From: an uncultured bacterium
GTDB taxonomy: Bacteria > Spirochaetota > UBA4802 > JAGODF01
Direction: 5' to 3'
Assembly (NCBI GenBank): GCA_937921485.1
Contig: CAKZSV010000016.1
Coordinates: forward strand, 334-64,333
DNA length: 64,000 bases
The position numbers were made by a program, and so were the translations under genes. The notes beneath the pieces are model-generated. The model was not told the origin of the DNA, ran no database searches, and was given only the letters and a program-made list of their open reading frames with translations. Shown in pieces: positions 1 to 64,000 of the stretch. The number at the start of each line of letters is the position of its first letter. The first letter of the stretch is position 1.

Positions 1-1236
1 GGTGAGCGCCGCCTGTACGGCTATTTCCGCAGTCTCTAAGTCGCGAATTTCACCTATCATGATGACATCGGGGTCCTGCCGCAGAATTGAGCGAAGGCCG
101 TTTGCAAAGGTGAGTTCGATTTTCGGTTTCACCTGCATCTGGCCGATCCCGGGTATCTGGTATTCAATAGGGTCCTCAACGGTGAGAATGTTCACTTCCG
201 GCGTGTTGAGCCGCATGAGCACGCTGTAGAGGGTAGTTGTTTTCCCGCTTCCCGTAGGCCCGGTGACCAGGATAATCCCATGCGTTTTCTGGATCAGGCG
301 GTTATAGGTCGCAAGTGACTTTTCCGAGAATCCGAGCGAATCGAGATTGAAGGACATGTCTGTTTTATTCAGAAGGCGGAGGACCACCCTTTCGCCGTAG
401 TGCGTGGGGAAAATGGAAACGCGGATGTCGATATCCTTTCCGCCAATCTTAATCTGGATGCGTCCGTCCTGAGGAAGGCGGTTTTCGGCGATGTTGAGGT
501 TCGCCATGATTTTGATGCGCGATGTGATCGCATTTTGAAATTTTTTGGGAGGATTGAACATCTTGTAGAGAATGCCGTCAATCCGGAAGCGGACAAAGAG
601 TTCTTTTTCATACGGCTCAATATGGATGTCGCTTGCCCTATCGTTGACTGCCTGCTTGAGAATCGTATTGACGAGCCGAATGATGGGTGCCTCGTTTGCC
701 ATATCGAGTATGTCTTCGGTTTCCGCGACGGGACCGGAGAGCATCTCGAATTCGCTTCCTTCAAGGTCTTCGAGCACTTCAGTTGTTGATGCAGAAGCAG
801 CGATGTCATAGTGCTGCTGAATCACGCGGTTTATTTCATCCTCGGTGGTAAGCACGGGTTCAAGATTACAACCGGGGAAAAGCATTTTTAAATCGTCCAA
901 TGGCTGGATATTGAGCACGTCTGAAACCGCCACAAAGACAGTGTTTTTCACTGACTTGAAGGGAACGATTTTATTTTTTTTCAGAAACATGACGGGTATC
1001 TTCGAAAAGGCCTGTTCCCTGTCGTCGAACTGAAGAGTACTCTGGTATGGCACTCCGTAACGTTCGGACAGCGCGGAGAGAATATCTTCTTCGGTTAACA
1101 GACCTTTCTTGACGAGTATCTGGCCGAGGCGGAGGTTTGTCGATTTCTGAGCGAGCAGTGCTTCCTGAAGGTCTTCCTGAGTGATCAGGTTTTTTTCAAG
1201 CAGGATTTTTCCAAGCATTTTATGCTTCGTCTTCAT
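1..1236 (-). CDS. gspE: Type II secretion ATPase GspE/PulE (3' end outside window)
   Basis: My minus-strand translation from the ATG at 1236 gives MKTKHKMLGKILLEK... (MshEN-like N-terminus), Walker A LVTGPTGSGKTTTLY and ILRQDPDVIMIGEIRD. It is absent from the ORF track because it runs off the window. Confidence 0.92.
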   Translation of the reverse strand, partial: MKTKHKMLGKILLEKNLITQEDLQEALLAQKSTNLRLGQILVKKGLLTEEDILSALSERYGVPYQSTLQFDDREQAFSKIPVMFLKKNKIVPFKSVKNTVFVAVSDVLNIQPLDDLKMLFPGCNLEPVLTTEDEINRVIQQHYDIAASASTTEVLEDLEGSEFEMLSGPVAETEDILDMANEAPIIRLVNTILKQAVNDRASDIHIEPYEKELFVRFRIDGILYKMFNPPKKFQNAITSRIKIMANLNIAENRLPQDGRIQIKIGGKDIDIRVSIFPTHYGERVVLRLLNKTDMSFNLDSLGFSEKSLATYNRLIQKTHGIILVTGPTGSGKTTTLYSVLMRLNTPEVNILTVEDPIEYQIPGIGQMQVKPKIELTFANGLRSILRQDPDVIMIGEIRDLETAEIAVQAALT

Positions 1237-1242
1237 ATCGTT

Positions 1243-2094
1243 TCAATCCGTGATGTTGAATTCGTATTTAAGCATCTGGCCGCCGCGTTCTAAATCGACG
1301 GTGATGCGCGAATCGGTTTTTACCGACTCCCATATCTGGTAGAGCTTTTCGGTGCTGTTGACCGGATTATTGTTGATGCGTTTAATGATGTCGCCCGGAC
1401 GCGCGCCGAGTTTGTAGAGCACGTTGTAAGGCCGAATGCGGAAAATCTTGTAGCCTTCAATTTTTCCATCGACGCGGTAGGGACCTGCGCGAACACCCTG
1501 AAGTGCATTATCAATATTTTTTAATACTTTCTGCTGAAGTTCGGAGCGGCTCAGGTTTTGTTTCAGGTTCGATTGCTGAGCGGGGCCGGCCGCCTGCGCG
1601 GCGGGTTTTTGCTGATCATTCTGGAGATCGGCGTACATGTCCAGGATGCGGATCTCTTTGCCAATTTTCAGGTGAACTTTCGATTCGGTGATGCGCACGA
1701 TGCGGTAGCCGTACACGTCCTTCCACATTCCATAAACTTTTGCTTCCGGGTCGGATTTCTTTTTAATGAGCGCGCGGGATACGTCGGGAGGCCCGCTGAT
1801 GGTGCCCAGAAGCACAAGTTCCGATTCGCTGACGGCCGGCGCCGATTGGGCCGGGGCGCTTGAAGAGACGGACATCGGCTGCGCGACCCTGAAGAAAGTG
1901 GAATCGACAATTGGACGATAATCGGCAAAACTTGCTCTGGGTCGCGCCGGGCGGGACGATTGCCGCTGCGGCTGGTTCGGAACCACCGCGGGTGCCGCCA
2001 CAAAACGATAGACATTCGATGCGGTGAGCGCCATCATAAACGATACGAAAAGCGCGGCCGCGGTATTGAGCGCGTGGTACTTTATGTTCTGCAT
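1243..2094 (-). CDS. gspC: T2SS GspC-like protein (TM, HR domain, PDZ)
   Basis: N-terminal TM, LxLLGTI HR motif, C-terminal PDZ (GARPGDIIKRINN); directly upstream of gspE. Start chosen at MQNIK. Confidence 0.8.
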   Translation of the reverse strand: MQNIKYHALNTAAALFVSFMMALTASNVYRFVAAPAVVPNQPQRQSSRPARPRASFADYRPIVDSTFFRVAQPMSVSSSAPAQSAPAVSESELVLLGTISGPPDVSRALIKKKSDPEAKVYGMWKDVYGYRIVRITESKVHLKIGKEIRILDMYADLQNDQQKPAAQAAGPAQQSNLKQNLSRSELQQKVLKNIDNALQGVRAGPYRVDGKIEGYKIFRIRPYNVLYKLGARPGDIIKRINNNPVNSTEKLYQIWESVKTDSRITVDLERGGQMLKYEFNITD

Positions 2095-2237
2095 TGTAGA
2101 TTTTCCGTAGTCATCATAACGAGTACATTCTTTGCGGGCCGATTGAACCATCGTATCATAATTTTACGAAAACGGCCCCCCTTTAATGTTACATAAACGG
2201 AGAGAGAGGCCGTTGTCAAGATTTTTGCGGGTATTGG

Positions 2238-2266
2238 AAAAAAAAGAAGCCCCCCAAAAAGGGGGG
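2238..2266 (-). terminator. Probable intrinsic terminator
   Basis: CCCCCC-N5-GGGGGG hairpin followed by a U-run on the minus strand, just downstream of 2283..2492. Confidence 0.55.
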
Positions 2267-2282
2267 ATTTTAATTAGCAGTA

Positions 2283-2492
2283 TTATGCGGCGTACAGTTC
2301 GACCGATTTAATGTTCGCAATGTCGATTCTGATTTCCCGGTTATTCTTGTCGCGGATGATAATTTCGTTTTTCACCAGAACCCTGTTTTTATTGAGTTCA
2401 ATTATCGCGCCGTCTTCGAGATAGACCACAATATCAAGGCCTTTGATGCTCAGATATTTTTTTAAAAGCTTCTTGAAATTCTTGCTCGCCAT
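2283..2492 (-). CDS. Small hypothetical protein (69 aa)
   Basis: RBS (GAGGTG) upstream, terminator downstream. Confidence 0.7.
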   Translation of the reverse strand: MASKNFKKLLKKYLSIKGLDIVVYLEDGAIIELNKNRVLVKNEIIIRDKNNREIRIDIANIKSVELYAA

Positions 2493-2892
2493 AATGCACC
2501 TCGCTTTCTCCGCTTTTTCTCAAAAGGCGGAATATTGTGTGATATGGTGCATCCATGCGGTGATTGAGTGGGAGGGAATTCCTTTTCCGTCCGGGCGACG
2601 TAATCAAAAGCCTTTATGTCGCATTATTATTATCGGCATGTATGAATTTTGCTTAATCAATTTTTTATATTCATTGAAAATAAAACCACGCTTTTAAAAA
2701 CTGATTAGCGCTTTGAGCAAGTACACGGAAAAGACTGTATGAACGTTATTGGGCAGCATCAGGGAATATCTTGCTACAAAGGCGTAGTGGTAAAAGCCGG
2801 AGGTAAAATTCTGTTGGAGATTGTGTAATTATGTTGCGGAAATTCATGCCTTGTGATATTATTGGTGAGATCTTTTTCGCCAAACCATTTCG

Positions 2893-4161
2893 TTGGAGAT
2901 GCGTATGATGGATGCACATGTCGAATTAAATAAAGTCAGGAGAGACCGAATTGCATTTGGTGGATTGGTTTTTCTTTCTCTGGTTGGCATCGCACTGTCT
3001 TTGTATCTTCTCATTATCCACTATCTTCCTGCCTCAAGGGATTCTGTGCTTTTTCAGCTTTGTTCGGTGGGGGCGTTCAACTGCGATAGAGTCAATTCCG
3101 GGCAGTACTCGGTGTTTCTTGGATTACCGATTGCCGCGTATGGCCTGGTGTTTTATTTTTTTGTTCTTTTTATCCTTATACTGAGAAAGGCGCATCTCGA
3201 AAGCAAACTGCTGGATGCATTTGTAATTATTTCTTCCGCAGCGGCGGCAATAGCTGTATTTCCCCTTTTTGCGCTTTCGACATTTGTCATCAAAGCCTTC
3301 TGCCTGTATTGCGTTATCGCGTGGCTGTGCAATTTCGCGATTTTTGGACTCTCTCTTGCTCTGGTTCGCGGAGAGGATAATTTCTTCGCCATATTCCGAG
3401 GCGCATGGAAAGAATTGCGGGAAAATCCGGGAGCACTGCATTGTATTGCCGTTATTGTGCTTTTTCTTGTGGTGACATATTCCGGGACGAGCTTTTTGAC
3501 TGCCATGCTCGGTTCCAACAGGCAATATGCGAATCTGCAACAGAACATGCGCATGGAAGAGCAGGCATTCGATGAGTATGTGCGCCGCCGCCCCGTGCCG
3601 ATGGATATTGCAGGTCTTCCAGTGTACTACGGCGATCCATCTGCGAAAGTGACCATTGTGGAATATTTCAATTTCGATTGCCACGTGTGCCGGTCAGCAG
3701 CACCCATTATCAAAAGCATCATCGATAAATATCCGGGAAAGGTGCGGCTTTTTTTAAAGCACTATCCGCTCGATGGAACATGCAATAAATATATTGCAGG
3801 CAGAGGCGATGGGCTGAGCTGTCGTGCGGCGCTTGTTGCAATCGCGCTTCAAAAGAGCCCGAAACATCGCGAATATATTGAATACATCATGACGAAGAAG
3901 GGGCATCTTAAGCGAGAAACGGTACTTGAGGCGCTCGAGAAAATCGATATGAATGCGGATAAGCTTCGCGCGCTGTTAGACGAGAAAATCGCGATAAAAA
4001 TTCTTGAAAGCCAAATCGATTCGGGGGAGAAATTCAAGATTCAGGGTACGCCGTCGTTTATCATCAATGGGAAAATTATTCCTACCGGTCTTCCGCCCGC
4101 GCGGTTTCTGGAAAGAATCATAAAACTCGAAATCGATCTTGCATACGGCGAACAACAATAA
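2893..4161 (+). CDS. VKOR-DsbA/thioredoxin fusion protein
   Basis: VKOR loop cysteines plus CLYC in the TM region; C-terminal DsbA-like domain with CHVC and GTP cis-Pro motif. Confidence 0.88.
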   Translation: MEMRMMDAHVELNKVRRDRIAFGGLVFLSLVGIALSLYLLIIHYLPASRDSVLFQLCSVGAFNCDRVNSGQYSVFLGLPIAAYGLVFYFFVLFILILRKAHLESKLLDAFVIISSAAAAIAVFPLFALSTFVIKAFCLYCVIAWLCNFAIFGLSLALVRGEDNFFAIFRGAWKELRENPGALHCIAVIVLFLVVTYSGTSFLTAMLGSNRQYANLQQNMRMEEQAFDEYVRRRPVPMDIAGLPVYYGDPSAKVTIVEYFNFDCHVCRSAAPIIKSIIDKYPGKVRLFLKHYPLDGTCNKYIAGRGDGLSCRAALVAIALQKSPKHREYIEYIMTKKGHLKRETVLEALEKIDMNADKLRALLDEKIAIKILESQIDSGEKFKIQGTPSFIINGKIIPTGLPPARFLERIIKLEIDLAYGEQQ

Positions 4162-4166
4162 ACGAA

Positions 4167-4952
4167 TTACATATCGATGAAGATATGATTTTTGCCGAAT
4201 AGCCGAATATATTTTTTCCGCACGAGGGTATATTCTTTCAGGCGTGGGCTAATAACATTTTTCGATGCGCGAATTCTCCTGCCGATTGCAGAAGCCGAGA
4301 AGCATGAGGTATTGCCGCCTCTTGCAATGATGAGATAGCATCGAACAGGTTCGTCGGATCCCGCGCGGCGGGTGGGGCGATTGACGATTTTGATTTTCAT
4401 TCCATTGAAGATGATGTATTCGTTTCCTTCTGATGTCTCTCTCGTTTCCGCAATAACACGGTCGACAATGTGCAATTCGTCGCAGGCGGCGATATACCAC
4501 TGTGCTGAGGCACGAAAAGTAATCCAGCGGAATGGCAATGGCAGTGTTTTTGCTTCAATGTTTTTCTGCGGCAATTCATCCCGGTATTCATGTTTCACGC
4601 GCGGAAACTCTTCAAACCCTGCGGATGCCTGTTCTTTTACTTTTGCGAGGAGAAAATGAAGCACGTCGAAACGGGCGGATGCATTGTGCGTTTGATGAGC
4701 ATACGAACTCAGACATGCTTTCAATTTAAGAAGATATTCCCTACCCTTGAAGCAGTTATAACTTGAATATACTGAGAGCAAAAAGTCGAGCCGCTTTTCG
4801 AGTTCCTGGTATTGCTCCTGTTCGTTTTTGTGCTTTTTTTCAAGCGCAAGGAGGTTTTTCTCAAGATGCGCGGCTACCTCTTCCACTTTCTGGAGATTTT
4901 CTTCCCAGAAAGACCTATACGCTAAAAGTTCGTTTTCATTCGAAATGCTCAT
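4167..4952 (-). CDS. Hypothetical protein (N-terminal coiled coil)
   Basis: 261-aa ORF with no recognised motif. Confidence 0.65.
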   Translation of the reverse strand: MSISNENELLAYRSFWEENLQKVEEVAAHLEKNLLALEKKHKNEQEQYQELEKRLDFLLSVYSSYNCFKGREYLLKLKACLSSYAHQTHNASARFDVLHFLLAKVKEQASAGFEEFPRVKHEYRDELPQKNIEAKTLPLPFRWITFRASAQWYIAACDELHIVDRVIAETRETSEGNEYIIFNGMKIKIVNRPTRRAGSDEPVRCYLIIARGGNTSCFSASAIGRRIRASKNVISPRLKEYTLVRKKYIRLFGKNHIFIDM

Positions 4953-5081
4953 AGTAGCTTGCCGGCATATGCGCTTTATTAAAGATAACAGATATAATGT
5001 CTGCTGTCAATAGATTAATAACAAGAGGTCAGGCCTTATGTCGCACGGATGCCTGGCAGTGCCGCGTGCATAGCGTTGAGA

Positions 5082-6200
5082 TTATGAATCGGCAAGATGC
5101 TCGGAAATATATCGCTTTAACACATTGCGCGCGACATCCGTTCCTTCTAAAAACCGGAATGTGATGAAGAAGGCGTTCTCTTCCTGTATGCTCTTTTCTG
5201 CTAAAATTCTGCATAAGAATTTAATGTGGAAATCGTCGATAGTGAAGGACAGCGCGTAATTTTTTCCATAATCGATTTTCGCCGCGAGCCTGACGACGGC
5301 CTCATTTTCATTGATTCTGTAGATCATTCCGGCTGTGGTGGTTTCACTCGAAACTTCTTCTTCGCCATTGGTTTCGGTCTTTATTTCAATGGTAAGCTGG
5401 CATGGTATCATCACATCAAGGTAGGGAAGCCGGACTTCCTTGCCGCGCGCGAGTGTGTCGGAATAGCTTACGGTGATGATATTCCCTGATATGTTTTTAA
5501 TGTCAACTTCAGTGTTATATTCGGCGTCACCCGTGCGCCAGATATAGAGCGCGGCCTTCCCGCGCGCGAGCGTGGCGGGTATGCCTTCTTTGCGGAAAAG
5601 CTGAAGCGAAAGGGTGGAATTATCCGTCGTAATCACTTTGGCGATGCAGGCATCTTGCTGTTCGGAAAAAAGCGCGACCAGCGCGCCCGGCTCAAGCTCG
5701 CGAAGGGACTGCATCGGTTTGCGGTATGTCGAAGGATTGAAAATTTTTTCATGAATCGTGATAATATCCCGGCATGCGGAGATTGCGGTTTCTCCTTCCT
5801 GGCTGGTTTCGCTGAGGTACGAAAGAAAGGAACCGATTGCTTTTTCGTACAGAGTTTTATTGGAAAGGATCGGGTTCGGGTCGTTGAGTTTCAGAATATC
5901 CACCATCCCGCGCAGAATTTTAAACTGGTAGTTGGAAAGCCCTATTTTTTTCGCCTTGAAAAGAAATAACTGGTCGGCTTTGATTTTCGCTTCTTTTAAG
6001 CGGTAGCTGTATCTCAGCAGAAGCAGGAATGCCGCGATGAGCAAAAAAATCCCCGCGACAATCGCGGCTATGACGGGATTGATGGAAGGCCATGCTTCTT
6101 CTGTGCCGAAGAGCACTTCCAGCCCAAGCGTGATAATGGCCAATGGTTTCCCCTGATGAAAAATTGCCCGCGTTTGCCGTGTGGGTATTTTCTTTTGCAC
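5082..6200 (-). CDS. Membrane-anchored YcgR/PilZ-like protein
   Basis: N-terminal TM, then YcgR_N-like and PilZ-like beta domains as in spirochaete PilZ proteins. The RxxxR motif is not conserved. Confidence 0.55.
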   Translation of the reverse strand: MQKKIPTRQTRAIFHQGKPLAIITLGLEVLFGTEEAWPSINPVIAAIVAGIFLLIAAFLLLLRYSYRLKEAKIKADQLFLFKAKKIGLSNYQFKILRGMVDILKLNDPNPILSNKTLYEKAIGSFLSYLSETSQEGETAISACRDIITIHEKIFNPSTYRKPMQSLRELEPGALVALFSEQQDACIAKVITTDNSTLSLQLFRKEGIPATLARGKAALYIWRTGDAEYNTEVDIKNISGNIITVSYSDTLARGKEVRLPYLDVMIPCQLTIEIKTETNGEEEVSSETTTAGMIYRINENEAVVRLAAKIDYGKNYALSFTIDDFHIKFLCRILAEKSIQEENAFFITFRFLEGTDVARNVLKRYISEHLADS

Positions 6201-6423
6201 CTGTTATTAACAGGTGGGTTCCCTCACGAACGCTTCAACCCACTTCTCGGTGGAAGCCCGGTTTGTGCGCTCAAATTCGAGATCCCTTCTCATTTAGTGT
6301 TGGTACAAAAATTTCAATACCAATCACGAGCAACGCAGGCATAACAAATATAATTAAAGACGGTGTTGAATTCAAGAAAAAAATTGTCGCGTTATTTTAA
6401 AGCTGAAATAACCTTGTTATTAT

Positions 6424-7554
6424 TTGGAGAATGCCATTAAAACAGCGAACGACATACGGTTCATCATTGCACCAAAGGGTGCCGGGAAAAATACGATATA
6501 TCGTGAATTTGCACGGATCGCTGGCGTAACAACGTTGTGGTATGATAATGAAATAGCACTGGATCATCTTCTTGAAGAAATTAAACTGAAAGGAGTTCAA
6601 TCAAAAGAAATACTTGTGCTTAAACATTTCATGGGGCGTTTTTTTCAAAAATGTCCAGGTTCGCCTAATGTTATCTGCTGCAACTACCGGGTTATCAATA
6701 CCTGTTTCAATTGTCTGTATGACTGTTCCTATTGCTTTCTGCGCGGCTATCTGAATGCATTCGGCATCGTGCAGTTTACGAATATCGATGCATTATTGCG
6801 TGAAGTGGAACAATTCATGCAGAATTCATCGAATGAAATGGTATATCGCATCGGAACCGGCGAGTTCACCGATTCGTTGATGTTCGATTATGAAACGGGA
6901 ATAGGCGAAAAACTGATCCGCCTGGCCGCTCCATTCGAGCATATTATGCTTGAATTGAAAACGAAATCCTCCAATGTCGATCATCTGTTGGGTATTTCGC
7001 AGAAAGGGAATGCCGTGCTTTCATGGAGCCTTGCAAGCGAGCGAAATATCCGCCGCTACGAGCGGGGAACCGCCACTCTTGCCGGGCGTTTGCAGGCGGT
7101 GCGGAAAGCGTCTGATGCGGATTTCATCACCGCGTTTCATTTCGATCCGGTCATCATATATGATGGCTGGCAGGAGGATTACGCAGCGCTCGTTGAGGCG
7201 CTCTTTGAAGCGGCAAACCGCGAAAGGGTGGCATGGATTTCGCTTGGTGGCTTCCGCTATGCGCCTGGTTTCAAGGATGTGCTGAAAAACGTGGAGCCGG
7301 ACGAGGATATGACGCTGGAGGAGATGTTTCCGGGAATAGACGGGAAATTTCGGTATTTTAAACCCCGCCGCATCGAAATGTATAAATTTTTGCTTGACCG
7401 GATACGGAAATATACCTCAAAGCCTTTTATCTACTTATGTATGGAATCAAGCGATGTGTGGCATCAGGTGATGGGGAAGAATTATTCTTCTTCTGAAGAA
7501 CTCGAAAGCGATTTCAGCGACGCGATGAAGCGGTTTTTGAATACCCTGACATGA
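6424..7554 (+). CDS. Spore photoproduct lyase-like radical SAM protein
   Basis: CLYDCSYC (CxxxCxxC), GTGEFTDSL, ELKTKS, HFDP and YLCME motifs of the SplB-like family. Confidence 0.85.
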   Translation: MENAIKTANDIRFIIAPKGAGKNTIYREFARIAGVTTLWYDNEIALDHLLEEIKLKGVQSKEILVLKHFMGRFFQKCPGSPNVICCNYRVINTCFNCLYDCSYCFLRGYLNAFGIVQFTNIDALLREVEQFMQNSSNEMVYRIGTGEFTDSLMFDYETGIGEKLIRLAAPFEHIMLELKTKSSNVDHLLGISQKGNAVLSWSLASERNIRRYERGTATLAGRLQAVRKASDADFITAFHFDPVIIYDGWQEDYAALVEALFEAANRERVAWISLGGFRYAPGFKDVLKNVEPDEDMTLEEMFPGIDGKFRYFKPRRIEMYKFLLDRIRKYTSKPFIYLCMESSDVWHQVMGKNYSSSEELESDFSDAMKRFLNTLT

Positions 7555-7629
7555 TGTTGCTGCTTTACACTGTATTCGATTGCTTCCATCAATGCTGCAC
7601 AAATATGAAATGTCATTAAGGATACTGCC

Positions 7630-8760
7630 GTGAACAGGGATATAAAAGAGAACAGGGATATAAAAGAAACGAAACGGCTTTTGCGCGAACTCGATCAAAA
7701 AATAAGCGATATGTATTCGGCGCTCGGCATTGAATCTTTGAAGCAAAAAGCCGAAGAGCTGGAGAAGCAGACACATGCTGAAAATTTCTGGGCTGATGCG
7801 CAGAAGGCCTCCAGGGTAAATCAGGAGATAAGCAAAATACGAAAGAAGGTTTCGCCATGGGACGAACTGCGCAATCAGGTGCGTGACGAAACGGATCTTT
7901 TGGAGATGGCTGAATCGGAGGGCGATGAAGAAATTTTGCGGGAAATTGACGCAAAAATCGACGGCTATCTTTCGCGCTACGACATGCTCGAAACCATGGA
8001 ACTCCTTTCCGATGAATCCGATGCGAATAACGCCTTTGTAAGCATTCACCCGGGAGCAGGCGGCACCGAGTCGCAGGACTGGGCAAGCATGCTGTTTCGC
8101 ATGTATCTGCGATGGGCGGAGGAGCACGGGTTTAAGATTGATGTGATCGATTACACCCCAGGAGAAGAGGCGGGTATAAAAAGCGCCACAATGCTGGTCA
8201 CGGGCGAAAACGCCTACGGACTTCTCAAGGCTGAAAGGGGGATTCATCGGCTGGTGCGCATATCGCCGTTTGATGCGAATAAGCGCCGCCATACCTCTTT
8301 TGCCGCGGTGGATGTGGTGCCGGAGATCGACGACAACATCGAAATTGAAATAAATGAATCGGATCTTCGCATCGACACCTACCGTTCATCGGGAGCAGGC
8401 GGACAGCATGTTAACACCACCGATTCTGCCGTTCGCATCACGCATATGCCTACCGGCATCGTGGTGCAGTGCCAGAACGAGAGATCACAGCATAAGAATA
8501 GAGCGTTTGCCATGAAAGTGCTCAGGTCGAAATTGTACGAACTGAAAATGAAGGAACTGGAAGAAAAAACATCGGAAAAAATCGGCGATAAGAAGGACAT
8601 ATCCTGGGGTAATCAGATACGCTCGTATGTATTTCAGCCCTACACGCTGGTGAAGGACCACCGGACCGGTGAAGAAATCGGTTCCATCGATAGAGTCCTT
8701 GACGGCGATATTGACGCATTCATCTATGCCTACTTGAAGAACATGAAGAAACTGGCATAA
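7630..8760 (+). CDS. prfB: Peptide chain release factor 2
   Basis: SPF motif (RISPFD), GGQ motif, WGNQIRSY; continuous ORF. Confidence 0.97.
   Translation: MNRDIKENRDIKETKRLLRELDQKISDMYSALGIESLKQKAEELEKQTHAENFWADAQKASRVNQEISKIRKKVSPWDELRNQVRDETDLLEMAESEGDEEILREIDAKIDGYLSRYDMLETMELLSDESDANNAFVSIHPGAGGTESQDWASMLFRMYLRWAEEHGFKIDVIDYTPGEEAGIKSATMLVTGENAYGLLKAERGIHRLVRISPFDANKRRHTSFAAVDVVPEIDDNIEIEINESDLRIDTYRSSGAGGQHVNTTDSAVRITHMPTGIVVQCQNERSQHKNRAFAMKVLRSKLYELKMKELEEKTSEKIGDKKDISWGNQIRSYVFQPYTLVKDHRTGEEIGSIDRVLDGDIDAFIYAYLKNMKKLA
7632..7667 (+). repeat. 18-bp perfect tandem duplication at the 5' end of prfB
   Basis: GAACAGGGATATAAAAGA occurs twice, encoding NRDIKE twice. Confidence 0.9.
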
Positions 8761-8860
8761 GAATTATTTCCCGTCACAGTAAATTCTGCTTGAAATATTT
8801 ACTGCAATGCAAATGTTTGAATGAGAATATGAATGAGAACATCGATAATGAGAGGATTTA

Positions 8861-9778
8861 TTGAAAAAGAAGAAAGGCTCCATCTTTAAATATTTCGAGC
8901 CAATTGATATTTCCTCGGCGATCTCTGCGCCCGACGGAGATGCACGTCCGCTTGATGATGGCCTCGGTTTTTTTTCCTCCACGCAAAGAAAAGAAAACCT
9001 TTTTTTGAACAGGTTCTCCGGAAACGACATCATGGATATTGCCGCAAGAGTCGGCATGGTTGCCCATCTGAAAAATCTTGGGTTTGAGAATCTTTTCGCG
9101 GTTGTGGAACGCGATGAAGCGATGATTCACTACCTGAAAATATATTATGATAATCAAAATCCGCAGAATCTGCTGATCGACTTGAGGCTTTCCGAGTCGA
9201 GGTTTGTGCCAAAGGGCGAAGCGTTTGCAAAAAGCGGCATCGCAACGCTCGACATGATTGTCATCGAGTGGCTCTCGGCCGAGAATCCAGGAAATATCTT
9301 CGATCCTACAAAGCCGCAGCTTCCCGGGCAAAAAAAGCCAGGGCTCGGATGCCTCAACTATCTCATGGAAATGATGTACATCGTGGGGCGGGAAGTCATC
9401 AAAGACGGTTTTATGGATATTCCTGATCACATGCACGGCGCGATTATGTATTCGCGGAAATTCAAATTTTTTAATCCCGTGCATGAGGCGATACTCCAGG
9501 CCATAATCCGCGATTTGAAAGGGCACTCTCTTCTGGATATTTCATGGGGCATGATTACCGGTACGATTGTCGATGCGGCAACGAACGCTCCCCAGGTGTA
9601 CGATCCTTCCGAGCAGATCTTTCCGCTTTCGCGCAGGATGAAAAATTATTTCAAATCGAAAGAATATCAGAAGAAGTTCGATGAAGTATATAAGAAAAAG
9701 CGCTACAGGTTCGATTATGAGAAGATGACCGCGTTGCGCGATGAGATATTAAAAAGCAAAAAGGCAGTGGAGCTTTGA
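8861..9778 (+). CDS. Conserved hypothetical protein
   Basis: 305-aa ORF with RBS and an IEWL...LPGQKKPGLG motif. I recall this motif from C-terminal domains of some bacterial HDAC-family proteins (unverified). Confidence 0.75.
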   Translation: MKKKKGSIFKYFEPIDISSAISAPDGDARPLDDGLGFFSSTQRKENLFLNRFSGNDIMDIAARVGMVAHLKNLGFENLFAVVERDEAMIHYLKIYYDNQNPQNLLIDLRLSESRFVPKGEAFAKSGIATLDMIVIEWLSAENPGNIFDPTKPQLPGQKKPGLGCLNYLMEMMYIVGREVIKDGFMDIPDHMHGAIMYSRKFKFFNPVHEAILQAIIRDLKGHSLLDISWGMITGTIVDAATNAPQVYDPSEQIFPLSRRMKNYFKSKEYQKKFDEVYKKKRYRFDYEKMTALRDEILKSKKAVEL

Positions 9779-9804
9779 GCCCTATCCTTTATGAGGCTTT
9801 TTGA

Positions 9805-10167
9805 TTAAAATTCCAATCCATGTTGCAGTATTTCGATAATAAAAGAATTTCTTTCTTTTATCAATAATTCAATTTCTGATGGATGATATACAATTAATTC
9901 CACGGGTACCGGTATCTCGTTGAAATAATGGTAATATTTCAAAGGTCGTCTGATGCTATCGTTACCAGCATCCCGTGTGATTATGAGAATATCGATATCG
10001 CTGCGCCCGGTGTGCTCATTTTTCGCGATTGAACCGAACAGTAGTACTTTCTCAACAGAAGGATTGTCATATTTGATCTTTTTTACGATTTCTGAAACTT
10101 TTGTTAAAACAGCATCTCTATCCAGATATCGAGCTTTTACAGAATTTGATGATTTCGTCACAAGCAT
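9805..10167 (-). CDS. Minimal nucleotidyltransferase (MNT antitoxin)
   Basis: LFGSIAK...SDIDIL (GS-DxD) motif; overlaps the HEPN gene. Confidence 0.88.
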   Translation of the reverse strand: MLVTKSSNSVKARYLDRDAVLTKVSEIVKKIKYDNPSVEKVLLFGSIAKNEHTGRSDIDILIITRDAGNDSIRRPLKYYHYFNEIPVPVELIVYHPSEIELLIKERNSFIIEILQHGLEF

Positions 10168-10507
10168 CGGTTGAATCCTGTGCCATTCTGCGATTATAAT
10201 AATCCGATGGTTTTCCCATGCTAAAGCCATTCGGATAACGAGTTGGTATATAAAATGTATCTAAAAGCTGTGCTTTTTCAAGTATTATTTCAGGAATTTC
10301 GATTTTTTCTTTTATTATTTTCAATATTCCCACTATTGAGTGTCCCCAAACATCGAATCCTAAGAACATCGAAAGCGCTTTAACGGCTTTTTCTGCGGCT
10401 TGCTGAGACGTGAAGCAGCACCAGTTGTAATATCCGTGCTGGAGGTCCAGATGAGCTTTTTGCGCATCGATTGTCGCTTCTTCAAGCCAGTCTTTATATC
10501 GGTTCAT
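10118..10507 (-). CDS. HEPN domain protein
   Basis: QQAAEKAVKA...WGHS...YIPTRYP motifs. Confidence 0.9.
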   Translation of the reverse strand: MNRYKDWLEEATIDAQKAHLDLQHGYYNWCCFTSQQAAEKAVKALSMFLGFDVWGHSIVGILKIIKEKIEIPEIILEKAQLLDTFYIPTRYPNGFSMGKPSDYYNRRMAQDSTDACDEIIKFCKSSISG

Positions 10508-10548
10508 TGCTGATTCTTAAAAAAATTCATTTGTAGTGTGAATGCTGT

Positions 10549-12546
10549 TCAAACGACAGCCATTCCATATCCCGGAATCTTTTTTCCGAGAACCCGCTTT
10601 GCTTTCGCGGTGTGATTGAGCACAATCTTCAATTCCTTTCCTTCCGTATCGGTTCTTCGTATCACTTCAATGCCCATGCCGTACCATTTCGGTTCAAGGC
10701 CTGCCGTTTTGAAAATCTTTCTGTAGAGGAAGAAAATGCCCAAATCATTCAATGAGGTGCCGAGATAATACACGCGGCCGTTGCCGAAATTGTTCACGGT
10801 GATGCAGGGAGATCCGCGGTAAAACTTTTTCCGGTCGGTGTATCGTGCAAGCACTTCGGCGCTGCCGGGCTCCAGAATATCCGCCCATACCTCGCCTTTT
10901 GCGGGAATAAGGCCGATGCGTATGCCGACTTTTTCCTGGCCCAGAGCCTCGAATTCGCGGATTTTCACGCCGGCAAGTTCGGTGAAAAGTCCCGGGAATG
11001 CTTTGCGTATTGTGTGGTTGTTCATATCGCGCGTGCCGCTTCGCCAGCCGAGGATGAGCGTGCCGCCGTCGCGCACCCATTCAGCGAGGTCTTCGACGAA
11101 CTTCGCATCAGCCATCTGATACAGCGGGAGCGATACTATCTTGTAATTTTCAAGCGCAATATTGTGCGGCGTGCGCACGTCTGCATTTATGTTGAAAAGC
11201 ACGTACGGGGCGAAGTGTCTGGCCAGTTCCATCGCGTAGCCGAGCTGCAAATACGGGGAGGGAGTATAATAAAGCCCCTTCGAAAGATATTGCCGCTTTA
11301 TGATGCGGATATTGTCCATCTCATACACAAGGCATGCCTTTGCCGTAACGGGTTCGCTTCCGATGCGGTTGAAAAGCGCGCGATGATTTTTTATGTTTTC
11401 CCTGATGGCGGCATAACGCTTTGTCTCTTCATTATCCGGCTCGATGATGCCGTGGCAGAGCTGCTCCTGCCCGTACGGTACGGTGCGCCAGCGGAAATAG
11501 GAAATGCGGTTTGCGCCGTGCGCAATTGCCTGGTTTGTCCATAACGCCATCTGTGCTTCCGGTGGGCGATACCCCAGGCATGCGTGTCCCTGAAAACCGG
11601 AGATCTGTTCGAGCACCGAGAATGCCCGGTTTTCTTTGAGGCCGCGCACGTGCGAAAGGATGAACGAATTGAAATAATAGGGCAGGGGTTCTTTCATATC
11701 GCCCCACACCGGATAGTTGTCGTAGCCGACGATATCGAGTTTCTGAAAAAGCTTCTGCCAGTCCACCACCGTGCCAATTGGCGGCATATACAGATTGGTG
11801 GTGATGAATTGCTCCCGGCGCACGTGCGCGCGGAGAATGTCCATCTGCCGATGGGCAAACCTTACAGCACTATCGGATGAAAACCGGTCGTAATCCAGCA
11901 GCAGACCCGGGTTGAGGTCAGTACTGAACGGCTCACGCGCCACAGGAGCCTGTTCGAATTGTGTGAGCATGCGACCCCAGAATACATTTCCCCAGGCCTC
12001 ATTGAGCGCGCCAATCGTTTTGTATTGTGCTTTCAGCCACCCATGCCATGCCTTTTTACAGTGGTCGCAGACGCAGATATCGCTTCCCTCATGCGCAATT
12101 TCATTGTCGATTTGCCATCCCGCCACAGCCGGATGTGAGCCGAAATGCTTCGCCACCGCTTCGACGATTTTATCGGCATGTTTTAAGTAGGTGGGAGAAT
12201 TGAGACAGGCCTCGCGGCGGCTTCCCCAATCCTTTATTTTTCCGGAAGGATGAATCCGCACCACTGACGGATCCGTCTCGTAGAGCCATGCGGGCAGGGT
12301 TGCGGTGGGCGTTCCTAAAATCACCGAAAGCCCTTCAGCTTCGCAGAGCTTCAATACTTCATCGAACAGAGAAAAGTCGTACCGGCCCTTTTTCGGTTCA
12401 AGGAGCGCCCAGGCGAATTCCATCAGCCGCACCTCGTCTGCACCCATGGCGCGGATGCGTGCAAGGTCGGATTTCCACAGGGATGTATCCCACTGCTCGG
12501 GATAGTAGACCACGCCGAATTTCACTCCTCGATGCGTTCTGAACAT
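10549..12546 (-). CDS. Beta-galactosidase, GH42
   Basis: YYPEQW, EFAWALLEP, WQIDNE, FRWR...GQEQ; trimerisation domain; no signal peptide. Confidence 0.95.
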   Translation of the reverse strand: MFRTHRGVKFGVVYYPEQWDTSLWKSDLARIRAMGADEVRLMEFAWALLEPKKGRYDFSLFDEVLKLCEAEGLSVILGTPTATLPAWLYETDPSVVRIHPSGKIKDWGSRREACLNSPTYLKHADKIVEAVAKHFGSHPAVAGWQIDNEIAHEGSDICVCDHCKKAWHGWLKAQYKTIGALNEAWGNVFWGRMLTQFEQAPVAREPFSTDLNPGLLLDYDRFSSDSAVRFAHRQMDILRAHVRREQFITTNLYMPPIGTVVDWQKLFQKLDIVGYDNYPVWGDMKEPLPYYFNSFILSHVRGLKENRAFSVLEQISGFQGHACLGYRPPEAQMALWTNQAIAHGANRISYFRWRTVPYGQEQLCHGIIEPDNEETKRYAAIRENIKNHRALFNRIGSEPVTAKACLVYEMDNIRIIKRQYLSKGLYYTPSPYLQLGYAMELARHFAPYVLFNINADVRTPHNIALENYKIVSLPLYQMADAKFVEDLAEWVRDGGTLILGWRSGTRDMNNHTIRKAFPGLFTELAGVKIREFEALGQEKVGIRIGLIPAKGEVWADILEPGSAEVLARYTDRKKFYRGSPCITVNNFGNGRVYYLGTSLNDLGIFFLYRKIFKTAGLEPKWYGMGIEVIRRTDTEGKELKIVLNHTAKAKRVLGKKIPGYGMAVV

Positions 12547-12551
12547 GGCAT

Positions 12552-14573
12552 TTACTCCATGATGATTTTGATGAGATGAACTCCCGGAATGACTTCCTTG
12601 CTTTCAGCATGAGCGCCATTTATGGAATATTTTCCTGCTTTTGCTACGCGCACGAATACCGCGTTCGGCCTTTGCGCGCTGCGATGCAGTTTCACGATGA
12701 AATTTTTTCCAGATGCCTTGAACGAATCAATTTCGCTTGAGGGGAAGATATGCCCCGATGAACCCGCAAGCGACGGCATTCTTTCGGAAAGCCGGAGAAA
12801 GCACTGCGTTTCGTGAGGACGAAGCACGAAGGTCGATGTTCCCGGCACAAAATCAACTTCGCCCGTGCGCGCGTCATTCCGGCAAAAGGCGCCGTCGGGG
12901 AGCGTACACTCGGCAGTTTCATCGCGCAGGTTTGCCCGGACAAAATACGAAAGATTGCCGATGGAAAAACGAATTTCGTACATGCCGCTGTCGTTACGCA
13001 CGGATTCGATGTTTTTAGAACGCAGAGGAAAATGCGCACGATAGTAACGAAGCGTGTTCTCGGAATAGTGTGCCACATCGTCCGAGGTGAACACCAGCCC
13101 GCCGAAAATATTATTTAAAATAAAAAGCGTATTTTTCTCATCGGGAGAAAGTGAATTGTTTTCATCGCGGAGAATGAACACGTCGGGGTCATTGAAAAAC
13201 GCATGGCCGCTCAAATGCCGCCGCCCGATGGTGCTGGTAAGCGAGTGCTTCGTGTCAACGCGCTCGCGGTAGCGCATGAATTTTAAAAGGCGGTCTTCCC
13301 ATTTGAGCGCCACATCTCCGCCTATGCGGCAGTATTCAACAAGTCCAAACGCGGGACCGAGAGGCACGCCGCAGCCCAGAATTTTCTTTCCGCGCACGCA
13401 GCGGCGGAGCAGCTCCATGGCATCGCGCATGATTTTTCCGCGGCTTTTGCCTTTCCTGGGAATGATTGCCGCGGCGTAGAGGAAGTCGAGCTTCACCATG
13501 TCGAAGTTCCAGTCGCGAAGGACTGCGGCAAAAACATCTTCGATATAGCTTCGCGCCTGATCGTGGTAGATGTCGAGCGCGTAGAAATCGCCGCTCCAGC
13601 CGGGGTTCCATCCCGCGGCGATTGGATTTCCCATTTCGTCTTTTACCAGCCAGTTTTTGTGCTGGGAAAAGAGCTGTGATTTTTTTTCGCAGATAAACGG
13701 CGCAAGCCAGAGCCCCGCCATATATCCGGCTTTATGAATTTCATCGGCGATTTTTTTCATGCCATCTGGAAATTCCGGTTTAATCGAACGCCAGTCGCCC
13801 ACCGCGGTCTGATATCCATCATCGATTTGTATGATGTCCAGAGGGATATTGTTTTCGGCAAGCGCGCGCGCATTGCCGAGGATGATGTCTTCAGAAATCT
13901 TTGTATAATAATTATACCAGCTTGTCCAACCGGTGGTCACGTCCGCGCGTGGCTTCAGATTGCAGAGATTGAAATAGCTTTCGAACACTTTTTGCTCTTC
14001 GCCGGTGGCGATGAACACGTCAAGCACAGGAAGATTTCTGTCAAGTTCAAGTCCCTCGCAATCTTTGATGATGGTGAATGCGTGATTGCGCGTCTGGTAT
14101 TGAAAAATCGTATAGCCTTCACTTTCTGAAAGCGAGCCGATAAGCGCAATGGCAGTATTTCTCCGGATATAGGTGTAGGTGTGGGAATGAAATTCACCCT
14201 CCTTTCCCGAATAGGGATAGAAATGAATGTCGCCGTAGCGGTGCATTTTAATCAGGCGCATGATGCCCCGAAGCGGCAGAAGTTTTTCGCCCACGGCAAA
14301 CTCGCGGCTGTCGGTCCATGACTGATAGCCATTGCAATAGACGGTATCGGTTTCAAGGAAATTGAATGCGCATGAAAGATGAAGCGCTCGAAGCACAATG
14401 TTCCCCTCGGGGCGAAGCTGAATTTTCAGGCGCTGTCCGCCCTGCTCCGGTTTTATGGAAGATACGGCAGTGAGTCCCTCGAATTTGTTGTCCTTGCCGA
14501 TGACGATGTTTCCTTCGTATTCGCGCCTGCGGAATTCGTAGCGCACAAAGCCTTCTTTGATGGTGATATTCAT
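12552..14573 (-). CDS. Alpha-galactosidase, GH36
   Basis: GWTSWY, QIDDGYQ, GLWLAPF, VKLDFLY and CRIGGD motifs. Confidence 0.92.
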   Translation of the reverse strand: MNITIKEGFVRYEFRRREYEGNIVIGKDNKFEGLTAVSSIKPEQGGQRLKIQLRPEGNIVLRALHLSCAFNFLETDTVYCNGYQSWTDSREFAVGEKLLPLRGIMRLIKMHRYGDIHFYPYSGKEGEFHSHTYTYIRRNTAIALIGSLSESEGYTIFQYQTRNHAFTIIKDCEGLELDRNLPVLDVFIATGEEQKVFESYFNLCNLKPRADVTTGWTSWYNYYTKISEDIILGNARALAENNIPLDIIQIDDGYQTAVGDWRSIKPEFPDGMKKIADEIHKAGYMAGLWLAPFICEKKSQLFSQHKNWLVKDEMGNPIAAGWNPGWSGDFYALDIYHDQARSYIEDVFAAVLRDWNFDMVKLDFLYAAAIIPRKGKSRGKIMRDAMELLRRCVRGKKILGCGVPLGPAFGLVEYCRIGGDVALKWEDRLLKFMRYRERVDTKHSLTSTIGRRHLSGHAFFNDPDVFILRDENNSLSPDEKNTLFILNNIFGGLVFTSDDVAHYSENTLRYYRAHFPLRSKNIESVRNDSGMYEIRFSIGNLSYFVRANLRDETAECTLPDGAFCRNDARTGEVDFVPGTSTFVLRPHETQCFLRLSERMPSLAGSSGHIFPSSEIDSFKASGKNFIVKLHRSAQRPNAVFVRVAKAGKYSINGAHAESKEVIPGVHLIKIIME

Positions 14574-15742
14574 AATTGCACCTCAGATAAGATTCCCACA
14601 CCGTCCGATGTGGTGCATTGATAAAATTCGGCAGAAAGTCCGGTTTTTTCCTGATATACCTTCCCGACGTGTTCAATGAGTTTTTCGGCGGCATCCCTTT
14701 TCACCAGCGCGATGGCGCATCCCCCAAATCCCGCGCCGGTCATCCGCGCGCCGATGCAGCCTTCCGCGCTTCGTGCCGCGCTTACAAGGGTATCGAGTTC
14801 AAGTCCGCTGACTTCATAATCGTCTTTCAAAGAGGTATGCGATGCGTCCAGAAGCCTTCCCAGTTCTAAAAGATTTCCTTTTTCAAGCGCTTCAACTGCC
14901 GCCTTCACGCGAAGCTGTTCGGTGATGACATGCCGCGCGCGTTGTGCGATAACGGGTTCTCGGATGTCGTGCAAATCATCTTCCACTGCCTCAACAAGAT
15001 ATTTGATATTCTTTTTTTTTTGAATAATTTCAAGCGCTTTCCGGCATTCATAAAGCCGCTCGTTGTATTTCGATTCCACCAGGTTGCGCGGCTTTTTCGT
15101 GTTCATGATGAGGATGAGATACTCGCCAGGCAGAAGGGGCACATGCCTGAACGTGATATCCGAGGTATTCAATAACAGCGCGTGGTCTTTTTTGCCCAGC
15201 GCGATGCTCATCTGGTCCATAATGCCGCACTGCACGCCGATGAACTCGTTTTCCACGCGCTGGCACAGCAGCGCCATCTCGGTGCGGGAGGCATCGTTCT
15301 TTAGCATCGAAGGCTCAAGGATGGCGGCCATAAGGCATTCGATGCATGCCGAAGAAGAAAGGCCGGAGCTTTTCGGAAGCGTGCTTTCAAGGTAGATGTG
15401 CATGCCCGGCGGATGGTATCCTGCTGCTTTCAGATAGCGCACAATGCCGCGCGGAAAATTTCCCCAGGGAGTTGATGCATCGAGAAGAATTTCTTTTGAA
15501 AGCGCAATGCGCACTTCCTGCTCGGGAAAATCAGCGGAGCGAACGACCACCTCATCGCCATCGGTTTCTTTTGCAACTGCATACATGCCCAGGCTGATGG
15601 CCGCAGGAAACACAAGACCGCCATTGTAGTCGATATGCTCGCCAATGATGTTCACCCTGCCGGGGGAAAAGTACACCTTTGCGCCGTGCGCCGGACCGAA
15701 GTGATGCTCAAAGCGCTCAATCGTGTGCGTTATATCATGCAT
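14570..15742 (-). CDS. galK: Galactokinase
   Basis: PGRVNIIGEHIDYNGG, GLSSSA, CGIMDQ, GARMTGAGFGG. Confidence 0.97.
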   Translation of the reverse strand: MHDITHTIERFEHHFGPAHGAKVYFSPGRVNIIGEHIDYNGGLVFPAAISLGMYAVAKETDGDEVVVRSADFPEQEVRIALSKEILLDASTPWGNFPRGIVRYLKAAGYHPPGMHIYLESTLPKSSGLSSSACIECLMAAILEPSMLKNDASRTEMALLCQRVENEFIGVQCGIMDQMSIALGKKDHALLLNTSDITFRHVPLLPGEYLILIMNTKKPRNLVESKYNERLYECRKALEIIQKKKNIKYLVEAVEDDLHDIREPVIAQRARHVITEQLRVKAAVEALEKGNLLELGRLLDASHTSLKDDYEVSGLELDTLVSAARSAEGCIGARMTGAGFGGCAIALVKRDAAEKLIEHVGKVYQEKTGLSAEFYQCTTSDGVGILSEVQL

Positions 15743-17183
15743 GGCCCTGCCATTTCATTGCGCGCGTTACCACATTGTAGGCGCCATCGTAGGTGCCGAT
15801 TTTTTTCTGCTTCACGATGTGCTCGCAGTACATCGAAAGCAAATCGTCCTCGTTGACCAGCAAATCGATTGCCTGAACAATGAAATCCCCGGTTTCGCAT
15901 TCGAGCGTGCCGTCGCCGACCTCGGAGCTTCGGATGGCGCCCCATGCCTCATGTCCGCCCACGCGCTTGATGAGAAGCTTCGGCACCGGATAAAACGCCA
16001 GCTCGCTTGGCTTGGTGATGAGCACATCAGAGGCGCGCATGAGACAATTGGTGGTATAGACTGCCGCGAAGATATCGCGGTTGAAGAAAAGATGCGTGCC
16101 GGAAACATCGCGCGAAAGCGCCGTGCTTGCAAACGAATGTGCATCCTTCCATTCAAGATAGCTTGATGATGAAAGGGAGAGGGAATCGATTTTTTTCTTA
16201 ATCGCTTCATACACATTCTGGTGGTCGCCGCAATTGACAAAAAGCATCGCCGCATCTTTTTGTATGTAGGGCGCAAGATGTTCGATGATGGCTAACGTGA
16301 GGTCGAGCTGCGCGCCGGCACCGCCGATGGAGATGAGAAAGCGCCGCGGTTTTTTCGATTTCATGCGGCGGATGCGTGATGCGCAATCTTTCTCGATGTT
16401 TGTCACCAGCTCGTGGTCGATATTGTGCCCCACCATGGCGATGTCGGTCGCGGGAATAGGCGAAAGCGCCTTTCCTTTTTTGTCCATGTTCTTTAAGGTG
16501 CGATAGCCCATATACACCGACGGCGTCTGAACGCAGTGCAAAGCTCCTTCGGTGAGATGAAGCCCCAAAGGCCAGTTGTCGGGAATCATGTTTATCACGC
16601 GCGATTTGTTCGCTTTCAGCGCTGCCAGCGCCGCCCAGGCGTGGGTGGCAATGACGGGAAGCTCATCAGGCAAATCGCGAAAGAGCGGCGCCATGAGCTC
16701 GCACATATAGGTGAATTCCACATTGGTGGAAAGCTTCTTCATGCCTTCTGCCATCAGCGGTTCCCAGTAGAGGGTGTTGAAAAGCGCGCTTTTCTGCGAA
16801 AGGCGCGAACCGAGCGAATAGAGCTTTTCAATATGACGCACGATTTTTGCGCCGGTGCTGTCCTCGTATGCAAGGATGTCGAGCCAGTAGGGCGTGATGC
16901 CCATGGAATGCGCGGCCGAGGCGATTGACATCGCCGGCCGGTAATGCCCGTAGCCCATGCGGATGGTGCCGAGCACCAGCGCTTTTTTCGTTTTAAGCGG
17001 TTCCCCCCACGGACCGAGGATCAGGTTATGAATACCAAGGATTTTCCCGAGAGTTTGGTTGGCTTCCGCCGTATAGGGAAAACGTCGCGTGTCATCGTGC
17101 TTGAATTTTTTTGCGAAGCTGTCGCGCTTGCGGATTGCTCGCCGTTCAATTGCTGACGGAATATTATTGTTGAATATTTTCAT
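15735..17183 (-). CDS. GT-B fold protein resembling GT28 MGDG synthase/UgtP
   Basis: MGYGH, ATH, IPD, GGAG and MRASDVLITKPSE match the layout of UgtP/MGD motifs; first gene of the galK operon. Confidence 0.6.
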   Translation of the reverse strand: MKIFNNNIPSAIERRAIRKRDSFAKKFKHDDTRRFPYTAEANQTLGKILGIHNLILGPWGEPLKTKKALVLGTIRMGYGHYRPAMSIASAAHSMGITPYWLDILAYEDSTGAKIVRHIEKLYSLGSRLSQKSALFNTLYWEPLMAEGMKKLSTNVEFTYMCELMAPLFRDLPDELPVIATHAWAALAALKANKSRVINMIPDNWPLGLHLTEGALHCVQTPSVYMGYRTLKNMDKKGKALSPIPATDIAMVGHNIDHELVTNIEKDCASRIRRMKSKKPRRFLISIGGAGAQLDLTLAIIEHLAPYIQKDAAMLFVNCGDHQNVYEAIKKKIDSLSLSSSSYLEWKDAHSFASTALSRDVSGTHLFFNRDIFAAVYTTNCLMRASDVLITKPSELAFYPVPKLLIKRVGGHEAWGAIRSSEVGDGTLECETGDFIVQAIDLLVNEDDLLSMYCEHIVKQKKIGTYDGAYNVVTRAMKWQGHA

Positions 17184-17271
17184 ACGTACCCCCGAATGTT
17201 TCGTATCAGATGCGGATATTTTTTTCAAGAAAAATACCCGGCGAACTTCGATTTCTTGAAAAGAGAATAAC

Positions 17272-17300
17272 AATATATCCATAAGGATTTTTCTTGTCAA
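17272..17300 (-). promoter_or_regulatory. sigma70 promoter of the gal operon with embedded operator
   Basis: TTGACA (17300-17295), 17 nt, TATATT (17277-17272). The motif TATATCCATAAGGATTTT lies at 17274-17291. Confidence 0.7.
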
Positions 17301-17351
17301 TCTTTTCGTGCGATGCCATAATGGATAATTCACCTGATCTGGAGGATAATT

Positions 17352-18338
17352 ATGAAGGAAATACTTGTCACCGGCGGTGCGGGCTATATCGGAAGCCATG
17401 TGGTGAAAATGCTGGCTGAGCGAGGGTATCATCCCATCGTGTTTGATTCGCTGGAAAATGGTTTTGCGGAATTCGTGCGCGGGCATGAACTGGTGCAGGG
17501 AAATATCGGCGATTATGCACTGCTTGCGGATATTTTTCGAAAAAGAAACATCGCATGCGTGATGAATTTTGCATCGTACATCGCCGTGGGAGAATCGGTG
17601 CAGCTTCCGCTGAAATATTATGCCAATAATGTGGCGAACACGTTTGAGCTTTTCCGCGCGATGCTCGACTCTGGGGTGAAGCGCTTCATTTTTTCATCGA
17701 CGGCGGCGGTGTACGGCTATCCGGAGGAGGTACCCATCAGGGAGAACGCGAAGCTTTCGCCAATCAATCCCTACGGGCGAACGAAGCTCATGATTGAGCA
17801 GGCACTGCAGGATATTGATGCGGCATCCGGGATGAAATTCATCGCGCTACGCTATTTCAACGCGGCAGGGGCGGATCCAGGCGGCAACATCGGCGAAAGC
17901 CATACCCCCGAGACGCATCTGATTCCGCTTATCCTGCGTTCCATTTTGGAAGACGAGTACACTATCACGGTGTTCGGCACGGATTACCGCACGCACGATG
18001 GCACCTGCATCCGCGATTATATTCACGTCAACGATCTTGCCGATGCGCACATTTTGGCGCTTGAGACGCTTGTATCAAAAGGTGAAAGCGCCGTGTATAA
18101 TCTTGGCAATGGCCGCGGATTTACCGTGCGCGAGGTGATTGATGCGGTGAAGCGGGTTACAGGAAAAAACCCGAAGGTGAAGGAAGGCCCGCGGCGGCCG
18201 GGAGATCCCGATGTGCTGGTGGCATCATCCGAAGAAGCGATGGCGGAACTCGGGTGGAAACCGCAGATGGCGGAGCTTGAGACAATCGTGGAAACGGCGT
18301 GGCGGTGGGAACGGCAGAGAAAGCGAAAGGGGTGGTGA
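17352..18338 (+). CDS. galE: UDP-glucose 4-epimerase
   Basis: TGGAGYIGSH, FSSTAAVYG, YGRTK, DGTCIRDYIHV. Confidence 0.96.
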   Translation: MKEILVTGGAGYIGSHVVKMLAERGYHPIVFDSLENGFAEFVRGHELVQGNIGDYALLADIFRKRNIACVMNFASYIAVGESVQLPLKYYANNVANTFELFRAMLDSGVKRFIFSSTAAVYGYPEEVPIRENAKLSPINPYGRTKLMIEQALQDIDAASGMKFIALRYFNAAGADPGGNIGESHTPETHLIPLILRSILEDEYTITVFGTDYRTHDGTCIRDYIHVNDLADAHILALETLVSKGESAVYNLGNGRGFTVREVIDAVKRVTGKNPKVKEGPRRPGDPDVLVASSEEAMAELGWKPQMAELETIVETAWRWERQRKRKGW

Positions 18339-18391
18339 TGGCAGGGGAAGGGAAAATGACTTCGGAAGGGAAACCGGCTAATGCATCGAGC

Positions 18392-18670
18392 TTATTGCAC
18401 GATGTTTCCCCACTCTTCCGGGAATGGCAGTTTATTGGCTTTATAGTAAAGAATTATAGGGTCATAGTCAAGTCCATTTTCCCAGCAGATGACTTTTATT
18501 TCTGGATGGATTTCCACTTTTTTAAAAAGATTAATATCGGATAGTGTGTGATAAGGCTTAACTGATTGTATAACATTTCTGAAGTCAACTTCTCCGCCGG
18601 TTCCATCCTCGAATTTTACATAGATTATGTATTCTTTAATATATTTTACATGCGCAGGATCATAGTACAT
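18392..18670 (-). CDS. DUF2442-family protein (putative TA partner)
   Basis: VKFEDG...WENGLDYDP pattern; paired with DUF4160. Confidence 0.85.
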   Translation of the reverse strand: MYYDPAHVKYIKEYIIYVKFEDGTGGEVDFRNVIQSVKPYHTLSDINLFKKVEIHPEIKVICWENGLDYDPIILYYKANKLPFPEEWGNIVQ

Positions 18671-18682
18671 GGCATTCCCCCA

Positions 18683-18940
18683 TTAGCTTAATGGTTCAAT
18701 CTTCATTATTTCACCGTTTCTGGAAAGCTCCCAGCACTTTCTAAGGTCATCCTGACGGAGTACTGCCCATTCAGCTACAATGCCGAAAATTTTTGGTGGC
18801 AGTTTTCCCACAAGGATTCCGAAATCATCAATTTTTATAGATGCTTCATACTCATTATATCGCACATGAAAATGAGGAGGATTGTGATCGCTGAAATTCA
18901 TGGTGATGATTATTCCGAGAAATCGACATATTTCAGGCAT
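18683..18940 (-). CDS. DUF4160-family protein (putative TA partner)
   Basis: MPEICRFLGI...DHNPPHFHV signature. Confidence 0.9.
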   Translation of the reverse strand: MPEICRFLGIIITMNFSDHNPPHFHVRYNEYEASIKIDDFGILVGKLPPKIFGIVAEWAVLRQDDLRKCWELSRNGEIMKIEPLS

Positions 18941-19339
18941 GAAACACTCCGGATATTGTTACAAGTATTAACTCATCAGTTGAATTAACTACTATAATCA
19001 TACAAAAATCAAGATCGTAAATCTGAAAAGAGCATGTAATCTGCAAGTATTTCAGAAAACAAATAGATAGAGGCTATGCCTTATTTCTAATGTTAGTAAA
19101 ATAGGTGTTTAAAGGTGTGTCAATAATTTTATTTATCAGACTCAGATATTTTTCCTTGAACATGATCGGTACGCGAAAGTATATGGTGGCTTTCGGGAAA
19201 GTACGAATTGCAGAGTTCGTATGTTATAATAAAATTGCTTTAGGCAATTGCACGAAAAATAGCTTGAAAGTGGGCTTCTGAATCTGAAGTTCAATAGAAG
19301 CTTGCTGCGCTAATGAGCGCATACCCAATTTGCCGATAG

Positions 19340-20881
19340 CTATTTTCCGCTCACCAGCGAAAGCATGGAATCGGCCATTCCGGCAAGCGCCTCTGAATTC
19401 TTTGAAAGATTTTTCGCCGAAGAGATGTTTGTCTGAATGTGCGAGTTGATCTGCGCAACTCTCTTCGTGATCTCATTCATTTCGTGTTCCTGCTTGCGGG
19501 TGGCTTCACGGATGTCGTTCGATTTGGTCTGCACGATATTAATTTTTTCCTGCATATCCGCTTTAATGGACTCCTGCTTGTTGATATGTTCGAAAATTAC
19601 ATTGGATTTATCGCGCACGGAATTGACGATGTCGGCAATTTTCCTGAGCATGTCCACGGTGGTAATGATGTTGTTCATATTTTCAATCGATTTGTCATTA
19701 TTCGATTGTATGAGGTCGGTAATTTCCTTGATGCTGCCAACTGTCTGATCCGAAAGTTTGTTCACCTCCTGCGCTACGACAGCGAACCCTCTGCCGTGTT
19801 CTCCCGCGCGCGCCGCCTCAATCGAAGCGTTGAGCGCCAGAAGCTGAATCTTGTCGAAAATCTCTCCTAAGATTTCCATCACGGATGAGAGCTTCTGCGA
19901 GCTATCGAGCAGTTCCTTTGAATTTTTATCGATGAGCGAGATGGCGCTTTCGCCGGTGCGAGCGATCTGAATCACATCGGAAAAAAACCGTGCGATGTCT
20001 TCCGAACCTGCTTTCAGGAGGTCGATTTCAGAAGCTAAATTATTGATAGTGGATATCAGCTCTTCGAACGAACTATATTGCCCTTCGACGTTGGAGCGTA
20101 TGAGGGAAACAGCTTCCGAAACCTCTCTGGTGGTGGTGTCGATCTCGTCGGAGGCATTGGCCTGTTTTTCAATGGTTTCGGAGAATTCAAACGCGGTTTT
20201 TGCTATTTCCGCTGCCATGTTGTTGAGTTTTTGCGAGCTGTCAATAATCGATGTGTGGATGTTTTTCATGTGATTGAAATTTTCGTCGTTGCGGTTTTTT
20301 TCCTCTCCGATAATGTTGATTGCGTTTTCAAACACGCTGATCGAAAGCATGGCGATGAGATAGGAGAGAGTAAGGGCCGCAACGCCGTCGATAAATCCTG
20401 TTTTGATAATGGGCTTCATGATATCGTCGGCATATTTGCCTTTATGAATAAACATGATGATGTCCGCGGCGATGTATGAAAGAAAAATTCCGGTGGTCAC
20501 TTTGCGGGAGCTGAAAACCGCCGCAAAAAGGATAGTAACGAACATGAAATATTTCAGGCTTACGAAACTTATTTCAGGCTGTTTGGCTAAAAACATAAAA
20601 AACACAATAGCGGAGCATAATATCACGAAAATATTCGATGCAAGCTGAAGCTTGCCTTTTCGTAAAAAATACAGCGTGAGGCATGCGAAAAGCGATGCCG
20701 GTATCGATGATGAAAAAAACTGAATAGCCCGCTCAATGCTTACTGCAAACGAAGCGAATGCGGCGGCGTTCAGGAGTACGATTACCGTAATCGCAAAGAA
20801 CATCACGAGCGACGCTTTTTTTCGGGTGAGGTAATCGCTTGAGTCAAACCGCGCTAAAAGATAGATGCCTATTCCGCGCAT
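19340..20881 (-). CDS. Methyl-accepting chemotaxis protein, multi-TM sensor
   Basis: About 6 N-terminal TMs; [27 protein letters not shown]. Start chosen at the ATG after GGAG. Confidence 0.93.
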
Positions 20882-21142
20882 GGCTCCCTCCTTGAGGAGT
20901 ATTTTATGGTATTTGCCCGATTTCCTTTTTTTTACGGCAAATGTCATTTTATAATTAACAATTAAAATCCACAACAATTTTTCAAAGTAAAAGTTTTTGC
21001 AGGCATAAAAAGTTTCCGCTTTACTGGGTGGCGTCCAATTTGTGCGTTTATGAAATTATTCTTTACAAAGAAGCAATTATTGATAACATGCTGTTTGATG
21101 CAATCGTGAGAACAATAATTTATCATTAGGATAAGAGGATTT

Positions 21143-22606
21143 ATGAACATAAAAAAGAATGCTTTTATTATTTTTATGACTTGCGTGATGCTTTTTTCCA
21201 TTTCTCACGCCCAGCATGCGGTGCGGCTGAATATTCTGGTGCATCCGTTTTCCAATGCGGGAGCGAAATCATATTCCTGGATTTCCGCTGGCCTCACCGA
21301 TACGGTAATAGCCGACCTGATGCGGCTTTCAAGCGTCAATGTCTTTTCCGAGGAGGAGCGCAAAAAAGCCATAAAGGAAATCGAGCTTTCGATGACGGGA
21401 CTGGTGCGCGATGAGGATATTGCCGGAGTTGGAAAGATTATGGGAGCGCATCTCATTTTCACCGGGAGTTATACGGTAAGCGGAAATTCGGTAAGGGTGA
21501 TTGCAAAACTCGTTGATGTGGCGACCGCGAAAGTTCAGACTGCCGCGAAGATCGATGGAAGCCTTGATGCGCTTGCCGAGCTTGAAGACCGCATTGTTGT
21601 AGCGCTTGTGGAAGGCGCGGAAAATTTACATATAAAAGGAATTACAGCTCCGAAATTCAGCAATGCGGAAAAAGAAACAATAACCAAAGGATACAATCCA
21701 TCTGCGAAAGCCTTTGAGATGTATTCAAAAGCGCTTGATCTTGCAGATGAAAATGCGCGTGAGGCAAAAAAATTAGCCTCTATAGCGCTCGGGTCCGATC
21801 CCGATTATATCCCGGCACTAGTGCTGTTCGGCAATCTTGCAAATAATCTTGGCGATGCGAAGGCGGCGATGGAAAGTTTTGCGAAGGCGAAACGTTTGCT
21901 GGAGAAAAATAACATGCAAAATAGCGCCGATTATGCCAATCTCATTGCCGGGATTGGACTGCAGGCCTGGAACCGCGGCGATAACGACCGCGCAATCGAG
22001 TATACCGAAAAAGCAAAACAGTTATGGGAAGCGATGGGGAGAAAGGAAAGCCTTCAATACATCTCCACCCTGGTGATATTGGGCGCCGCATACCGCCAGT
22101 TGAACAATCTGCCGAAGGCGCTTGCGCTCACGGAGGAAGCGCACAGCGCGCTTGAGCGGCTTGGAATGAAAATGACCAGCTCATACGGATGGGCCACGTC
22201 AAATTTAGGGGTTATTCATCAGTCTATGGGCAATTATGATAAAAGCATGAACATCTATCGGGAAGCGCTTGATGTGTTTCAAAAAATCGGCTTGAAGAAT
22301 TCAATGGGATACGCGTTCACCTATTCCCAGATCGGCGGGGTGTACTACATGAAGGGCGAGTATCCTTCGGCGATTGAATACTACAGTAAAGGCATAGGAA
22401 TGTGCGACAATCTCGGCCTTCAAAACACCATCCAATACAGCTACTACGCGTGGACGCTTGCGAACAGCTACTGGATGCTTAATCAGACCTGCGAGGGCGT
22501 GCCGTTCATTGAGAAAGCGGCGAAAGTATTCCGAAGTGTTGGACATTCGGAAACGAAAAAAGTCGAAAAAGCCGTCGAAGATTTCAAAAGGCGATGTGGA
22601 AAATAA
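21143..22606 (+). CDS. Secreted protein with FlgO/CsgG/TolB_N-like domain and TPR repeats
   Basis: Signal peptide, VHPFSN...GKIMGA...TGSY domain, several TPRs. Confidence 0.8.
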   Translation: MNIKKNAFIIFMTCVMLFSISHAQHAVRLNILVHPFSNAGAKSYSWISAGLTDTVIADLMRLSSVNVFSEEERKKAIKEIELSMTGLVRDEDIAGVGKIMGAHLIFTGSYTVSGNSVRVIAKLVDVATAKVQTAAKIDGSLDALAELEDRIVVALVEGAENLHIKGITAPKFSNAEKETITKGYNPSAKAFEMYSKALDLADENAREAKKLASIALGSDPDYIPALVLFGNLANNLGDAKAAMESFAKAKRLLEKNNMQNSADYANLIAGIGLQAWNRGDNDRAIEYTEKAKQLWEAMGRKESLQYISTLVILGAAYRQLNNLPKALALTEEAHSALERLGMKMTSSYGWATSNLGVIHQSMGNYDKSMNIYREALDVFQKIGLKNSMGYAFTYSQIGGVYYMKGEYPSAIEYYSKGIGMCDNLGLQNTIQYSYYAWTLANSYWMLNQTCEGVPFIEKAAKVFRSVGHSETKKVEKAVEDFKRRCGK

Positions 22607-22718
22607 GGGAACTTATAAAAACCATTTATAAAGATGTTCCCTTGTGGGCACAATATATAGGTAAAACCGCTTTCTTTGATGCTAGTTGTAAGGTTGAAAG
22701 CGGTTTTTAGAGGTGCCC
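22607..22718. mobile_element. MITE-like repeat, copy 1
   Basis: Terminal inverted repeats GGGAACTTATAAAAAC / GTTTTTAGAGGTGCCC and internal hairpin AAAACCGCTTTC...GAAAGCGGTTTT; homologous to 30578 and 38530. Confidence 0.8.
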
Positions 22719-22724
22719 ATCATT

Positions 22725-22764
22725 GTCGTAACGCTGTGCCCATAGTCGTAACGCTGTGCCCATA
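22725..22764. repeat. 20-bp tandem duplication
   Basis: GTCGTAACGCTGTGCCCATA occurs twice next to the MITE end. Confidence 0.85.
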
Positions 22765-22840
22765 ATTGATAAGATTCTCATCCGGTGCGATGCAAAATAT
22801 GCGCAGATGTAAGCGGCAGCAAATGATGTCAATTGCGCTA

Positions 22841-23569
22841 TTACGAACGCAGCATCATTATCGCGATGATCAGCAGCATGGTAATGACGATGCGTTTGAA
22901 TCGTTCCGCGTCGATGCGCGTATTGATGAAGTTCCCCGCGAACATGCCGGTAAAAATAATTGGAATGAGCATGCTCCACAGAAAAAGCACATCGGCAGTG
23001 TACAGTCCCCGCGCGGCATGGCCCGCACCGATGAGAAATGCTGAGGAAAGAAAAAATCCCTGAAGATTTGCTATCGTTCGGTCCTTATCCCATTGCTGAA
23101 GCGCGGCATGCACAATTACCGGCGGTCCGTTGATATTGAACGCAGCGCCAAGGCTGCCGGCAAGGAATCCGAAAACATACGACCACCTGCGGGATACCGG
23201 TTTTGCGGGAAGCAATCCCGCAAGCGAATACACAGAAAAAAGAATTATCAGCGAAGCAAGAATTTTTCGCAAGATTTGCTCATCCAGATAGGTGAGAATG
23301 AAAATGCCAAAAGGAACTCCCACCGCGGCGCTTGCCAGAAGCGGAATGAGTTCCCGCAGATTGACATGCTTTCGTTTGACAATAAAGAGCATGGCGGTAA
23401 GCGCCAGTCCGTTTAAAAGCACCAGAGGTGTGACGATGCGAAGCGGAAGCATAAAAGGAAGAATCGCCATCGATACAAGCGCCTGCCCGAAACCGGAAAC
23501 GCCCTGCACAAAGGACGCGAAAAGCACCACGAGGGCGATGATGATGTAGAGCACTGCTTCACCGGTCAT
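22841..23569 (-). CDS. TauE/SafE sulfonate/sulfite exporter
   Basis: SFVQGVSGFG and GAAFNINGPP motifs, about 8 TMs. Confidence 0.88.
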   Translation of the reverse strand: MTGEAVLYIIIALVVLFASFVQGVSGFGQALVSMAILPFMLPLRIVTPLVLLNGLALTAMLFIVKRKHVNLRELIPLLASAAVGVPFGIFILTYLDEQILRKILASLIILFSVYSLAGLLPAKPVSRRWSYVFGFLAGSLGAAFNINGPPVIVHAALQQWDKDRTIANLQGFFLSSAFLIGAGHAARGLYTADVLFLWSMLIPIIFTGMFAGNFINTRIDAERFKRIVITMLLIIAIMMLRS

Positions 23570-23777
23570 TGGGGGTTCCTGTTTGAAAAGCTGTGCAAGC
23601 GTTATTGTGCTGCAGCAAAATGTCAATGGTATTTCCGGTGCAGTTTCCACTGCGGGGAAATTGCTGGATGCCGATTAAAATGAAGTCGATGTGTAATCCG
23701 TTGCACATGGCCAGGAAATCTTATTGACACCCCGTGATGTTGGAATATTCCTTACGCATAAGAGGTGGCAGGAATAT

Positions 23778-24236
23778 ATGATTCATTTTGAACGCATACC
23801 CGATGATATTGACGCGCGTATTGAAGAACTCAAGCAGGCGCTCCTGCGCGATCCAAATATTGTATTTGCCTATCTCTTTGGGGGGTTGGCAAAGGGTGTG
23901 AAAAAGCCGTTGTCGGATGTTGACATTGCAGTGTTTGTGAACGACATGTCGAACCTTGCCGAATATACCATGAATCTCTTTTTAGATTTTTCAAATATTC
24001 TTCACACATCGGAAATAGATATCGTCATTTTGAATGTTGCGCCTGAAAGCATTGCAGGCCGTATTTTGCAGCATAAGAAGCTGTTAGTTGATAAAAAGCC
24101 TTTACAACGGCATCTGTACGAATCTGTCACATTGAGAAAATATTTTGATTTTGCAGTAAAAGAAAAACAGATACTCTACAGGAGGTACAAGATTGGTCGA
24201 TTCATCCCTCATTCTTCGCAAGATATCAGAACTTGA
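23778..24236 (+). CDS. MntA-like nucleotidyltransferase antitoxin
   Basis: AYLFGG...SDVDIAV; overlaps the HepT gene. Confidence 0.88.
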   Translation: MIHFERIPDDIDARIEELKQALLRDPNIVFAYLFGGLAKGVKKPLSDVDIAVFVNDMSNLAEYTMNLFLDFSNILHTSEIDIVILNVAPESIAGRILQHKKLLVDKKPLQRHLYESVTLRKYFDFAVKEKQILYRRYKIGRFIPHSSQDIRT

Positions 24237-24618
24237 AACGTATTATGTACAGATTAAAGAATTTAAGGATCTTACGTATGATGCCTATGTATCTGATTGG
24301 AAGACGCAGCGAATAGTTGAGCGAACATTACAGTTGATGATTGAGATGTGCGCTGATATAGCAAATCACATCATTTCAGATGCGGAATTGCGTACTCCGC
24401 AGACATATGCGGACACATTCAAGGTATTATTCGAAAATAAGATCATTGATGAAGCGCTGCGCGATGTAATGATTAAAATGGCGAAATTCCGTAATATCAT
24501 TGTACATCAGTATGAACGCGTGGACGCTGAAATAGTCATTGGCATTGTAAAAAAACACGTAGATGATGTGCTGCAGTACCGAAATGCCATTATGCAATAC
24601 ATTCAGGAGCGCGAATGA
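24193..24618 (+). CDS. HepT-like HEPN RNase toxin (DUF86)
   Basis: ERTLQ...FRNIIVHQY (Rx4HxY). Confidence 0.92.
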   Translation: MVDSSLILRKISELETYYVQIKEFKDLTYDAYVSDWKTQRIVERTLQLMIEMCADIANHIISDAELRTPQTYADTFKVLFENKIIDEALRDVMIKMAKFRNIIVHQYERVDAEIVIGIVKKHVDDVLQYRNAIMQYIQERE

Positions 24619-24676
24619 TGAAATTCTACGATAGCATCGCGCATCAGTATGAACGTACGCACGGTGAAATACTTTC

Positions 24677-25150
24677 TTACTTAAAATTCTTTTTCTCCAT
24701 TTCCCGAATCTCTTCGTAGCAATTTTTCAAGAATTTCTGCCATTCCTCTTCAAAGCCTTCGCCGAATTTCGTGGCAAGCCAGGCATCCACGATTTCCGCG
24801 GCGTGCTGTGGCGGAGTGAGCCACTCGGCAAGCACCAGCACGTTGGCATTGTTCACCGATGAAGCGCGCTTTCCTTCGAAGGTATTGGTGCAGTGCACGG
24901 CATGGACGCCGGGAAATTTGTTTGCCACGATGGCGCTTCCGGCGCCTGTTCCGCAGATGATGATGGCTTTCTCGTATGTTCCTTCCGAAACTGCCTTTGC
25001 CACATTGGCCGCGGCGATGTGATACGGAACGAATTCCCCGCCTTCCTTCATTCCCAGATCGTCAACCGTATGGCCTTTTTTCTCAAGGTGCGCAATCATT
25101 TCTTTTTTGAGTGCCAATCCTGCGCGCGTGCTTCCAATTGCAAATTTCAT
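24677..25150 (-). CDS. RpiB/LacAB family isomerase; putative 4-deoxy-4-sulfoerythrose isomerase (SqwI-like)
   Basis: ICGTGAG, ANKFPG, NNANVL. The specific function is inferred from context. Confidence 0.85.
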   Translation of the reverse strand: MKFAIGSTRAGLALKKEMIAHLEKKGHTVDDLGMKEGGEFVPYHIAAANVAKAVSEGTYEKAIIICGTGAGSAIVANKFPGVHAVHCTNTFEGKRASSVNNANVLVLAEWLTPPQHAAEIVDAWLATKFGEGFEEEWQKFLKNCYEEIREMEKKNFK

Positions 25151-25154
25151 ACTC

Positions 25155-26111
25155 TCACTCCTGAATTCCGTTTTTTCGCACAATTGAAGCTGCCGCTTCA
25201 ACGATGTGTGGTATGCCGAAGCCGTGCTTGTTGAACAGGTATTCCTCCGTGGCTACCTCGCCGAATTTATCGGGAACTCCCAGCCGCTTCACGCGCACGG
25301 GGTATTGCTCTGAGAGCACCTCGCAGATGGCGCCGCCAAGGCCTCCGATAATATTTTGATTTTCAACGGTCACCACCGCGCCGGTTTTCTTCGCCGATGC
25401 GATGATGGCCTTTTCATCGAGCGGCTTCACCGAAGGAAAGTGCAGCACCTCGGCGCTAATGCCTTTTTTCGAAAGCTCATCCGCGGCTTTCAATGCGAAC
25501 TGCGTCATGTAGCCGGTGGCGGCAATTGTCACATCCGTGCCTTCGCGAAGAAGCGCCGCTTTGCCGGGTTCGAACTGGTAGCCTTCATTGAAAATCTGCG
25601 GCACCACCGAACGTACGAGCTGCATGTAGGTGGGCTGTTTTGATTTTGCCATGAATTTCATCGCGCTGCGAAGTTCAAACGGATCGCAGGGGCTGTAGAC
25701 ATGCATGTTCGGCATCGCGCGCATGATGGCAAGATCCTGAAAGCACATGTGCGTACCGCCGTTTGGCCCCTGGGTGATGCCGGGGGCGGTACCCACAATC
25801 TTCACGTTTGTGTTGGCGTACGCCACGCTGATGGTAATCTGATCGTACACGCGGCGTGACGCGAAACAGGTAAAGCTTGCGCAGAAGGGAATTTTCCCCT
25901 CAACGGCCATGCCCGCGGCAATGCCAATCATGTTGGCTTCGGATACGCCCACGTTGATGAAATTCTTCGGATGCTTCTCGAGCACTGCCGGATTCGTTCC
26001 TGAGGCTTTCGATAAATCTGCTTCCAGGCAATACACATTGGGATTTTCTTCAATGAGTTCGTTTAAGGTGTGCGCGTACACAAGGCGCATTTCCATTTTT
26101 GCATAGTCCAT
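25155..26111 (-). CDS. Transketolase C-terminal subunit (SqwH-like)
   Basis: NVGVSEANM, GPNGGTH, SVKPLD. Confidence 0.93.
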   Translation of the reverse strand: MDYAKMEMRLVYAHTLNELIEENPNVYCLEADLSKASGTNPAVLEKHPKNFINVGVSEANMIGIAAGMAVEGKIPFCASFTCFASRRVYDQITISVAYANTNVKIVGTAPGITQGPNGGTHMCFQDLAIMRAMPNMHVYSPCDPFELRSAMKFMAKSKQPTYMQLVRSVVPQIFNEGYQFEPGKAALLREGTDVTIAATGYMTQFALKAADELSKKGISAEVLHFPSVKPLDEKAIIASAKKTGAVVTVENQNIIGGLGGAICEVLSEQYPVRVKRLGVPDKFGEVATEEYLFNKHGFGIPHIVEAAASIVRKNGIQE

Positions 26112-26113
26112 GA

Positions 26114-26977
26114 CTAATCCTCGCAATAATTAAGTTCGTGATCGTGCGGAATACCTTCAATGACTTTCCGGTAGGTGGCTTCATCGGGCACCTTGATGTT
26201 GTGGCTTGAAACCTGATTTTCGTACTGGCAATGGCACTTTGCTTTGATAGTGTGTGCGATGATCATCCTGGGTTTGCCTTTTACCTCGCTGGCGCGGTTG
26301 ATGGTTTCATATATCGCATGCCAATCGTGGCCGTCCATCTCAAACACTTCCCATCCGAAGGCGCGCCACTTATCGGCCAGCGGCTCGAGCGTCAGAACAT
26401 CATCAGTGCGCCCGTCGATCTGTAATTTATTATAATCGCAGATGGCGATAAGATTATCGAGCTTATGATGTCCCGCAAAAAGCGCGGCTTCCCAGATCTG
26501 CCCTTCGTTGCTCTCTCCGTCTCCAATGATGCAAAATACGCGGTGATTTTTACCGTCCTTTTTCGCGGCCACTGCCATGCCGATTGCACAGGAAAGGCCC
26601 TGGCCGAGAGAACCCGCGGTCATATCGATGCCCGGCGTCTGAATGCGGTCAACATGGCTGGGAAGTCTCGTGCCGTCTTTATTGAGCGTCCCGAGCCACG
26701 ATTTTGGAAAGAACCCTTTCAGTGCAAGTGCCACATAGAGCACCGGACCCGCGTGCCCTTTGGAAAGCACCAGACGGTCGCGCTCATCCCACAGCGGATT
26801 TTTCGGATCAGTTTTCATGATGCGGTAGTACAGGGTGATGATGACCTCGACGAGCGAAAGCGCGCCGCCCAGATGTCCCGAGCCTGCCTTGCAGATCATG
26901 TCGGTGATGATGAAACGGAAGTCCTTCGCCAGTTTTTCAAGTTCGGCTTTGCCGGGTGTTTCGTGTGATGAATTCAT
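26114..26977 (-). CDS. Transketolase N-terminal subunit (SqwG-like)
   Basis: GHLGG, LSKGH, GSLGQG, GDGE...N TPP motif. Confidence 0.93.
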   Translation of the reverse strand: MNSSHETPGKAELEKLAKDFRFIITDMICKAGSGHLGGALSLVEVIITLYYRIMKTDPKNPLWDERDRLVLSKGHAGPVLYVALALKGFFPKSWLGTLNKDGTRLPSHVDRIQTPGIDMTAGSLGQGLSCAIGMAVAAKKDGKNHRVFCIIGDGESNEGQIWEAALFAGHHKLDNLIAICDYNKLQIDGRTDDVLTLEPLADKWRAFGWEVFEMDGHDWHAIYETINRASEVKGKPRMIIAHTIKAKCHCQYENQVSSHNIKVPDEATYRKVIEGIPHDHELNYCED

Positions 26978-26989
26978 CAATGCCTCCAA

Positions 26990-28462
26990 TTAAATGATGT
27001 GAAGCGCGCCGCCTAAAAAATACACGGATAGCGCGACGCAGAGTGATGCCAGAAGCGTCATGAATACGCCCACCTTTGCCATGTCGGTGATGGTGAAATA
27101 CCCCGACGAGTAGGGAATGACATTGGTGGGCGTGGAACTTACTAAAATGAATGAAAGCGACGAGGTGATGCCGGCCGGAATGGCCAGAAGCGCGGGGCTG
27201 ATATTCGTCGTTTTCGCGAGCGCAATGAGAAGCGGCACCACGATGATGCCGGTAACTGTGTTGCTTGAAAACATCACCTTCATCAGCGCCACGCCGACAG
27301 TGATGATGAAGACGATCGCGAACGGATGCAGCGAACCGATGGAGCCGAAGAGCACGTAGGCAATCCATTGAGCTGCGCCGGTTTTATAAATGGCCATGCC
27401 GAGTGAAAGGCCAGTGACGATCAGCACGATGCCGCCCCAGCTTATTTCGCTTTCGGCCTGCTTCCAGCTAAGCACGTCGATTCCCGGCAGGAAAAAAAGG
27501 CAGGCGCAGGCGAACGCCACAAAGGAAATTTCGAGATAGTCAATCGTGCCGCCCGTCCAGCTTTTGATAAACGGCTCGCAGATCCACAGCGCAATGGTGA
27601 TGAAAAAAATTGAAATGACCATGAGTTCTTTTCTGGTGATGGAGCCCATGTCTTTTTTGCGCGCTTCGTACTCTTCGCGGGAGATGGAAAGCGCGATTTT
27701 TTCCGGCGGAAAAAAATAGAGCAAAAGCCACCAGGCGAATGGAATCATCATGAGCGCTGCGGGAAAGCCGATAAGGCTCCAGTCGAGAAACGTGAAATGA
27801 ATACCCGCTAAATCGCGCAAAAAACCCATGGTGAGGGGATTTGGCCCGCAGCCGGCGGGAGTGGCAATGCCGCCAATGAGCGGCCCCCATGCGGCGGCTA
27901 TCATCAGCGCCTTGCCGAAATTGCTTTTCAGCTTTTCTGCGCCCGCGTCGCGAAGAATGCCAAGGCCAAGCGGCAGAAGCATCGCAGCCACAGCCATGTC
28001 GGTAATCCATGCGGAAAGCAAAGCCCCCGCTGTTAGAAAGACGAGCACAATGAGCGAAGGGCGGTGGCCGAGTTTAAACAGCATGAAGGATGTGACGCGC
28101 CTCATGAGCGTGGTGGCATTGATTGCTGCAGAGAGAATGAGTACCCCGATAAAAAACAGCACGATGGAATTTCCGAAGCCGTCGGCCACCAGATTTTTAA
28201 ACGTGTCCACCTTTAAAATTGTAAGCAGCGCAAGCGAGATGAGTCCCGCGATGGGGAAGGGAACCGCTTCCGTGACCCAGAGGATGACCGTAAATGCCAT
28301 GACCGCAAGCGATGCTTTTCCCTTCGCGGTGAGCGCAATGGCCTGTTCCCCGGCCTGAACCGGCGATGCGTCGGGAAGAAACATAATAATTGCGAATGCG
28401 AGAATTGCGAGCATACAATATGCGTACCGCCGGTTTTCACGCCAGAATTGCGCGATGCTCAT
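26990..28462 (-). CDS. DASS/SLC13 family anion transporter
   Basis: WVTEAVP, GGIATPAG, SSNT and STPTN motifs; many TMs. Confidence 0.9.
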   Translation of the reverse strand: MSIAQFWRENRRYAYCMLAILAFAIIMFLPDASPVQAGEQAIALTAKGKASLAVMAFTVILWVTEAVPFPIAGLISLALLTILKVDTFKNLVADGFGNSIVLFFIGVLILSAAINATTLMRRVTSFMLFKLGHRPSLIVLVFLTAGALLSAWITDMAVAAMLLPLGLGILRDAGAEKLKSNFGKALMIAAAWGPLIGGIATPAGCGPNPLTMGFLRDLAGIHFTFLDWSLIGFPAALMMIPFAWWLLLYFFPPEKIALSISREEYEARKKDMGSITRKELMVISIFFITIALWICEPFIKSWTGGTIDYLEISFVAFACACLFFLPGIDVLSWKQAESEISWGGIVLIVTGLSLGMAIYKTGAAQWIAYVLFGSIGSLHPFAIVFIITVGVALMKVMFSSNTVTGIIVVPLLIALAKTTNISPALLAIPAGITSSLSFILVSSTPTNVIPYSSGYFTITDMAKVGVFMTLLASLCVALSVYFLGGALHII

Positions 28463-28465
28463 AGA

Positions 28466-30280
28466 TTAATCCTTCAATGAAAGTTTTCGAAGCGCTTCAT
28501 CGGTGGGAATGCCATTTTCATCCCAGCCGCGAAGCCTGTAGTAGCAATCGAGTTGCGCGCGCAGAGCTTCGTCCGGCACGTATCGTCCCTTCGCGGGGCC
28601 GTCGGGAATCGGTTCGTTCATCACGCGCGCGGGAAGCGTGTCGCGCTCACGGGAAACGCCGCGCGCAATATTGATACACCGTTCGAGCGTGTAGATGCGC
28701 GCGCCCGCTTGTGAAAGATCTTCTACGCTGAAATCCCATCCGGTGAGGAAGTTGAATGCCCCGGCAAGGGATTCGTTGATGAGCCTTCCAAAGCCGCGCT
28801 CCATGGTGAAGCGGCACATTACCAGAGAGTCGCCGAGCGCGGTGAAGTTCTGGCTTTCCACGCAGTATTTCGCGATTTCTTCCGCGCTCATTTCAAAGTC
28901 CGGCTGAGGATAGCGCGGGCGCGCGTCGTGATGGCTTCCGCCGCGGTTTGAGGTGGCATACGCCAATCCCATCGTGCGTATGCCGCGCGCGGAGTGCCCG
29001 GCGATTTCAAGGCCTTTTACCGAATAGAGATACTCGTGTGCGTTTTTGCCTATGTGCGCGGCCATCTTTTCCGAGCCAAGCGATAAAAGCTCACCAGCCC
29101 CGCGGCGGTAGGCGGTATCATTGATCAGGGATATAAGTGCCTCACCATTTCCGAAAAGCATCGTTGTGCCAAAGAGCTTTTCATCGCAAAGCCCTTTTTC
29201 AAGGCATTCCGCCGCGAACGCGAGCGTCACGCCCATGGAGATGGTATCAAGTCCGAGTTCGTCGCAGAGGGTATTTGCATTGAAAAGCGAAACGATGTCT
29301 GCATTATCGCACATGGTGGCCAGGGCGTAAATGCTTTCGAATTCGGGCATCTTCACATTCGTGCCTGCAAATCTTCCCGAGGGGACCATCACCAATTTGC
29401 CGCACGCAACGGGACAGAGGCGGCAGGCGATATTTTTTACTTTGAATTCGCGCGCCATGCGCTCGCCGCTTATCGCTTCCCACTCGGGGAAAACTTCGTA
29501 CTGATTATTCCTGGAAGCGAGCATCCCGCGGTCGTTAATGATTTTCACCAGCACCGGCGTGCCAAGCTCAATGAGTTCTTTCGTCTGGTCACGAAGTATG
29601 GGAAGGCGGCTTTTTAAAAATTCAGACAGGCGTTCGCGATGAGCGATGTCGGCTTTTTCGTTTCCGTTTACAACTATCGCTTTGAGGTTTTTTGAACCCA
29701 TGACCGCGCCCAGACCGAGCCTTCCGGCCGCACTGATGCGCGCTCCGCTCGCGATGACGGCCGCGAAAGGAACGAGATTTTCACCTGCCGGCCCAATCAC
29801 CGCGCATTCGATGCTGCTGCCTTCGCGTTCTTTCAGCGCCGCGATTGCTTTCGAGGTTTCCAGCCCCCAAAGGGTATCTGCTTCATGGAAGCTTGCGCCG
29901 CTTTCATCAATGCGCAGATAGACGCGTGAAGAAGCGTTACCGGTGATTGCGATTGCATCAAAACCGGTTGCTTTAAGCATGGACGCGAAGTTTCCGCCGA
30001 AGTTGGAATCGCCAAAGAGGCCGGTTTGGGGGGAGATTGCCGCCGCATGCGCCCTTCCGGAACCCCAGATGGGGGAACCGGTAAAGGGGCCGCTTGCAAA
30101 CACAAGGATGTTTTTTTCTGAGAAGGCATCATCGGCAGGCGATACTTCGCGGCCGATGATATCGGCAGCAAAGCCATTTCCGCCGATGAATTTCTTCGCG
30201 TACGCCTCGTCGAATTTTTCGATACGCGAAGATTGCGAAGAAAGGTCGATGCGCAGCATCTTTCCGAAATAGCCATTCAT
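28466..30280 (-). CDS. Aldehyde:ferredoxin oxidoreductase (W/Mo-bisPTT AOR family)
   Basis: IGPAGEN, GRLGLGAVMGSKNLKA, CRLCPVACGK, DELGLDTIS, DSLVMCRF, YYRLRGWD. Confidence 0.94.
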   Translation of the reverse strand: MNGYFGKMLRIDLSSQSSRIEKFDEAYAKKFIGGNGFAADIIGREVSPADDAFSEKNILVFASGPFTGSPIWGSGRAHAAAISPQTGLFGDSNFGGNFASMLKATGFDAIAITGNASSRVYLRIDESGASFHEADTLWGLETSKAIAALKEREGSSIECAVIGPAGENLVPFAAVIASGARISAAGRLGLGAVMGSKNLKAIVVNGNEKADIAHRERLSEFLKSRLPILRDQTKELIELGTPVLVKIINDRGMLASRNNQYEVFPEWEAISGERMAREFKVKNIACRLCPVACGKLVMVPSGRFAGTNVKMPEFESIYALATMCDNADIVSLFNANTLCDELGLDTISMGVTLAFAAECLEKGLCDEKLFGTTMLFGNGEALISLINDTAYRRGAGELLSLGSEKMAAHIGKNAHEYLYSVKGLEIAGHSARGIRTMGLAYATSNRGGSHHDARPRYPQPDFEMSAEEIAKYCVESQNFTALGDSLVMCRFTMERGFGRLINESLAGAFNFLTGWDFSVEDLSQAGARIYTLERCINIARGVSRERDTLPARVMNEPIPDGPAKGRYVPDEALRAQLDCYYRLRGWDENGIPTDEALRKLSLKD

Positions 30281-30306
30281 ATCAGTGAATCCCACATTGT
30301 GATGTC

Positions 30307-30335
30307 AATATAAATCCATAACGATTTATTGTCAA
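30307..30335 (-). promoter_or_regulatory. sigma70 promoter of the AOR-DASS-TK-RpiB operon with embedded operator
   Basis: TTGACA (30335-30330), 17 nt, TATATT (30312-30307). The motif TAAATCCATAACGATTTA lies at 30311-30328. Confidence 0.75.
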
Positions 30336-30577
30336 GGGTTTTATGATACTTTTTTTCATGGGCGGTTTTTTTCAATAAAAAAATGATGGATAGGTGAAAA
30401 ATGGATGATGTGGTGTGAGGGCAGGAGCATAGGTGCTTCTGGTATTCAATCCTTCCATGCTCCCGTTCGTACATTGTGTGATGCCGCATTGCAGAGCGCA
30501 TAACTGCGATGATTACATCTATCATATAGAAAAATCCTTCTGTTCGGATTAAAAATTATTGTCTGTTTCAAAATAAT

Positions 30578-30690
30578 GGGCACTTCTAAAAACCGCTTTC
30601 GTCATTAAAAATAGCATCATAGAAAGCGGTTTTTTCCCATACATTATGCTCAAAAGGGAACATCCTTTAAAACAGTTTTAAGAAGTTCCC
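30578..30690. mobile_element. MITE-like repeat, copy 2 (inverted relative to copy 1)
   Basis: GGGCACTTCTAAAAACCGCTTTC...GAAAGCGGTTTT...GGGAACATCC...TTAAGAAGTTCCC. Confidence 0.8.
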
Positions 30691-30717
30691 TTATAATTTA
30701 AATTTAACGGAGGGGAT

Positions 30718-30861
30718 ATGTTTAGTAATAAAAGTATTGTCGCGAGAGGATTTGTTTTTGCTCTGGTTTTCGTTTTTATCTTTGCTTTGGGATGCAAGAC
30801 ATTCAAGGACGTCGAGCGTGAATCAATACCCGTGAGACCGGCTTCATCAAACTCTAACTAA
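30718..30861 (+). CDS. Small lipoprotein (47 aa)
   Basis: GGAGGG RBS; MFSNKSIVARGFVFALVFVFIFALGCKTFKDVERESIPVRPASSNSN with ALGC lipobox. Below the ORF-track length cutoff. Confidence 0.7.
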   Translation: MFSNKSIVARGFVFALVFVFIFALGCKTFKDVERESIPVRPASSNSN

Positions 30862-30891
30862 AAAATTTATTTTCACGAGAGGAAATCTGAT

Positions 30892-31704
30892 ATGAAAAAT
30901 TATTCGAATTTTGTATGTTTCGCACTTATTTTGCTATTCTTTGTTGGGAATTGCAGTTTTACTCCTTCATCGCCCGTGTTGATCGTTGATAACAAACACG
31001 TGCAAGGCGGGAAAAATATTGTTATCAAAGTTGATTCAAAGCCAATTACGTATGATGGGACTACTGTTATAGGTGTACCTGGCGCAGGAAAGGAAACCGC
31101 TACGGCAGTAATATACCAGGATGCGACAGGTAAATTTGTGACAGAATACAGCAATACGAATCAAATTGTAAATAGTCACATAGAATGGGTTCAAGCAGCA
31201 AAAGATGCAAAGTATATCCGACTTGTGATATCACGAATGTTTTATTATAAGGACAATGTTTCTGAAATATTGAGGTATGCCTGCCTTTTGCCAACGCTCG
31301 GTTATTCATTTTTATTGTTTAATCCCGAGTCTTATTCTGATCATATATCTTTTGGGGAAGGCGGAGTAGGTGATGGTTCTGATATTACTCTTAATTTTGT
31401 ACTTAAAAAAGATTTCGATATCATGCTTACAGTAAGCAACATGGGTAACATGGAGTTAAAACAGCCCTTTATCATAAGCGATACTCTCCCGGATTATATG
31501 CTCTTTAAAAATGCCAAATACTATGCCAGCGGTGGAGTAGCAAAAGTGACTTATGATAACCACAAGATGGGAAACAATCAGAGCCTGGTTTTTAAGGTTT
31601 ATCCGAACGAATCAGGTTTTGGTCAATATCAGACTGTTCAAATAAAACTTACGATTAGTCCCGATCTTTCAAAATTTCTAAATGACTATAAGGTTAACAA
31701 TTAA
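30892..31704 (+). CDS. Putative lipoprotein with DUF11-like C-terminal Ig domain
   Basis: Signal peptide ending FVGNC; LTVSNMGN...IISDTLP motif; AT-rich. Confidence 0.7.
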   Translation: MKNYSNFVCFALILLFFVGNCSFTPSSPVLIVDNKHVQGGKNIVIKVDSKPITYDGTTVIGVPGAGKETATAVIYQDATGKFVTEYSNTNQIVNSHIEWVQAAKDAKYIRLVISRMFYYKDNVSEILRYACLLPTLGYSFLLFNPESYSDHISFGEGGVGDGSDITLNFVLKKDFDIMLTVSNMGNMELKQPFIISDTLPDYMLFKNAKYYASGGVAKVTYDNHKMGNNQSLVFKVYPNESGFGQYQTVQIKLTISPDLSKFLNDYKVNN

Positions 31705-31711
31705 TTCCTGC

Positions 31712-31750
31712 AAAGAGGGGACTTTGAAAATGAGAAGTCCCCTCTTTTTT
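31712..31750 (+). terminator. Intrinsic terminator
   Basis: AAAGAGGGGACTT...AAGTCCCCTCTTT stem followed by a T-run. Confidence 0.8.
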
Positions 31751-31823
31751 GTTGCTATATCATTGCCTTTAATAAAAAACATTATAGTACCCTCTAACCG
31801 CTTCCTTCCAACCCCAAAGCTGT

Positions 31824-32237
31824 TTACATCTCCGACAGCAATTTTTGCCTCGCCGATTCAATATGCCGCATCGCTTCCTGCGCGTGCATCAAAAGCTCCT
31901 TCGCGTCATCGGACGTGATGCTGTCGAAATCTCCGTAGTCGGCATCGGTGCGATGTGAAAGCAGATTTTTATATGTTTTGATTACTGATTGCGGCAAGAT
32001 GCCTTTTTTTATAAAATGCAGGCTCAGCATGGTGATGATGCCTTCATGCGTTTCGGGATTTGATCCTGCTAAAATGAGAAGGGCGCGTGCGGCGTTGAGC
32101 ACTGCATAATAGCTTCTGTTGATCGAAGTTCGGTATAATCCTCCGCTGAGCGTTTTTTCTGCATCGGAAATGAAACCATCGGCCTTATCCATCCGGACAT
32201 TGCTTAACTGCTTTTTTTCTTCGATTGAAAGCGTCAT
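31824..32237 (-). CDS. HEPN domain protein (UPF0332-like)
   Basis: NRSYYA...THEG...RTDADY. Confidence 0.9.
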   Translation of the reverse strand: MTLSIEEKKQLSNVRMDKADGFISDAEKTLSGGLYRTSINRSYYAVLNAARALLILAGSNPETHEGIITMLSLHFIKKGILPQSVIKTYKNLLSHRTDADYGDFDSITSDDAKELLMHAQEAMRHIESARQKLLSEM

Positions 32238-32557
32238 ACGGATATTCCCTCGCGTGTGATATTCTGATAGAAAGGCGTATTGCAGGCGCGTTCCTGTGCA
32301 AAAGCGCCTGCGTCTTTTATAAGTGGCGAAAAAGAAAGTCCGCGCTTCTCTTCGATATCAACGATGATGTCAATAATTTTCTGCTGTTTCTGCGGCGTTC
32401 GATTGCGGACAATAATCAGTATATCGAAATCCGATGAATCTGAGAAATCTCCGCGCACTCTCGAACCGAACGCAACGATCTGTTCAATATCATCGCCAAA
32501 TTCTTTGCGAAGCGATCGGGAAATTTCTTTCAGAGCGTTTCGTTCATGGGTGAACAT
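32234..32557 (-). CDS. MNT nucleotidyltransferase
   Basis: FGSRVRGD...SDFDIL; 4-bp overlap with the HEPN gene. Confidence 0.9.
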   Translation of the reverse strand: MFTHERNALKEISRSLRKEFGDDIEQIVAFGSRVRGDFSDSSDFDILIIVRNRTPQKQQKIIDIIVDIEEKRGLSFSPLIKDAGAFAQERACNTPFYQNITREGISV

Positions 32558-32641
32558 GCCCCATGTATGCCGTACATTGCAGGGCATGTCAAGGATATAA
32601 CGATTTTGCACGTGAATAATTATCGATTTGTTTCCCGATAG

Positions 32642-34633
32642 CTACATATCCCTCACCTTCTCAAACACCACCGAGAAATCCGAGCCGCTTCGGTAAAACA
32701 CCGGCGGATAGCCGATGGGCGCATCAACAGTGTGCGTGCCTGCCGGATATGCTTTGCCGCTCCAGAGATGAATCCACACATCATCGGGCAGTATCACCTT
32801 CCAGCGCCGCTTCCCTTTGCGCAGCACCGGCGCCACGAGCAGATCGCGGCCGTAGAGATATTCGTATTGCACATTCAGAAACTTCGCATCGTCATAATGC
32901 ATAAAAATGGGACGTACAGGCGGAAGACCACTCTCTTGATATTCGTTTGAAAGATGCATATGATAATCCCGCAGTGCGACAAAGATGCGGGTGAAGCGCG
33001 CAAAATGCGCAAGTGTTGCCGCATCGGAATCGAATTGCCAGTTGGAGGCGGGGCGATTTCCTTCGTGTGTGCGCATTGTCTGCGTGAAGGCAGCCTGTTC
33101 GGTCCATCGCATGAACAGCTCTTTGGAGCGGCGAATCCACCCGACGGTGGTATAGCCGCCGATGTCCGAATGATGATACCCGATGCCGCACATCCCGAGC
33201 GAAAGCGCTGCGGGAATCACGGTTGCAAGCCCGTCGTCGAAGCTCCAGTTGACGAGCTGATCGCCCGCCCAGATGCTTGCGGCGTACCGCGAACTTCCCG
33301 TGAAACCTGCGCGCATAAAATAAAAAATGTCGTTTTCTTTTTGTGCTTCGCGCACCGCCTCGAAGTTTGCTTTTGCCCACATGGCAGGATAGCGGTTATG
33401 ATACCGCTCGGCATTTTCTTTTGAAAAGAGAATTGCATCGGGGGGAAGCGCTTCGCCGAAATCGGCCATCCATCCAGAAAGGCCAAGCGCGATCATCTCC
33501 TGTGTGATGACGCTTTTATACCAGGTGCATGCCGAGGGATTGGTGAAATCGATCATGCCGGCGAAAAATTCGCCGAAATCTTCGGTGTAGGTGCTTCCAT
33601 CGGCGCGCAGCACTAAAAACCCGCGGTCAGCGGCTTCGCGGAAAAGCGGCGCGTCAGTTGCAAGGTAGGGATTGATGTATCCCAGAAAACGGATGCCGCG
33701 CTCGCGGTATTCCTTAATCTTTTCATCCAGCTTTGGGTACAGCGCTTTATTCCATTGCCAGTTCCAGAACAGCCGCTTGCCGAATGAGGTCATGCGCATG
33801 CCTTCCCAGTCCTGTGCCCACACCGCGGCAATTTTCGCACCGGCGGAAATCGCGTTTTTCAATTTCGCGTCGATTACCCCGGTGCCGCCCTGCATGCCGA
33901 GTATTGCGCCGCCATAGACCCAGTGCGGAAGCGGCCGTTGCCGGCCGACAAGCGCGCTCAGTCGCTGCAAAAGCGCCGGACGGGAAGGAGCAGTTCCAAG
34001 GATGATATTTTCCGGAATATGCCGGAAATGCAGAATGTGATAATCTTTTCCGGTGAAATCGAACTCCGCGTAGGCGGACTCATCTGAGTGGCAGAAATAC
34101 TGCGCTGAAGAGATGAAGGTCGGCTGATTGAAATACGTGGTGTACCATGTACCGCCTGCGTCGGCCTTGAGATTTGCCAGAAACGTGATGAGGTCTTTGC
34201 CGCGGCCGACGCCCTGTTCCTGCACGAAGATGGGAACGTTTTTTCCCTTTAGATTAAAATACGTATATTGCTCGCCGCAGCCATAAATTCCTTCGCCTGC
34301 TTCTCCGCACAGTTTCAGCCAGAAGCGGTTAATTTCCGCGTCGGCGCAGGAAAAGCGGATTTCCAGCGTGCCGTTTTTTTCTTCGGCAGTCATGGTGAGA
34401 ATATCTTCAAATGAAAGGACCACCCGCGTGGGGGTTGATTCTTTCACCAAAAATTGCGCAAGCGGCTTTTTTTCGCGCACGCTATCGCGGATTTTAAAAT
34501 GGCTATAGCGCATGCGGTATTCCGCCGTACCTTTGCCTGATGAAATGCAGGGATTTTTTTCATTGTGAATAAGAAATGTTCTGCCCTGAAAGCCGAGTTC
34601 AAAGCCGTGATTGTGCGCATTGAATTCAATCAT
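32642..34633 (-). CDS. yihQ: Sulfoquinovosidase, GH31 (YihQ-type)
   Basis: EQGVGR, WAQDWEGMRMTSFGKRLFWNWQW (Q/R/W sulfonate-binding residues), GWMADFGE nucleophile motif, WAGDQ, HSDIGGYT. Confidence 0.9.
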   Translation of the reverse strand: MIEFNAHNHGFELGFQGRTFLIHNEKNPCISSGKGTAEYRMRYSHFKIRDSVREKKPLAQFLVKESTPTRVVLSFEDILTMTAEEKNGTLEIRFSCADAEINRFWLKLCGEAGEGIYGCGEQYTYFNLKGKNVPIFVQEQGVGRGKDLITFLANLKADAGGTWYTTYFNQPTFISSAQYFCHSDESAYAEFDFTGKDYHILHFRHIPENIILGTAPSRPALLQRLSALVGRQRPLPHWVYGGAILGMQGGTGVIDAKLKNAISAGAKIAAVWAQDWEGMRMTSFGKRLFWNWQWNKALYPKLDEKIKEYRERGIRFLGYINPYLATDAPLFREAADRGFLVLRADGSTYTEDFGEFFAGMIDFTNPSACTWYKSVITQEMIALGLSGWMADFGEALPPDAILFSKENAERYHNRYPAMWAKANFEAVREAQKENDIFYFMRAGFTGSSRYAASIWAGDQLVNWSFDDGLATVIPAALSLGMCGIGYHHSDIGGYTTVGWIRRSKELFMRWTEQAAFTQTMRTHEGNRPASNWQFDSDAATLAHFARFTRIFVALRDYHMHLSNEYQESGLPPVRPIFMHYDDAKFLNVQYEYLYGRDLLVAPVLRKGKRRWKVILPDDVWIHLWSGKAYPAGTHTVDAPIGYPPVFYRSGSDFSVVFEKVRDM

Positions 34634-34644
34634 CGATAATCCTT

Positions 34645-35961
34645 TTATTGAATAATTTTCCAGCCGTTTATGCGCCCGAATATTTCCAGAGGACGAATGA
34701 AATCGCCATACGCCATCGACGCGTGATGTGCGATGCCATTGTACACGACTTTTTCGAGCACTTCTTTTACCGGAGCGTCAAATGTTACCTTTACGTAGGT
34801 TCCCCGTAGTTTTTTGTCCATCGGAATTCCATGTGCCCGCTGTAAAAAAATGCGCTGGGCATCTCCGGAGTTATCGAAGCGCAGGATGGAGATATCGCCG
34901 GTTTTCAGCACGAAATCGGCAGTGACGCCTTTCCCGCCGGCGAAATAGGTATCGAGCGAGCGTACGCATTTCCCGTCCCAGAGATTGCAGGGCGCCACGC
35001 CGCAGTGCCACAGTAGCGCGCTATCTTCATCGAAATCGACCTGGGAAAAATCGAAAAGATACGGCGTTTCCGCACCAAGCGCTTTGTGCGCCAGCATTGA
35101 AAGTGCACCCTCTACATCGCCTTCGCAGGCTAAAATTGCGCTTTCGGACTGCACCAGCGACATCGCCGCGCAGGGAGAGGTGCCGTAGCGTGCGGCAAAC
35201 TCCGGCCAACAGCGAATGGCAAGCGCCGAAAGGTTTTCCTGTTTCATAAATGCGTCGATGCGCGCAGCCAGTATCGCAGTTTTTTTTGCCTGTTCTTCGG
35301 TGATGCCGCTCGTATCGAAGGTCTTTTGCACAATATCATTCCAGCGCGATACCTCACTTTCGGAAACAGGCTGTTCGTACACATCCAAAAGCTCGTAGTG
35401 GTCGATGAGCACGCCGAAGCGCGCGTATGCTTCAAGGTCGCGCACGCTCAGATTGAAAAAACCGTGTGCGCGGAATCCCGCAATGCCGATATGCGCCGAC
35501 GAAAGCGCTTTTCGCACGCGAATCGCATCGACCCAGTCGGTATCTATTGAGCGCGACACAATGGCATGATAATTGCGCACGCCTGCTTTGTAGAGGTTGG
35601 ACGCATTCAAATTCACGCCGCAGACGGAATTGAGCCGGATTTTCCCCCCATCGTAGGGAAGCTCGGGAAGTCCCCACAGAAGCACGGGCTGGGGTAGAGC
35701 TTTCTTTAGTTCAAGCAGCAGATGGCCAAGGTGGAATGTGCCGCTTATGCAGACCAGCCCATCGATGTGTTTTTCTGAAAGGAAACGCGCAGCCTTTTTT
35801 GCATCGTCAATTTCGATGACAAGCTCCGGCCAGATGGCGCATTCCGCGCTGGGTAATGTTGCAAGGTCTTTTTTTATCCGGTTGAAAATCTCGCCCGCGG
35901 CATGGTAGTCGAAGGTTTTACGTGCCAGGCAGACGATGCCAAGCGTGATGTGCTGTTTCAT
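34645..35961 (-). CDS. L-fucose/L-arabinose isomerase family; putative SQ isomerase (SqvD-like)
   Basis: RCWPEF, ACEGD, WHCG, GIAHH; lies between the SQase and the GPH transporter. Confidence 0.85.
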   Translation of the reverse strand: MKQHITLGIVCLARKTFDYHAAGEIFNRIKKDLATLPSAECAIWPELVIEIDDAKKAARFLSEKHIDGLVCISGTFHLGHLLLELKKALPQPVLLWGLPELPYDGGKIRLNSVCGVNLNASNLYKAGVRNYHAIVSRSIDTDWVDAIRVRKALSSAHIGIAGFRAHGFFNLSVRDLEAYARFGVLIDHYELLDVYEQPVSESEVSRWNDIVQKTFDTSGITEEQAKKTAILAARIDAFMKQENLSALAIRCWPEFAARYGTSPCAAMSLVQSESAILACEGDVEGALSMLAHKALGAETPYLFDFSQVDFDEDSALLWHCGVAPCNLWDGKCVRSLDTYFAGGKGVTADFVLKTGDISILRFDNSGDAQRIFLQRAHGIPMDKKLRGTYVKVTFDAPVKEVLEKVVYNGIAHHASMAYGDFIRPLEIFGRINGWKIIQ

Positions 35962-35974
35962 GGTGGTACCTCGT

Positions 35975-37456
35975 TTATGTATTCATCAAGCGTTCGTATG
36001 ATTGTCCCGTAAGCTCTTCGCATACGGCACGGGTGCGGCTGTCAACCTCGCTTTTCTTTCCGCCGCTTTTCAGCCGCTCGATTTCTGCGATGAGCACGGC
36101 ATGCGTTTCGGGCGTGATATTGAATTTCCGCGCGATGATGATGCCGAGTACAATGAGCAGAAGCGGCAGGGAGAAGAAAAGGATGCGGAGCCAGAAAAGC
36201 GTGGTTTCCGCCTGCGGCTGGTTGATAGAGCGGCTGATACCGTCGATAATCTCAATAACAGGCTTTTGATAGCCGATGATGTCGAGCATTATGCCGATGA
36301 AGAAAATTGTCAGCGCGTTGACGATTTTACGGATGAAGGTCATCGCGCCCGCGTAGGAGCCCGCGCGCTTTTTGCCGGTAATCATCTCATCGACATCGGT
36401 CACCGAAGGAAGAATTGCCCAGGGCACCATGGTGCCGGCCGAAAGTCCGATGCCCATGAGTCCCGATACGGCAATGATGAGGTAAGGCGATGTTTCTTTG
36501 TTGAAAAATGCAGTGAGGATAAGCCCAACTCCCCAGATGCACAGTCCGACGATGTAGGCAAATCCCTTGCCTTTTTTATTGGAGATGTAAACATATACCG
36601 GAAGCATTGAAACCTGGGCCAGAAGCATCGCGCCGACGCAGGTGGCAAAGAGCTTTTCATTGCCAATATAATACGTGAGATAATAAATAAAAAGCGCCAT
36701 GAGTACATCCATCGCCATATACGAAGCGATGTACATTCCCATGTGCAGGCGAAACGAGCGATTGTGTCGCATGGAAAAAAGTTCCGAGAAAAAGCCGGAA
36801 ATAGTAAGCGAAGGAGCAGACTCGCAGGATTCCATCTCCCATGTGCCGTGGAAGACGATGATCCAGGGAATCATGTAAAAGATGCCGAAGATGACCGACA
36901 TCACCAGAAAGCCTTCGGCTTTATTGTGCGCGAAATAGGTATCGATGATAAGTTTGGGCACCACAGCGCTTACCAGCGATGAAAACTGAGAGCACATCAT
37001 GCGCGCGCCAGAGAGCCGCATCCGGCTTTTGTAATCGCAGGTCATTTCGGCATTCAAAGCGGAATAGGGCACCATGACCATGGTGAACGCGGTGCGGAAA
37101 AGAATGAAGGCGGTTACATAATACAGGAAAGAAAGATAGATGTTATCGAACCGCACGGCCACCCACAGCATGATAAACGTAAGCGCTACCGGCAGCATGC
37201 CTGCGAGAAAATAAATTCTGCGACGGCCGAAGCGGCTTTTCGTGCGGTCGGAAAGATAGCCCATCAGCGGGTCGGAAATGGCATCCCATATTTTTCCGGG
37301 AAGCATCACCAGGCCTGCAAGCGCGGGAGGAAGCCCGACAATGTCGGTGAGAAAGAACATGAAAAGAAGGCTTATGATGAGAAATGAACCGCCGCCGTAA
37401 AAATCGCCCACGCCGTACGCTATGAGATGATACCATCGAAGCGGTCTGTTATCCAT
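35975..37456 (-). CDS. GPH (MelB-like) MFS sugar-glycoside symporter; putative SQ/SQ-glycerol importer
   Basis: AYGVGD, WDAISDPLMGYLSDRT..RFGRRR, VPYSAL. ATG 8 nt after GGAGG. Confidence 0.92.
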   Translation of the reverse strand: MDNRPLRWYHLIAYGVGDFYGGGSFLIISLLFMFFLTDIVGLPPALAGLVMLPGKIWDAISDPLMGYLSDRTKSRFGRRRIYFLAGMLPVALTFIMLWVAVRFDNIYLSFLYYVTAFILFRTAFTMVMVPYSALNAEMTCDYKSRMRLSGARMMCSQFSSLVSAVVPKLIIDTYFAHNKAEGFLVMSVIFGIFYMIPWIIVFHGTWEMESCESAPSLTISGFFSELFSMRHNRSFRLHMGMYIASYMAMDVLMALFIYYLTYYIGNEKLFATCVGAMLLAQVSMLPVYVYISNKKGKGFAYIVGLCIWGVGLILTAFFNKETSPYLIIAVSGLMGIGLSAGTMVPWAILPSVTDVDEMITGKKRAGSYAGAMTFIRKIVNALTIFFIGIMLDIIGYQKPVIEIIDGISRSINQPQAETTLFWLRILFFSLPLLLIVLGIIIARKFNITPETHAVLIAEIERLKSGGKKSEVDSRTRAVCEELTGQSYERLMNT

Positions 37457-37528
37457 GTACACGACCTCCTTTTGGATTTTATCTGGATACTATATCATCA
37501 ACCCATAACCCGTGTGAAGCATAAAACG

Positions 37529-37558
37529 CATATAAATTGATAACGATTTAAATGTCAA
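37529..37558 (-). promoter_or_regulatory. Promoter of the MFS-isomerase-SQase operon with embedded operator
   Basis: TTGACA at 37558-37553; the motif TAAATTGATAACGATTTA lies at 37533-37550; TATAT-type -10. Confidence 0.72.
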
Positions 37559-37580
37559 GGGTTATTTTGCGGGTTTTGGG

Positions 37581-37649
37581 GCTCTGACCCCACCCGGTAG
37601 GAGCAAGGATATGATGCTCTGACCCCGCGCGAAATGGTGCTCTGACCCC
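37581..37649. repeat. Three direct copies of GCTCTGACCCC
   Basis: Copies start at 37581, 37616 and 37639. Confidence 0.75.
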
Positions 37650-37758
37650 GCCTGGGAGCGAAGTGGCCTTTCCGCAATACTCTTGACACATTTCGTCGTT
37701 TTTTCCAGGCTGTATGCGGGTGTACGGTATAGTATTTAATTCATCACGGAGAGATAAT

Positions 37759-38523
37759 ATGATAACGACAAAAATTGAAGACGGCGTGCTTTTAGCGGAA
37801 TTCTGCAATGGCAAGTACAACTCCATTACGCTTGAAACGCTGCAGCAATTGCGGGAAGCGGTCCAGAAAACAAACTCTGATCCTTCTATAAAAGGCATTG
37901 TGCTCACGGGACAGGGTAGGGTTTTTTCATCGGGGTTTGACCTGCCCACCTTTATGGGGTTTAAGGACCTCAAAGAAGTCACGGATTTTTTTGAACAATG
38001 GGCCGAACCTGTTTTTATGGAATTTTTCATGTGCACCAAGCCCACGGTGGCGGCCATAAACGGGGCGGCCATGGCGGGCGGGCTTATTCTGGCCACCGCG
38101 TGCGATTATCGCGTGGCAAAAAAACATCCGAAAATTCAGCTCGGCATGACCGAAATAAAAATCGGCCTTGGGCTTTCCGTGGTGCAGTCGGAAATCATGC
38201 AGTTCGGGTGGGACAGCGCGAAAAAATTCCGCGATATCATGTACAATGGCGAGCGCTATGGCGTGGAGGATGCATTGAAACTCGGCATTGTGGACGAACT
38301 TGCCGAAGAAGACAGGCTTTTACCGCGCGCGAAAGAAATCGTGACGAAATGGTATGATAATCCCGGCAAGGCTTTCGGCATGCTGAAGCTCGGGCTTCGC
38401 CGGCCCATCTATGACCGGATGAAGCATTATCTTGAAAATTCAAACTGGAAAGACGGCTTCAACTGTTTCTTCAATCCCGAAACGCGCGCGGCAATCGATT
38501 TCGTGATAAAGATGATGGGGTGA
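37759..38523 (+). CDS. Enoyl-CoA hydratase/isomerase (crotonase), possibly 3,2-enoyl-CoA isomerase
   Basis: FSSGFDL, PTVAAINGAAMAGG, LGMTEIKIGL. Confidence 0.88.
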   Translation: MITTKIEDGVLLAEFCNGKYNSITLETLQQLREAVQKTNSDPSIKGIVLTGQGRVFSSGFDLPTFMGFKDLKEVTDFFEQWAEPVFMEFFMCTKPTVAAINGAAMAGGLILATACDYRVAKKHPKIQLGMTEIKIGLGLSVVQSEIMQFGWDSAKKFRDIMYNGERYGVEDALKLGIVDELAEEDRLLPRAKEIVTKWYDNPGKAFGMLKLGLRRPIYDRMKHYLENSNWKDGFNCFFNPETRAAIDFVIKMMG

Positions 38524-38529
38524 TAACAT

Positions 38530-38642
38530 GGATATCTCTAAAAACCGCTTTCATCCTTACAATTAGCATCAAAAGAAAGCGGTTTTTACCTATATAGTGT
38601 GCCCACAAGGGAACATCCTTATAATGGTTATTAGAAGTTCCC
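38530..38642. mobile_element. MITE-like repeat, copy 3
   Basis: GGATATCTCTAAAAACCGCTTTC...GAAAGCGGTTTTTACC...GTGCCCACAAGGGAACATCC...TTAGAAGTTCCC; close to the reverse complement of copy 1. Confidence 0.8.
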
Positions 38643-39074
38643 TTACTTTAAAAGTGCGTTTACAAAACCAAGCGGAGCGATATTGTCCGCTATCCGTTTG
38701 TCGAACGTGAGAATTGCGATATCGGGATAGATGAGGAGAAATTCAAGCGCAGTAGCCAGGTGTATGGCATCTAAGGTAGGTACTGGCTCTACCGGGAATG
38801 GGAGTGATGCGCGATTTCTCACTGAGTGGGTTATTTCTAAAAGCGACCATCCTCTTTGCGCGTTTGTAAGCATGCCGCGCAGGCGTTGTCGCTCTGAAGG
38901 TTTAATAAGTCCGTGCGACTCAGCCCGCAGGATGGCGCGCTCAGCTTCGACAATCGAAAGCGTTGAGGTCACCACGGCTTCAGCTTTATTCAGGATAGCA
39001 CGCACGGTATTTCCCTCCGGTTCTCCCAGAAGCCATGCCAAAAGAGCAGATGTCTCGAGATATACGGGAATCAG
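38643..39074 (-). CDS. VapC/PIN domain toxin
   Basis: VYLETSALL...E...TLDAIHLATA...TFD. The N-terminal motif needs a start upstream of the track's TTG (CTG at 39074). Confidence 0.85.
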   Translation of the reverse strand: MIPVYLETSALLAWLLGEPEGNTVRAILNKAEAVVTSTLSIVEAERAILRAESHGLIKPSERQRLRGMLTNAQRGWSLLEITHSVRNRASLPFPVEPVPTLDAIHLATALEFLLIYPDIAILTFDKRIADNIAPLGFVNALLK

Positions 39075-39367
39075 TCGGCGCGCTCCTCGTCAATCAGTCG
39101 TAGTGAGGTGCCGCCGGGAAGAGCAATTGGTGATACGGGGAGTGCGCGCGTGCTCTTTTTTGCCATCGTCAACATCCCTTTTTCAATCCATTCAGATTTA
39201 AGTTCAACTTTTTCACGATGGAGCACTTCCACTGAAGGGTGTCGCAGTTCAGCGATAACGCGGTCACGATCGGTCACCAGGACAAGCGTACCGCTTTGTG
39301 CTTCCTTGAGATATGCGCTGAGGTTATTTTTCAATGCCTTAACGCCGACGGTTTTAATTGTTCGCAT
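39071..39367 (-). CDS. Phd/YefM family antitoxin
   Basis: VGVKALKNNLSAYL...VLVTDRDRVIAEL. Confidence 0.9.
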   Translation of the reverse strand: MRTIKTVGVKALKNNLSAYLKEAQSGTLVLVTDRDRVIAELRHPSVEVLHREKVELKSEWIEKGMLTMAKKSTRALPVSPIALPGGTSLRLIDEERAD

Positions 39368-39373
39368 ATCATA

Positions 39374-39402
39374 AATGTAGCTACCGGTAGCTACAATGTC
39401 AA
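39374..39402 (-). promoter_or_regulatory. TA promoter with perfect 20-bp palindromic operator
   Basis: TTGACA, 17 nt, TACATT; TGTAGCTACCGGTAGCTACA at 39376-39395. Confidence 0.8.
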
Positions 39403-39415
39403 GGAAAATATTGAG

Positions 39416-40672
39416 TTATGTATCGTTTTCTGTGGTTATTGAGTTCGTTTTTTCGCGGAAGATTGCATATTCATGCACCGGCGCGTCGAAACGAACGCGG
39501 TAGATTTTTCCCGATTGCGCGGTCGTGGCGATTTTACCTTCATCGGCAATTTCGCACACGCGGTATTTTCTATCGCGCACCGCGTGATCGAGGATGGGGT
39601 AGATTGCTTCGATGGTGTCGCCTGCGGAAATGGGATTGTGCACCCTCATGTAAATTTCCGTTTCGTCGCGCCCTGTATCGACAACGTAGCCTAAAAAGCG
39701 CGCGCCTTTAATTGTAGGCACGGATTTTTTCCCTTTCATGCCTTCAAATTCATTGAAAAGGTCTTCCGTGTAGGGCCGGTGGCTTATGAGTTCTAGTTCG
39801 CGGCGCCAGAATGGAAGTTTGCGTGCGAATTCATCGTGATTATCAAGCAGCGACAGTGCTTCCGCATAGACGCGCGCGGTATTTGCTGTGTAGTACACCG
39901 ATTTCATTCTGCCTTCGATTTTAAAGGCGTCAACCTTAGCGTGTGCGTATTCGGGCAGGCGGCGAATGAGGCAGAGGTCTTTCGATGAGAGAATTTCAGT
40001 GCCCCGCGCGTGTTCGATGATGTCCAGATGATTGCCTTCCCGATTTTCTTCCATGATTGCATATTTCCACCGGCAGGGGTGGGTGCATTCTCCCGCGTTG
40101 GCGTCCCTGCCGGTAAAATAGCGGCTGAGCAGGCAGCGCCCGGAGTACGAGATGCAGAGCGCCCCGTGTACAAACACTTCGATTTCCATGTCGATGGCTT
40201 CGCGGATGCGGCGGATTTCCTCAAGCGTTGCTTCGCGGGCAAGCACAATCCGCGAAATGCCGGCATCCTGCCAGAACCGTGCGGCGTAATGATTGAGCGT
40301 GGACATCTGCGTTGAAAGATGCAGCGGTACGCTAATGCCTGCTTCGCGTATGAGCAAAAGCATCCCCGGGTCGGATATCATGATGGCGCGGAAAGGAATA
40401 TGCTTTATGGATGAACAATATTCTTTTACGCGCCCGATGTCGTCTTCGTGAAGAAACGAGTTTAAGAGGAAAATCGCCTGTACGCGGGATTGTGCACAGA
40501 AATCGACCGCGCTGGCGATTTCCTCTGTGTTAAAGTTACCGCTCCCTGCGCGGAGATTGAAATCTGTTCCGCCAAAATACACCGCGTCCGCACCATAGTG
40601 CACGGCAAATCGGAGTTTATCCATATTCCCTGCAGGGGACACAAGGGCGGGGCGTTTACTCTGCGGCTGCAT
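39416..40672 (-). CDS. Peptidase U32 family (TrhP-like tRNA hydroxylase)
   Basis: SPAGN, GADAVY, HLSTQ, HGALCISYSGRC, CTHPCRW, KIEGR. Confidence 0.9.
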   Translation of the reverse strand: MQPQSKRPALVSPAGNMDKLRFAVHYGADAVYFGGTDFNLRAGSGNFNTEEIASAVDFCAQSRVQAIFLLNSFLHEDDIGRVKEYCSSIKHIPFRAIMISDPGMLLLIREAGISVPLHLSTQMSTLNHYAARFWQDAGISRIVLAREATLEEIRRIREAIDMEIEVFVHGALCISYSGRCLLSRYFTGRDANAGECTHPCRWKYAIMEENREGNHLDIIEHARGTEILSSKDLCLIRRLPEYAHAKVDAFKIEGRMKSVYYTANTARVYAEALSLLDNHDEFARKLPFWRRELELISHRPYTEDLFNEFEGMKGKKSVPTIKGARFLGYVVDTGRDETEIYMRVHNPISAGDTIEAIYPILDHAVRDRKYRVCEIADEGKIATTAQSGKIYRVRFDAPVHEYAIFREKTNSITTENDT

Positions 40673-41663
40673 TGTTTTTTTTCTCGCTGCGCTGATACTT
40701 TTGCACCGCGCGATTGTGTTCAAAGATGGTTTTCGAAAAAAAATGCGACCCGTCATTGCGGGACACGAAAAAGAGGTAATCGGAAGGCGTGGGATTGAGC
40801 GCCGCAAGAATTGCTTCTTTTCCGGGCGAACATATAGGTGTTGGGGGAAGTCCATAATGGATATAGGTATTGTACGGTGAAGGATTTCGAAGGTCTGCCA
40901 GATATATGGGGCCGGTGAACCGCTTTGCCGCGTAGCGGACCGTGGGGTCGCAATCAAGCTTCATGTGCTTTTTCAAGCGGTTATGAAATACCGATGAGAT
41001 ATACGGCCGCTCCGAAGCAAGCTTTGCCTCTTTTTCAATGAGCGATGCCATGGTGAGAAGCCGGTGGCGGTCGAAACCGAACTTCGACATGTTTGCGAGA
41101 TCAATTTTATCCAGGACGATGCTCAGCCTTTCGTGCATTGTTTTTATGACTGTTTTCGGATCCGCGTCTTCGGGGAAGATATAGGTGTCCGGAAAGAGGT
41201 ACCCTTCCGCGCTTTTCGCTAAGATTCCGATGGAACGCAGGTAGGGGGTATTCGATGCGTGATAGAGGAATTCGTCCTTTTTTGTTACCCCCTGCTTTTC
41301 GAGCCGCTCGGCAATCTGATAGATATTGAATCCTTCGGGAATGGTCACCCGCGCTTTGACAATATCGCCGCTGTATAATTTTTTTATGATATGATAGCTG
41401 CTTGTTCCCGCACTGATGCGGTATTTACCGGGTTTTATTGATGTCATTTTTACAAGTGATGACATGAGCGTGAAAAACTTTTCACTTTCGATGAGATTGC
41501 GCTCTTTAAGCCGTCTGGCAACTGCATGCAGGTTTTCGCCAGCATTGATATAGATGATGTCATCATGCATGAGCCGGGGGGCTGAATTGAAATAGTACAG
41601 TGCTGAAGCTATGAGCACAATCGCGATAAAAAATAATATCATTTTTTTGAAAAATTGTATCAT
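40656..41663 (-). CDS. mltG: Endolytic transglycosylase MltG
   Basis: TIPEG, EGYLFPDTY, ASLIEKE, SPYNTY..GLPPTPI. Confidence 0.95.
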   Translation of the reverse strand: MIQFFKKMILFFIAIVLIASALYYFNSAPRLMHDDIIYINAGENLHAVARRLKERNLIESEKFFTLMSSLVKMTSIKPGKYRISAGTSSYHIIKKLYSGDIVKARVTIPEGFNIYQIAERLEKQGVTKKDEFLYHASNTPYLRSIGILAKSAEGYLFPDTYIFPEDADPKTVIKTMHERLSIVLDKIDLANMSKFGFDRHRLLTMASLIEKEAKLASERPYISSVFHNRLKKHMKLDCDPTVRYAAKRFTGPIYLADLRNPSPYNTYIHYGLPPTPICSPGKEAILAALNPTPSDYLFFVSRNDGSHFFSKTIFEHNRAVQKYQRSEKKNNAAAE

Positions 41664-41838
41664 GCAGTTTTCCTGTGTTATAATCGTGCATGCAACATGA
41701 TGATCGATGCAATTGCATTACAATATGAAATATTCCCCCTCGCGATTTGCAATATCCAATGGCATGGGGTATTCTGCAAGCATTTTGTATATTTAATGTG
41801 TGATCATGCGCACTTCGCAAGGCCGTTTTCATTTATAG

Positions 41839-43600
<1,762 letters not shown>

Positions 43601-43618
43601 GATATTCCTGATACTGTG

Positions 43619-43691
43619 TGGGCGCTGACGGGATTGAACCGCCGACCCTCTGCTTGTAAGGCAGATGCTCTCCCAGCTGAGCTAAGCGCCC
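43619..43691 (-). tRNA. tRNA-Val (TAC)
   Basis: GGGCGCTTAGCTCAGCTGGGAGAGCATCTGCCTTACAAGCAGAGGGTCGGCGGTTCAATCCCGTCAGCGCCCA; CCA not encoded. Confidence 0.97.
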
Positions 43692-43696
43692 GTATT

Positions 43697-43975
43697 TTAA
43701 TTCGGATCCAGTAATTCTTCGGTCATTTTGCTTGCTTTGAATGAAATGACCTTTTTTGGGGGAAGAGTCAATTTCTTCCCGGCAATCGGTGAAAAAACGT
43801 TGCGGCCTTTTCTCGAACATCGGGTAAACGTGCCGAATCCGCGTATCTCTACTTTTTCACCTCTTTCGCAGCTTTCGATGATCTGCTGCAAAAAATTATC
43901 GACAATATATCGAACCACATTTCGCTGAATGCCGCTTTTCTGCACGAGATTTTCGATGATTTTTTGCTTTGTCAT
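43697..43975 (-). CDS. HU/IHF family DNA-binding protein
   Basis: MTKQKII...KVEIRGFGTF...FKASK. Confidence 0.93.
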   Translation of the reverse strand: MTKQKIIENLVQKSGIQRNVVRYIVDNFLQQIIESCERGEKVEIRGFGTFTRCSRKGRNVFSPIAGKKLTLPPKKVISFKASKMTEELLDPN

Positions 43976-44027
43976 ACACTCCTCGTGTCGAGCGGCATTC
44001 AAAGGATATGGGTTGCTGTTTGCGCAA

Positions 44028-44315
44028 TTACGACTGTGAAGCCTGCGCCTGAAGTTTGTTGACTTTCAATGCCAGACGGGATTTTTTCCGCGCGGCAGTT
44101 TCTTTTTTAATCACTCCTTTTCGAACGGCGGAGTCAATGGTTTTGACAAATTCTTTTTGAATTTCCGAAAGATTCGCATGATTAGGATTTGCGGGATCGA
44201 GTGCCGCAAGAGCTTTCTTTGCCGTTGTGCGGATGGCTGATTTCACCTGCCGATTATCCATTCTGCGCCTGGCGTTGGTTTTTGCTCTTTTCTTTGCTGA
44301 TTTAATGTTTGCCAC
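44028..44315 (-). CDS. rpsT: 30S ribosomal protein S20
   Basis: GTG start, ANIKSAKKR...KGVIKKETAARKKSRL. Confidence 0.96.
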   Translation of the reverse strand: MANIKSAKKRAKTNARRRMDNRQVKSAIRTTAKKALAALDPANPNHANLSEIQKEFVKTIDSAVRKGVIKKETAARKKSRLALKVNKLQAQASQS

Positions 44316-44442
44316 AGTATCACCTGAATAAAATGGAATTAGATGAATTGACATACAAAAATAATAGCGACTACTGTCAAGAATTAATTGCACAATTGAC
44401 AGATTTTTCAGAAGTATTAAAAACGCGGTGCGATTATCGCAC

Positions 44443-44991
44443 TCATTCTGATATTAAAATCCGGAAAAGCTTGCTCGCGTAGTGATACACTCTGCAATCA
44501 ACGAGTTTTTGCTTCTCGTATGAAAGGACGAGAACTTTGGTGTCTGTTCCATAAAAAGAATATGTCACAGTATTTTTGTCCTTCTGGATGTTCGGGGTTT
44601 TATATTCGGATGAAAGCTTTGAAATTACCTTCTCGAAGTCGGAAGCGGGTATCACTCCATAGTTTTCCATCACCGAATAGAGTTTGTCGCGGATGAGAAG
44701 ATAATCGCGCTGCGGAGTTCCTTCGCTGCGGAGAATTGTTATTTTATCTTTAATATCGCTGTTTATCGCCAGGATGAAACTGAGTATTTTATTGTCGTAT
44801 TCGGGTTTTGCCGCGGGAGAAAAACTGGTATAATTTCCTGAAGGCAAATGCCGTTTGATGGTTTCTTCTTTGCTGATTCCCCAACGGTATTCCTCGTTGT
44901 TTGAAAAGGAAATAATGGGTATGCAGAGGAAAAGGATAACTGTGATTGCCGCAAAGGCTGAAGAAGTTTTCTTTTTGATGGTGTTCTTCAT
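44443..44991 (-). CDS. Hypothetical exported protein
   Basis: Signal peptide followed by a WGxS motif. Confidence 0.7.
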   Translation of the reverse strand: MKNTIKKKTSSAFAAITVILFLCIPIISFSNNEEYRWGISKEETIKRHLPSGNYTSFSPAAKPEYDNKILSFILAINSDIKDKITILRSEGTPQRDYLLIRDKLYSVMENYGVIPASDFEKVISKLSSEYKTPNIQKDKNTVTYSFYGTDTKVLVLSYEKQKLVDCRVYHYASKLFRILISE

Positions 44992-45242
44992 TTTTAGACC
45001 AGAACTTTCTTTTATAAAATATGCGTGGGGAAATTTCCCCGGCTGAGCCGACCACTATCGTAGTGTTTTACGGCATGTGGAAAATGTCAAACATTTTCGA
45101 TGATATCTCCAAAAAATTAAAAATGGCCGAAAATGCGTTCGCGGCAAATTCATTGACAATCTTTCTTAAATAATGTTAGAGTGTTTTATGTGAATATAGC
45201 CTTGAAGCATAAGGCTCTGATTATTTCACGGGGAGGGAAATT

Positions 45243-45569
45243 ATGCAAGCAAAAATTTTTTCGGTACTCCTGGCTGCCCTGATGCTGCTTTCGGCGATAG
45301 CCGTATATGCCGCATCCGGCCGCGAGCGTGTTTTTACCGGCGTGGTGATACATCTCACTGATACCGCGATTGAGGTGAAGCGGGGGAGGCGAGAATTTCT
45401 GATTTCAATAACACCCCGGACGGTTTATTGCGCTGCCGATGGAAGTGCTGCCGATCGTTCTGTGCTTGAGCTGTGCGGTACGGTACGAGTATATTACGTC
45501 CAGGAGGGATGCGCATTGCACGCAGTGCGTGTACAACTTGTCAGAGAAGGGGAGTGCTACAGAAGATAA
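45243..45569 (+). CDS. Hypothetical exported protein (OB-fold/DUF5666-like)
   Basis: RBS, signal peptide; stop overlaps the mpl start. Confidence 0.65.
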   Translation: MQAKIFSVLLAALMLLSAIAVYAASGRERVFTGVVIHLTDTAIEVKRGRREFLISITPRTVYCAADGSAADRSVLELCGTVRVYYVQEGCALHAVRVQLVREGECYRR

Positions 45570-47020
45570 TGCCGGATAAAATATTTGAAAAGGTTTCAGG
45601 TCTAAAGAGGATTCATTTTATTGGCATTTGCGGCGTGGCAATGGGCTCGCTCGCCGGCATGATGAAGGAAGTCGGCTATGAGATCTCGGGTTCCGACGAG
45701 CACGTGTATCCTCCTATGAGCGATATGCTCGCGGGGTGGGGTATCCCCGTAGCTGAGGGTTTTGCCGAGAAAAATATAGGGGAAGCCGGCCTCGTTGTTG
45801 TGGGGAACGCGATCAGCCGCGGCAATCCGGAAGCAGAATTTGTGTTAAACGAAAACATTCCATATCTATCGATGGCTCAGGCGCTTTCGAATTTCTTTTT
45901 GCGCCAGCGCGACGTGATCGCTATCGCCGGCACGCATGGAAAAACTACCACGACCGCGCTTCTCGCACACATACTGAAAACTGCTGGAGAAGACCCCTCT
46001 TTTTTTATAGGCGGCGTGCCGGTTAACTATAATTCTAATTACCTTTTGGGTAAAGGCAAATTTTTCGTCATAGAGGCCGATGAATACGATTCCGCCTTTT
46101 TTGAAAAAGTGCCGAAGTTCATGTTTTATCGGCCGCGGCATTGTATATTCACCTCCCTTGAATTCGATCATGCCGATATTTACCGCGATCTTGAAGAAAT
46201 AAAGCTCTGGTTTCGCCGGCTTGTCAATACCGTGCCATCGAAGGGTGAAATTATTTATTCGCGTGAATATCCCGCGCTTGTCGAGGTGATGAAAATTTCC
46301 CGGGCGGTGTCGCACAGTTTTGGAATGACGAATGCGGATTTTATGTGCACTGAGAAATCAATATGCGATGGAAATGCGCTGCTTGAATTTCGCCATGCCG
46401 GCGGCTCATGCCGATTGGAAACTCCGCTTTTCGGCGAATTCAATTATATGAACATCTGTGCTGCCGCGGCAATGGCAATGCGCATCGGCATATCGGAAGA
46501 AAAGATTGCGGAAGGCGTGAGAACATTCCGCGGCGTGAAACGGCGGCAGGAATTGCTCTTCAAAGATAGGAATGTTGGGATTTATGAGGACTTTGCGCAT
46601 CATCCCACGGCAATTGCGCAGGTGCTTGGTTCATTGCGGAAGCGTTTTCCGGATTCAAAAATTATCGCCGCATATGAACCGCGTTCTGCCACGAGCCGCC
46701 GCAACGTCTTTCAGGATGTGCTTCCTTCGGCTTTTAAGGACGCGGATATGGTGCTTATAAAAAAACCTTTTAAACTGGAAGTTGTTCCGGTTGATGAGCG
46801 CATCGATATAGAGAAGGTGATTGCTGATAGCAAAGCGCTGGGTATTGATGCGCGTTGGTATGATGATGTTGAAACGATTGTGTGCGATACAATCGGCTCT
46901 TTTGATGCATCGCGTCTCAACGTGGTGGTCATTATGTCCAACGGCGGGTTTGATGGTATTTATAGGATGATGGTTGAAAAGGCGCAAGAGTTTTGCGAGA
47001 AGATGCATCAACAAAATTGA
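45569..47020 (+). CDS. mpl: Murein peptide ligase Mpl
   Basis: HFIGICGVAMG, YPPMS, AGTHGKTTT, EADEYDSAFF, EDFAHHPTAI, MSNGGF. Confidence 0.93.
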   Translation: MPDKIFEKVSGLKRIHFIGICGVAMGSLAGMMKEVGYEISGSDEHVYPPMSDMLAGWGIPVAEGFAEKNIGEAGLVVVGNAISRGNPEAEFVLNENIPYLSMAQALSNFFLRQRDVIAIAGTHGKTTTTALLAHILKTAGEDPSFFIGGVPVNYNSNYLLGKGKFFVIEADEYDSAFFEKVPKFMFYRPRHCIFTSLEFDHADIYRDLEEIKLWFRRLVNTVPSKGEIIYSREYPALVEVMKISRAVSHSFGMTNADFMCTEKSICDGNALLEFRHAGGSCRLETPLFGEFNYMNICAAAAMAMRIGISEEKIAEGVRTFRGVKRRQELLFKDRNVGIYEDFAHHPTAIAQVLGSLRKRFPDSKIIAAYEPRSATSRRNVFQDVLPSAFKDADMVLIKKPFKLEVVPVDERIDIEKVIADSKALGIDARWYDDVETIVCDTIGSFDASRLNVVVIMSNGGFDGIYRMMVEKAQEFCEKMHQQN

Positions 47021-47133
47021 ATTCCGCAGTATAATCGCAATTTTTTTAAGTGGCTCAAAAAAAATTTTATCTCCCCCCGCTTTTCATCGTATTAATAGTT
47101 GAAGAGAAATGTTATTTCAAGGAGGAGTATTCT

Positions 47134-47616
47134 ATGCACATGAAGACCAGCTACTGTATGACCGAAGACGTGATTGCAAAGCTTCAAGAGGCAGAAAAGA
47201 AAACCGGACGCAATAAAATTGATTTAATCGACCAGGCAATGCGGATGTTGATTCATGATTTTAAGAAGCTTCGGAAAAAATGGGATGGAACAATTGAATA
47301 CCAGAAGAGAACCGATGAAGACGGCAAACCGATAAAAAAGCATCGGGTGAAAATGAAACTACTAAAGTTTGATAATCTGCTGATGCAGGATATGCGGCGG
47401 TTTTGCTTTATGTCGATTTCGCTTCTCATTGCCATCGCCGTTGAAACCTACCTTGATGAGGTGGTGGCGTACTATTGTGCGAAGTACCATGATGATGTTG
47501 CGGATAATTATCTCCTCGGAAACTGGTCACTTCATGAAAAATATACAGAAACAGGCACCTGCATTAAAATCTGGTACGGCGTACCGCCGAATTACATGGA
47601 AGAATACTTCGGATAA
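47134..47616 (+). CDS. Hypothetical protein, RHH/DUF1564-like
   Basis: Strong GGAGGAG RBS; EYQK...DMRRFCFMSISLLIA resembles Leptospira-type DUF1564 proteins (from recall). Confidence 0.55.
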   Translation: MHMKTSYCMTEDVIAKLQEAEKKTGRNKIDLIDQAMRMLIHDFKKLRKKWDGTIEYQKRTDEDGKPIKKHRVKMKLLKFDNLLMQDMRRFCFMSISLLIAIAVETYLDEVVAYYCAKYHDDVADNYLLGNWSLHEKYTETGTCIKIWYGVPPNYMEEYFG

Positions 47617-47845
47617 ACCCCAATTCCTTGTCGCGATCATTTCTTTGCTAACCGGACTGTATTTTCCGGCTGTTACCGCATTGCGCATCACATGAAAGAT
47701 TCATCAGGTGGAATAAAAAATTTATACTACATTTGAAATATCGATTTTCATGGTATGAATCAGGTTTTATATATCATCTAAATAAATGTTTAGTAAATTC
47801 TGTATAAAAAATTATAAATATATGCCATTTTCTTCTAATTTTTTC

Positions 47846-47896
47846 TTGACTTATGTCGCATAATGTGGTTGTGTGGGGAAAAGTGGGGATGAGTGT
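47846..47896 (+). promoter_or_regulatory. dcw promoter with MraZ-binding repeats
   Basis: TTGACT at 47846; GTGG at 47873 and 47883 and GTGT at 47893 (10-bp period). Confidence 0.7.
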
Positions 47897-47926
47897 TGAA
47901 TTAAGTCACAAGAAGGGGATTTGTCC

Positions 47927-48364
47927 ATGTTTATGGGGGAATATCATCCCTCTCTCGATGAAAAGGGGAGAATGGCGGTGCCGATCAAGCTTCGAAAGGC
48001 TTTCGGCGAGGATGCCATTATCAATAAGCTCATTGTCACCTATGGGTTTGAAAAATACATTATGGCATACCGCGAAGAGGACTGGGCTGAGTTCGTGAAA
48101 AAACGCCTCATCAGCGCGACGGAATCCGGTGGTCAGAACGCCATGATGGTACGGTATTTTGTGGGCGGTGCTTTCGATTGCGAGCTGGATAAGCAGGGGA
48201 GAATCATCATTCCGCCCCACCTAAAAGAGCACGCAGGCATTAAAAAAGAGGTAACGGTGCTCGGGTTATACAATAGAATTGAAATCTGGGATACCGAGAC
48301 CTACAATCAGTACAAGCCGGGCGGCGAAAAGCTCAGCGCGTTTGCGAAAGATCTTGGTTTTTAA
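47927..48364 (+). CDS. mraZ: Division/cell wall cluster repressor MraZ
   Basis: LDEKGR and LDKQGR repeats. Confidence 0.96.
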   Translation: MFMGEYHPSLDEKGRMAVPIKLRKAFGEDAIINKLIVTYGFEKYIMAYREEDWAEFVKKRLISATESGGQNAMMVRYFVGGAFDCELDKQGRIIIPPHLKEHAGIKKEVTVLGLYNRIEIWDTETYNQYKPGGEKLSAFAKDLGF

Positions 48365-48441
48365 TAGTGAATAAATATTTTTTTCGTTTTTGCAATGCGA
48401 CATAATTCAAATGATGTTAGTTGTAGTTATCAGGGGTTTGA

Positions 48442-49368
48442 ATGGAATATTCTCATGTCCCGGTGATGTGGAATGAATTGCGTTTTTTTCTTGAGCCGGT
48501 TGCGGTCAAAGGAGGCGTGTTTGTGGACTGCACGCTGGGAGAAGGAGGGCATTCCCGGCTCATGCTTGATGAATTTCCCGGAGTGAATATTGTGGCATTC
48601 GAACGCGATCCCGAAATTTTGAAAATTGCGCAGGAGCGACTTTCCAGTTATGGCGGCAGGATTACATTTATCAATGCGAATTTCAAAACAGTTGAAGATT
48701 ATCTTTCCAGAAAAATGGATGTTCACGCATTCCTGTACGATTTCGGCATATCGTCTTTTCATTTTGAAAGAAGCGGCCGCGGTTTCAGCTTCAGGGATGA
48801 TGAGCCGCTTGATATGCGCCTGGACGGAGAAAGCAAAATGAGCGCCGGTGATATCATCAACCATGCATCGGAAATGGAGTTGACAGAAATCATTGCCGAT
48901 TATGGTCAGGAGCGTTGGGCGAAAAGAATTGCGCAATTCATTTGCCGGGCGCGTCGCGATACATCAATCAAGACTTCGCGCGAGCTTGCAGAACTGGTGT
49001 TACGCGCGATTCCCGCGCGGTATCATGTCAGGAATATCCATCCCGCCACAAGAGTGTTTCAGGCGCTGCGGATTGCCGTGAACGATGAACTTTCGGCAAT
49101 TACGAAATCGCTGCCGGCGGCAATCGGGATCCTTGCGCCGGGGGGAAGGATTTGCGCGATTTCCTTTCATTCTCTGGAAGATCGAATCGTGAAAAACGAG
49201 TTCAGGCGGGCTGCCCGGGGCTGCACGTGCCGGGAGGAGCAATGTCGCTGTAAGGGTGTTCCGCGGATTTCAATCCTGACGAAAAAACCGGTTGTGCCCG
49301 GCGAAGAGGAAATAAGGAATAATAAGCGGGCGCGCAGCGCGCGTTTGCGGGTAGCGGAGAAATTATAA
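48442..49368 (+). CDS. rsmH: 16S rRNA m4C1402 methyltransferase
   Basis: HVPVM, DCTLGEGGHS, PLDMR, FQALRIAVNDE, FHSLEDR. Confidence 0.97.
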   Translation: MEYSHVPVMWNELRFFLEPVAVKGGVFVDCTLGEGGHSRLMLDEFPGVNIVAFERDPEILKIAQERLSSYGGRITFINANFKTVEDYLSRKMDVHAFLYDFGISSFHFERSGRGFSFRDDEPLDMRLDGESKMSAGDIINHASEMELTEIIADYGQERWAKRIAQFICRARRDTSIKTSRELAELVLRAIPARYHVRNIHPATRVFQALRIAVNDELSAITKSLPAAIGILAPGGRICAISFHSLEDRIVKNEFRRAARGCTCREEQCRCKGVPRISILTKKPVVPGEEEIRNNKRARSARLRVAEKL

Positions 49369-49652
49369 TGAGAAACGGAAATTCCGTTCATTTCGCGTTT
49401 GTTGCTTTTCTGGTGATGCTGTTTGTGGTTCTCTACGTGTGGCAGAACATTTCGATGATGAAAATCCGGATGGAATGCAGGGATCGGGTGAAAAAGGAAC
49501 GGGAACTTTTCAAGGAACACGACAGGCTTCTGTACGAGATCGAAAGGCGAAGAAGTATCGATGTGGTTGAGGAAATCGCGCTTGGGCGTGGAATGAAGAG
49601 AATATCGCCGTTGAATATGCAGGTGGTTATTGCAGCGAAAAAAGGACAATGA
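49368..49652 (+). CDS. ftsL: FtsL-like cell division protein
   Basis: TM plus coiled coil and IA..RGM, directly after rsmH. Confidence 0.7.
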   Translation: MRNGNSVHFAFVAFLVMLFVVLYVWQNISMMKIRMECRDRVKKERELFKEHDRLLYEIERRRSIDVVEEIALGRGMKRISPLNMQVVIAAKKGQ

Positions 49653-51187
49653 TGTCAATGGAATCTGCACCTCGTCATCTTACCGTTGAAAAGCTGATCG
49701 GTGAATCTTCCGGCATGTTGGAGCTCATTGCCGGCAGGGGCGATGCGGCTGTGCTATCTATTGAATACGATTCCAGGAAGGTTCGCAACCTTTCGCTCTT
49801 TGTCGCGATCGAGGGCTTTTCTTCCGATGGCCACAATTTCATCAAAACCGCAATTACAAGCGGCGCCTCTGCCGTGGTGATTTCCCGAAGCCGTGTGGCG
49901 GAATTTGACGAACTCAGAAATTCAGGAACTTCGATTATCGTTTCCGATGATACAAGAAAGGCGCTTTCGAAAATAGCCGCTTCGTTTTTCGGATATCCCT
50001 CGCGCTCCATGCGGGTAATCGGCATCACAGGAACCAACGGCAAAACATCAACCACCTATATGTTAGAATCGATTGCGAAAGCTGCGGGATTATCACCCGG
50101 AGTCATCGGCACTGTGGATTATCGATGGAGGGGGCGACGCGAAGCGTCGCCGAATACCACGCCGGAATCGCGCGATTTGCAGGAACTCATCGCCCGAATG
50201 GCATCCGACGGAGTGGATTGTCTCATAATGGAAGTTTCCTCTCACGGGTTGGAACTGTCCCGCGCTGATGACATCGATTTCAACATTGCGGCGTTTACCA
50301 ATCTCACGAGGGATCATCTCGATTTCCATGGCGATTTTGACCGCTATTTTGCTGCGAAAAAAAGAATATTTTCCTTAGTTGAAAAGAGTGCGAAGAATAA
50401 TAAAGCCGGCATTGTGAATATCGACGACCCTTATGGAAAAGAAATTTTTTCCGGTAAAGAACAATGGAATTACCCTGTTTTTGGTATTGGCCTTGATGAG
50501 GATGCAGACTTTCGGGTGAATGAAAAAAGCATCGTCAACACCATCGGAGGTGTTTCGTATGAGGTCTGCCTTCCCGATGGCAAGATGCATGTGGCGCTTT
50601 CTCTCGGCGGTCGGTTCAATGTGTACAACTCGCTCATTGCGCTTGCTGCCGCGCATTCTCTCCAGATTCCGCATCACGCGATACGTGAGGGACTTTCACA
50701 GCTTAACAATGTTCCCGGACGCTTTGATCGCCTGTCGTCAAAGCTCGGATTTCATGTCATCGTGGATTACGCGCATACGGATGATGCGCTTCGCAAGCTT
50801 TTGCTTTCGGTGCGTGAGCTTTCACCATCTCGGATTATCACCGTTTTCGGTTGCGGCGGCAATCGTGACAAAAGCAAACGCCCTCTGATGGGCAAAGCCG
50901 CCGCCGGGCTTTCCGATCTGGCGATTATCACCAGCGATAATCCCCGCAAGGAAAATCCGGAAGCGATCATCGACGATATCGTTGCCGGGATAGAATCGAA
51001 AAACTATGAAATAGAAATCGACAGGAGAAAGGCAATCGAACGCGCGATTGATGCTGCAAAGGAAGGAGATATTGTGGTCATCGCGGGCAAGGGCCATGAG
51101 GACTATCAGATTTTTGGGAGCGAAAAGCGCCACTTCGATGACCGTGAAACGGCTCGCGAATTCATCGCGGCACGGGAGGGGAGATGA
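49649..51187 (+). CDS. murE: MurE ligase (meso-DAP type)
   Basis: GITGTNGKTST, MEVSSH, DYAH, SDNPR, AGKGHE. Confidence 0.96.
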   Translation: MMSMESAPRHLTVEKLIGESSGMLELIAGRGDAAVLSIEYDSRKVRNLSLFVAIEGFSSDGHNFIKTAITSGASAVVISRSRVAEFDELRNSGTSIIVSDDTRKALSKIAASFFGYPSRSMRVIGITGTNGKTSTTYMLESIAKAAGLSPGVIGTVDYRWRGRREASPNTTPESRDLQELIARMASDGVDCLIMEVSSHGLELSRADDIDFNIAAFTNLTRDHLDFHGDFDRYFAAKKRIFSLVEKSAKNNKAGIVNIDDPYGKEIFSGKEQWNYPVFGIGLDEDADFRVNEKSIVNTIGGVSYEVCLPDGKMHVALSLGGRFNVYNSLIALAAAHSLQIPHHAIREGLSQLNNVPGRFDRLSSKLGFHVIVDYAHTDDALRKLLLSVRELSPSRIITVFGCGGNRDKSKRPLMGKAAAGLSDLAIITSDNPRKENPEAIIDDIVAGIESKNYEIEIDRRKAIERAIDAAKEGDIVVIAGKGHEDYQIFGSEKRHFDDRETAREFIAAREGR

Positions 51188-52578
51188 AAGCGCCGTACCT
51201 TTCCACGATCGGTGAGATTGCGCGCGTCAGCGGCGGAATTCTCCTTTCGGGGGATCCATCGCGCAGAGTGAAATCAATCACCACCGATTCACGCGATCTC
51301 GATGACGATTGCGTTTTTGTACCGATTAAAGGTGTAAAATTCGATGGCCATGATTTTATCGCAGAACTTGTCAGCAGCAGAAAAATCATTGGTTTTCTTA
51401 CTGAGAGAGATGGCTTTACCGATATTGCTTTACGGTATAAAGTGGCGGCAATATTGTGCGATAGCTCTCTTTCAGCATACGGCGCGATTGCGCGGACGCA
51501 TCGCATGATGATGCCCGCGAAGGTGATCGGCATTACGGGCACCAACGGCAAGACCACCACAAAAGAGCTTTTATGGGCGCTTCTCTCGTCCTCATATCGG
51601 TGCCATAAGAACGAAAAGAATTTTAATAATGAAATCGGCGTTCCGCATGCGCTTCTGGGGCTCAGCGCCGACCATGCCTTTGCTGTCATTGAAATGGGCA
51701 TGAATCATGCAGGAGAGATTGCGCGGCTTTCTCATATCGTCCAGCCCGATGTTGCCATCATCACGAGCGTGGGAGAAGGTCATCTTGAGTTTTTAGGCAG
51801 CGTCGAAAACGTGGCAAAAGCGAAAGCGGAGATTATATGCGGGATGAAGCCTGATTCCCTTCTTTATGTAAATGCTGATTCGCCCCATGTTGAAATCGTG
51901 GAGGAAGCGGCGCGCGAGCGCGGAGTGCGCATGAAAACCTTCGCGCTCGATGCGAAAGCGGACATTATGCCGGAAAAAATGTCCCCGGGCGCGCATGAAG
52001 TTGCGATTGTGTATCGGGGAGAATCCTACCGCGCGCCGCTGTATGGGATGCATAATGTCTATAATCTTTTAATTGCGCTTGCAATTGCGCTTGATTTCGG
52101 CGTGACGCCCGCAAAGGCGAAAGAGGCGCTTTCGCGTATTGAACCGGTGGATAAACGAAGTGAAATTATTGAATGCGGCTTCACTGTGATAAACGATACG
52201 TATAATTCAAATCCCCTTTCCGCTGCAAGCGCGCTGATTTCAGCAGAGAGAATCTTTCCCAATGCCCGAAAAATCGCCGTGCTTTCTGATATGAAGGAAC
52301 TTGGCAAAGAGTCTGCGCGCTACCATCGGGAACTTGGGCGGCGTGTTGCCCGGCATGAATTTTTCGCGCTCTACAGTTGGGGAGAGTTTTCGCGCGACAT
52401 CATCGAAGGTGCATGCGAAGCAGGAATGCCGGCAGACAATGCGCGTGATTTTTCCGAAAAAGAAGAGATGATCGCGGCACTTCTGAAAACAGTGAAGCAG
52501 GGTGATGTGGTGTTAATAAAAGGTTCACGATCGATGAAAATGGAGGAGGTGACGGACGCGCTTGTCCGTAAACGCTAA
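51184..52578 (+). CDS. murF: MurF ligase
   Basis: NFNNEIGVP, EMGMNH, NDTYNSNP, KGSR. Confidence 0.96.
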   Translation: MKAPYLSTIGEIARVSGGILLSGDPSRRVKSITTDSRDLDDDCVFVPIKGVKFDGHDFIAELVSSRKIIGFLTERDGFTDIALRYKVAAILCDSSLSAYGAIARTHRMMMPAKVIGITGTNGKTTTKELLWALLSSSYRCHKNEKNFNNEIGVPHALLGLSADHAFAVIEMGMNHAGEIARLSHIVQPDVAIITSVGEGHLEFLGSVENVAKAKAEIICGMKPDSLLYVNADSPHVEIVEEAARERGVRMKTFALDAKADIMPEKMSPGAHEVAIVYRGESYRAPLYGMHNVYNLLIALAIALDFGVTPAKAKEALSRIEPVDKRSEIIECGFTVINDTYNSNPLSAASALISAERIFPNARKIAVLSDMKELGKESARYHRELGRRVARHEFFALYSWGEFSRDIIEGACEAGMPADNARDFSEKEEMIAALLKTVKQGDVVLIKGSRSMKMEEVTDALVRKR

Positions 52579-52580
52579 TT

Positions 52581-53666
52581 ATGCTGTATCATCTGTTATT
52601 GCCTTTTAAAAGCGATGTATCATTTTTACGCCTCTTTGGCTATATTTCATTCCGCTCGGCCTACGCCGCGCTGACCGCGCTGGTGCTGGTGCTTATATTT
52701 GGCCGCTTTGTTATCGCATGGCTGCAGCGGCTCAAGCTGGGCGAGCAGATACGCACGCTCGGCCCGGAAAGCCATAAAACGAAAGCGGGCACGCCCACCA
52801 TGGGTGGGGTCATCATCCTCGGTGCCATCATCATTTCCATCGCGATGTGGGGGAATTTCACGAATTATTATCTCTGGATTTTGCTCGCAGCCACCATTGT
52901 ACTTGGCGCGCTCGGCTTTGCGGACGATTACATTAAAACAGTACTGAAGAAAAAAGGCGGTGTTTCCGCGAAGATGAAAATGGCCGTGCAGATTTCCGTG
53001 GCGCTCGGCGTCGCGATGATGCTGTATTATTATCCTTCAAACGCGCGCCATGCAACCACGCTTTTTGTGCCGTTTGTCAATCAGGCGGTGGCAGATCTTT
53101 CGTGGGCATGGATTGTCCTGGCTGCAATCGTAATCGTGGGAAGCTCGAACGCGGTAAATCTCACCGACGGGCTCGACGGCCTTGCCGCAGGATCGGTGAT
53201 TGCCGTGGCCGGAAGCCTTGCCGTGATGACCTATCTTTCCGGACATGCGCCGATTGCGCAGTATCTTCGGATTCCCTATATTCCGGAAAGCGCGGAACTG
53301 ACGGTGTTTCTCTCGGCGCTGGTTGGCGCAACGATTGGCTTTCTCTGGTTTAACTGCAATCCCGCTTCCGTGTTCATGGGAGATACCGGTTCGCTTGCGC
53401 TGGGCGGAATCATCGGCATTGTGGCGGTGATGATTAAAAAAGAAATTTTTCTTTTCATGGTTGGCGGAGTGTTCGTCATCGAAGCGCTGTCGGTCATCAT
53501 TCAGGTGGCATCGTTTAAGCTGCGCGGCAAGCGCGTGTTTAAAATGGCGCCGATTCATCATCACTTCGAGCTTTCGGGCTGGCCGGAGCAGAAAGTGGTG
53601 GTGAGGATGTGGATTCTTGGAATCATTCTTGCAATATTGGGCTTGAGTTCGCTGAAAATTTTATAG
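52581..53666 (+). CDS. mraY: Phospho-MurNAc-pentapeptide transferase
   Basis: GTPTMGG, NAVNLTDGLDGL, FMGDTGS, APIHHHFE. Confidence 0.98.
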   Translation: MLYHLLLPFKSDVSFLRLFGYISFRSAYAALTALVLVLIFGRFVIAWLQRLKLGEQIRTLGPESHKTKAGTPTMGGVIILGAIIISIAMWGNFTNYYLWILLAATIVLGALGFADDYIKTVLKKKGGVSAKMKMAVQISVALGVAMMLYYYPSNARHATTLFVPFVNQAVADLSWAWIVLAAIVIVGSSNAVNLTDGLDGLAAGSVIAVAGSLAVMTYLSGHAPIAQYLRIPYIPESAELTVFLSALVGATIGFLWFNCNPASVFMGDTGSLALGGIIGIVAVMIKKEIFLFMVGGVFVIEALSVIIQVASFKLRGKRVFKMAPIHHHFELSGWPEQKVVVRMWILGIILAILGLSSLKIL

Positions 53667-53673
53667 AAAAAAT

Positions 53674-55062
53674 ATGCTGCAATTAAAAGGAAATAAAGCG
53701 GTTGTGGTGGGGCTGGGATACCGAACCGGCCTTGCAACCTGTAATTTTTTAGCACAGCGCGGCTTTGCGGTAACAGGGAATGATATAAAATCTCTGGATG
53801 AGCTTGGAAGCGTGATAGAGAAGATGAATCCCTCTGTCCGTATTATTGCAGGAATGCAGTCGCCGGACATTCTTGCCGAAGGCTTTGATTTCCTGGTCAT
53901 AAGCCCCGGCGTTCCGCGCACCATTCCGCTTATCCGCGAAGCGGAAGCACGAGGAATCCCCGTGATTGCGGAAATTGAGCTTGCCTACCGCTATATGAAA
54001 GGGTACATTGTGGGCATCACCGGCACCGACGGAAAATCGACAACGACCTCACTTGTGGGGCATGTCTTGTCCGGGCTTGGCATACACACGCTGGTGGGTG
54101 GCAATATCGGCATTCCGCTCATTTCTCTTGTCGATGAAACCGGCGATAATTCCGTTTCCGTCATCGAACTTTCTTCCTTTCAGCTTGAAACAATCGATGC
54201 GTTTCGTCCGCATGCAGCTGCAATGCTCAATATCACTCCCGATCATCTGGACCGATATACAAACATGGATGAGTACACCGCAGCAAAGATGCGCATCGCA
54301 AAAAATCAGACCGCTGATGATGCATTTGTGTACTATCGTGATGATGCGCGCATCGCGCGATTTTTGGACAGCGTTGGGGCGAAAAAATTCGGTTTTTCCC
54401 TTGCTGATGATGATGCGGATGCATTTTTGCGCGACGATGCAATCCATATGCGGTGGAATGGGATTGTCCAGCGCATTTTAGATACACGCGCAATGAAGCT
54501 GGTCGGGCGCCACAACGCCCTCAACGCAATGGCTGCCATGCTGATGGCGTGCGCAATACTGCGGCGGATGGACATAGAAATTGATGAGCAACGTATTGCG
54601 CGTCTTATAGCTGATTTTCCAGGCCTTCCGCACCGGATGGAAAGGCTCGGCGAGTTTGAAGGAAGAACATTCATTAATGATTCAAAGGCGACCACTGTTG
54701 GTGCGGTTGAAATGGCGCTTGAAGGTTTTCGCGGGAACGCGGTGCTCATTCTGGGCGGGCGCACGAAGGGCGATGATTATTCCCGGCTTGCGAAAAAATT
54801 GGAGGGAAAAATCAGGGCGCTGGTGCTTCTGGGCGAGTCGAAGAATGAATTTTCGAAACTATTTGCGTCATTTTCCCCGCTCATTGCCGATTCGCTCGAG
54901 GATGCGGTGCGCCTTGCAATGCAAGCAAGCCGACCCGGGGATGCGATACTGCTTTCGCCCGCATGCGCGTCGTTTGACATGTTTCGAAGCTATGAGCACC
55001 GCGGTGAAGTGTTCAGAAGTATTTTTGAAGGACTCAAAAAGGGTGATATCAGATGGACGTGA
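53674..55062 (+). CDS. murD: MurD ligase
   Basis: ISPGVP, GGNIG, ELSSFQLE, NDSKAT, LLSPACASFD. Confidence 0.97.
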   Translation: MLQLKGNKAVVVGLGYRTGLATCNFLAQRGFAVTGNDIKSLDELGSVIEKMNPSVRIIAGMQSPDILAEGFDFLVISPGVPRTIPLIREAEARGIPVIAEIELAYRYMKGYIVGITGTDGKSTTTSLVGHVLSGLGIHTLVGGNIGIPLISLVDETGDNSVSVIELSSFQLETIDAFRPHAAAMLNITPDHLDRYTNMDEYTAAKMRIAKNQTADDAFVYYRDDARIARFLDSVGAKKFGFSLADDDADAFLRDDAIHMRWNGIVQRILDTRAMKLVGRHNALNAMAAMLMACAILRRMDIEIDEQRIARLIADFPGLPHRMERLGEFEGRTFINDSKATTVGAVEMALEGFRGNAVLILGGRTKGDDYSRLAKKLEGKIRALVLLGESKNEFSKLFASFSPLIADSLEDAVRLAMQASRPGDAILLSPACASFDMFRSYEHRGEVFRSIFEGLKKGDIRWT

Positions 55063-56213
55063 AAGACTACATCGATACTCGACGAGTTCATGAGCCGGAT
55101 TTCATGCTATTCCTGACGATATTCGTGCTGGCAGGAATCGGGCTTGCCATGAGCTACAGCGCCAGCGCGGCGTACGCGCAGCGGGTATTTCATGATTCAT
55201 TTTACTTTTTGAAGCGCCAATTTCTCTGGTGCGCGCTCGGGTTTTCAGCGCTGTATTTTTTTCAGCGCGTCGATTATCGTGAGTACGCGAAATATACCAA
55301 AATCATGCTGTTTGTGTTGCTCTTTGCGCTCATCCTTGTGTTTGTGCCGGGAATAGGAAAAAATGTCAAGGGTTCAGCGCGCTGGCTTGGCATGGGGCCT
55401 CTTTCGTTTCAGCCTGCCGAGTTTGTAAAGGTCTTCCTTGTCATCTATCTTGCCAAGGTGTTTTCCGCCGAGCATGAAACCGTCATCAGCAATGTCCTGC
55501 GGCTTCTGGTGCCGATGCTCATCACCGCGATTGTCTTTGTTCTGGTGCTTTTACAGCCGGATTTCAGCACTGCCATAAACATACTTCTGGTTTCGGTGCT
55601 CATGCTCTTCGTTTCAGGGTTTCCGTTCGCCTATCTTCTGACGCTTGGGCTTATCAGCGTTCCGATGTTTTATCTTCTCATCTATCAGGTTTCATACCGC
55701 AGAGCGCGTTTGCTTGCATTTTTCAATCCATGGGAGCATCGTTTCGGGATAGGCTATCATGTGATTCAATCGTTCATCGCGTTTAAGCTGGGAGGCTTTT
55801 CCGGAGTGGGGCTTGGAAACGGCACTCAGAAAATTCAGCGCCTCCCTGAACCGCATACCGATTTTATTTTCGCGGTCATAGCCGAAGAAGCCGGGCTGGC
55901 GGGTACGGCGCTTGTGCTGTTTCTTTTCTGCCTCTTTGGATTGCGCGGTATAAAAATCGCGCTGCATGCGCCCGACGAGTTTGGAAGACTTTTAGCGGTC
56001 GGACTTACCCTTCTTGTGTCGATTCAGGCCTTCATTAATATCGCGGTAGTGAGCGGTAGGCTTCCGGCCACAGGAATTCCTCTTCCCCTCATCAGCTATG
56101 GAGGCTCTTCCTTTATTTCGACGATGATTGCATGCGGCATTCTTTTGAATATATCCCGCTATAGAGAAGCGGTAATTGAAGAAGTCAAACTTGCGGGGGA
56201 AGAAGCGCTATGA
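55053..56213 (+). CDS. ftsW: SEDS glycosyltransferase FtsW
   Basis: FQPAEF, QPDF, LPEPHTDFIF, LPLISYGGSS. Confidence 0.96.
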   Translation: MDVKDYIDTRRVHEPDFMLFLTIFVLAGIGLAMSYSASAAYAQRVFHDSFYFLKRQFLWCALGFSALYFFQRVDYREYAKYTKIMLFVLLFALILVFVPGIGKNVKGSARWLGMGPLSFQPAEFVKVFLVIYLAKVFSAEHETVISNVLRLLVPMLITAIVFVLVLLQPDFSTAINILLVSVLMLFVSGFPFAYLLTLGLISVPMFYLLIYQVSYRRARLLAFFNPWEHRFGIGYHVIQSFIAFKLGGFSGVGLGNGTQKIQRLPEPHTDFIFAVIAEEAGLAGTALVLFLFCLFGLRGIKIALHAPDEFGRLLAVGLTLLVSIQAFINIAVVSGRLPATGIPLPLISYGGSSFISTMIACGILLNISRYREAVIEEVKLAGEEAL

Positions 56214-57325
56214 CGACAATGCGGATACTCATCGTTGCGGGCGGCACGGGAGGGCATATCAGCCCGGGTATCGCGCTGTACGAAGAATGTAAAGCGCGGG
56301 GAGCTGACGTGCGGCTGCTCATGAGCAGGAAAGACGCGCGGTTTACATACGTGAAAGAGCCTGGCAGCGATATTCTGTATTATTCAGCGCCGCCGTTTGG
56401 AAAAAATCCGTTTGCACTTTTAGCGTTTCCGATTCGGTTTGCGTTTGCGGTTTTTATTTCAAAGAGAATCCTGAAGAAATACTCAATTGAAGCAGTGGTA
56501 GGCATGGGCGGGTATGTGTCGGCGCCGATGCTGTATGCCGCCCGCAGGAAGAAAGTGCCCTTCTATCTCTGCGAGCAGAATTCCGTGCCGGGAAAAGTGA
56601 CGAGATATTTTTCCCGTTATGCAGAAGCCGTCTTCTCTACGTTTGAAAACGCGCGCACGCATCTTCCGGTGGTGAAGAAATTCCTGTGTACGGGTAATCC
56701 TATCCGGAAAAAAATCTTCGAAGCGGAAGACAGGGAGCGCGCACGTGCGGCATTTAATATGAGGCACTGCAAGAAAGTAATTCTCGCCATCGGCGGCAGT
56801 CAGGGGGCGGTGAAAATAAACGAACTGGTGGTGGGGCTGAAGAAAGCCTATCCGCGCGAATTCAAGGATGTGGGCATCATCTGGAGCACGGGGGAATTTT
56901 CATACGAAAGCTACAAGAAGCGCCTTCAGGAAGAAGATATTGCGGGCTCGGTGTTTCTCTCGCCGTTTATCGCCAATGTTCAGACGGCCTATCGCGCCAG
57001 CGATATCGCTATAAGCAGAGCGGGAGCCGGCGTTATGATGGAACTGGCGGCGATGGGCGTGCCCTCAATTCTCATACCATATCCGTTTGCCGCTGACAAC
57101 CACCAGGATGGCAATGCCGATGAATTCGCCCAGGCTGGTGCCGCGATTAAAATTTCAAATGAAGATGCCACGGCGGAAAAGGTTGCGCCGGTGCTTCTGG
57201 ATTTGCTGAATAATCCCATGAAGCTCGAACGGATGCGGCAGGCCGCGCTTGCTGTCGCAAAGAAGAACGCCGCGGCGGATATTGCCGAAATTGTGATGAA
57301 AAAAACAGGAGCCGTACATGTTTAG
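56210..57325 (+). CDS. murG: MurG glycosyltransferase
   Basis: GGTGGH, GGY, EQN, GNPIR, GGSQGA. Confidence 0.96.
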   Translation: MTTMRILIVAGGTGGHISPGIALYEECKARGADVRLLMSRKDARFTYVKEPGSDILYYSAPPFGKNPFALLAFPIRFAFAVFISKRILKKYSIEAVVGMGGYVSAPMLYAARRKKVPFYLCEQNSVPGKVTRYFSRYAEAVFSTFENARTHLPVVKKFLCTGNPIRKKIFEAEDRERARAAFNMRHCKKVILAIGGSQGAVKINELVVGLKKAYPREFKDVGIIWSTGEFSYESYKKRLQEEDIAGSVFLSPFIANVQTAYRASDIAISRAGAGVMMELAAMGVPSILIPYPFAADNHQDGNADEFAQAGAAIKISNEDATAEKVAPVLLDLLNNPMKLERMRQAALAVAKKNAAADIAEIVMKKTGAVHV

Positions 57326-58700
57326 AAAATCGAAAAGAATGCATTTCATCGGCATCGGCGGTATCGGCATGAGCGGTATCGCAGAGATACTGGTGAATTT
57401 GGGCTATGAAGTGTCCGGTTCCGACCTTCGTGAATCGGAGCAGACCAGGCGGCTGGCGCAGCTTGGCGTGAAAATTTTCATCGGCCATTATCCGTCAAAC
57501 ATCGGCGATTATCATGTCGTGGTGACTTCATCGGCGATTCATCCGAACAATCCCGAACTGCTCGAAGCAAAAAAGAGAAAAATCCCGGTTATTCATCGCT
57601 CGGAGATGCTGGCGGAGCTTGTGAGGCTCAAACACGGGATCGGCATTGCGGGCACGCACGGCAAGACGACTACGTCATCTCTGCTTGCGTGGGTGCTCGA
57701 ATTCGGAGGGCTCAACCCCACTTCAGTAGTTGGCGGGAAGGTGCTCAATTTCGGTTCCAATGCGCGCATCGGGCAGGGGCAGTACCTTGTGTTCGAAGCC
57801 GATGAATCAGACGGGTCTTTTTTAAAACTTCTTCCTTCAATTGCGATTGTGACGAATATCGACGCAGACCATCTCGATCACTATAAATATTTCGAAGGGC
57901 TGAAGGAAGCGTTTCTTGAGTATATTAATAACATTCCTTTTTATGGATATTCAGTCCTCTGTCTCGATGATCCGATAATTGCGGAGCTTTTGCCGAAGGT
58001 GGAGCGCCCTTTTATGACATACGGCCTTTCGGAAGGTGCTGATTTCAGAGCCGCGAATGTCGGAATGCAGGACGGAAAGACGCTCTATGAGGTGTATTAC
58101 CGCGGCGAAAAACAGGGAACGATTGCGCTGGGGCTTATTGGCACGCATAATGTGGTAAATTCATTGGCGGTGATTGCCGTTTCGCTCGAACTGGGACTTT
58201 CCTTTGAAACGATACGGGAAGGATTCGCGCAATTCAAAGGCGTGGGAAGGCGGCTTGAACGCATCGAGCAGGTCGGCAGCATCACAATCATGGATGATTA
58301 CGGCCATCACCCCACTGAAGTGCGCGCCACCCTTGAGGCGCTCTCGAAGCTTGGGCGCAGAATTGTGGTGATATTCCAGCCCCACCGCTTCAGCCGTACC
58401 CAGCTTTTATGGGACGATTTCGGTTCGGCGTTTGCGCATGCGGATGAGATCTTTCTCACGGAAATATATCCGGCCGGGGAGGAGCCCATCGAAGGAGTGA
58501 ATTCCGGCCTTATACGCAGTGCAATTCAAAAGCATGAAGGCAGGGATGTTTTAATCATTTCGAAATTTGAAGAAATTCCCGATTATATAAGTAAGATAGT
58601 CCGCGAAGGGGATGTGGTGCTCACCCTGGGTGCGGGGGATATTTATAAGGCGGGACCGATGATTGCAAAGGCACTCAAACGGGAAAGGGGAACGGCGTGA
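57318..58700 (+). CDS. murC: MurC ligase
   Basis: GIGGIGMSG, GTHGKTTT, EADESD, DDYGHHPTE. Confidence 0.97.
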   Translation: MFRKSKRMHFIGIGGIGMSGIAEILVNLGYEVSGSDLRESEQTRRLAQLGVKIFIGHYPSNIGDYHVVVTSSAIHPNNPELLEAKKRKIPVIHRSEMLAELVRLKHGIGIAGTHGKTTTSSLLAWVLEFGGLNPTSVVGGKVLNFGSNARIGQGQYLVFEADESDGSFLKLLPSIAIVTNIDADHLDHYKYFEGLKEAFLEYINNIPFYGYSVLCLDDPIIAELLPKVERPFMTYGLSEGADFRAANVGMQDGKTLYEVYYRGEKQGTIALGLIGTHNVVNSLAVIAVSLELGLSFETIREGFAQFKGVGRRLERIEQVGSITIMDDYGHHPTEVRATLEALSKLGRRIVVIFQPHRFSRTQLLWDDFGSAFAHADEIFLTEIYPAGEEPIEGVNSGLIRSAIQKHEGRDVLIISKFEEIPDYISKIVREGDVVLTLGAGDIYKAGPMIAKALKRERGTA

Positions 58701-59392
58701 TGGCTCATCGAAGATTTCTCTACATTTCGATAGCCGGTGCACTCTTTCTTGGGGCATTTGTATCGCTGTGGGGCGAAACGGTTGATGTGCGCAGGGTGGA
58801 ATTCAAAGGGCTGAAGTACCTTTCACCCCGTGAGATAATGGAGCAGGTACGCTTTGTGAAGAATAATGAAATGATGCGAATCGACATGACTTCTTTGAAA
58901 GAAGTGCTTGCAAAAACTGCGATGGTGCGCGCAAGCTCGATTGCGGTTTTTGAAGAAAAGCTCATCGTCACTGTGACCGAGCGGGAGCCGGCGCATGTGT
59001 GCGCGGTGGTGAAAGCCAATGAAACCATCACGTTTGAGCTCGATGATTCGCTTTCAGTTGTTTCTGTGAGGAACATACACCGCAGCGATGTGCCGGTCGT
59101 TGTGTTGCAGGAAGAAGACCTTCCCGGAGGAAAGCTTTCGGCACGGGCAATTGAGCTATTCAAAGGTTTGTCGGTTTTAAAGAAACATCATGCTGAACTG
59201 TACCGGGAGCTTTCCGAAGTGAAGTTCCGGCCCGATGGCGTGTACGAGATTCGCCTCAAAGGGAGAAATACGAAAATCATTGTACAGGATTCGGCTTTTT
59301 CGACCCTGAAATATATTGTTTCGGCACTTGACGAGAAAAAATACTATCCGGGCACGCTGTGGGTTGGCAGCGGTTTCGGAGTGATAAAGTAA
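58697..59392 (+). CDS. ftsQ: FtsQ/DivIB-like protein
   Basis: TM plus POTRA-like region, VTEREP; located before ftsA. Confidence 0.78.
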   Translation: MMAHRRFLYISIAGALFLGAFVSLWGETVDVRRVEFKGLKYLSPREIMEQVRFVKNNEMMRIDMTSLKEVLAKTAMVRASSIAVFEEKLIVTVTEREPAHVCAVVKANETITFELDDSLSVVSVRNIHRSDVPVVVLQEEDLPGGKLSARAIELFKGLSVLKKHHAELYRELSEVKFRPDGVYEIRLKGRNTKIIVQDSAFSTLKYIVSALDEKKYYPGTLWVGSGFGVIK

Positions 59393-59401
59393 TCGGGAGA
59401 C

Positions 59402-60637
59402 GTGATGATGGAAGGCATTGTGGTGGGGCTTGATCTTGGAACCACGAAAACCTGCGCGGTGATCGGCTTTCGCAATGAGCACGGCCAGATCGAAATCGCG
59501 GGCGTGGGTGTTGCGCCGTCAAAGGGGCTGAAAAACGGCGTCATTGTGAATATCGACAACACCGTCGCTTCCATCGTCAAATCAATCGAAGACGCGGAAC
59601 TCATGGCGGGGTGCGAAGTGAGTTCGGTGTATGTGGGCATCACCGGCGTTCATGTGAAAGGCGAGAATCAGCGAGGGGTTGTGGCAATATCGAACAGAAG
59701 CCGGCTTGTCAATGCCGCCGAAGTGAAGCGCGTCTTCGAGGCAGCCCAGGCGATCAAGGTACCCGCCGACAGAGAAATTGTACATGTGCTTTCAAAGGAA
59801 TTTGCGGTGGACGATCAGAGCGGTATCAAAGACCCCATCGGGATGAGCGGCGTGCGGCTCGAAGCGGAAGTGCACATCATCACGGCTGCAACGACGAGCA
59901 TTCAGAATGTCATTAAATCCGTGCATAAGGCGGGATTCCAGTGTTCCGATGTGATTTTTTCGCCGCTTGCTTCATCGGAGGCATGCCTCACGCAGGACGA
60001 GAAAGATCTGGGCGTGGCGCTCATCGATGTGGGGGGCGGCACGAGCGATATTATGGTGTTCATCGAAGGAGGAGTGGCGCATTCCTCGGTGCTTCCGGTG
60101 GGCGGCATTCATGTTACCAACGATATTTCCATCGGGCTGATGACTCCGCTTGAGGCTGCGGAAGTCATTAAAAAGAAGCACGGGTGCGCGGCGGTGGATC
60201 TGGTCGATGCCTCGGAAACGATTGAAGTGCCGTCGGTCGGCGGACGGGCGCCGCGAAGGCTTTTCCGGCAGGAACTCGCACAGATCATCGAGCCGAGGAT
60301 GATGGAGATCATGGAGATGATCGACCGTGAGCTGACCGCAAGCGGCAAGAAAGAGCTTCTCGCGGCAGGTATTGTGCTCACCGGCGGGGGGAGCATGCTC
60401 GACGGATGCGTTGAGATAGCGGAACGCGTGTTCAATTTACCGGTGCGCATCGCTGTTCCCCGCGATATTGCAGGGCTGAAAGACGAAGTCTCCACGCCGC
60501 AATTTTCCCACGGGGTGGGACTGGTGAAGTACGGCATTCTCAAGGAAATATTCAGGGCAGGGAAGATGCAGGAAAGGAAGGGCGGCATCAAGAGTATCGG
60601 AACGCGCATTTTTAAATGGCTCGAGCAGTACTTGTAA
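59402..60637 (+). CDS. ftsA: Cell division protein FtsA
   Basis: GLDLGTTK, GMSGVRLE, IDVGGGT, VLTGGG. Confidence 0.97.
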   Translation: MMMEGIVVGLDLGTTKTCAVIGFRNEHGQIEIAGVGVAPSKGLKNGVIVNIDNTVASIVKSIEDAELMAGCEVSSVYVGITGVHVKGENQRGVVAISNRSRLVNAAEVKRVFEAAQAIKVPADREIVHVLSKEFAVDDQSGIKDPIGMSGVRLEAEVHIITAATTSIQNVIKSVHKAGFQCSDVIFSPLASSEACLTQDEKDLGVALIDVGGGTSDIMVFIEGGVAHSSVLPVGGIHVTNDISIGLMTPLEAAEVIKKKHGCAAVDLVDASETIEVPSVGGRAPRRLFRQELAQIIEPRMMEIMEMIDRELTASGKKELLAAGIVLTGGGSMLDGCVEIAERVFNLPVRIAVPRDIAGLKDEVSTPQFSHGVGLVKYGILKEIFRAGKMQERKGGIKSIGTRIFKWLEQYL

Positions 60638-60698
60638 ATTTTTTATTATTTGATGTGACATAAGACTAAGCACAATTTTACCGAAATGGGGGGACCGT

Positions 60699-61871
60699 AT
60701 GTTCAGGATGGAAGAAGAGAAGGAATTGACCACCATCATCAAGGTGGTCGGCGTGGGGGGCGCCGGTACCAATGCGGTGAATCGCATGATTGCGACCGGA
60801 ATGGAAGGCGTCGAGTTTATTGTCGTCAACACCGATGCGCAGCAGCTTAAGAGCTCTCTTGCCAGGGAAAAAATCCAGATTGGCTGCAAGCTCACAAGGG
60901 GGCTTGGCGCGGGAGCCGATCCGGAAGTGGGGCGCGAAGCCGCGAACGAAGACCGCGATAAGATAACAAAAGCCCTCAAAGGGGCCGACATGGTCTTCAT
61001 CACGGCCGGCATGGGAGGCGGTACCGGAACGGGCGCAGCGCCGATTGTCGCCGAAATTGCGAAGGAGCAGGGTGCGCTTGTGGTCGGCGTGGTGACCAAG
61101 CCGTTCCGCGTGGAAGGAAGGCGCCGCATGACTCAGGCGGAACAGGGAATCGCAAATATAAAAGAAAAGGTCGATACGCTCATCACGATTCCCAACGATC
61201 TTTTACTTAAAATTATCGACCGTAAAACGCCGATTGACGATGCGTTCAAACTTGCCGACGATATTCTTCGCCAGGGCGTTCAGGGCATTTCCGACATCAT
61301 TATGGTCACGGGCCTGGTGAACGTAGATTTTGCCGATGTGCGCACGGTGATGAAAGAAACCGGCGATGCGCTTATGGGTGTGGGTCTGGGCTTCGGCGAA
61401 AATAAGGCAATTGAGGCGACCCAGATGGCCATTAACAGCCCGCTTCTTGAAGAAACGAGCATCCATGGCGCCAAGGCGGTCCTCATCAATATTGCGGGCG
61501 GAAACGATCTTTCTCTGCACGAAGTGAATGAGGTGAACGATCTCGTCACGAAGCAGGTGGATCCAGAAGCGAATATCATTTTCGGTACCACCATCGATCC
61601 CGCGCTCGACGATAAAGTCAGGGTTACCGTCATCGCGACCGGTTTCGACAGGAAAAAGAATATGCTGGTGAAAGGGAGCGATGCGGATCTTGATCGCCGC
61701 ACGGGCGCGACGCTGAAACTTGTGGAGAACAAGGAAAGCGCGGGAGAGCCCCGGCGCAGGGTGGCTGCGGTTGGCCGAACCTTCAGGCCCGATTATGATA
61801 GCCAGCGGTTTTTCGAAAGCGCGAAGGATGATCTGGAAATACCGGCGTTCCTTCGCCGATCTCAGGATTAA
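60699..61871 (+). CDS. ftsZ: Cell division protein FtsZ
   Basis: [23 protein letters not shown]-terminus. Confidence 0.99.
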
Positions 61872-61925
61872 TATGCTCTGTCCCCCCGGCCGGGGCGCGA
61901 TGCGCCCCGGCTCATTATTTGCACG

Positions 61926-62930
61926 ATGAAGGAATCAGCGCATGAAATAATTGAAGACTTCTGCCGGGAATCGCTCGGGAATTGCGATTTCTGCGAGATG
62001 CTTGCGGGCGATGCTTCCACCCGGCAATATTTTCGCGTACAGCATGCGGATCGAACCTGCATCGTATGCCATGATCCCGCGTTCGCGGGATGCGATCCCT
62101 CCGGGTATCCGTTTCTGCAGGTGCATACACTCTTTGCGCGCCATGCCATCCCCGTTCCGAAAGTATATCGCCATGATTCTGCGCGCGGGCTTATCTTGCA
62201 GGAAGATGGCGGAGATTTGCTTCTGGAAGATTATGTAGAAGGAACACCTGATGATGTGCTGTGTTCTCTGTATGAAAAACTCATAGATATAATTATCTCT
62301 ATTCAGCGTATCGCCGACGACGGTTCAATTCCTTTCTCGCTTTTTTTTGACGAAGAGAAGCTCAATTTCGAATTTTCCTTTTTTCTGGAGCATGCACTGG
62401 AAGGCTTTTTTAATGTACAGCTTTCTGAAAAACTACAAAAAGAACTTCGCTCGTGTTTTATGGCAATTTCGAAACTGCTTCAGCGCAACGACCTTTTCGT
62501 GCTCTGCCATCGGGATTATCATGCAAGAAATATTTTAATGCGTGACGAGGGATTCCTTGTGATAGATTTTCAGGATGCGCGCATGGGGCTTCCGCTCTAC
62601 GACCCTGTATCGCTTCTTCGCGATTCCTACGTAACGCTATCCGATGATGCGTTCGAGCATCTAAAAAAATATTATTATGATGCATCACTAAAAAGCGGCA
62701 TTCACGCGCTTGGCCGTGATGAATTTGAATATTTATTCCATCTTTCGGCATTTCAAAGAAACGTGAAGGCGCTTGGAACGTTTGGCTATCAGATTGCGAG
62801 GCGCGGAAAACACATCTATCGGCAGTACATCGACCGCACCATCGGCTATCTTGCAACATACACTAACTTCGAGGATGAAATTTCCCGGCCGGCGCGCATC
62901 ATTCTTGACTGCCTGCGGAGCGAGCCGTGA
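61926..62930 (+). CDS. amgK: AmgK-like anomeric MurNAc/GlcNAc kinase (APH family)
   Basis: GDASTRQYFR, CHRDYHARN, IDFQDA, QRNVKALGTF. Confidence 0.85.
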   Translation: MKESAHEIIEDFCRESLGNCDFCEMLAGDASTRQYFRVQHADRTCIVCHDPAFAGCDPSGYPFLQVHTLFARHAIPVPKVYRHDSARGLILQEDGGDLLLEDYVEGTPDDVLCSLYEKLIDIIISIQRIADDGSIPFSLFFDEEKLNFEFSFFLEHALEGFFNVQLSEKLQKELRSCFMAISKLLQRNDLFVLCHRDYHARNILMRDEGFLVIDFQDARMGLPLYDPVSLLRDSYVTLSDDAFEHLKKYYYDASLKSGIHALGRDEFEYLFHLSAFQRNVKALGTFGYQIARRGKHIYRQYIDRTIGYLATYTNFEDEISRPARIILDCLRSEP

Positions 62931-63853
62931 AGGCATTTATTTTTACCGCCGGCTACGGTGAACGCCTGAAGCCCGTGACCGATACGATTCCCAAACCTCT
63001 TGTTTGTGTCCTCAATCGTCCCGCCATTGAATGGCCGCTTGCACTGCTGAAAAGAGCAGGTATTCGCGAGGTGGTATGCAATCTGCATCATCTCGGAAAC
63101 GCTATTGAGCAATATTTTGAAGATCACGCATCGTTTGGTTTCAATGTGGCATTTTCCTTTGAGAAAGAAATTCTTGGAACCGGCGGCGGGTTGAAACAAT
63201 GTGAATCATTGCTGGGGGACGATGAATTCCTTGTTCTCAACGGCGATGTGGTGATGGATCTGGATATCAATGCGCTTTTAGCATTTCATCGGCAAAGAAA
63301 TTCGAAAGCCACGGTGGTGCTGTATCCCCACCCGAACTCGGCTTCAATTGGGCCGGTCGGGGTGAGGGATGATCATGTTGTGGATTTTAAAAACTTCCTT
63401 GGAACCGGCCTTGATTCGGGGTTTGTGTACACAGGCGCGGCCGTGCTGAGCCCTGAAATATTTACATATTTAAAACCGGAATTTTCGACCATCGTGTATA
63501 CCGCCTATATTGAATTCGTACAGCGAAATGCGCTGAACTATTTTGTGCATCGGGGATACTGGCACGATATTGGAACAGCAGAGAACTTATATCGCGCAAA
63601 CATGGCCATGCTCGATTGTAAAGCGGTGGCATCGAAGCTTTTGGAGCCTCTCGGCATTTCGATAACACCTATATCACCCCGGGCGTCGGTTCATCCGGAT
63701 GCGGTTGTCGAAAAATCCGTTGTCGGAGCCCGAACCGTTATTTCGAAAGGTGCGCGGATTGTGCAATCGGTGCTGCTGCCAGGAGCGAATGTGGCAGATG
63801 GTGCTATAGTGCATGATGCGCTGCTCTGGGGAGAGATGAATCTGCTGGGGTAG
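62927..63853 (+). CDS. murU: MurU-like sugar-1-phosphate nucleotidyltransferase with C-terminal beta-helix
   Basis: AGYGERLKPVT..PKPL, LGTGGG, NGD, WHDIGT; overlaps amgK. Confidence 0.75.
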   Translation: MKAFIFTAGYGERLKPVTDTIPKPLVCVLNRPAIEWPLALLKRAGIREVVCNLHHLGNAIEQYFEDHASFGFNVAFSFEKEILGTGGGLKQCESLLGDDEFLVLNGDVVMDLDINALLAFHRQRNSKATVVLYPHPNSASIGPVGVRDDHVVDFKNFLGTGLDSGFVYTGAAVLSPEIFTYLKPEFSTIVYTAYIEFVQRNALNYFVHRGYWHDIGTAENLYRANMAMLDCKAVASKLLEPLGISITPISPRASVHPDAVVEKSVVGARTVISKGARIVQSVLLPGANVADGAIVHDALLWGEMNLLG

Positions 63854-63941
63854 GCGAATGCGTAGCGGTTTGATAAACTAACCAGGCGGAAAACCATATC
63901 TGCCCATTATTTTTTCTGGCTGGAGTGATTTTCAAGCATGC

Positions 63942-64000
63942 GGCACCTCTAAAAACTCAAAAAAGCTTAAAAAAAATATGTGATATATTATTGCTGTTAA
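63942..64000 (+). mobile_element. Possible end of an IS or MITE related to the repeats (continues beyond window)
   Basis: GGCACCTCTAAAAAC is identical to the copy-1 terminus (reverse complement), then diverges. Confidence 0.5.

Follow-up and report, generated by a model that had tools for sequence, protein, structure and literature searches.

A sulfo-transketolase-type sulfoquinovose locus and a galactoside operon with similar promoter palindromes in an uncultured spirochaete

Breakdown of sulfoquinovose (SQ) by the sulfo-transketolase (sulfo-TK) pathway is described for Clostridium sp. MSTE9 and is assigned to strict anaerobes including Spirochaetes (PMC12890257, PMC13219744). In this account, the pathway employs an SQ isomerase, the split TPP-dependent transketolase SqwGH, the RpiB-type enzyme SqwI, the Fe-ADH SqwF and a TauE-type exporter, for which the review gives the role of SqwE (PMC12890257). 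A variant outlined in the same review proceeds to sulfoacetate without SqwF, via the CoA-acylating dehydrogenase SqwD and the ADP-forming ligase SqwKL, and makes ATP. An aldehyde:ferredoxin oxidoreductase (AOR) has been described for Desulfovibrio sp. DF1, where it is DHPS-inducible and co-encoded with sulfonate-catabolic genes. It was inactive when produced in E. coli and its role was left unclear by the authors (PMC6278857); no other AOR encoded in a sulfonate cluster is known to have been tested. The yih genes of E. coli (sulfo-EMP), covered in part by the same report, follow a kinase/aldolase route to DHPS and include the sulfoquinovosidase YihQ, two GPH carriers (importer YihO and exporter YihP) and one SQ-responsive repressor.

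Here, we analysed a window of 64,000 nucleotides, i.e. the whole stretch of DNA under study, and compared its genome (G000) with a near-identical closest relative (G001) and with G002 and G003, which together represent four species of one genus. In addition, 9 + 16 related loci were surveyed for SQ and galactoside (gal) neighbourhoods, among them loci from another family of the same order (f7). Every gene listed by a first-pass annotation of this DNA was found at its position. The region 10.5-38.6 kb is flanked by housekeeping genes, prfB on one side and yceG plus the dcw cluster on the other, and toxin-antitoxin pairs and MITEs are dotted through it. It is best explained, in our moderately confident view, as an accessory island with two catabolic modules, an SQ locus with a predicted ferredoxin-linked oxidation step and a galactoside operon that may have been drawn into the SQ regulon. 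The SQ locus and its borders show the following features:

22603..22724, no strand: MITE copy bordering the SQ locus on its left (inverted repeats I1-I4)
22841..23650, minus strand: TauE/SafE-type sulfonate or sulfite exporter, SqwE-like (Pfam TauE 4.4e-30)
24677..25201, minus strand: SqwI, RpiB/LacAB-type isomerase (Pfam LacAB_rpiB 2.2e-37)
25155..26126, minus strand: SqwH, C-terminal half of transketolase (Pfam Transket_pyr and Transketolase_C)
26114..26989, minus strand: SqwG, N-terminal, TPP-binding half of transketolase (Pfam Transketolase_N 1.8e-54)
26990..28462, minus strand: DASS (divalent anion:Na+ symporter) family transporter (Pfam Na_sulph_symp 3.4e-51)
28466..30295, minus strand: tungsten-type AOR, probable start at 30280 (Pfam AFOR_N and AFOR_C)
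30572..30694, no strand: MITE copy between the AOR promoter and a lipoprotein gene at 30892-31704 (D2, D4, I2, I3)
32642..34633, minus strand: YihQ-type GH31 sulfoquinovosidase (PDB 5aed 5.2e-222)
34645..35961, minus strand: SftI/SqvD-like sulfoquinovose isomerase homolog (NCBIfam NF048012, E 9.7e-56, residues 10-430 of 438)
35975..37462, minus strand: GPH (MFS_2) symporter (Pfam MFS_2 1.6e-71)
37714..38523, plus strand: crotonase/enoyl-CoA hydratase family gene, assigned to neither module (Pfam ECH_1 4.5e-37)
38528..38624, no strand: MITE copy bordering the SQ locus on its right, directly after the crotonase gene (D2, D4, I1, I4)

The sulfoquinovosidase, which is shared with the yih system, also matches PDB 8r56 (7.8e-226) and 6pnr (3.8e-201) and scores 886.6 bits against NCBIfam PRK10426 (cut-off 553). 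Its residues Q274, R287, W290, D391, D458 and Y494 are the same in the aligned sequence of E. coli YihQ (5aed), where we take them to be the sulfonate-binding Gln, Arg, Trp and Tyr and the catalytic Asp pair. The neighbouring isomerase has no Pfam family and reaches 189 bits with NF048012, below the equivalog cut-off of 700, and is therefore called a homolog rather than a certified equivalog; copies that are 58-65% identical sit between importer and YihQ in six f7 loci. The symporter, confirmed as the glycoside importer of the first-pass annotation, is MelB-like (TIGR00792 gph, 219.3 bits, slightly below the cut-off of 231.35) and probably imports SQ or SQ-glycerol. SqwG and SqwH are encoded by adjoining, overlapping genes, and SqwH is 62-77% identical to the copies in SQ clusters of relatives. 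Copies of SqwI, 60-73% identical, follow SqwH in seven related loci; its NCBIfam matches are RpiB and erythrulose-4-P isomerase (96.9 bits). A second transketolase copy on contig C35, 45% identical to SqwG, is taken to be the housekeeping one. In all six f7 loci the order importer-SftI-YihQ...DASS-SqwG-SqwH-SqwI is identical, and the TauE gene is also present in G001. SqwG, SqwH, SqwI, the SftI-like isomerase, AOR, DASS and TauE had been missing from the first-pass gene list, although they lie within the region it covered. Judged from these assignments, the SQ part appears to be a near-complete locus of the known sulfo-TK pathway. Unlike that of strain MSTE9, it is split into a pair of operons, separated by toxin-antitoxin genes and MITEs, and carries AOR and DASS instead of SqwF.

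Indeed, neither Fe-ADH (SqwF) nor aldehyde dehydrogenase (SqwD) nor ADP-forming CoA ligase (SqwKL) was detected among the Pfam-scanned ORFs at 7.4-41.7 kb. The AOR aligns with PDB 1aor along its whole length (2e-116; alignment from residue 6) and retains a CxxCxxxC motif (C291/C294/C298), a fourth cysteine (C494), E320 and H455, presumably the [4Fe-4S] ligands and the active-site Glu and His, respectively. The DASS protein scores above the cut-off of TIGR00785 (227.7 bits), and its gene is located immediately upstream of sqwG in 4/4 species of the genus and in 6/6 f7 loci. AOR, DASS and SqwG are contiguous in all four species, even in G002 and G003, where importer, SftI and YihQ are encoded on another contig. 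From this operon position, we infer that the AOR acts as sulfoacetaldehyde oxidase and the DASS protein as sulfoacetate carrier, which would make the locus a variant of the known sulfo-TK pathway.

According to this proposal, the GPH importer would take up SQ or SQ-glycerol, YihQ would free SQ and the SftI-like isomerase would convert it to sulfofructose. SqwGH and SqwI would then move two C2 units onto glyceraldehyde-3-P, with sulfoacetaldehyde remaining. The AOR, replacing SqwF or SqwD/SqwKL, may oxidise sulfoacetaldehyde to sulfoacetate and pass the electrons to ferredoxin, and the sulfoacetate dianion may exit via the DASS carrier; a side route for isethionate or sulfite may run through TauE. 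The proposed end product would thus be that of the SqwD/SqwKL variant, which likewise lacks SqwF in the review's outline. In contrast to that variant, one ferredoxin-linked tungsten-type enzyme would act here, delivering low-potential electrons but no substrate-level ATP. Strain DF1 resembles the present case by an AOR-family gene among sulfonate-catabolic genes of an anaerobe, whereas the route in its report leads from DHPS to sulfolactate, the proposed AOR substrate is sulfolactaldehyde and an NAD-dependent SlaB is also present (PMC6278857).

The galactoside part consists of one operon and the divergent galE gene:

10549..12546, minus strand: GH42 beta-galactosidase, last gene of the operon (Pfam Glyco_hydro_42 1.5e-110 plus trimerisation domain)
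12552..14573, minus strand: GH36-type alpha-galactosidase, TmGalA-like subgroup, clan GH-D (PDB 6lcj 2.8e-50, 1zy9 5.7e-47)
14570..15742, minus strand: galactokinase galK (Pfam GalKase_gal_bdg, GHMP_kinases N and C domains)
15735..17183, minus strand: DUF6937/DUF6938 protein of GT-B fold, first gene of the operon, 482 aa (Pfam 3e-97, 3e-88)
17352..18338, plus strand: UDP-glucose 4-epimerase galE, divergent from the operon (Pfam Epimerase 2.3e-58)

The assignments of the first-pass annotation to beta-galactosidase, alpha-galactosidase and sulfoquinovosidase (the latter from the SQ locus) thus hold by Pfam, PDB and NCBIfam matches, as do galK and galE by Pfam. By visual inspection, the N-termini of all three glycosidases are hydrophilic, in agreement with the earlier remark that evident signal peptides are missing; the enzymes look cytoplasmic. 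Both the catalytic and the trimerisation domain were found in the GH42 product, whose best solved relatives reach only 1.6e-83, so that its substrate is not inferable. The GH36 protein matches Pfam Melibiase (46.3 bits, cut-off 27), and its KLDFLY and RIGGD (R-x-G-x-D) stretches align with those of 6lcj; we take these to be the sites of nucleophile and acid/base. GH36 and GH42 would release galactose, which GalK would phosphorylate. The galK gene shares 4 and 8 bases with its two neighbours, no importer gene is present inside the operon, and the order galE-DUF-galK recurs in G001-G003 and in one further related locus (L049). The Leloir-pathway enzyme GalT (galactose-1-P uridylyltransferase; PF01087) was not found in G000 (84.7% complete), G001 (97%), G002 or G003; among 61 genomes of the order it was detected in 2, and galK in 38. 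Breakdown of raffinose and galactan, for which GH36 and GH42 usually serve, fits the pair as well as breakdown of galactosyl-glycerols does.

The first gene of the operon had been regarded as MGDG-synthase-like. With its start set at 17183 the product comprises 482 aa (homologs 478-500 aa), and its predicted structure (pLDDT 89.1) points to a GT-B fold: Foldseek returned 174 PDB matches at E<=0.001, nearly all of them GT-B enzymes among the roughly 40 matches listed, led by Arabidopsis MGD1 (4wyi; E 1.2e-6, 13% identity) and followed by WecB, OtsA, WaaG and MurG. The modelled two-Rossmann architecture would thus be that of MGD1, but the protein is about 100 residues longer. A sequence search of PDB gave no match and a Pfam search yielded DUF6937 and DUF6938 only, without a GT28 domain (MGDG_synth or Glyco_tran_28_C). 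A likeness to MGDG synthase thus holds for the fold, whereas assignment as such a synthase is not supported: many other GT-B enzymes match as well as MGD1 does at this identity. In a distant Atlas cluster, 33% of members carry Glyco_tran_28_C.

The two modules may be connected through their promoters:

17272..17300, minus strand: promoter of the galactoside operon with -35 TTGACA (17295-17300), operator-like core AAATCCTTATGGATAT (17275-17290) and -10 TATATT (17272-17277)
30307..30335, minus strand: promoter of the AOR-DASS-SqwGHI operon with -35 TTGACA (30330-30335), operator core AAATCGTTATGGATTT (30312-30327) and -10 TATATT (30307-30312)
37529..37558, minus strand: promoter of the importer-isomerase-YihQ operon with -35 TTGACA (37553-37558), operator core AAATCGTTATCAATTT (37534-37549) and -10 TATATG (37529-37534)

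At the level of sequence, the spacer between -35 and -10 holds a 16-bp palindrome, AAATCS-N4-SRATWT, in all three operon promoters of the window, and the architecture of the gal promoter matches that of the SQ promoters. The exact pattern occurs at only five loci in 3.15 Mb, three of them in the window; the other two lie before a DUF4867/SftX gene and 2 kb from a ROK gene. In other families of the order, the palindrome marks SQ clusters that adjoin a gene for a NagC/Mlc-like ROK regulator. With a scoring matrix trained only on these other families, the AOR site ranks second genome-wide (22.7) and the importer site fifth (20.8), followed by the DUF4867 site (rank 6) and a site at a second GPH transporter (rank 7), so that two GPH carriers bear the operator, recalling the two of the yih system. 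The gal site ranks 23rd (15.0), within the range of 12.2-19.3 spanned by the top five scores from each of five shuffles. Scored separately with a genus matrix, it ranks eighth (21.3; shuffle maxima 17.4-21.4) and is hence marginal in genome-wide scoring. Its conservation is pronounced: 27 of 28 columns of the gal promoter alignment are invariant across the four species while the flanks diverge, and the 16-mer core is the same as that of the DUF4867 promoter. The AOR site is kept in G001, G002 and G003, the importer site in G001, and the site of the second GPH transporter in G001 and G003, with a perfect site in the f7 genome G016. Genes with operator-like sites elsewhere in the genome include one for an Omp85-like outer-membrane protein, and a secreted alpha/beta-hydrolase has a site with one mismatch upstream.

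In 5/5 f7 loci inspected, a gene of 396-407 aa is divergent from the importer gene. Its ortholog in G000, located on contig C31 and 42-47% identical, is a ROK regulator with an N-terminal DNA-binding part (Pfam ROK 3.6e-22); its alignment with the NagC and Mlc models begins at residue 29-31 and ends at 367-378, with scores below their cut-offs. Gene and site co-occur across families, and the putative repressor may act at the palindrome. With about 400 aa, a ROK domain and full-length alignment, and with AT-rich palindromic sites overlapping promoters, the system resembles NagC/Mlc, but its putative targets would be sulfo-sugar and galactoside genes. The regulator of the E. coli yih genes is of the DeoR type. 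A common regulon of both modules under one repressor is plausible, into which the galactoside operon may have been drawn in this genus.

Alternatively, the modules could be independent neighbours, the gal operon serving raffinose-family sugars or galactans under its own regulator, with a recent accidental juxtaposition in an island that owes its layout to MITEs and toxin-antitoxin genes and with the gal palindrome reflecting another factor's site or mere promoter conservation. The modules adjoin only in G000 and G001, the SQ locus is bracketed by MITE copies, the gal cluster of G003 has 15.6 kb free of SQ genes on the side of galE, and f7 genomes have their gal genes dispersed, without a strong operator site. 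With the independent matrix, the gal site does not reach significance across the genome, its half-sites (ATCC/GGAT) differ from those of the f7 SQ sites (ATCG/CGAT), and a second conserved palindrome in the gal leader, TTTTTCTTGAAAAA, could be the true gal operator. However, the ATCC/GGAT form also precedes the DUF4867/SftX gene, of a family known from sulfoglycolysis clusters (PMC11968277), in 4/4 species, and the AOR site is an ATCG/GGAT hybrid in all four species. Moreover, the 17-base gal spacer is wholly identical between G000 and G003 despite differing flanks, and the site is unchanged in all four species including G003 with its SQ-free galE flank. We consider independence of the modules, together with this view of the palindrome, possible but rather doubtful. 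Integrated scavenging of the thylakoid glycolipids MGDG, DGDG and SQDG, as originally proposed, would go further than a common regulon and assign the crotonase to acyl chains, an MGDG-synthase-like role to the GT-B protein and operator-bearing lipases to other loci. The three glycosidases correspond to the three head groups, the operator-like site is common to gal and SQ promoters, and the Omp85-like gene, the one-mismatch site of the alpha/beta-hydrolase and MGD1 as first fold match of the DUF6937/8 protein would suit this scheme. Yet the hydrolase site, the sole candidate for an operator-bearing lipase, is kept only in near-identical G001 and absent before the 84% identical G003 ortholog. 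The crotonase gene is present as annotated, but none of the 25 related loci has, beside its SQ or gal cluster, a match that covers half or more of the gene, and neither CoA ligase nor another beta-oxidation gene was found by Pfam at 7.4-41.7 kb. The GT-B protein shares only 13% identity with MGD1, and what a synthase would contribute to breakdown is not evident. Such full integration appears unlikely.

For the sulfoacetaldehyde step, it is conceivable, though not probable, that the AOR is a general aldehyde scavenger riding in the operon, that an unlinked SqwF-like Fe-ADH makes isethionate for export by TauE, and that DASS carries something else. Four Fe-ADH genes are present in G000, all on other contigs, and TauE adjoins the SQ locus, so isethionate may be formed; in two cases the Fe-ADH gene follows an AOR paralog that has a weak site resembling the operator. 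Five genes of the AOR family occur in G000, the f7 SQ clusters contain DASS without AOR, and the AOR from the DF1 sulfonate cluster was inactive in the reported test (PMC6278857). The f7 AORs (50-55% identical) are encoded on a different contig from the SQ cluster in 9/9 genomes, one inspected being located beside DUF2889 and acyl-CoA synthetase genes, and no operator was found near the three examined. Against the scavenger role stand the linkage of AOR, DASS and SqwG in 4/4 species in an operon that bears the operator and the lack of Fe-ADH near any SQ gene in the window. Two of the Fe-ADHs were compared with the PDB; both resemble enzymes for methanol, propanediol and lactaldehyde, and among the PDB matches listed no sulfonate enzyme was closer.

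As to the lipids themselves, no lipase or acyl-chain gene could be tied to the locus. In accordance with the first-pass annotation, no lipase or esterase family was found in the 51 Pfam-scanned ORFs of the window, nine of which have no family, and this absence therefore holds only as far as Pfam sees. Of thylakoid-glycolipid scavenging, the head-group level is retained by sulfoquinovosidase, SQ pathway and common palindrome, whereas lipase and acyl-chain handling are not. The gene set agrees with, but does not prove, utilisation of sugar head groups from photosynthetic-membrane lipids. If the regulon is common, breakdown of SQ and of galactosides would be switched on together, as expected for a cell that consumes phototroph-membrane head groups of the glycosyl-glycerol type.

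The genes of the 28-kb stretch flagged by the first-pass annotation were named by Pfam, NCBIfam and PDB sequence searches, which bore out every gene listed there. The source genome is a MAG of 84.7% completeness with an assembly of 3.15 Mb, and homologs of the window proteins carry the depositor labels Spirochaetes, Spirochaetota and Leptospira MAGs. In coordinate order, the stretch comprises:

10549-12546, minus strand: GH42 beta-galactosidase (Pfam)
12552-14573: GH36-type alpha-galactosidase, nearest solved relatives 6lcj (2.8e-50) and 1zy9 (5.7e-47)
gal operon, after the GH36 gene: galK
gal operon, between galK and galE: DUF6937/DUF6938 protein (Pfam)
plus strand, divergent from the gal operon: galE
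beyond galE: two small ORFs, presumably DUF4160/DUF2442-like
between the small ORF pair and TauE: a chemoreceptor, then an exported TPR protein
following: TauE and an MNT/HepT pair, then an RpiB-type isomerase and two transketolase halves
beyond the transketolase halves: an anion transporter (DASS) and an oxidoreductase of the aldehyde:ferredoxin oxidoreductase (AOR) family
between the AOR and GH31 genes: a lipoprotein gene (no family) and a HEPN/MNT pair
sulfoquinovose (SQ) locus, after the HEPN/MNT pair: a GH31 enzyme, a 438-aa protein without Pfam family and an MFS_2 transporter, the putative SQ importer
opposite strand, beyond the MFS_2 transporter: crotonase

The GH31 enzyme aligns with E. 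coli YihQ across the full length (5.2e-222) and keeps the aligned residues, which we take to be the sulfonate-binding and catalytic ones; judged from its sequence, its assignment as a sulfoquinovosidase is beyond reasonable doubt. Over its entire length, the 438-aa protein is homologous to SftI, the SQ isomerase (E 9.7e-56), though scoring under the NCBIfam equivalog cut-off. The core of the SQ locus, i.e. the sulfo-transketolase (sulfo-TK) genes, had gone unnamed in the first-pass annotation. Since the remaining window carries housekeeping genes (prfB on one side; yceG, tgt and the dcw cell-wall/division cluster on the other), the 28-kb stretch has the look of an accessory island. MITEs occur in three copies (22603-22724, 30572-30694, 38528-38624), which bracket and split its SQ half, and no Rfam family reached the gathering score between 8000 and 41000.

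Several smaller features were observed within the island. In a 58-base direct repeat (24477-24534 and 24614-24671, 74% identical), the 3' end of the HepT gene recurs immediately behind that gene, as if left over from a duplication or from a second toxin gene. The AT-rich stretch (GC 0.40) from the AOR promoter to the HEPN/MNT pair contains a short ORF with a lipoprotein-like signal (30716-30871, approximate coordinates assigned by eye) and the 270-aa lipoprotein gene (30892-31704) of no family, a 50% identical copy of which adjoins galE in G002, another species of the genus.

Sulfo-TK, as outlined in passages of PMC12890257 and PMC13219744, begins with isomerisation of SQ to sulfofructose, from which SqwGH transfers a C2 unit onto glyceraldehyde-3-P; sulfoerythrose is then isomerised by SqwI, and a second round of SqwGH leaves sulfoacetaldehyde. 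The same passages describe two endings: reduction to isethionate by the Fe-ADH SqwF with export by the TauE-type SqwE, or oxidation to sulfoacetate by SqwD and SqwKL (PMC12890257, PMC13219744). The window holds a gene for every step to sulfoacetaldehyde, and TauE as well. No gene for an Fe-ADH, an aldehyde dehydrogenase or a CoA ligase was detected in 7.4-41.7 kb of the window. While known sulfo-TK pathways end with SqwF or SqwD/SqwKL, the operon in the window instead starts with AOR and DASS, which are followed by SqwG, SqwH and SqwI, the gaps being 3, 0 or overlapping bases. The AOR aligns with Pyrococcus AOR over the whole length (2e-116), and the cluster cysteines are kept, as are a Glu and a His which we take to be active-site residues.

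Going by gene position only, the AOR may oxidise sulfoacetaldehyde to sulfoacetate with ferredoxin, and sulfoacetate, a dianion, may be the cargo of DASS. An isethionate branch is possible too, because the source genome has four Fe-ADH genes elsewhere in addition to TauE. Outside Liu 2021 and Chu 2023 with their supplementary cluster tables, which could list AOR-bearing clusters, we found no literature linking aldehyde ferredoxin oxidoreductase with sulfoacetaldehyde. Among papers pairing ferredoxin oxidoreductase with sulfoquinovose, judged from the titles listed, only one looked relevant (PMC6278857); it describes a DHPS-inducible AOR of Desulfovibrio sp. DF1, for which no activity was seen after expression in E. 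coli and no clear role was assigned.

The distribution in relatives bears on the history of this operon. A YihQ gene is present in 20 of 61 related genomes. AOR, DASS and SqwG are adjacent in all four species of the genus; this block is intact even in G002 and G003, whose importer-SftI-YihQ operon is on a separate contig and whose AOR has unrelated neighbours (msrAB; sua5 and aroK/aroC). In f7, another family of the same order, the gene order importer-SftI-YihQ ... DASS-SqwG-SqwH-SqwI is kept in six genomes, and the place of AOR, between YihQ and DASS, is taken by an ORF of 333-336 aa (loci L032:10021-11025, L033:9891-10892, L035:9604-10608 and L045:9196-10206). The f7 AORs, 50-55% identical, never share a contig with SqwG (9 of 9 genomes). 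AOR loci outside the genus were fetched from four genomes (G016, G027, G032 and G020 of family f5); the one f7 AOR whose surroundings were scanned adjoins a DUF2889 and an acyl-CoA synthetase gene. The AOR subtype (E<=1e-150) occurs in 19 of 401 genomes of a phylum sample, all 19 belonging to this order, and a metagenome scan returned 2 weak fragments only. The conserved AOR-DASS-SqwG block in the genus, together with the retention of DASS and the unlinked AORs in f7, argues that AOR joined the SQ operon within this genus and that DASS is the older member of the cluster.

The f7 ORF is a Pfam-confirmed MBL-fold protein in 2 of the 4 loci with listed ORFs, and the L032 protein resembles paraoxonases or lactonases in the PDB (best match 8zxg, 3.1e-19). 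No known sulfoacetaldehyde enzyme was found in the f7 SQ clusters, and the MBL-fold protein may therefore have an undescribed role in sulfo-TK.

Intergenic comparison revealed a common layout of the promoters of the importer operon and the AOR operon, consisting of TTGACA, 2-3 bases and the element AAATCGTTAT(G/C)(G/A)ATTTAT. The end of this element runs into the -10 box, thus placing a 16-bp palindrome within the -35/-10 spacer. The pattern AAATC-S-N-TA-N-S-R-AT-W-T, written after the two SQ sites and a similar third had been seen, is matched exactly at just five loci across the 3.15-Mb assembly; allowing one mismatch gave 52 strand-wise matches versus 12-23 in five shuffles. The exact matches are:

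loci 1 and 2: the two SQ promoters (importer, AOR)
locus 3: the gal operon promoter, core 17275-17290
locus 4: before the DUF4867 gene, contig C30
locus 5: contig C31, between an Omp85-like gene and a metallophosphoesterase gene

DUF4867 (SftX/SqvB) is presented in PMC11968277 as an accessory protein of sulfoglycolytic clusters whose role is not known. Because the pattern had been widened after the gal site was seen, an independent matrix was trained on 14 sites taken only from SQ clusters of other families and scanned on the source genome. Its top-ranking hit lies inside a coding region, followed by the AOR site at rank 2 (22.7), the importer site at rank 5 (20.8) and the DUF4867 site at rank 6 (20.4). 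Rank 7 goes to a site on contig C48, 60 bases ahead of a gene for a second GPH transporter, which is 98%, 87% and 75% identical in G001, G003 and the f7 genome G016, respectively; the site is kept in G001 and G003, and G016 has a perfect one. A gene of 396-407 aa is divergent from the importer in 5 of 5 inspected f7 loci. Its ortholog in the source genome (C31:9616-10899, 42-47% identical) has a ROK domain, aligns lengthwise with NagC and Mlc, and is located 2 kb from the C31 operator site. Taken together, the data predict a coherent SQ regulon with a ROK-type regulator.

Further observations concern the surroundings of these sites. In C31:6001-10899 (loci L059 and L063), the ROK gene adjoins a gene for an exported metallophosphoesterase/5'-nucleotidase-like protein and an Omp85-like outer-membrane gene (DUF5982 and Omp85). 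On contig C74 (4510-9719, locus L062), genes for an AOR paralog, an Fe-ADH, a 180-aa protein of no known identity and another Fe-ADH form an operon. A weak operator-like site (score 18.7) precedes it by ~280 bases, and the operon is a candidate branch of this regulon for forming isethionate or handling aldehydes. Tandem copies of GCTCTGAC(A/C)CC lie upstream of the importer promoter (37581-37650) and, in 4 of 4 species, of the DUF4867 promoter (C30:9599-9718 in the source genome). With 79 occurrences across the genome, grouped in clusters, this motif is probably not a specific site but a REP-like repeat. Genes for a 161-aa protein without Pfam family (47134-47592 in the window, with a fragment at 30430-30525) are found beside two operator-bearing genes and were dismissed as regulators, since the family has ~100 copies in the source genome (45-95% identical), often at contig ends; it is therefore probably a mobile-element gene and a cause of assembly breaks.

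The gal promoter has the same build as the SQ promoters (TTGACA, a 17-base spacer, TATATT), and shares its 16-base core exactly with the DUF4867 promoter, whose site is kept in 4 of 4 species. When the galE-DUF6937/8 intergenic regions of the four species are aligned, the -35 box, spacer and -10 box show 27 invariant columns out of 28 between diverging flanks, and this includes G003, where the gal proteins are only 65-81% identical. The neighbouring gal operon carries a conserved copy of the putative SQ operator. Counting against membership in the SQ regulon, the gal site ranks 23rd with the independent matrix (15.0; top-five scores of each of five shuffles, 12.2-19.3), and with a matrix built from the genus's own non-gal sites 8th (21.3; shuffle maxima, 17.4-21.4). 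Its half-sites read ATCC/GGAT versus ATCG/CGAT in f7, the AOR site being an ATCG/GGAT hybrid in 4 of 4 species. Neither galK nor the DUF6937/8 gene has a strong operator site in f7, where the two are scattered. On these sequence comparisons, co-regulation of the gal operon with the SQ operons has about an even chance. A second conserved palindrome, TTTTTCTTGAAAAA, in the 5' leader of the gal operon (about 17219-17236, minus strand; kept in four species) could be a second operator, the site of another factor or a leader hairpin. A similar T-run/A-run palindrome was noticed in the AOR upstream region (30366-30385).

The gal and SQ genes are collinear in the source genome and in G001 (YihQ 93% identical) and spread over three contigs in G002. 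The gal cluster of G003 has no SQ gene within 15.6 kb on its galE side, and no gal genes were found near the SQ genes in the loci of G035 and f7. Of the two observations in relatives that the first-pass annotation had set against its own reading, unlinked modules are indeed seen, but separate regulation perhaps does not apply within the genus. As for thylakoid-glycolipid use itself, what survives is only a possible joint use of SQ and galactosyl head groups, for which the one operator in the gal promoter and the enzyme classes speak, while the handling of lipids and acyl chains is without support. The crotonase was set aside, since none of 25 related loci carries a counterpart next to its cluster. 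The sole candidate for an operator-bearing lipase, a secreted alpha/beta-hydrolase on contig C26 with a one-mismatch site, was discarded, the site being kept in G001 only and lost in G003; its paralogs have no operator site.

The DUF6937/8 protein gave a confident GT-B model. Its top structural match is plant MGD1, but the match has 13% identity and stands among many GT-B enzymes. The family has 3764 homologs at E<=1e-5 among those scored, without annotated function. Across 61 genomes of the order, galK is present in 38, GalT (PF01087) in only 2, and DUF6937 in 19, all galK-positive; GalT was not found in five spirochaete genomes with the order galE-DUF-galK. A role of DUF6937/8 in place of GalT was rejected as unsupported, since 18 of the 38 galK-positive genomes have neither, and the f7 DUF gene is not near galK.

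In sum, the flagged genes are real and amount to more than the first-pass annotation named: the SQ locus is of the sulfo-TK type, its putative AOR ending is specific to the genus, its DASS carrier is conserved, and a ROK-type operator marks out a small predicted SQ regulon. A tentative and rather doubtful extension is a 'phototroph head-group' regulon, in which one ROK repressor would govern uptake and cleavage of sulfoquinovosyl- and galactosyl-glycerol, and sulfo-TK would end in a tungsten enzyme that converts sulfoacetaldehyde to sulfoacetate and charges ferredoxin. If true, this would add to sulfo-TK a third ending, distinct in its energetics, and would shift the redox and energy balance of SQ fermentation towards H2 or an ion gradient in place of NADH consumption. 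The cross-fed product would be sulfoacetate, not isethionate, and tungsten enzymes would gain a defined natural substrate. A joint regulator of SQ and galactoside use would offer a first hint from genetics that bacteria draw on thylakoid-lipid sugar head groups as a single resource.

Follow-up and report, generated by a model that had tools for sequence, protein, structure and literature searches.

A palindromic operator lying in the promoter spacer and bound by a ROK repressor is a textbook mechanism, and XylR of the B. subtilis type is a ROK-family sugar repressor. ROK regulons with palindromic motifs have been inferred by the same comparative-genomics logic as is used here, and in the available part of that study a ROK regulator is recognised by a retained zinc motif, CxCGxxGCxE/D, and an altered kinase ATP motif, DxGxT (PMC3553997). 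For the NagC/Mlc operators the accessible sections of PMC4288165 describe a 23-bp form with TT-N9-AA, and they give the linker GR as a criterion for ROK regulators. According to the available text of PMC8006165 and PMC10991401, the sulfoquinovose (SQ) operons of the E. coli sulfo-EMP cluster are under a local repressor of the DeoR family, CsqR (YihW), which is released by SQ, SQ-glycerol and sulforhamnose. In the literature searched, which included PMC8006165 in part, no regulator of SQ catabolism other than the DeoR-type CsqR of E. coli was found, nor any report tying a ROK or NagC regulator to SQ.

The DNA analysed here (the window) is a stretch of 64,000 nt from the 3.15-Mb genome, G000, of an uncultured spirochaete. 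This genome carries the gene set of the sulfo-TK clusters of Clostridia (SqwGH, SqwI, SqvB, SqvD/SftI and YihQ in the part of PMC9594981 that is available), ie a split transketolase and RpiB-like, SftI-like, YihQ and DUF4867 proteins. Three 18-bp sites in the window (Table 1) are, on sequence comparison, probably operators of a trans-acting ROK repressor of a regulon for SQ, a plant sulfosugar. One repressor would be common to the gal, AOR-DASS-transketolase-RpiB and MFS-SftI-YihQ operons, with its site between the -35 and the -10. The most likely regulator is a NagC/Mlc-like ROK protein, which we infer to bind the sites. A ROK dimer over the spacer would exclude RNA polymerase and thereby repress, and a sulfosugar bound by the ROK sugar domain would free the dimer from the DNA, the candidate inducers being SQ, its glycerol glycoside and sulfofructose.

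Table 1. Operators, promoters, operons and candidate regulator. Positions are those of the window, except for the ROK protein, which is given by genome and contig.
Feature	Position	Strand	Details
Operator 1 (gal operon)	17274..17291	strandless palindrome	TATATCCATAAGGATTTT; ATCC/GGAT arms flanking ATAA
Operator 2 (AOR/sulfo-TK operon)	30311..30328	strandless palindrome	TAAATCCATAACGATTTA; hybrid ATCC/CGAT arms
Operator 3 (SQ uptake/hydrolysis operon)	37533..37550	strandless palindrome	TAAATTGATAACGATTTA
gal operon sigma-70-type promoter	17272..17300	-	-35 TTGACA 17300-17295, 17-nt spacer, -10 TATATT 17277-17272; 11/12 consensus (promoter scan)
Divergent galE promoter-like site	17294..17322	+	TTGTCA-17-CATAAT with TG; 10/12; consensus match alone
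AOR operon sigma-70-type promoter	30307..30335	-	TTGACA-17-TATATT; 11/12 consensus (promoter scan)
SQ operon putative promoter	37529..37558	-	TTGACA 37558-37553, 18-nt spacer, weak -10 TATATG 37534-37529
gal operon	10549..17183	-	Pfam; start 17183 read from sequence
DUF6937/DUF6938 protein, gal operon	15735-17183	-	Pfam
Galactokinase, gal operon	14570-15742	-	Pfam
Clan GH31/melibiase-like glycosidase, gal operon	12552-14573	-	Pfam
GH42 beta-galactosidase, gal operon	10549-12546	-	Pfam
galE-like NAD-dependent epimerase, divergent from gal operon	17352..18338	+	PF01370, E 2.3e-58
AOR operon (AOR-DASS-transketolase-RpiB, sulfo-TK)	24677..30280	-	Pfam, NCBIfam
Aldehyde:ferredoxin oxidoreductase (AOR), AOR operon	28466-30280	-	Pfam/NCBIfam
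DASS anion symporter, AOR operon	26990-28462	-	Pfam/NCBIfam
Transketolase N half, AOR operon	26114-26989	-	Pfam/NCBIfam
Transketolase C half, AOR operon	25155-26126	-	Pfam/NCBIfam
RpiB/SqwI-like isomerase, AOR operon	24677-25201	-	Pfam/NCBIfam
SQ operon (MFS-SftI-YihQ)	32642..37456	-	Pfam, NCBIfam
MFS_2 transporter, SQ operon	35975-37456	-	Pfam
SftI-like SQ isomerase, SQ operon	34645-35961	-	Pfam; NF048012 E 9.7e-56, below its cut-off
YihQ-type GH31 sulfoquinovosidase, SQ operon	32642-34633	-	Pfam; PRK10426 886.6 bits vs cut-off 553
ROK-family protein, NagC/Mlc-like candidate regulator	G000:C31:9619-10830	-	404 aa counted from MAFGSRID

The original prediction placed the three 18-mers on the plus strand, 1-3 nt from a minus-strand TTGACA, and all three are read there, with TGTCAA at 17295-17300, 30330-30335 and 37553-37558 leaving gaps of 3, 1 and 2 nt. 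It also had each site overlapping a -10, as a repressor site would. Operators 1 and 2 do so in promoters with 11 of 12 consensus positions, the first covering the spacer and 4 nt of the -10 in the gal operon promoter, the second filling the AOR promoter spacer and overlapping its -10. The TTGACA promoter at operator 3 is unlisted by the promoter scan, and TATATG is the sole -10 available to it; the scan lists TTCACA-18-TATAGT at 37518..37489 instead. The latter is not conserved in the same-genus genome G001, where the TTGACA/operator 3/TATATG block is conserved. By promoter consensus the geometry is thus supported at two of the three sites and plausible at the third. The galE promoter-like site has a -35 that overlaps the gal operon one, and just upstream of the galE site is operator 1. 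Operators 2 and 3 additionally have the flank AACCCTTGACA in common.

A matrix made from the three sites was scanned over the genome, as had been proposed with the prediction, and 20 genomes shuffled in 60-nt blocks, with composition kept, served as the control. At 24 bits or more there were five positions, the three training sites (26.76, 29.51 and 27.51 bits for operators 1, 2 and 3) and two new ones, against a mean of 0.0 and a maximum of 0 in the shuffles; at 20 bits or more there were six, where the shuffles averaged 0.8 and had at most 3. The sites therefore exceed chance, and the five positions in the higher score class are all intergenic, next to a TTGACA. A new site, C30:9764, is in the TTGACA promoter before DUF4867/SqvB, a known sulfoglycolysis accessory gene, and there the motif, with arms of the gal type, fills the spacer of a near-consensus promoter. 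This site is among the best supported further ones, together with those before a Cys-rich lipoprotein gene (C36:2905) and a 7TMR-DISM/SpoIIE sensor phosphatase gene (C26:2028, hybrid arms). Less certain is a site before an Omp85-like gene (C31:7455); its L032 counterpart is weak, at 18.3 bits, and none was found in L033.

The sites are conserved in orthologous promoters, keeping 16-18 of 18 bases in diverged genomes of the same genus, with flanks far lower. Operators 1 and 2 retain 16/18 and 17/18 in G002, and operator 3 is identical in G001. Against G003 the identities of operators 1, 2 and 3 are 18/18, 16/18 and 18/18, compared with 11/39, 16/40 and 15/31 in the upstream flanks and 32/67, 42/59 and 35/56 downstream; the G003 AOR site also has hybrid arms. 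The operator 3 form of the site also follows TTGACA in G002:C55 and G003:C15 (pattern match only). The predicted connection of the AOR with SQ metabolism is supported, in that the AOR operon and the SQ genes both carry the operator and this is conserved in G001-G003, as is the AOR start ATG at 30280 (MNGYFGK). The ATAA core, predicted to be invariant, is so in the seven best sites of G000 and not in relatives, where ATAT and AAAA occur.

In other Leptospirales families the operator is conserved before orthologous SQ operons. The motif follows TTGACA upstream of the MFS orthologue in 8/8 evaluable ROK-positive genomes (L005, L006, L009-L011, L013-L015), and it is also found before the DASS-TK-RpiB operon in G016/L026, L035, L037 and L038. 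It precedes the 7TMR-DISM/SpoIIE gene in all five g11-type loci; at these promoters it lies 2-3 nt upstream of a -35-like hexamer, which is no clear repressor position. Across families the consensus reads as a palindrome, TAAATCGAT.ATCGATTTA. In the genus of G000 the arms may read ATCC/GGAT, a form not seen on both arms in the g11 loci examined. The predicted link between SQ and galactosides was seen in this genus alone; in genus g11 the DUF6937/6938 gene is isolated and has no site.

The regulator had been expected to act in trans, and the scan of the window ORFs revealed no member of a transcription-factor family (1243-49368, the ORFs at 49649-63853 and the partial ORF at 1-1236 being left out). 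A CsqR/DeoR-type regulator encoded with the SQ genes was considered and is not supported, there being no DeoR domain in those ORFs or in the relatives' SQ loci examined. The candidate regulator is the ROK protein, whose gene is on another contig. Across its full length the protein shares 43% and 47% identity with orthologues of other families, and the next-best match in the genome has 22%. The ROK domain (PF00480) is found at E 3.6e-22, and at 2.6e-18 and 6.8e-16 in the orthologues. In its N-terminal DNA-binding region alignment to the NagC and Mlc models starts at residues 8 and 6, and that to the Lmo0178 and Mlc chains at residues 11 and 6; no Pfam HTH model was found at E 0.001. Both the linker GR (G68, R69) and the zinc motif CxCGRxGCLD (C252, C254, G255, R256, G258, C259, L260, D261) are invariant in 14 sequences. 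The segment that we take to correspond to the kinase DxGxT, its position placed by eye and not by kinase alignment, reads LGITFNQ. The protein is not an orthologue of NagC (83 bits, cut-off 650) or Mlc (78.3 bits, cut-off 530), and the operator is without TT-N9-AA; the protein belongs to a different ROK subgroup.

In nine distinct genomes (G016, G022, G027=L035, G032=L037, G035=L034, G037, L036, L038, L040) the ROK gene and the SQ operon are transcribed away from each other, and the motif lies in the spacer between them. Of the 11 ROK-positive relatives 10 have TTGACA-N1-3-palindrome, and of the 30 ROK-negative ones 0; these counts are not independent, because the ROK-positive genomes span only three or four lineages. 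A reversed control pattern gave no match. G023 has a ROK homologue, but in place of the composite pattern it shows just a variant whose spacing is one base longer. The bare 16-mer is found in 30 of 41 genomes, ROK-negative ones included, and in the latter 14 of 15 examined matches lie inside ORFs.

In the genus of G000 the ROK gene lies apart from the operons, and the DNA upstream of it has no operator (best score 1.1 bits). This would agree with a single trans-acting factor other than the ROK protein, whose adjacency in other families would then reflect a different role such as sensing or a kinase-like activity. The sequence GITFNQ at the presumed DxGxT location argues against a kinase-like role, no other transcription-factor family lies beside the sites in the loci examined, the composite motif tracks the ROK gene, and the N-terminal region aligns to known ROK regulators. 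We consider a non-ROK factor unlikely, even though the operator, ATCG-N4-CGAT, has even symmetry and is without the TT-N9-AA reported for NagC/Mlc sites in the available part of PMC4288165.

Less probable again is that the ROK protein binds the sites but activates, or has a dual role, at some of the promoters or at all of them. Operators 1 and 2 and the DUF4867 site fill the spacers of near-consensus promoters, which should need no activator, and the ROK regulators in the available parts of PMC3553997 and PMC4288165 are repressors. Activation would suit the 7TMR-DISM/SpoIIE site, just upstream of its -35-like hexamer, and the weak -10 at operator 3 might need help.

A second, external matrix was built only from the sites of other families and then run on G000. 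Operators 2 and 3 each scored 21.0 bits, operator 2 ranking 4-5 genome-wide, whereas the gal and DUF4867 sites scored 14.0 and 15.2 bits (ranks 30 and 20 among 156 positions of at least 9 bits) and were outscored by several coding-region matches. Given these low scores, the ATCC/GGAT sites could belong to a second factor. There would then be two related factors, for ATCG..CGAT (SQ operons) and ATCC..GGAT (gal, DUF4867 and C31 sites), and the single operator would be a family resemblance; that double ATCC/GGAT arms are unseen in g11 is in keeping with this. Such a division is nevertheless improbable, as hybrid ATCC + CGAT sites exist (AOR, C26 and the G003 AOR), DUF4867, an SQ-pathway gene, has gal-type arms, and G000 has a single close ROK homologue.

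The asymmetric core of the motif can stand either way round with respect to TTGACA, as ATAA or TTAT, and its offset varies from 1 to 3 nt, which fits a dimer site independent of the promoter hexamers. Besides spacers, the motif is found ahead of the -35 or across the -10/+1. That no factor is involved, the site being a promoter module copied by duplication or a spacer that suits the polymerase, is the least credible reading: the hexamers are expected to be conserved anyway and operators 2 and 3 share a flank, but the spacer sequence is kept across families with unrelated flanks, and the motif is palindromic, occurs in both orientations and at several offsets, and is not confined to spacers.

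A ROK repressor of an SQ regulon is the reading that we prefer. More tentatively, the ROK protein may be a dedicated sulfosugar sensor, the first of its family, expanded in this Leptospirales genus into a regulon for thylakoid-lipid head groups. The regulon would take in SQ-glycerol uptake and hydrolysis, sulfo-TK, alpha/beta-galactosides (galactolipid head groups), the sensor phosphatase, and a tungsten/molybdenum-type AOR oxidising sulfoacetaldehyde to sulfoacetate. If this is true, the AOR gives the sulfo-TK pathway a ferredoxin-linked end, hitherto undescribed. The operator offers a testable second type of regulator for SQ catabolism and a sequence tag for scattered pathway genes (DUF4867/SqvB, the lipoprotein and the sensor phosphatase), and it is gene-order-independent evidence placing the AOR in SQ metabolism in this lineage. 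The data suggest that for these uncultured Leptospirales the head groups of sulfolipids and galactolipids form a single class of substrate, which bears on the carbon and sulfur cycling of photosynthetic biomass.

Like NagC/Mlc of E. coli, Lmo0178 and the regulators of the Thermotoga ROK regulons, the candidate has an N-terminal winged-helix region, a GR linker and a ROK sugar domain that carries the zinc motif. As with ROK sugar repressors, palindromic AT-rich operators are predicted to overlap sugar-catabolic promoters, the proposed regulon is a small one of transporter and catabolic-enzyme genes, and most relatives have a regulator gene transcribed divergently from its target. The operator differs from that of NagC/Mlc in its even symmetry, ATCG-N4-CGAT within 18 bp, and the targets are SQ genes, for which the literature searched gave no ROK regulator. 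CsqR resembles the proposed regulator as a local repressor of SQ catabolic operons, but it belongs to DeoR rather than ROK, binds cooperatively along the yihUV spacer, and serves sulfo-EMP, not sulfo-TK. Compared to the sulfo-TK clusters of Clostridia, the genes here are spread over three or more transcription units, with the operator as their sole link, the host is apparently of a Leptospirales lineage, and where those clusters have an SqwF reductase or an NAD-dependent dehydrogenase, an AOR heads the TK operon.

The catabolic genes of the window lie in three units. Units 2 and 3 match the transketolase sulfoglycolysis (sulfo-TK) pathway as it is described in the available part of PMC9594981. 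The YihQ-type GH31 scores 886.6 bits against PRK10426 (cut-off 553), and the SftI-like isomerase matches NF048012 with E 9.7e-56, which is below the equivalog cut-off. The catabolic region had been thought to lack a regulator gene, and no transcription-factor family was found among the ORFs scanned between 1243 and 49368 (the ORFs at 49649-63853 and a partial ORF at 1-1236 lie outside the scan). An ORF of 270 aa at 30892-31704, beside the AOR (aldehyde:ferredoxin oxidoreductase) promoter, was rejected as a regulator since it resembles a lipoprotein; it has no family match. The stretch containing it (30300-31800) is low in GC (0.40, with about 0.5 on either side) and may be inserted DNA that separates the AOR promoter from a toxin-antitoxin pair. 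Three such HEPN/nucleotidyltransferase (toxin-antitoxin-like) pairs lie amid the catabolic operons, at 9805-10507, 23724-24618 and 31824-32611. Between the gal and sulfo-TK units there is a gene for a TauE/SafE-type sulfite exporter (22841-23650); no operator was detected nearby.

Catabolic units of the window and the operators of their promoters
Unit	Position	Strand	Genes	Operator
1 (gal)	10549-17183	minus	DUF6937/DUF6938 protein, galactokinase, GH31/melibiase-like glycosidase, GH42 beta-galactosidase; galE divergent	17274-17291
2 (AOR)	24677-30280	minus	AOR, DASS anion symporter, split transketolase, RpiB-like isomerase	30311-30328
3 (SQ)	32642-37456	minus	MFS_2 transporter, SftI-like sulfoquinovose isomerase, YihQ-type GH31	37533-37550

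The three 18-mer operators were all present exactly as the original prediction described them. On the minus strand the promoters read TTGACA-AGA-AAAATCCTTATGGATATA (gal), TTGACA-A-TAAATCGTTATGGATTTA (AOR) and TTGACA-TT-TAAATCGTTATCAATTTA (sulfoquinovose, SQ). Each operator had also been placed 1-3 nt from a minus-strand TTGACA and over the -10. The promoter scan bears this out for gal and AOR, both of which are TTGACA-17-TATATT (11 of 12 consensus matches), with the 18-mer occupying the spacer and reaching 2-4 nt into the -10. It does not list the SQ promoter, in which the sole -10 after TTGACA is TATATG, with an 18-nt spacer, and gives TTCACA-18-TATAGT farther downstream for that operon. The closest relative, G001, keeps the TTGACA-operator-TATATG block; the alternative is not conserved there.

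Three other features of these promoters were observed. The promoters of the gal operon and of galE stand back to back, their -35 hexamers overlapping at 17294-17300, and both might be under the influence of one bound factor. For the AOR gene (30278-30295) the probable start is ATG 30280 (MNGYFGK, conserved in the same-genus relatives G001-G003) and not GTG 30295, where the mechanical ORF call puts it; the leader is then about 20 nt long. Immediately upstream of the SQ-operon promoter there are three copies of GCTCTGACCCC (37581-37649), and in G003 one copy is also found upstream of the DUF4867 promoter. With 56 copies in the genome it was rejected as a regulon-specific feature; the copies occur partly in regularly spaced clusters, 65-67 nt (contigs C13 and C80 of this genome, G000), and the sequence resembles REP or CRISPR repeats.

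The three window sites were made into a matrix, with which the entire assembly was scanned (84 contigs, 3.15 Mb, 47% G+C). The training sites score 29.5, 27.5 and 26.8 bits, and two new sites were found at C30:9764 (27.7 bits) and C31:7455 (24.0 bits), both adjoined by TTGACA. These are followed by C36:2905 (20.8 bits) and C26:2028 (19.5 bits), all remaining positions being at 18.9 bits or lower. The motif is beyond chance: after shuffling within 60-nt blocks, none of 20 genomes had a position of at least 24 bits, and at least 20 bits was reached by 6 positions in the real genome compared to a mean of 0.8 and a maximum of 3 in the shuffles. The promoter at C30:9764, TTGACA-A-TAAATCCTTATGGATATA, lies ahead of the gene for DUF4867, which is an SQ gene, so that the matrix picked out an off-contig SQ gene unprompted.

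Within the genus the sites are retained: G001 keeps all three window sites, and the more diverged G002 and G003, with DNA identities of 72-79% (gal region) and 68-74% (AOR region), keep those of the gal and AOR promoters. G003 also retains the DUF4867 site. For gal, AOR and DUF4867, respectively, the 18-mers are identical to those of G003 at 18/18, 16/18 and 18/18 positions; identity is 11/39, 16/40 and 15/31 over the 30 nt upstream of the -35, and 32/67, 42/59 and 35/56 past the -10. The C36 site overlies the -10/+1 of a gene for a Cys-rich lipoprotein (P0001, L003:2905-3732, 263 aa, no family match) and scores 26.0 bits in G001 and 20.7 bits in G003; this gene is possibly a new regulon member. 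At 15.8 bits the C26 site is weak in G001, and the C31 site is weak at one related locus (L032, 18.3 bits) and absent from another (L033). The weakly conserved C31 site belongs to a TTGACA-operator promoter ahead of a gene for an Omp85-like outer-membrane protein (DUF5982 + Omp85, L002:5547-6875), reminiscent of the OmpL porin in the E. coli SQ cluster as presented in the accessible part of PMC8006165.

The motif is also found in other families of the same order, where it directly follows TTGACA at MFS orthologues of 55-64% identity (for example TTGACA-T-ATTATCGATAACGATTTT and TTGACA-A-TATATCGATAACGATATA). Two of these genomes, G016 and G035, have a gene for a ROK-family protein of roughly 400 aa that is divergent from the MFS operon. 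Searching species-representative genomes with a ROK alignment gave 12 loci, whose titles name MAGs of Leptospira, Leptospirales or Spirochaetota, a Planctomycetota MAG and a Longirhabdus strain; by their identical contexts, loci L034, L039, L035 and L037 are from G035, G016, G027 and G032. Nine distinct genomes have the ROK gene and the SQ operon in divergent orientation, and the motif occupies the space between the two. G000 has a single close homologue, at C31:9619-10830, which is 43% and 47% identical over the full length to the proteins of G016 and G035, respectively; the next match is 22% identical. This off-contig protein is the candidate for the co-conserved regulator expected to act in trans. 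It matches PF00480. Its alignments to the NagC and Mlc models begin at residue 6-8, with scores far below both cut-offs, and those to Lmo0178 and Mlc, ROK repressors of solved structure, at residue 6-11. The 14 orthologues aligned all share, without variation, a linker GR and the zinc motif CxCGRxGCLD; both are features of ROK regulators in the portions available of PMC4288165 and PMC3553997. The ROK gene is 2.1 kb from the C31 site, with a 5'-nucleotidase-like gene in between. Autoregulation in G000 was rejected, no site being present upstream (best score 1.1 bits).

Co-occurrence was determined in 41 relatives including G000, 11 of which have a ROK orthologue at E 1e-40 or better. The bare 16-mer WWATCSATAWSGATWW was rejected as a phyletic marker because it matches 30 of the 41 genomes, and of the 15 matches examined in three ROK-negative genomes, 14 were inside ORFs. 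The composite pattern TTGACA-N1-3-WWWATCSWTWWSRATWWW, used in its place, matched 10 genomes, all ROK-positive, and none of the 30 ROK-negative ones, and a reversed control pattern gave no match in the 41. These counts are not independent events, as the ROK-positive genomes represent three genera (g1, g11 and g22) of three families, plus G023. The latter is the single ROK-positive genome without a composite match. Its ROK homologue is 48% identical, and the gene for it has a TTGACA promoter (L065:9940-9970) carrying a variant palindrome, AAATCGGTCGCCGATAAAT, with one extra central base, which may reflect a diverged specificity; neither SQ genes nor a standard site were found at this 20-kb locus. 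The Planctomycetota locus L041 (ROK 38% identical) is likewise without SQ genes and without a site.

The motif is at the MFS orthologue in all eight evaluable ROK-positive genomes (L005, L006, L009-L011, L013-L015), and no site was seen within the loci examined of G020 and G011, which have the MFS orthologue and no ROK orthologue. The DASS-transketolase-RpiB operon has a second site before it in G016/L026, L035, L037 and L038. In 5/5 g11-type loci there is a third site ahead of a gene for a 7TMR-DISM/SpoIIE sensor phosphatase, with a TTGAT(T/A) hexamer 2-3 nt downstream of the site; the weaker C26 site, which precedes the orthologous gene, matches it. In g11 this gene adjoins the ROK gene and has its own operator. 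G000 has two paralogous pairs of 7TMR-DISM/SpoIIE and YchF GTPase genes, one with the operator upstream (C26, L004:2028-5331) and the other directly before the DUF4867 promoter (C30, L001:3397-6734). The claim that the operator joins SQ and galactoside genes holds in this genus and was not found to extend outside it: in g11 the DUF6937/6938 gene has neither gal companions nor a site, as seen for the homologues of G016 and G022, and none was found with the query used in G035, G020 and G011. DUF4867 was found outside the genus only in G011, without a site.

A matrix from other-family sites only gives 21.0 bits to the AOR and SQ sites, its 4th-5th best in the genome, and no more than 14.0 bits to the gal site and 15.2 bits to the DUF4867 site. 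It is noisier, with 9 positions at 17 bits or more compared to 2.15 in shuffles and several top matches inside ORFs. We do not claim its matches at C30:22668, before a chemoreceptor gene (kept in G001 at 15.6 bits, not in G002 or G003), at C12:103277, within an IS200-like gene, or at C68, C6:22230, C3 and C34, all within ORFs. Nor is C60:17752 claimed, before a Metallophos_2 gene (20.6 bits in G001, not seen in G002, locus not found in G003).

As a consensus the sites give TAAATCGAT.ATCGATTTA, a perfect palindrome. Its asymmetric centre (ATAA, TTAT or ATAT) occurs in both orientations relative to TTGACA, at an offset of 1-3 nt, as expected of a dimer site independent of the hexamers. The arms may read ATCC/GGAT in this genus, which g11 sites never show on both sides; hybrid sites (AOR, C26 and the AOR site of G003) speak for one tolerant factor, a second factor being less likely. 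A single repressor bound within the spacer of a near-consensus promoter would occlude RNA polymerase, and sugar bound in the ROK domain would, by analogy with the family, release it. From the conserved core regulon, which in g11 comprises only the SQ genes and the sensor phosphatase, we infer that the inducer is a sulfosugar. The regulon is a solid prediction, and it would also tie AOR, and in this genus the galactoside genes, to SQ metabolism.

The DeoR-type CsqR, in the available part of PMC8006165, is the sole SQ regulator met in the literature searched. A ROK regulator of SQ catabolism was not in print in the full-text literature searched (subscription journals and supplements lie outside it), and searches of that literature, as far as its texts were available, for ROK or NagC with sulfoquinovose or sulfoglycolysis, and for sulfoquinovose with Leptospir*, gave no related report; a related ROK group might be among the ROK motifs and clusters in the supplements of PMC3553997 and PMC4288165. 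As a local repressor the ROK protein would work similarly to NagC and Mlc, although it is not their orthologue and its operator differs in symmetry. XylR-type proteins are further local repressors of like working, and to these, too, it is not orthologous.

What the first reader, a model, noticed from the sequence alone, without database searches (positions are those of the whole stretch)
22841..37456. Sulfoquinovose transketolase pathway ending in an aldehyde:ferredoxin oxidoreductase (candidate new sulfoglycolysis variant)
Seen: one minus-strand series of GPH importer, fucose-isomerase-family enzyme, YihQ-type sulfoquinovosidase, [insertions], AOR, DASS, split transketolase, RpiB-like isomerase, [TA pair], TauE. 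Established: the sulfo-TK pathway uses SQase, SqvD isomerase, SqwGH transketolase and SqwI to release sulfoacetaldehyde. That is then reduced to isethionate (SqwF) or oxidised via a CoA-acylating dehydrogenase plus ligase (SqwD/SqwKL). None of these terminal enzymes is in this window; instead an AOR heads the transketolase operon. Inference: a sulfoacetaldehyde:ferredoxin oxidoreductase makes sulfoacetate and reduced ferredoxin, and DASS/TauE export it. I do not know of a characterised AOR-terminated variant, but cannot check the literature.
Basis: partly seen in the sequence, partly recalled or inferred. Interest (0 to 1): 0.92.

Follow-up and report, generated by a model that had tools for sequence, protein, structure and literature searches.

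The report
Sulfoquinovose transketolase locus with tungsten-type aldehyde oxidoreductase
A spirochaete-like genome carries a complete gene set for breaking down the plant sulfosugar sulfoquinovose by the transketolase route, but where the known last-step enzymes should be it has a tungsten-type aldehyde:ferredoxin oxidoreductase, which probably makes this an undescribed third ending of that pathway.

Summary
The GH31 scores above the YihQ model's cut-off and keeps the sulfonate pocket of E. coli sulfoquinovosidase.

The series is at least two transcription units. AOR-DASS-TKN-TKC-RpiB has the best promoter-like site just upstream of the AOR.

This operon is conserved in the window's genus and, at 54-55% AOR identity, in a genus of another family. 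It also occurs on two metagenome contigs.

No orthologue of SqwD, SqwKL or SqwF was found in these genomes. Both canonical endings exist elsewhere in the phylum.

The same AOR clade, often with the same DASS, sits beside aminotransferases whose best solved relative is a taurine:2-oxoglutarate aminotransferase. A transporter of this family is proposed in print to carry sulfoacetate.

No paper found links an AOR to sulfoacetaldehyde. Two 2026 reviews list only the two known endings.

Verdict: a credible new variant of a known pathway, biochemically untested. Confidence 0.6, interest 0.75.

The parts
37489..37518 (-). Promoter-like site upstream of the GPH gene
   Evidence: 10 of 12 hexamer matches with a TG extension; second-best site on the minus strand. 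This is a consensus match only.
35975..37462 (-). GPH-family (MFS_2) symporter; candidate importer of sulfoquinovose or sulfoquinovosyl-glycerol
   Evidence: PF13347 at 241 bits; TIGR00792 at 219 bits (cut-off 231). It is 95% identical in the sister genome (L002) and 52-64% identical in sulfo-TK clusters of other families.
34645..35961 (-). SqvD/SftI-like sulfoquinovose isomerase candidate
   Evidence: NF048012 SftI, E 1e-55, residues 10-430 against model positions 7-434 of 443, at 189 bits, below the 700-bit cut-off. No Pfam hit. It is always adjacent to the GH31 in relatives.
32642..34633 (-). YihQ-type sulfoquinovosidase (GH31)
   Evidence: NF007746 at 887 bits, above the 553 cut-off; 754 bits to PDB 8r56 and 742 bits to E. 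coli YihQ (5aed). The residues aligned to E. coli R301, W304, Y508, D405 and D472 are identical. The sulfonate-pocket role of the first three is stated in PMC8006165.
31824..32611 (-). MNT (32234-32611) and HEPN (31824-32237) toxin-antitoxin-like pair; an insertion, not part of the pathway
   Evidence: The pair is present in the 93%-identical relative, but the genes that follow it there differ.
30892..31704 (+). 270-aa ORF of no known family, in a low-GC stretch; an insertion
   Evidence: no Pfam or NCBIfam hit. It is followed by a 14-bp-stem terminator-like hairpin at 31712-31747.
30430..30700 (.). Two genome-wide intergenic repeats: A at 30430-30525 and B at 30572-30700
   Evidence: about 38 and about 105 blastn hits on 58 contigs; the 82-aa 'ORF' at 30277-30525 is a translation of repeat A; repeat B folds into two hairpins, z -3.8.
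30307..30335 (-). Best promoter-like site of the region, immediately upstream of the AOR
   Evidence: TTGACA, 17-nt spacer, TATATT; 11 of 12 matches. This is a consensus match only.
28466..30295 (-). AOR-family pterin/[4Fe-4S] aldehyde:ferredoxin oxidoreductase; proposed sulfoacetaldehyde oxidase. The true start is possibly the ATG at 30280.
   Evidence: AFOR_N at 231 bits and AFOR_C at 390 bits; 393 bits to P. furiosus AOR (1aor). Cys291, Cys294, Cys298 and Cys494, Glu320 and His455 align to 1aor C288, C291, C295, C494, E313 and H448, and are invariant in A1. Operon conservation.
26990..28462 (-). DASS (Na_sulph_symp) anion transporter; proposed sulfoacetate exporter
   Evidence: TIGR00785 at 228 bits, above the 199 cut-off. 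It lies 3 nt after the AOR. It is the commonest neighbour of this AOR clade, in 16 of 100 loci. It also follows SqwD/K/L-like genes in L149 and L164. SauI, of the same family, is proposed as a sulfoacetate carrier.
26114..26989 (-). Transketolase N-terminal half (SqwG-like)
   Evidence: Transketolase_N at 185 bits. It is distinct from two other split transketolases in the genome, at 30-46% identity. Orthologues at 65-95% identity occur in 17 of 401 genomes.
25155..26126 (-). Transketolase C-terminal half (SqwH-like)
   Evidence: Transket_pyr plus Transketolase_C. It overlaps the N-half by 13 nt.
24677..25201 (-). RpiB/LacAB-family isomerase (SqwI-like, sulfoerythrose to sulfoerythrulose)
   Evidence: PF02502 at 128 bits. 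PF02502 is the family given for SqwI in PMC9594981. The housekeeping paralogue on C9 is 42% identical.
23724..24618 (+). Polbeta-nucleotidyltransferase/HepT toxin-antitoxin pair; an insertion
   Evidence: In the 93%-identical relative an AAA_14/DUF4143 gene occupies this place instead.
22841..23650 (-). TauE/SafE-family exporter (SqwE-like)
   Evidence: PF01925 at 105 bits. It is conserved after RpiB in L002, L035 and L050.

Best explanation
The locus encodes a sulfoglycolytic transketolase (sulfo-TK) pathway with a new last step.

Proposed steps:
1. The GPH symporter imports sulfoquinovose or its glyceride.
2. The YihQ-type enzyme releases sulfoquinovose.
3. The SftI/SqvD-like isomerase makes sulfofructose.
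4. The split transketolase moves a C2 ketol to glyceraldehyde-3-phosphate, leaving sulfoerythrose.
5. The RpiB-like isomerase makes sulfoerythrulose.
6. The transketolase cuts again, leaving sulfoacetaldehyde.
7. The first gene of the transketolase operon, an AOR-family tungsto- or molybdopterin/[4Fe-4S] enzyme, oxidises sulfoacetaldehyde directly to sulfoacetate and reduces ferredoxin. This replaces both known endings: NADH-dependent reduction to isethionate (SqwF), and CoA-dependent oxidation with ATP formation (SqwD plus SqwKL).
8. The co-transcribed DASS carrier exports sulfoacetate. TauE may do so as well, or may carry a second product.
9. Reduced ferredoxin is re-oxidised by Rnf or by [NiFe] hydrogenases encoded elsewhere in the genome.

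What is shown: gene identities at family level, operon architecture, conservation across genera, and absence of the known terminal genes.

What is inferred: the substrate of the AOR, the metal, the direction of transport, and the fate of the ferredoxin electrons.
For: 1. Upstream pathway genes.
- The GH31 is over the YihQ equivalog cut-off and keeps the R301/W304/Y508 pocket.
- The isomerase matches SftI end to end.
- The transketolase halves and the PF02502 isomerase match the families given for SqwGH and SqwI.

2. Operon structure. AOR, DASS, TKN, TKC and RpiB are separated by 3, 0, -13 and -47 nt. The best promoter-like site of the region lies just upstream of the AOR.

3. Conservation.
- The order AOR-DASS-TKN-TKC(-RpiB-TauE) recurs in L001, L002 and L033 (same genus, AOR 74-93% identical).
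- It recurs in L035 and L050 (another family, AOR 54-55%, transketolase 69-72%).
- It recurs in metagenome L058.
- L101 has AOR-TKN-TKC without DASS. Its AOR falls outside the 99*-supported clade that holds the others, so the adjacency occurs in at least two AOR lineages.

4. Genome-level co-occurrence. Of 401 genomes of the phylum, 17 have a TKN orthologue at 65% identity or more, and 15 of these also have an AOR of this clade at 49% or more. Of the other 384 genomes, 4 have such an AOR. These genomes are kin, not independent samples. By genus, 4 of 5 transketolase-positive genera have the AOR.

5. Known terminal enzymes.
- Both canonical endings exist in the phylum: L149 has TK-RpiB-Aldedh-CoA ligase beta/alpha, and L147 has TK-RpiB-Fe-ADH-TauE.
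- Their orthologues were not found in G000 by tblastn.
- SqwD-like hits: none among the genomes searched of the window's genus (4, G000 included) or among 13 genomes of the sister family with sulfo-TK clusters. Only one genome of 101 had a 64% orthologue.

6. DASS points to sulfoacetate.
- DASS follows the sulfoacetate-forming SqwD/K/L-like genes in L149 and L164, but not the Fe-ADH/TauE locus L147.
- SauI, of the sodium:sulfate symporter family, is proposed as a sulfoacetate carrier in Bilophila (PMC10413351, passages read).

7. A second sulfoacetaldehyde source.
- The same AOR clade is adjacent to class-III aminotransferases in L041, L046 (AOR-DASS-AT, DASS 63% identical), L048, L072 and L083.
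- The best solved relative of that aminotransferase is taurine:2-oxoglutarate aminotransferase 6jix, at 309 bits against 268 for the next hit.

8. The enzyme looks intact. Cluster cysteines and the catalytic Glu/His are conserved. The genome also encodes MoeA, RnfC (531 bits, above the 246 cut-off), [NiFe]-hydrogenase large subunits and small 2x[4Fe-4S] frames.
Against: - No assay, no expression data and no direct comparison with the characterised SqwG, SqwH, SqwI or SqvD sequences. None of these was available to me.
- Most members of the AOR clade are not next to sulfoquinovose genes. 61 of 80 metagenome loci showed none of the tested neighbours.
- In 10 sister-family genomes the AOR orthologue lies beside DUF2889 and thiamine genes, far from their sulfo-TK cluster.
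- Two genomes (G150, G361) have the transketolase orthologue but no AOR of this clade at E <= 1e-100.
- AORs are generally broad in substrate range, so adjacency does not fix the physiological substrate.
- G000 has 4 Fe-ADH genes, several SDRs and 5 glycyl-radical enzymes of unknown specificity. Two Fe-ADHs give weak matches (best E 4.9e-24) to the SqwF-like query under HMMER scoring, although tblastn found none.
- A TauE gene, the exporter family of the isethionate variant, is also in the locus.
- The genome is 84.7% complete, so absences are provisional.
- No [FeFe] hydrogenase, phosphoketolase or ModA was found.
- The cationic residues that distinguish the AOR (R186, K315, R459, R495, R500) are shared by the whole wider clade of 101 rows, not only the sulfonate-linked part. 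Their position in the fold could not be measured.
Confidence: 0.6

Rival explanations
1. The pathway ends as in the known reductive variant. An unlinked Fe-ADH or SDR reduces sulfoacetaldehyde to isethionate, and TauE exports it. The AOR is only a safety valve or redox-balancing side branch for this or other reactive aldehydes.
For: - TauE, the exporter family of the SqwF variant, is conserved at the end of the locus.
- G000 has 4 Fe-ADH genes, two of them weakly similar to the SqwF-like query.
- G000 also has an SDR on C32.
- AORs are broad-range enzymes (abstracts seen in the listing).
Against: - No reductase is in or near the operon in any of the AOR-type loci, whereas the canonical locus L147 keeps Fe-ADH and TauE together.
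- The AOR is the promoter-proximal gene and is kept across two families.
- The sister-family clusters have DASS but no TauE hit within the stretches fetched.
Confidence: 0.15
2. The AOR acts on another aldehyde of the route, for example oxidising 4-deoxy-4-sulfoerythrose to a sulfo-erythronate, or on glyceraldehyde-3-phosphate or glycolaldehyde, and not on sulfoacetaldehyde.
For: - Sulfoerythrose and glyceraldehyde-3-phosphate are aldehydes present in the pathway (passages).
- The wider AOR clade carries extra conserved Arg/Lys residues that would suit any anionic aldehyde.
Against: - The RpiB-like isomerase that channels sulfoerythrose onward is conserved in the same operon.
- The GAPOR model scores only 28 bits.
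- The aminotransferase-linked members of the clade cannot be explained by C4 sulfosugars.
Confidence: 0.07
3. The AOR-DASS pair works in reverse. DASS imports sulfoacetate and the AOR reduces it with ferredoxin to sulfoacetaldehyde, for use as an electron sink or for desulfonation. Its place beside the transketolase genes reflects shared regulation by sulfonates.
For: - SauI-type carriers are proposed importers.
- AORs reduce acids in other anaerobes (abstracts in the listing).
- 8 metagenome loci pair AOR-DASS with an SDR and a TPP enzyme that is distantly Xsc-like, at 225-234 bits.
Against: - In the transketolase operon sulfoacetaldehyde is the product, and nothing in the locus consumes it.
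- No gene over the cut-off of the Xsc-named NCBIfam model that was hit was seen among the TPP enzymes examined (620-bit cut-off not reached). No isethionate-lyase assignment could be made for the 5 glycyl-radical enzymes.
Confidence: 0.05
4. The adjacency has no functional meaning. This is a general aldehyde-detoxifying AOR that happens to sit in a rearrangement-prone spot full of toxin-antitoxin pairs and repeats.
For: - The locus is interrupted by two TA-like pairs, an orphan ORF and repeats, and its variable parts differ in the 93%-identical relative.
- The genome has 4 other AOR paralogues.
Against: - The gaps are tight (3 nt and 0 nt) and the gene order is unchanged at 54-55% AOR identity in another family.
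- The adjacency arose in a second AOR lineage (L101).
- There is strong genome-level co-occurrence.
Confidence: 0.03

Closest known systems
Sulfo-TK pathway, reductive variant (Clostridium sp. MSTE9: SqvD, SqwGH, SqwI, SqwF, SqwE)
   Same: - Sulfoquinovosidase, isomerase, split transketolase, PF02502 isomerase and a TauE-family exporter.
- The intermediate sulfoacetaldehyde.
- Strictly anaerobic setting.
(Passages; a spirochaete example is L147.)
   Different: - No PF00465 reductase in the locus or on the contig.
- An AOR and a DASS carrier are present instead.
- The predicted product is sulfoacetate, not isethionate.
- Electrons go to ferredoxin instead of being taken from NADH.
Sulfo-TK pathway, oxidative variant (Acholeplasma sp.: SqwD CoA-acylating dehydrogenase plus SqwKL ADP-forming ligase)
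   Same: - The same predicted end product, sulfoacetate.
- The spirochaete examples L149 and L164 carry a DASS carrier 47-50% identical to the one here.
   Different: - One CoA-independent step instead of two.
- No ATP from substrate-level phosphorylation.
- Low-potential ferredoxin instead of NADH.
- Needs a W/Mo-pterin cofactor.
- No SqwD/K/L homologue found in G000.
- The original paper (Chu et al. 2023) was not held. I know it only through reviews.
Pyrococcus furiosus AOR (PDB 1aor) and single-subunit bacterial AORs (9mqx, 9g7j)
   Same: - The same two Pfam domains and the same length.
- 361-393 bits to these three.
- Conserved [4Fe-4S] cysteines and Glu/His near the metal.
- No AorA/AorC-type partner genes in the operon.
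   Different: - It belongs to a distinct clade (46-55% identity within the clade, about 32-40% to the other AORs sampled) with clade-wide substitutions around the catalytic His (motif GGSHHDARP) and extra Arg/Lys.
- It is embedded in a sugar-sulfonate operon.
- The characterised AORs are not known to me to have been tested on sulfonated aldehydes (recalled; searches found nothing).
SafD/SafE of Neptuniibacter caesariensis (NAD-dependent sulfoacetaldehyde dehydrogenase plus DUF81 exporter making sulfoacetate from taurine); recalled, not checked in a paper here
   Same: - Direct CoA-independent oxidation of sulfoacetaldehyde to sulfoacetate followed by export.
- A TauE/SafE-family protein is present.
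   Different: - Unrelated enzyme family (Aldedh against AOR).
- NAD+ against ferredoxin.
- Aerobic marine bacterium.
- Source is taurine, not sulfoquinovose.
SauI, sodium:sulfate-symporter-family transporter in the Bilophila wadsworthia sulfoacetate cluster (PMC10413351)
   Same: The same transporter family as the DASS here. It is genetically linked to sulfoacetate/sulfoacetaldehyde enzymes.
   Different: - It is proposed as an importer for sulfoacetate respiration, whereas export is inferred here.

Membership tests
Sulfo-TK sulfoglycolysis gene cluster | Sulfoquinovosidase of the YihQ type with the Arg-Trp-Tyr sulfonate pocket | tested here: met
   NF007746 at 887 bits, above the 553 cut-off. 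Residues aligned to E. coli R301, W304, Y508, D405 and D472 are identical. The pocket is defined in PMC8006165.
Sulfo-TK sulfoglycolysis gene cluster | SqvD/SftI-type sulfoquinovose isomerase | tested here: inconclusive
   Full-length match to NF048012 SftI, but at 189 bits against a 700-bit cut-off. It is always next to the sulfoquinovosidase in relatives.
Sulfo-TK sulfoglycolysis gene cluster | Dedicated split transketolase SqwGH, distinct from the housekeeping enzyme | tested here: inconclusive
   - Split N and C halves with transketolase domains.
- Separate from two other split transketolases in G000 at 30-46% identity.
- 52-55% (N-half) identical to the transketolases of canonical-looking spirochaete loci L147 and L149.
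- Not compared with the characterised SqwGH, because no sequence was at hand.
Sulfo-TK sulfoglycolysis gene cluster | SqwI isomerase of family PF02502 | tested here: met
   PF02502 at 128 bits. The family is named for SqwI in PMC9594981. The housekeeping RpiB on C9 is a separate gene.
Sulfo-TK sulfoglycolysis gene cluster | Terminal enzyme: SqwF (PF00465) or SqwD (Aldedh) plus SqwKL (CoA ligase) | tested here: not met
   - No PF00465 or PF00171 match on contig C16.
- No tblastn hit in G000 to the SqwD/K/L/F-like proteins of L149 and L147.
- No SqwD-like match in the genus.
- Only weak generic Fe-ADH matches.
- Genome 84.7% complete.
Sulfo-TK sulfoglycolysis gene cluster | TauE-family exporter SqwE | tested here: met
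   PF01925 at 105 bits. It is 25% identical to the TauE of L147.
AOR family (tungstopterin aldehyde:ferredoxin oxidoreductases) | AFOR_N and AFOR_C domains over the full length | tested here: met
   231 and 390 bits; 393 bits to 1aor over residues 6-607.
AOR family (tungstopterin aldehyde:ferredoxin oxidoreductases) | Four cysteines for the [4Fe-4S] cluster, and Glu/His at the metal site | tested here: met
   C291, C294, C298, C494, E320 and H455 align to 1aor C288, C291, C295, C494, E313 and H448. They are invariant in 12 clade members. The roles of these residues are recalled, not read here.
AOR family (tungstopterin aldehyde:ferredoxin oxidoreductases) | Tungsten (or molybdenum) bis-pterin cofactor actually bound; ferredoxin as acceptor | not testable with these tools
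   - MoeA is present.
- ModA was not found.
- There are four PBP_like_2 proteins of unresolved specificity.
- Small 2x[4Fe-4S] frames are present.
AOR family (tungstopterin aldehyde:ferredoxin oxidoreductases) | Activity on the proposed substrate sulfoacetaldehyde | not testable with these tools
   Context evidence only.
DASS (divalent anion:sodium symporter) family | Na_sulph_symp / TIGR00785 membership | tested here: met
   PF00939 at 175 bits; TIGR00785 at 228 bits, above the 199 cut-off.

The most novel reading that the evidence does not exclude
AOR plus DASS is a portable 'sulfoacetaldehyde to sulfoacetate and out' cassette of anaerobes. The same orthologous pair would be plugged into:
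- the sulfoquinovose transketolase route (this window);
- a taurine-type aminotransferase route, in places with a PLP decarboxylase upstream;
- possibly a C3-sulfonate route built from an SDR and an acetolactate-synthase-like TPP enzyme.

Tungsten/molybdenum-pterin enzymes and ferredoxin would then be a general, so far unseen part of anaerobic organosulfonate cycling. Sulfoacetate would be a more common anaerobic end product than is now assumed.
Probability: 0.3. Interest if true: 0.85.

Novelty: new variant of a known kind. Interest (0 to 1): 0.75.

Why it matters
Sulfoquinovose is made on a scale of about 10 billion tonnes a year (abstracts). Which short sulfonate its degraders release decides who feeds next and how much sulfide forms.

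The reviews I read, up to July 2026, give two endings of the transketolase route. Both are NAD(H)-linked.

A ferredoxin-linked, CoA-free, pterin-dependent ending would have several consequences:
- It would add a third ending.
- It would be the first link between the tungsten-enzyme family and organosulfonates.
- It would change the energy and redox book-keeping: no substrate-level ATP, but low-potential electrons for Rnf or hydrogen.
- It would make sulfoquinovose turnover in sulfidic sediments and caves depend on W/Mo supply.
- It would give annotators a marker (AOR clade plus SauI-like DASS) for sulfoacetate formation.

It is directly testable with one recombinant enzyme and one commercially accessible substrate.

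Tried and rejected
- Primary papers on the two known variants (Liu et al. 2021 ACS Catal; Chu et al. 2023 AEM) are not held. I know them only through passages of PMC12890257, PMC11659671, PMC9594981 and PMC13436972. Their figures and supplements could show AOR-containing clusters that I cannot see.
- Expression: no RNA holder was listed for window 24600-31000.
- Structure: I did not run structure prediction, because the tools return no coordinates and the distance of R459, K315 and the other residues to the metal could not be measured. The clade-specific residue list is therefore only a lead.
- Glycyl-radical enzymes: the 4 full-length and 1 partial enzymes of G000 scanned reach no NCBIfam equivalog cut-off. 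Whether the organism can cleave isethionate stays open.
- The 803-aa ORF near the AOR in L046, which I suspected to be a glycyl-radical enzyme, is a Ser/Thr kinase.
- Phosphoketolase idea (a redox-neutral use of xylulose-5-phosphate that would explain an oxidative ending): no XFP was found, only a cross-hit on the transketolase.
- [FeFe] hydrogenase was not found, and ModA was not found. PBP_like_2 hits do not separate phosphate from tungstate binding.
- The SDR/TPP/DASS/AOR/TetR module could not be assigned a substrate.
- Rfam: no hit in 22500-38800.
- Discrepancy: tblastn at E <= 1e-8 found no Fe-ADH match to the SqwF-like query in G000, whereas the HMMER-scored genome search found two at E about 5e-24. 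I treat these as generic paralogues.
- Trees: FastTree on 118 rows, and a short IQ-TREE search on 51 rows without the mixture model. L051 and L052 were left out as duplicates of L022 and L027. HSPs under 450 aa were dropped. No AU test was run.
- Loci L003-L021 (short duplicates of later, longer loci) were not analysed.

Full report
**1. What is in the window**

| Gene | Coordinates | Evidence |
|---|---|---|
| GPH/MFS_2 symporter | 35975-37462 | |
| 438-aa isomerase | 34645-35961 | no Pfam hit; NCBIfam SftI 'sulfoquinovose isomerase' end to end, 189 bits, far below the 700-bit equivalog cut-off |
| GH31 | 32642-34633 | |
| AOR | 28466-30295 | AFOR_N plus AFOR_C |
| DASS carrier | 26990-28462 | |
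| Transketolase, two halves | 26114-26989 and 25155-26126 | |
| RpiB/LacAB-family isomerase | 24677-25201 | |
| TauE | 22841-23650 | |

The GH31 is a sulfoquinovosidase by every test I could apply:
- It scores 887 bits against the YihQ-type model, whose cut-off is 553.
- It scores 754 and 742 bits against the solved enzymes 8r56 and E. coli YihQ.
- It is identical at the positions aligned to E. coli R301, W304 and Y508. A passage of PMC8006165 names these as the sulfonate pocket.
- It is also identical at D405 and D472. Their catalytic roles are recalled.

The interruptions are as follows:
- An MNT/HEPN pair on the minus strand, 31824-32611.
- An orphan plus-strand ORF in a stretch of 40% GC, 30892-31704.
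- Two genome-wide intergenic repeats, 30430-30700.
- A plus-strand nucleotidyltransferase/HepT pair, 23724-24618.

The 82-aa 'ORF' overlapping the AOR start is only a translation of one repeat.

The rest of the window is chromosomal housekeeping: RF-2, Mur ligases and FtsA. There is also a galactoside-utilisation block.

**2. Transcription units**

The series is not one operon. AOR, DASS, TKN, TKC and RpiB follow each other with gaps of 3, 0, -13 and -47 nt.

The best promoter-like site of the whole 15.7-kb region (11 of 12 hexamer matches) ends 12 nt before the annotated AOR start. The second-best minus-strand site lies before the GPH gene. These are consensus matches, not proof. They do fit two units, GPH-isomerase-YihQ(-MNT-HEPN) and AOR-DASS-TKN-TKC-RpiB, with TauE separate.

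**3. The genome**

The window is contig C16 of a 3.15-Mb, 84-contig assembly that is 84.7% complete.

- It has four other AOR paralogues at about 32% identity.
- It has two other split transketolases and a housekeeping RpiB. The locus genes are therefore dedicated copies.
- PF00465 and PF00171 matches exist, but none on C16.
- MoeA is present, as is RnfC (531 bits against a cut-off of 246), [NiFe]-hydrogenase large subunits and small 2x[4Fe-4S] frames.
- [FeFe] hydrogenase, phosphoketolase and ModA were not found.

**4. Is the AOR-transketolase link conserved?**

*Named-species genomes and genome searches.* A scan of named-species genomes returned two MAGs with 79% and 93% identical AORs. A search of 401 genomes of the phylum found 33 with an AOR match at E <= 1e-100. 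Of these, 19 carry a copy at 49% identity or more.

I fetched up to 10 kb on each side of these and compared them with the window's proteins.

- The order AOR-DASS-TKN-TKC recurs in L001, L002 and L033. All three are the window's genus or near it. RpiB and TauE follow where the contig continues, as in L002.
- The same order recurs in L035 and L050. These are a genus of another family, with AOR 54-55%, DASS 62-63% and transketolase 69-72% identical.
- In that second genus, sulfoquinovosidase, GPH and isomerase genes lie 14 kb away on the same contig, or on another contig.

*Metagenome contigs.* A scan with a 12-sequence AOR alignment gave 80 loci at 46-55% identity.

- 2 show the transketolase next to the AOR: L058 (AOR-DASS-TKN) and L101 (AOR-TKN-TKC, without DASS).
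- 12 show DASS.
- 8 show an SDR plus an acetolactate-synthase-like TPP enzyme plus DASS.
- 2 show a class-III aminotransferase.
- 3 show DUF2889.
- 61 show none of the tested neighbours.

*Trees.* In trees, 7 of the 8 transketolase-linked AORs fall in one clade. Its support is 94 in FastTree and 99* in the short IQ-TREE search. The aminotransferase-, SDR/TPP- and DUF2889-linked ones fall in the same clade. L101 falls outside it, so the adjacency exists in at least two AOR lineages.

**5. Sulfo-TK clusters of relatives**

TKN orthologues at 65% identity or more occur in 17 of the 401 genomes. Of these 17, 15 also have the AOR clade. The two exceptions are G150 and G361. Four genomes have the AOR clade without the transketolase. 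These are related genomes, so the counts are descriptive. By genus, 4 of 5 transketolase-positive genera carry the AOR.

In the sister family (10 loci), the cluster reads GPH-isomerase-YihQ ... metallo-beta-lactamase-fold gene-DASS-TKN-TKC-RpiB. No terminal enzyme appears in the stretch fetched. Their AOR orthologue sits elsewhere, next to DUF2889 and thiamine-biosynthesis genes.

Two more distant spirochaete loci look like the published variants:
- L149 has TKN-TKC-RpiB, then an Aldedh, then succinyl-CoA-ligase-like beta and alpha subunits, then DASS. A ROK regulator and a GH31 lie beside it.
- L147 has TKN-TKC-RpiB-Fe-ADH-TauE.
- A third genome (L164) has Fe-ADH, Aldedh, ligase beta/alpha and DASS.

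I used these proteins as queries.
- tblastn found nothing in the window's genome.
- In 101 genomes of the order, the SqwD-like query found a 64% orthologue in one genome only. The other nine hits were 37-39% identical, in 565-903-aa frames. There were none in the window's genus (4 genomes, G000 included) or among the sister family's 13 genomes.
- The SqwF-like query found only generic Fe-ADHs at 38% identity or less, apart from one 48% orthologue.

**6. Evidence on the substrate**

Three lines point to sulfoacetaldehyde and sulfoacetate.

- *The pathway product.* Sulfoacetaldehyde is the product of the second transketolase step (passages). Nothing else in the operon can take it.
- *The DASS carrier.* DASS accompanies the sulfoacetate-forming SqwD/K/L-like genes (L149, L164) but not the Fe-ADH/TauE locus (L147). 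This rests on one or two loci of each kind. A paper on Bilophila proposes that SauI, a sodium:sulfate-symporter-family transporter encoded with SauCD and SauS, carries sulfoacetate. DASS is the commonest neighbour of this AOR clade, in 16 of 100 loci examined.
- *The aminotransferase.* The AOR, in L046 together with a DASS 63% identical to the window's, is adjacent to a class-III aminotransferase (L041, L046, L048, L072, L083). Its best solved relative is taurine:2-oxoglutarate aminotransferase 6jix, at 309 bits against 268 for the next hit. In L048 and L083 a PLP decarboxylase precedes the aminotransferase. Taurine transamination yields sulfoacetaldehyde, which would be the one metabolite shared with the transketolase route. 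Against this, the aminotransferase only just reaches, or falls short of, an uninformative subfamily model. GABA or beta-alanine would fit the same gene pattern.

**7. The enzyme**

It is closest to P. furiosus AOR (393 bits), not to FOR, WOR5 or GAPOR.

The CxxCxxxC...C cysteines, and the Glu and His aligned to 1aor E313 and H448, are present. They are invariant in the 12-member alignment.

The whole wider clade (101 rows) differs from the 17 distant AORs at R186, K315, H456, D457, R459, R495 and R500. The narrower clade adds W77, H83, N264, Y462 and R545. Extra cationic residues next to the catalytic His would suit an anionic aldehyde. I could not place them in space, and they are not confined to the sulfonate-linked members.

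**8. Literature**

Full-text searches gave the following:
- 'aldehyde ferredoxin oxidoreductase' with sulfoacetaldehyde: no paper.
- sulfoacetaldehyde with tungsten: 5 papers held both terms and 4 were listed. In the one I read in passages (PMC8667426), tungsten is a microscope cathode and a method reference. The other three I saw as listing only.
- A five-term search found no paper joining sulfoquinovose or sulfoacetate with AOR terms in a relevant way.

Passages of two 2026 reviews and a 2024 paper give only SqwF/IsfD-type reduction, or SqwD plus SqwKL. The two primary papers and all supplements were out of reach.

**9. Verdict**

It remains an inference.

I put 0.6 on 'AOR oxidises sulfoacetaldehyde to sulfoacetate as the main ending of this pathway'. 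I rate the finding as a new variant of a known kind, and give it an interest of 0.75.

Noticed in passing
window 30430-30525 and 30572-30700; further copies about 22603-22724 and about 38537-38645: Two short intergenic repeat families, with about 38 and about 105 blastn hits on 58 of the genome's 84 contigs. Copies of the second flank the whole sulfoquinovose locus and also sit inside it. That repeat folds into two hairpins (z -3.8) and has no Rfam match.
   Followed up: partly
window 10549-18338: A block of GH42 beta-galactosidase, a GH31/melibiase-like enzyme, galactokinase, a DUF6937/DUF6938 protein and a UDP-sugar epimerase lies 4.5 kb from the sulfolipid head-group locus. The organism may use galactolipid as well as sulfolipid head groups.
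   Followed up: no
L133:7409-8413, L136:7454-8455 and the same position in the other sister-family loci: A metallo-beta-lactamase-fold gene of about 334 aa is conserved directly upstream of DASS in sulfo-TK clusters that have no terminal enzyme. Its role is unknown.
   Followed up: partly
L057, L061, L062, L064, L069, L071, L075, L090 (also L034, L049); G000 contig C32 (L158:711-5616): A recurrent module of SDR, acetolactate-synthase-like TPP enzyme, DASS, AOR of the same clade and a TetR regulator, sometimes with a BASS transporter. The window's own genome has SDR-TPP-(475 aa, no family)-TetR on C32, without an AOR. The substrate is unknown. A C3-sulfonate or sulfoacetate route is conceivable.
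   Followed up: partly
G000 contigs C63, C22, C38, C2, C24 (L153-L157): There are five glycyl-radical enzyme genes, none over an NCBIfam equivalog cut-off. One is fused to its activase. One lies about 5 kb from an AOR paralogue on C63. Two Fe-ADH genes flank another AOR paralogue on C74. Aldehyde-forming radical enzymes may each have their own AOR.
   Followed up: partly
window 31824-32611 and 23724-24618; L002:5053-7493 and 13454-14755: The two toxin-antitoxin-like insertions sit at the joints between pathway modules. In the 93%-identical relative the first joint holds partly different genes and the second holds an AAA_14/DUF4143 ATPase. These joints are hot spots for small mobile cargo.
   Followed up: partly
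G340:C35:29782-30603 and G340:C18:41818-43632: In one relative the transketolase N-half frame holds one TGA, and a second AOR copy (next to the aminotransferase) holds one TAA. These may be sequencing errors, decay or recoding; this was not examined.
   Followed up: no
L035:3162-7190: In the other family, the AOR operon is preceded by two 2-hydroxyglutaryl-CoA-dehydratase D-component-like genes and a GMC oxidoreductase. No link to the pathway is evident.
   Followed up: no
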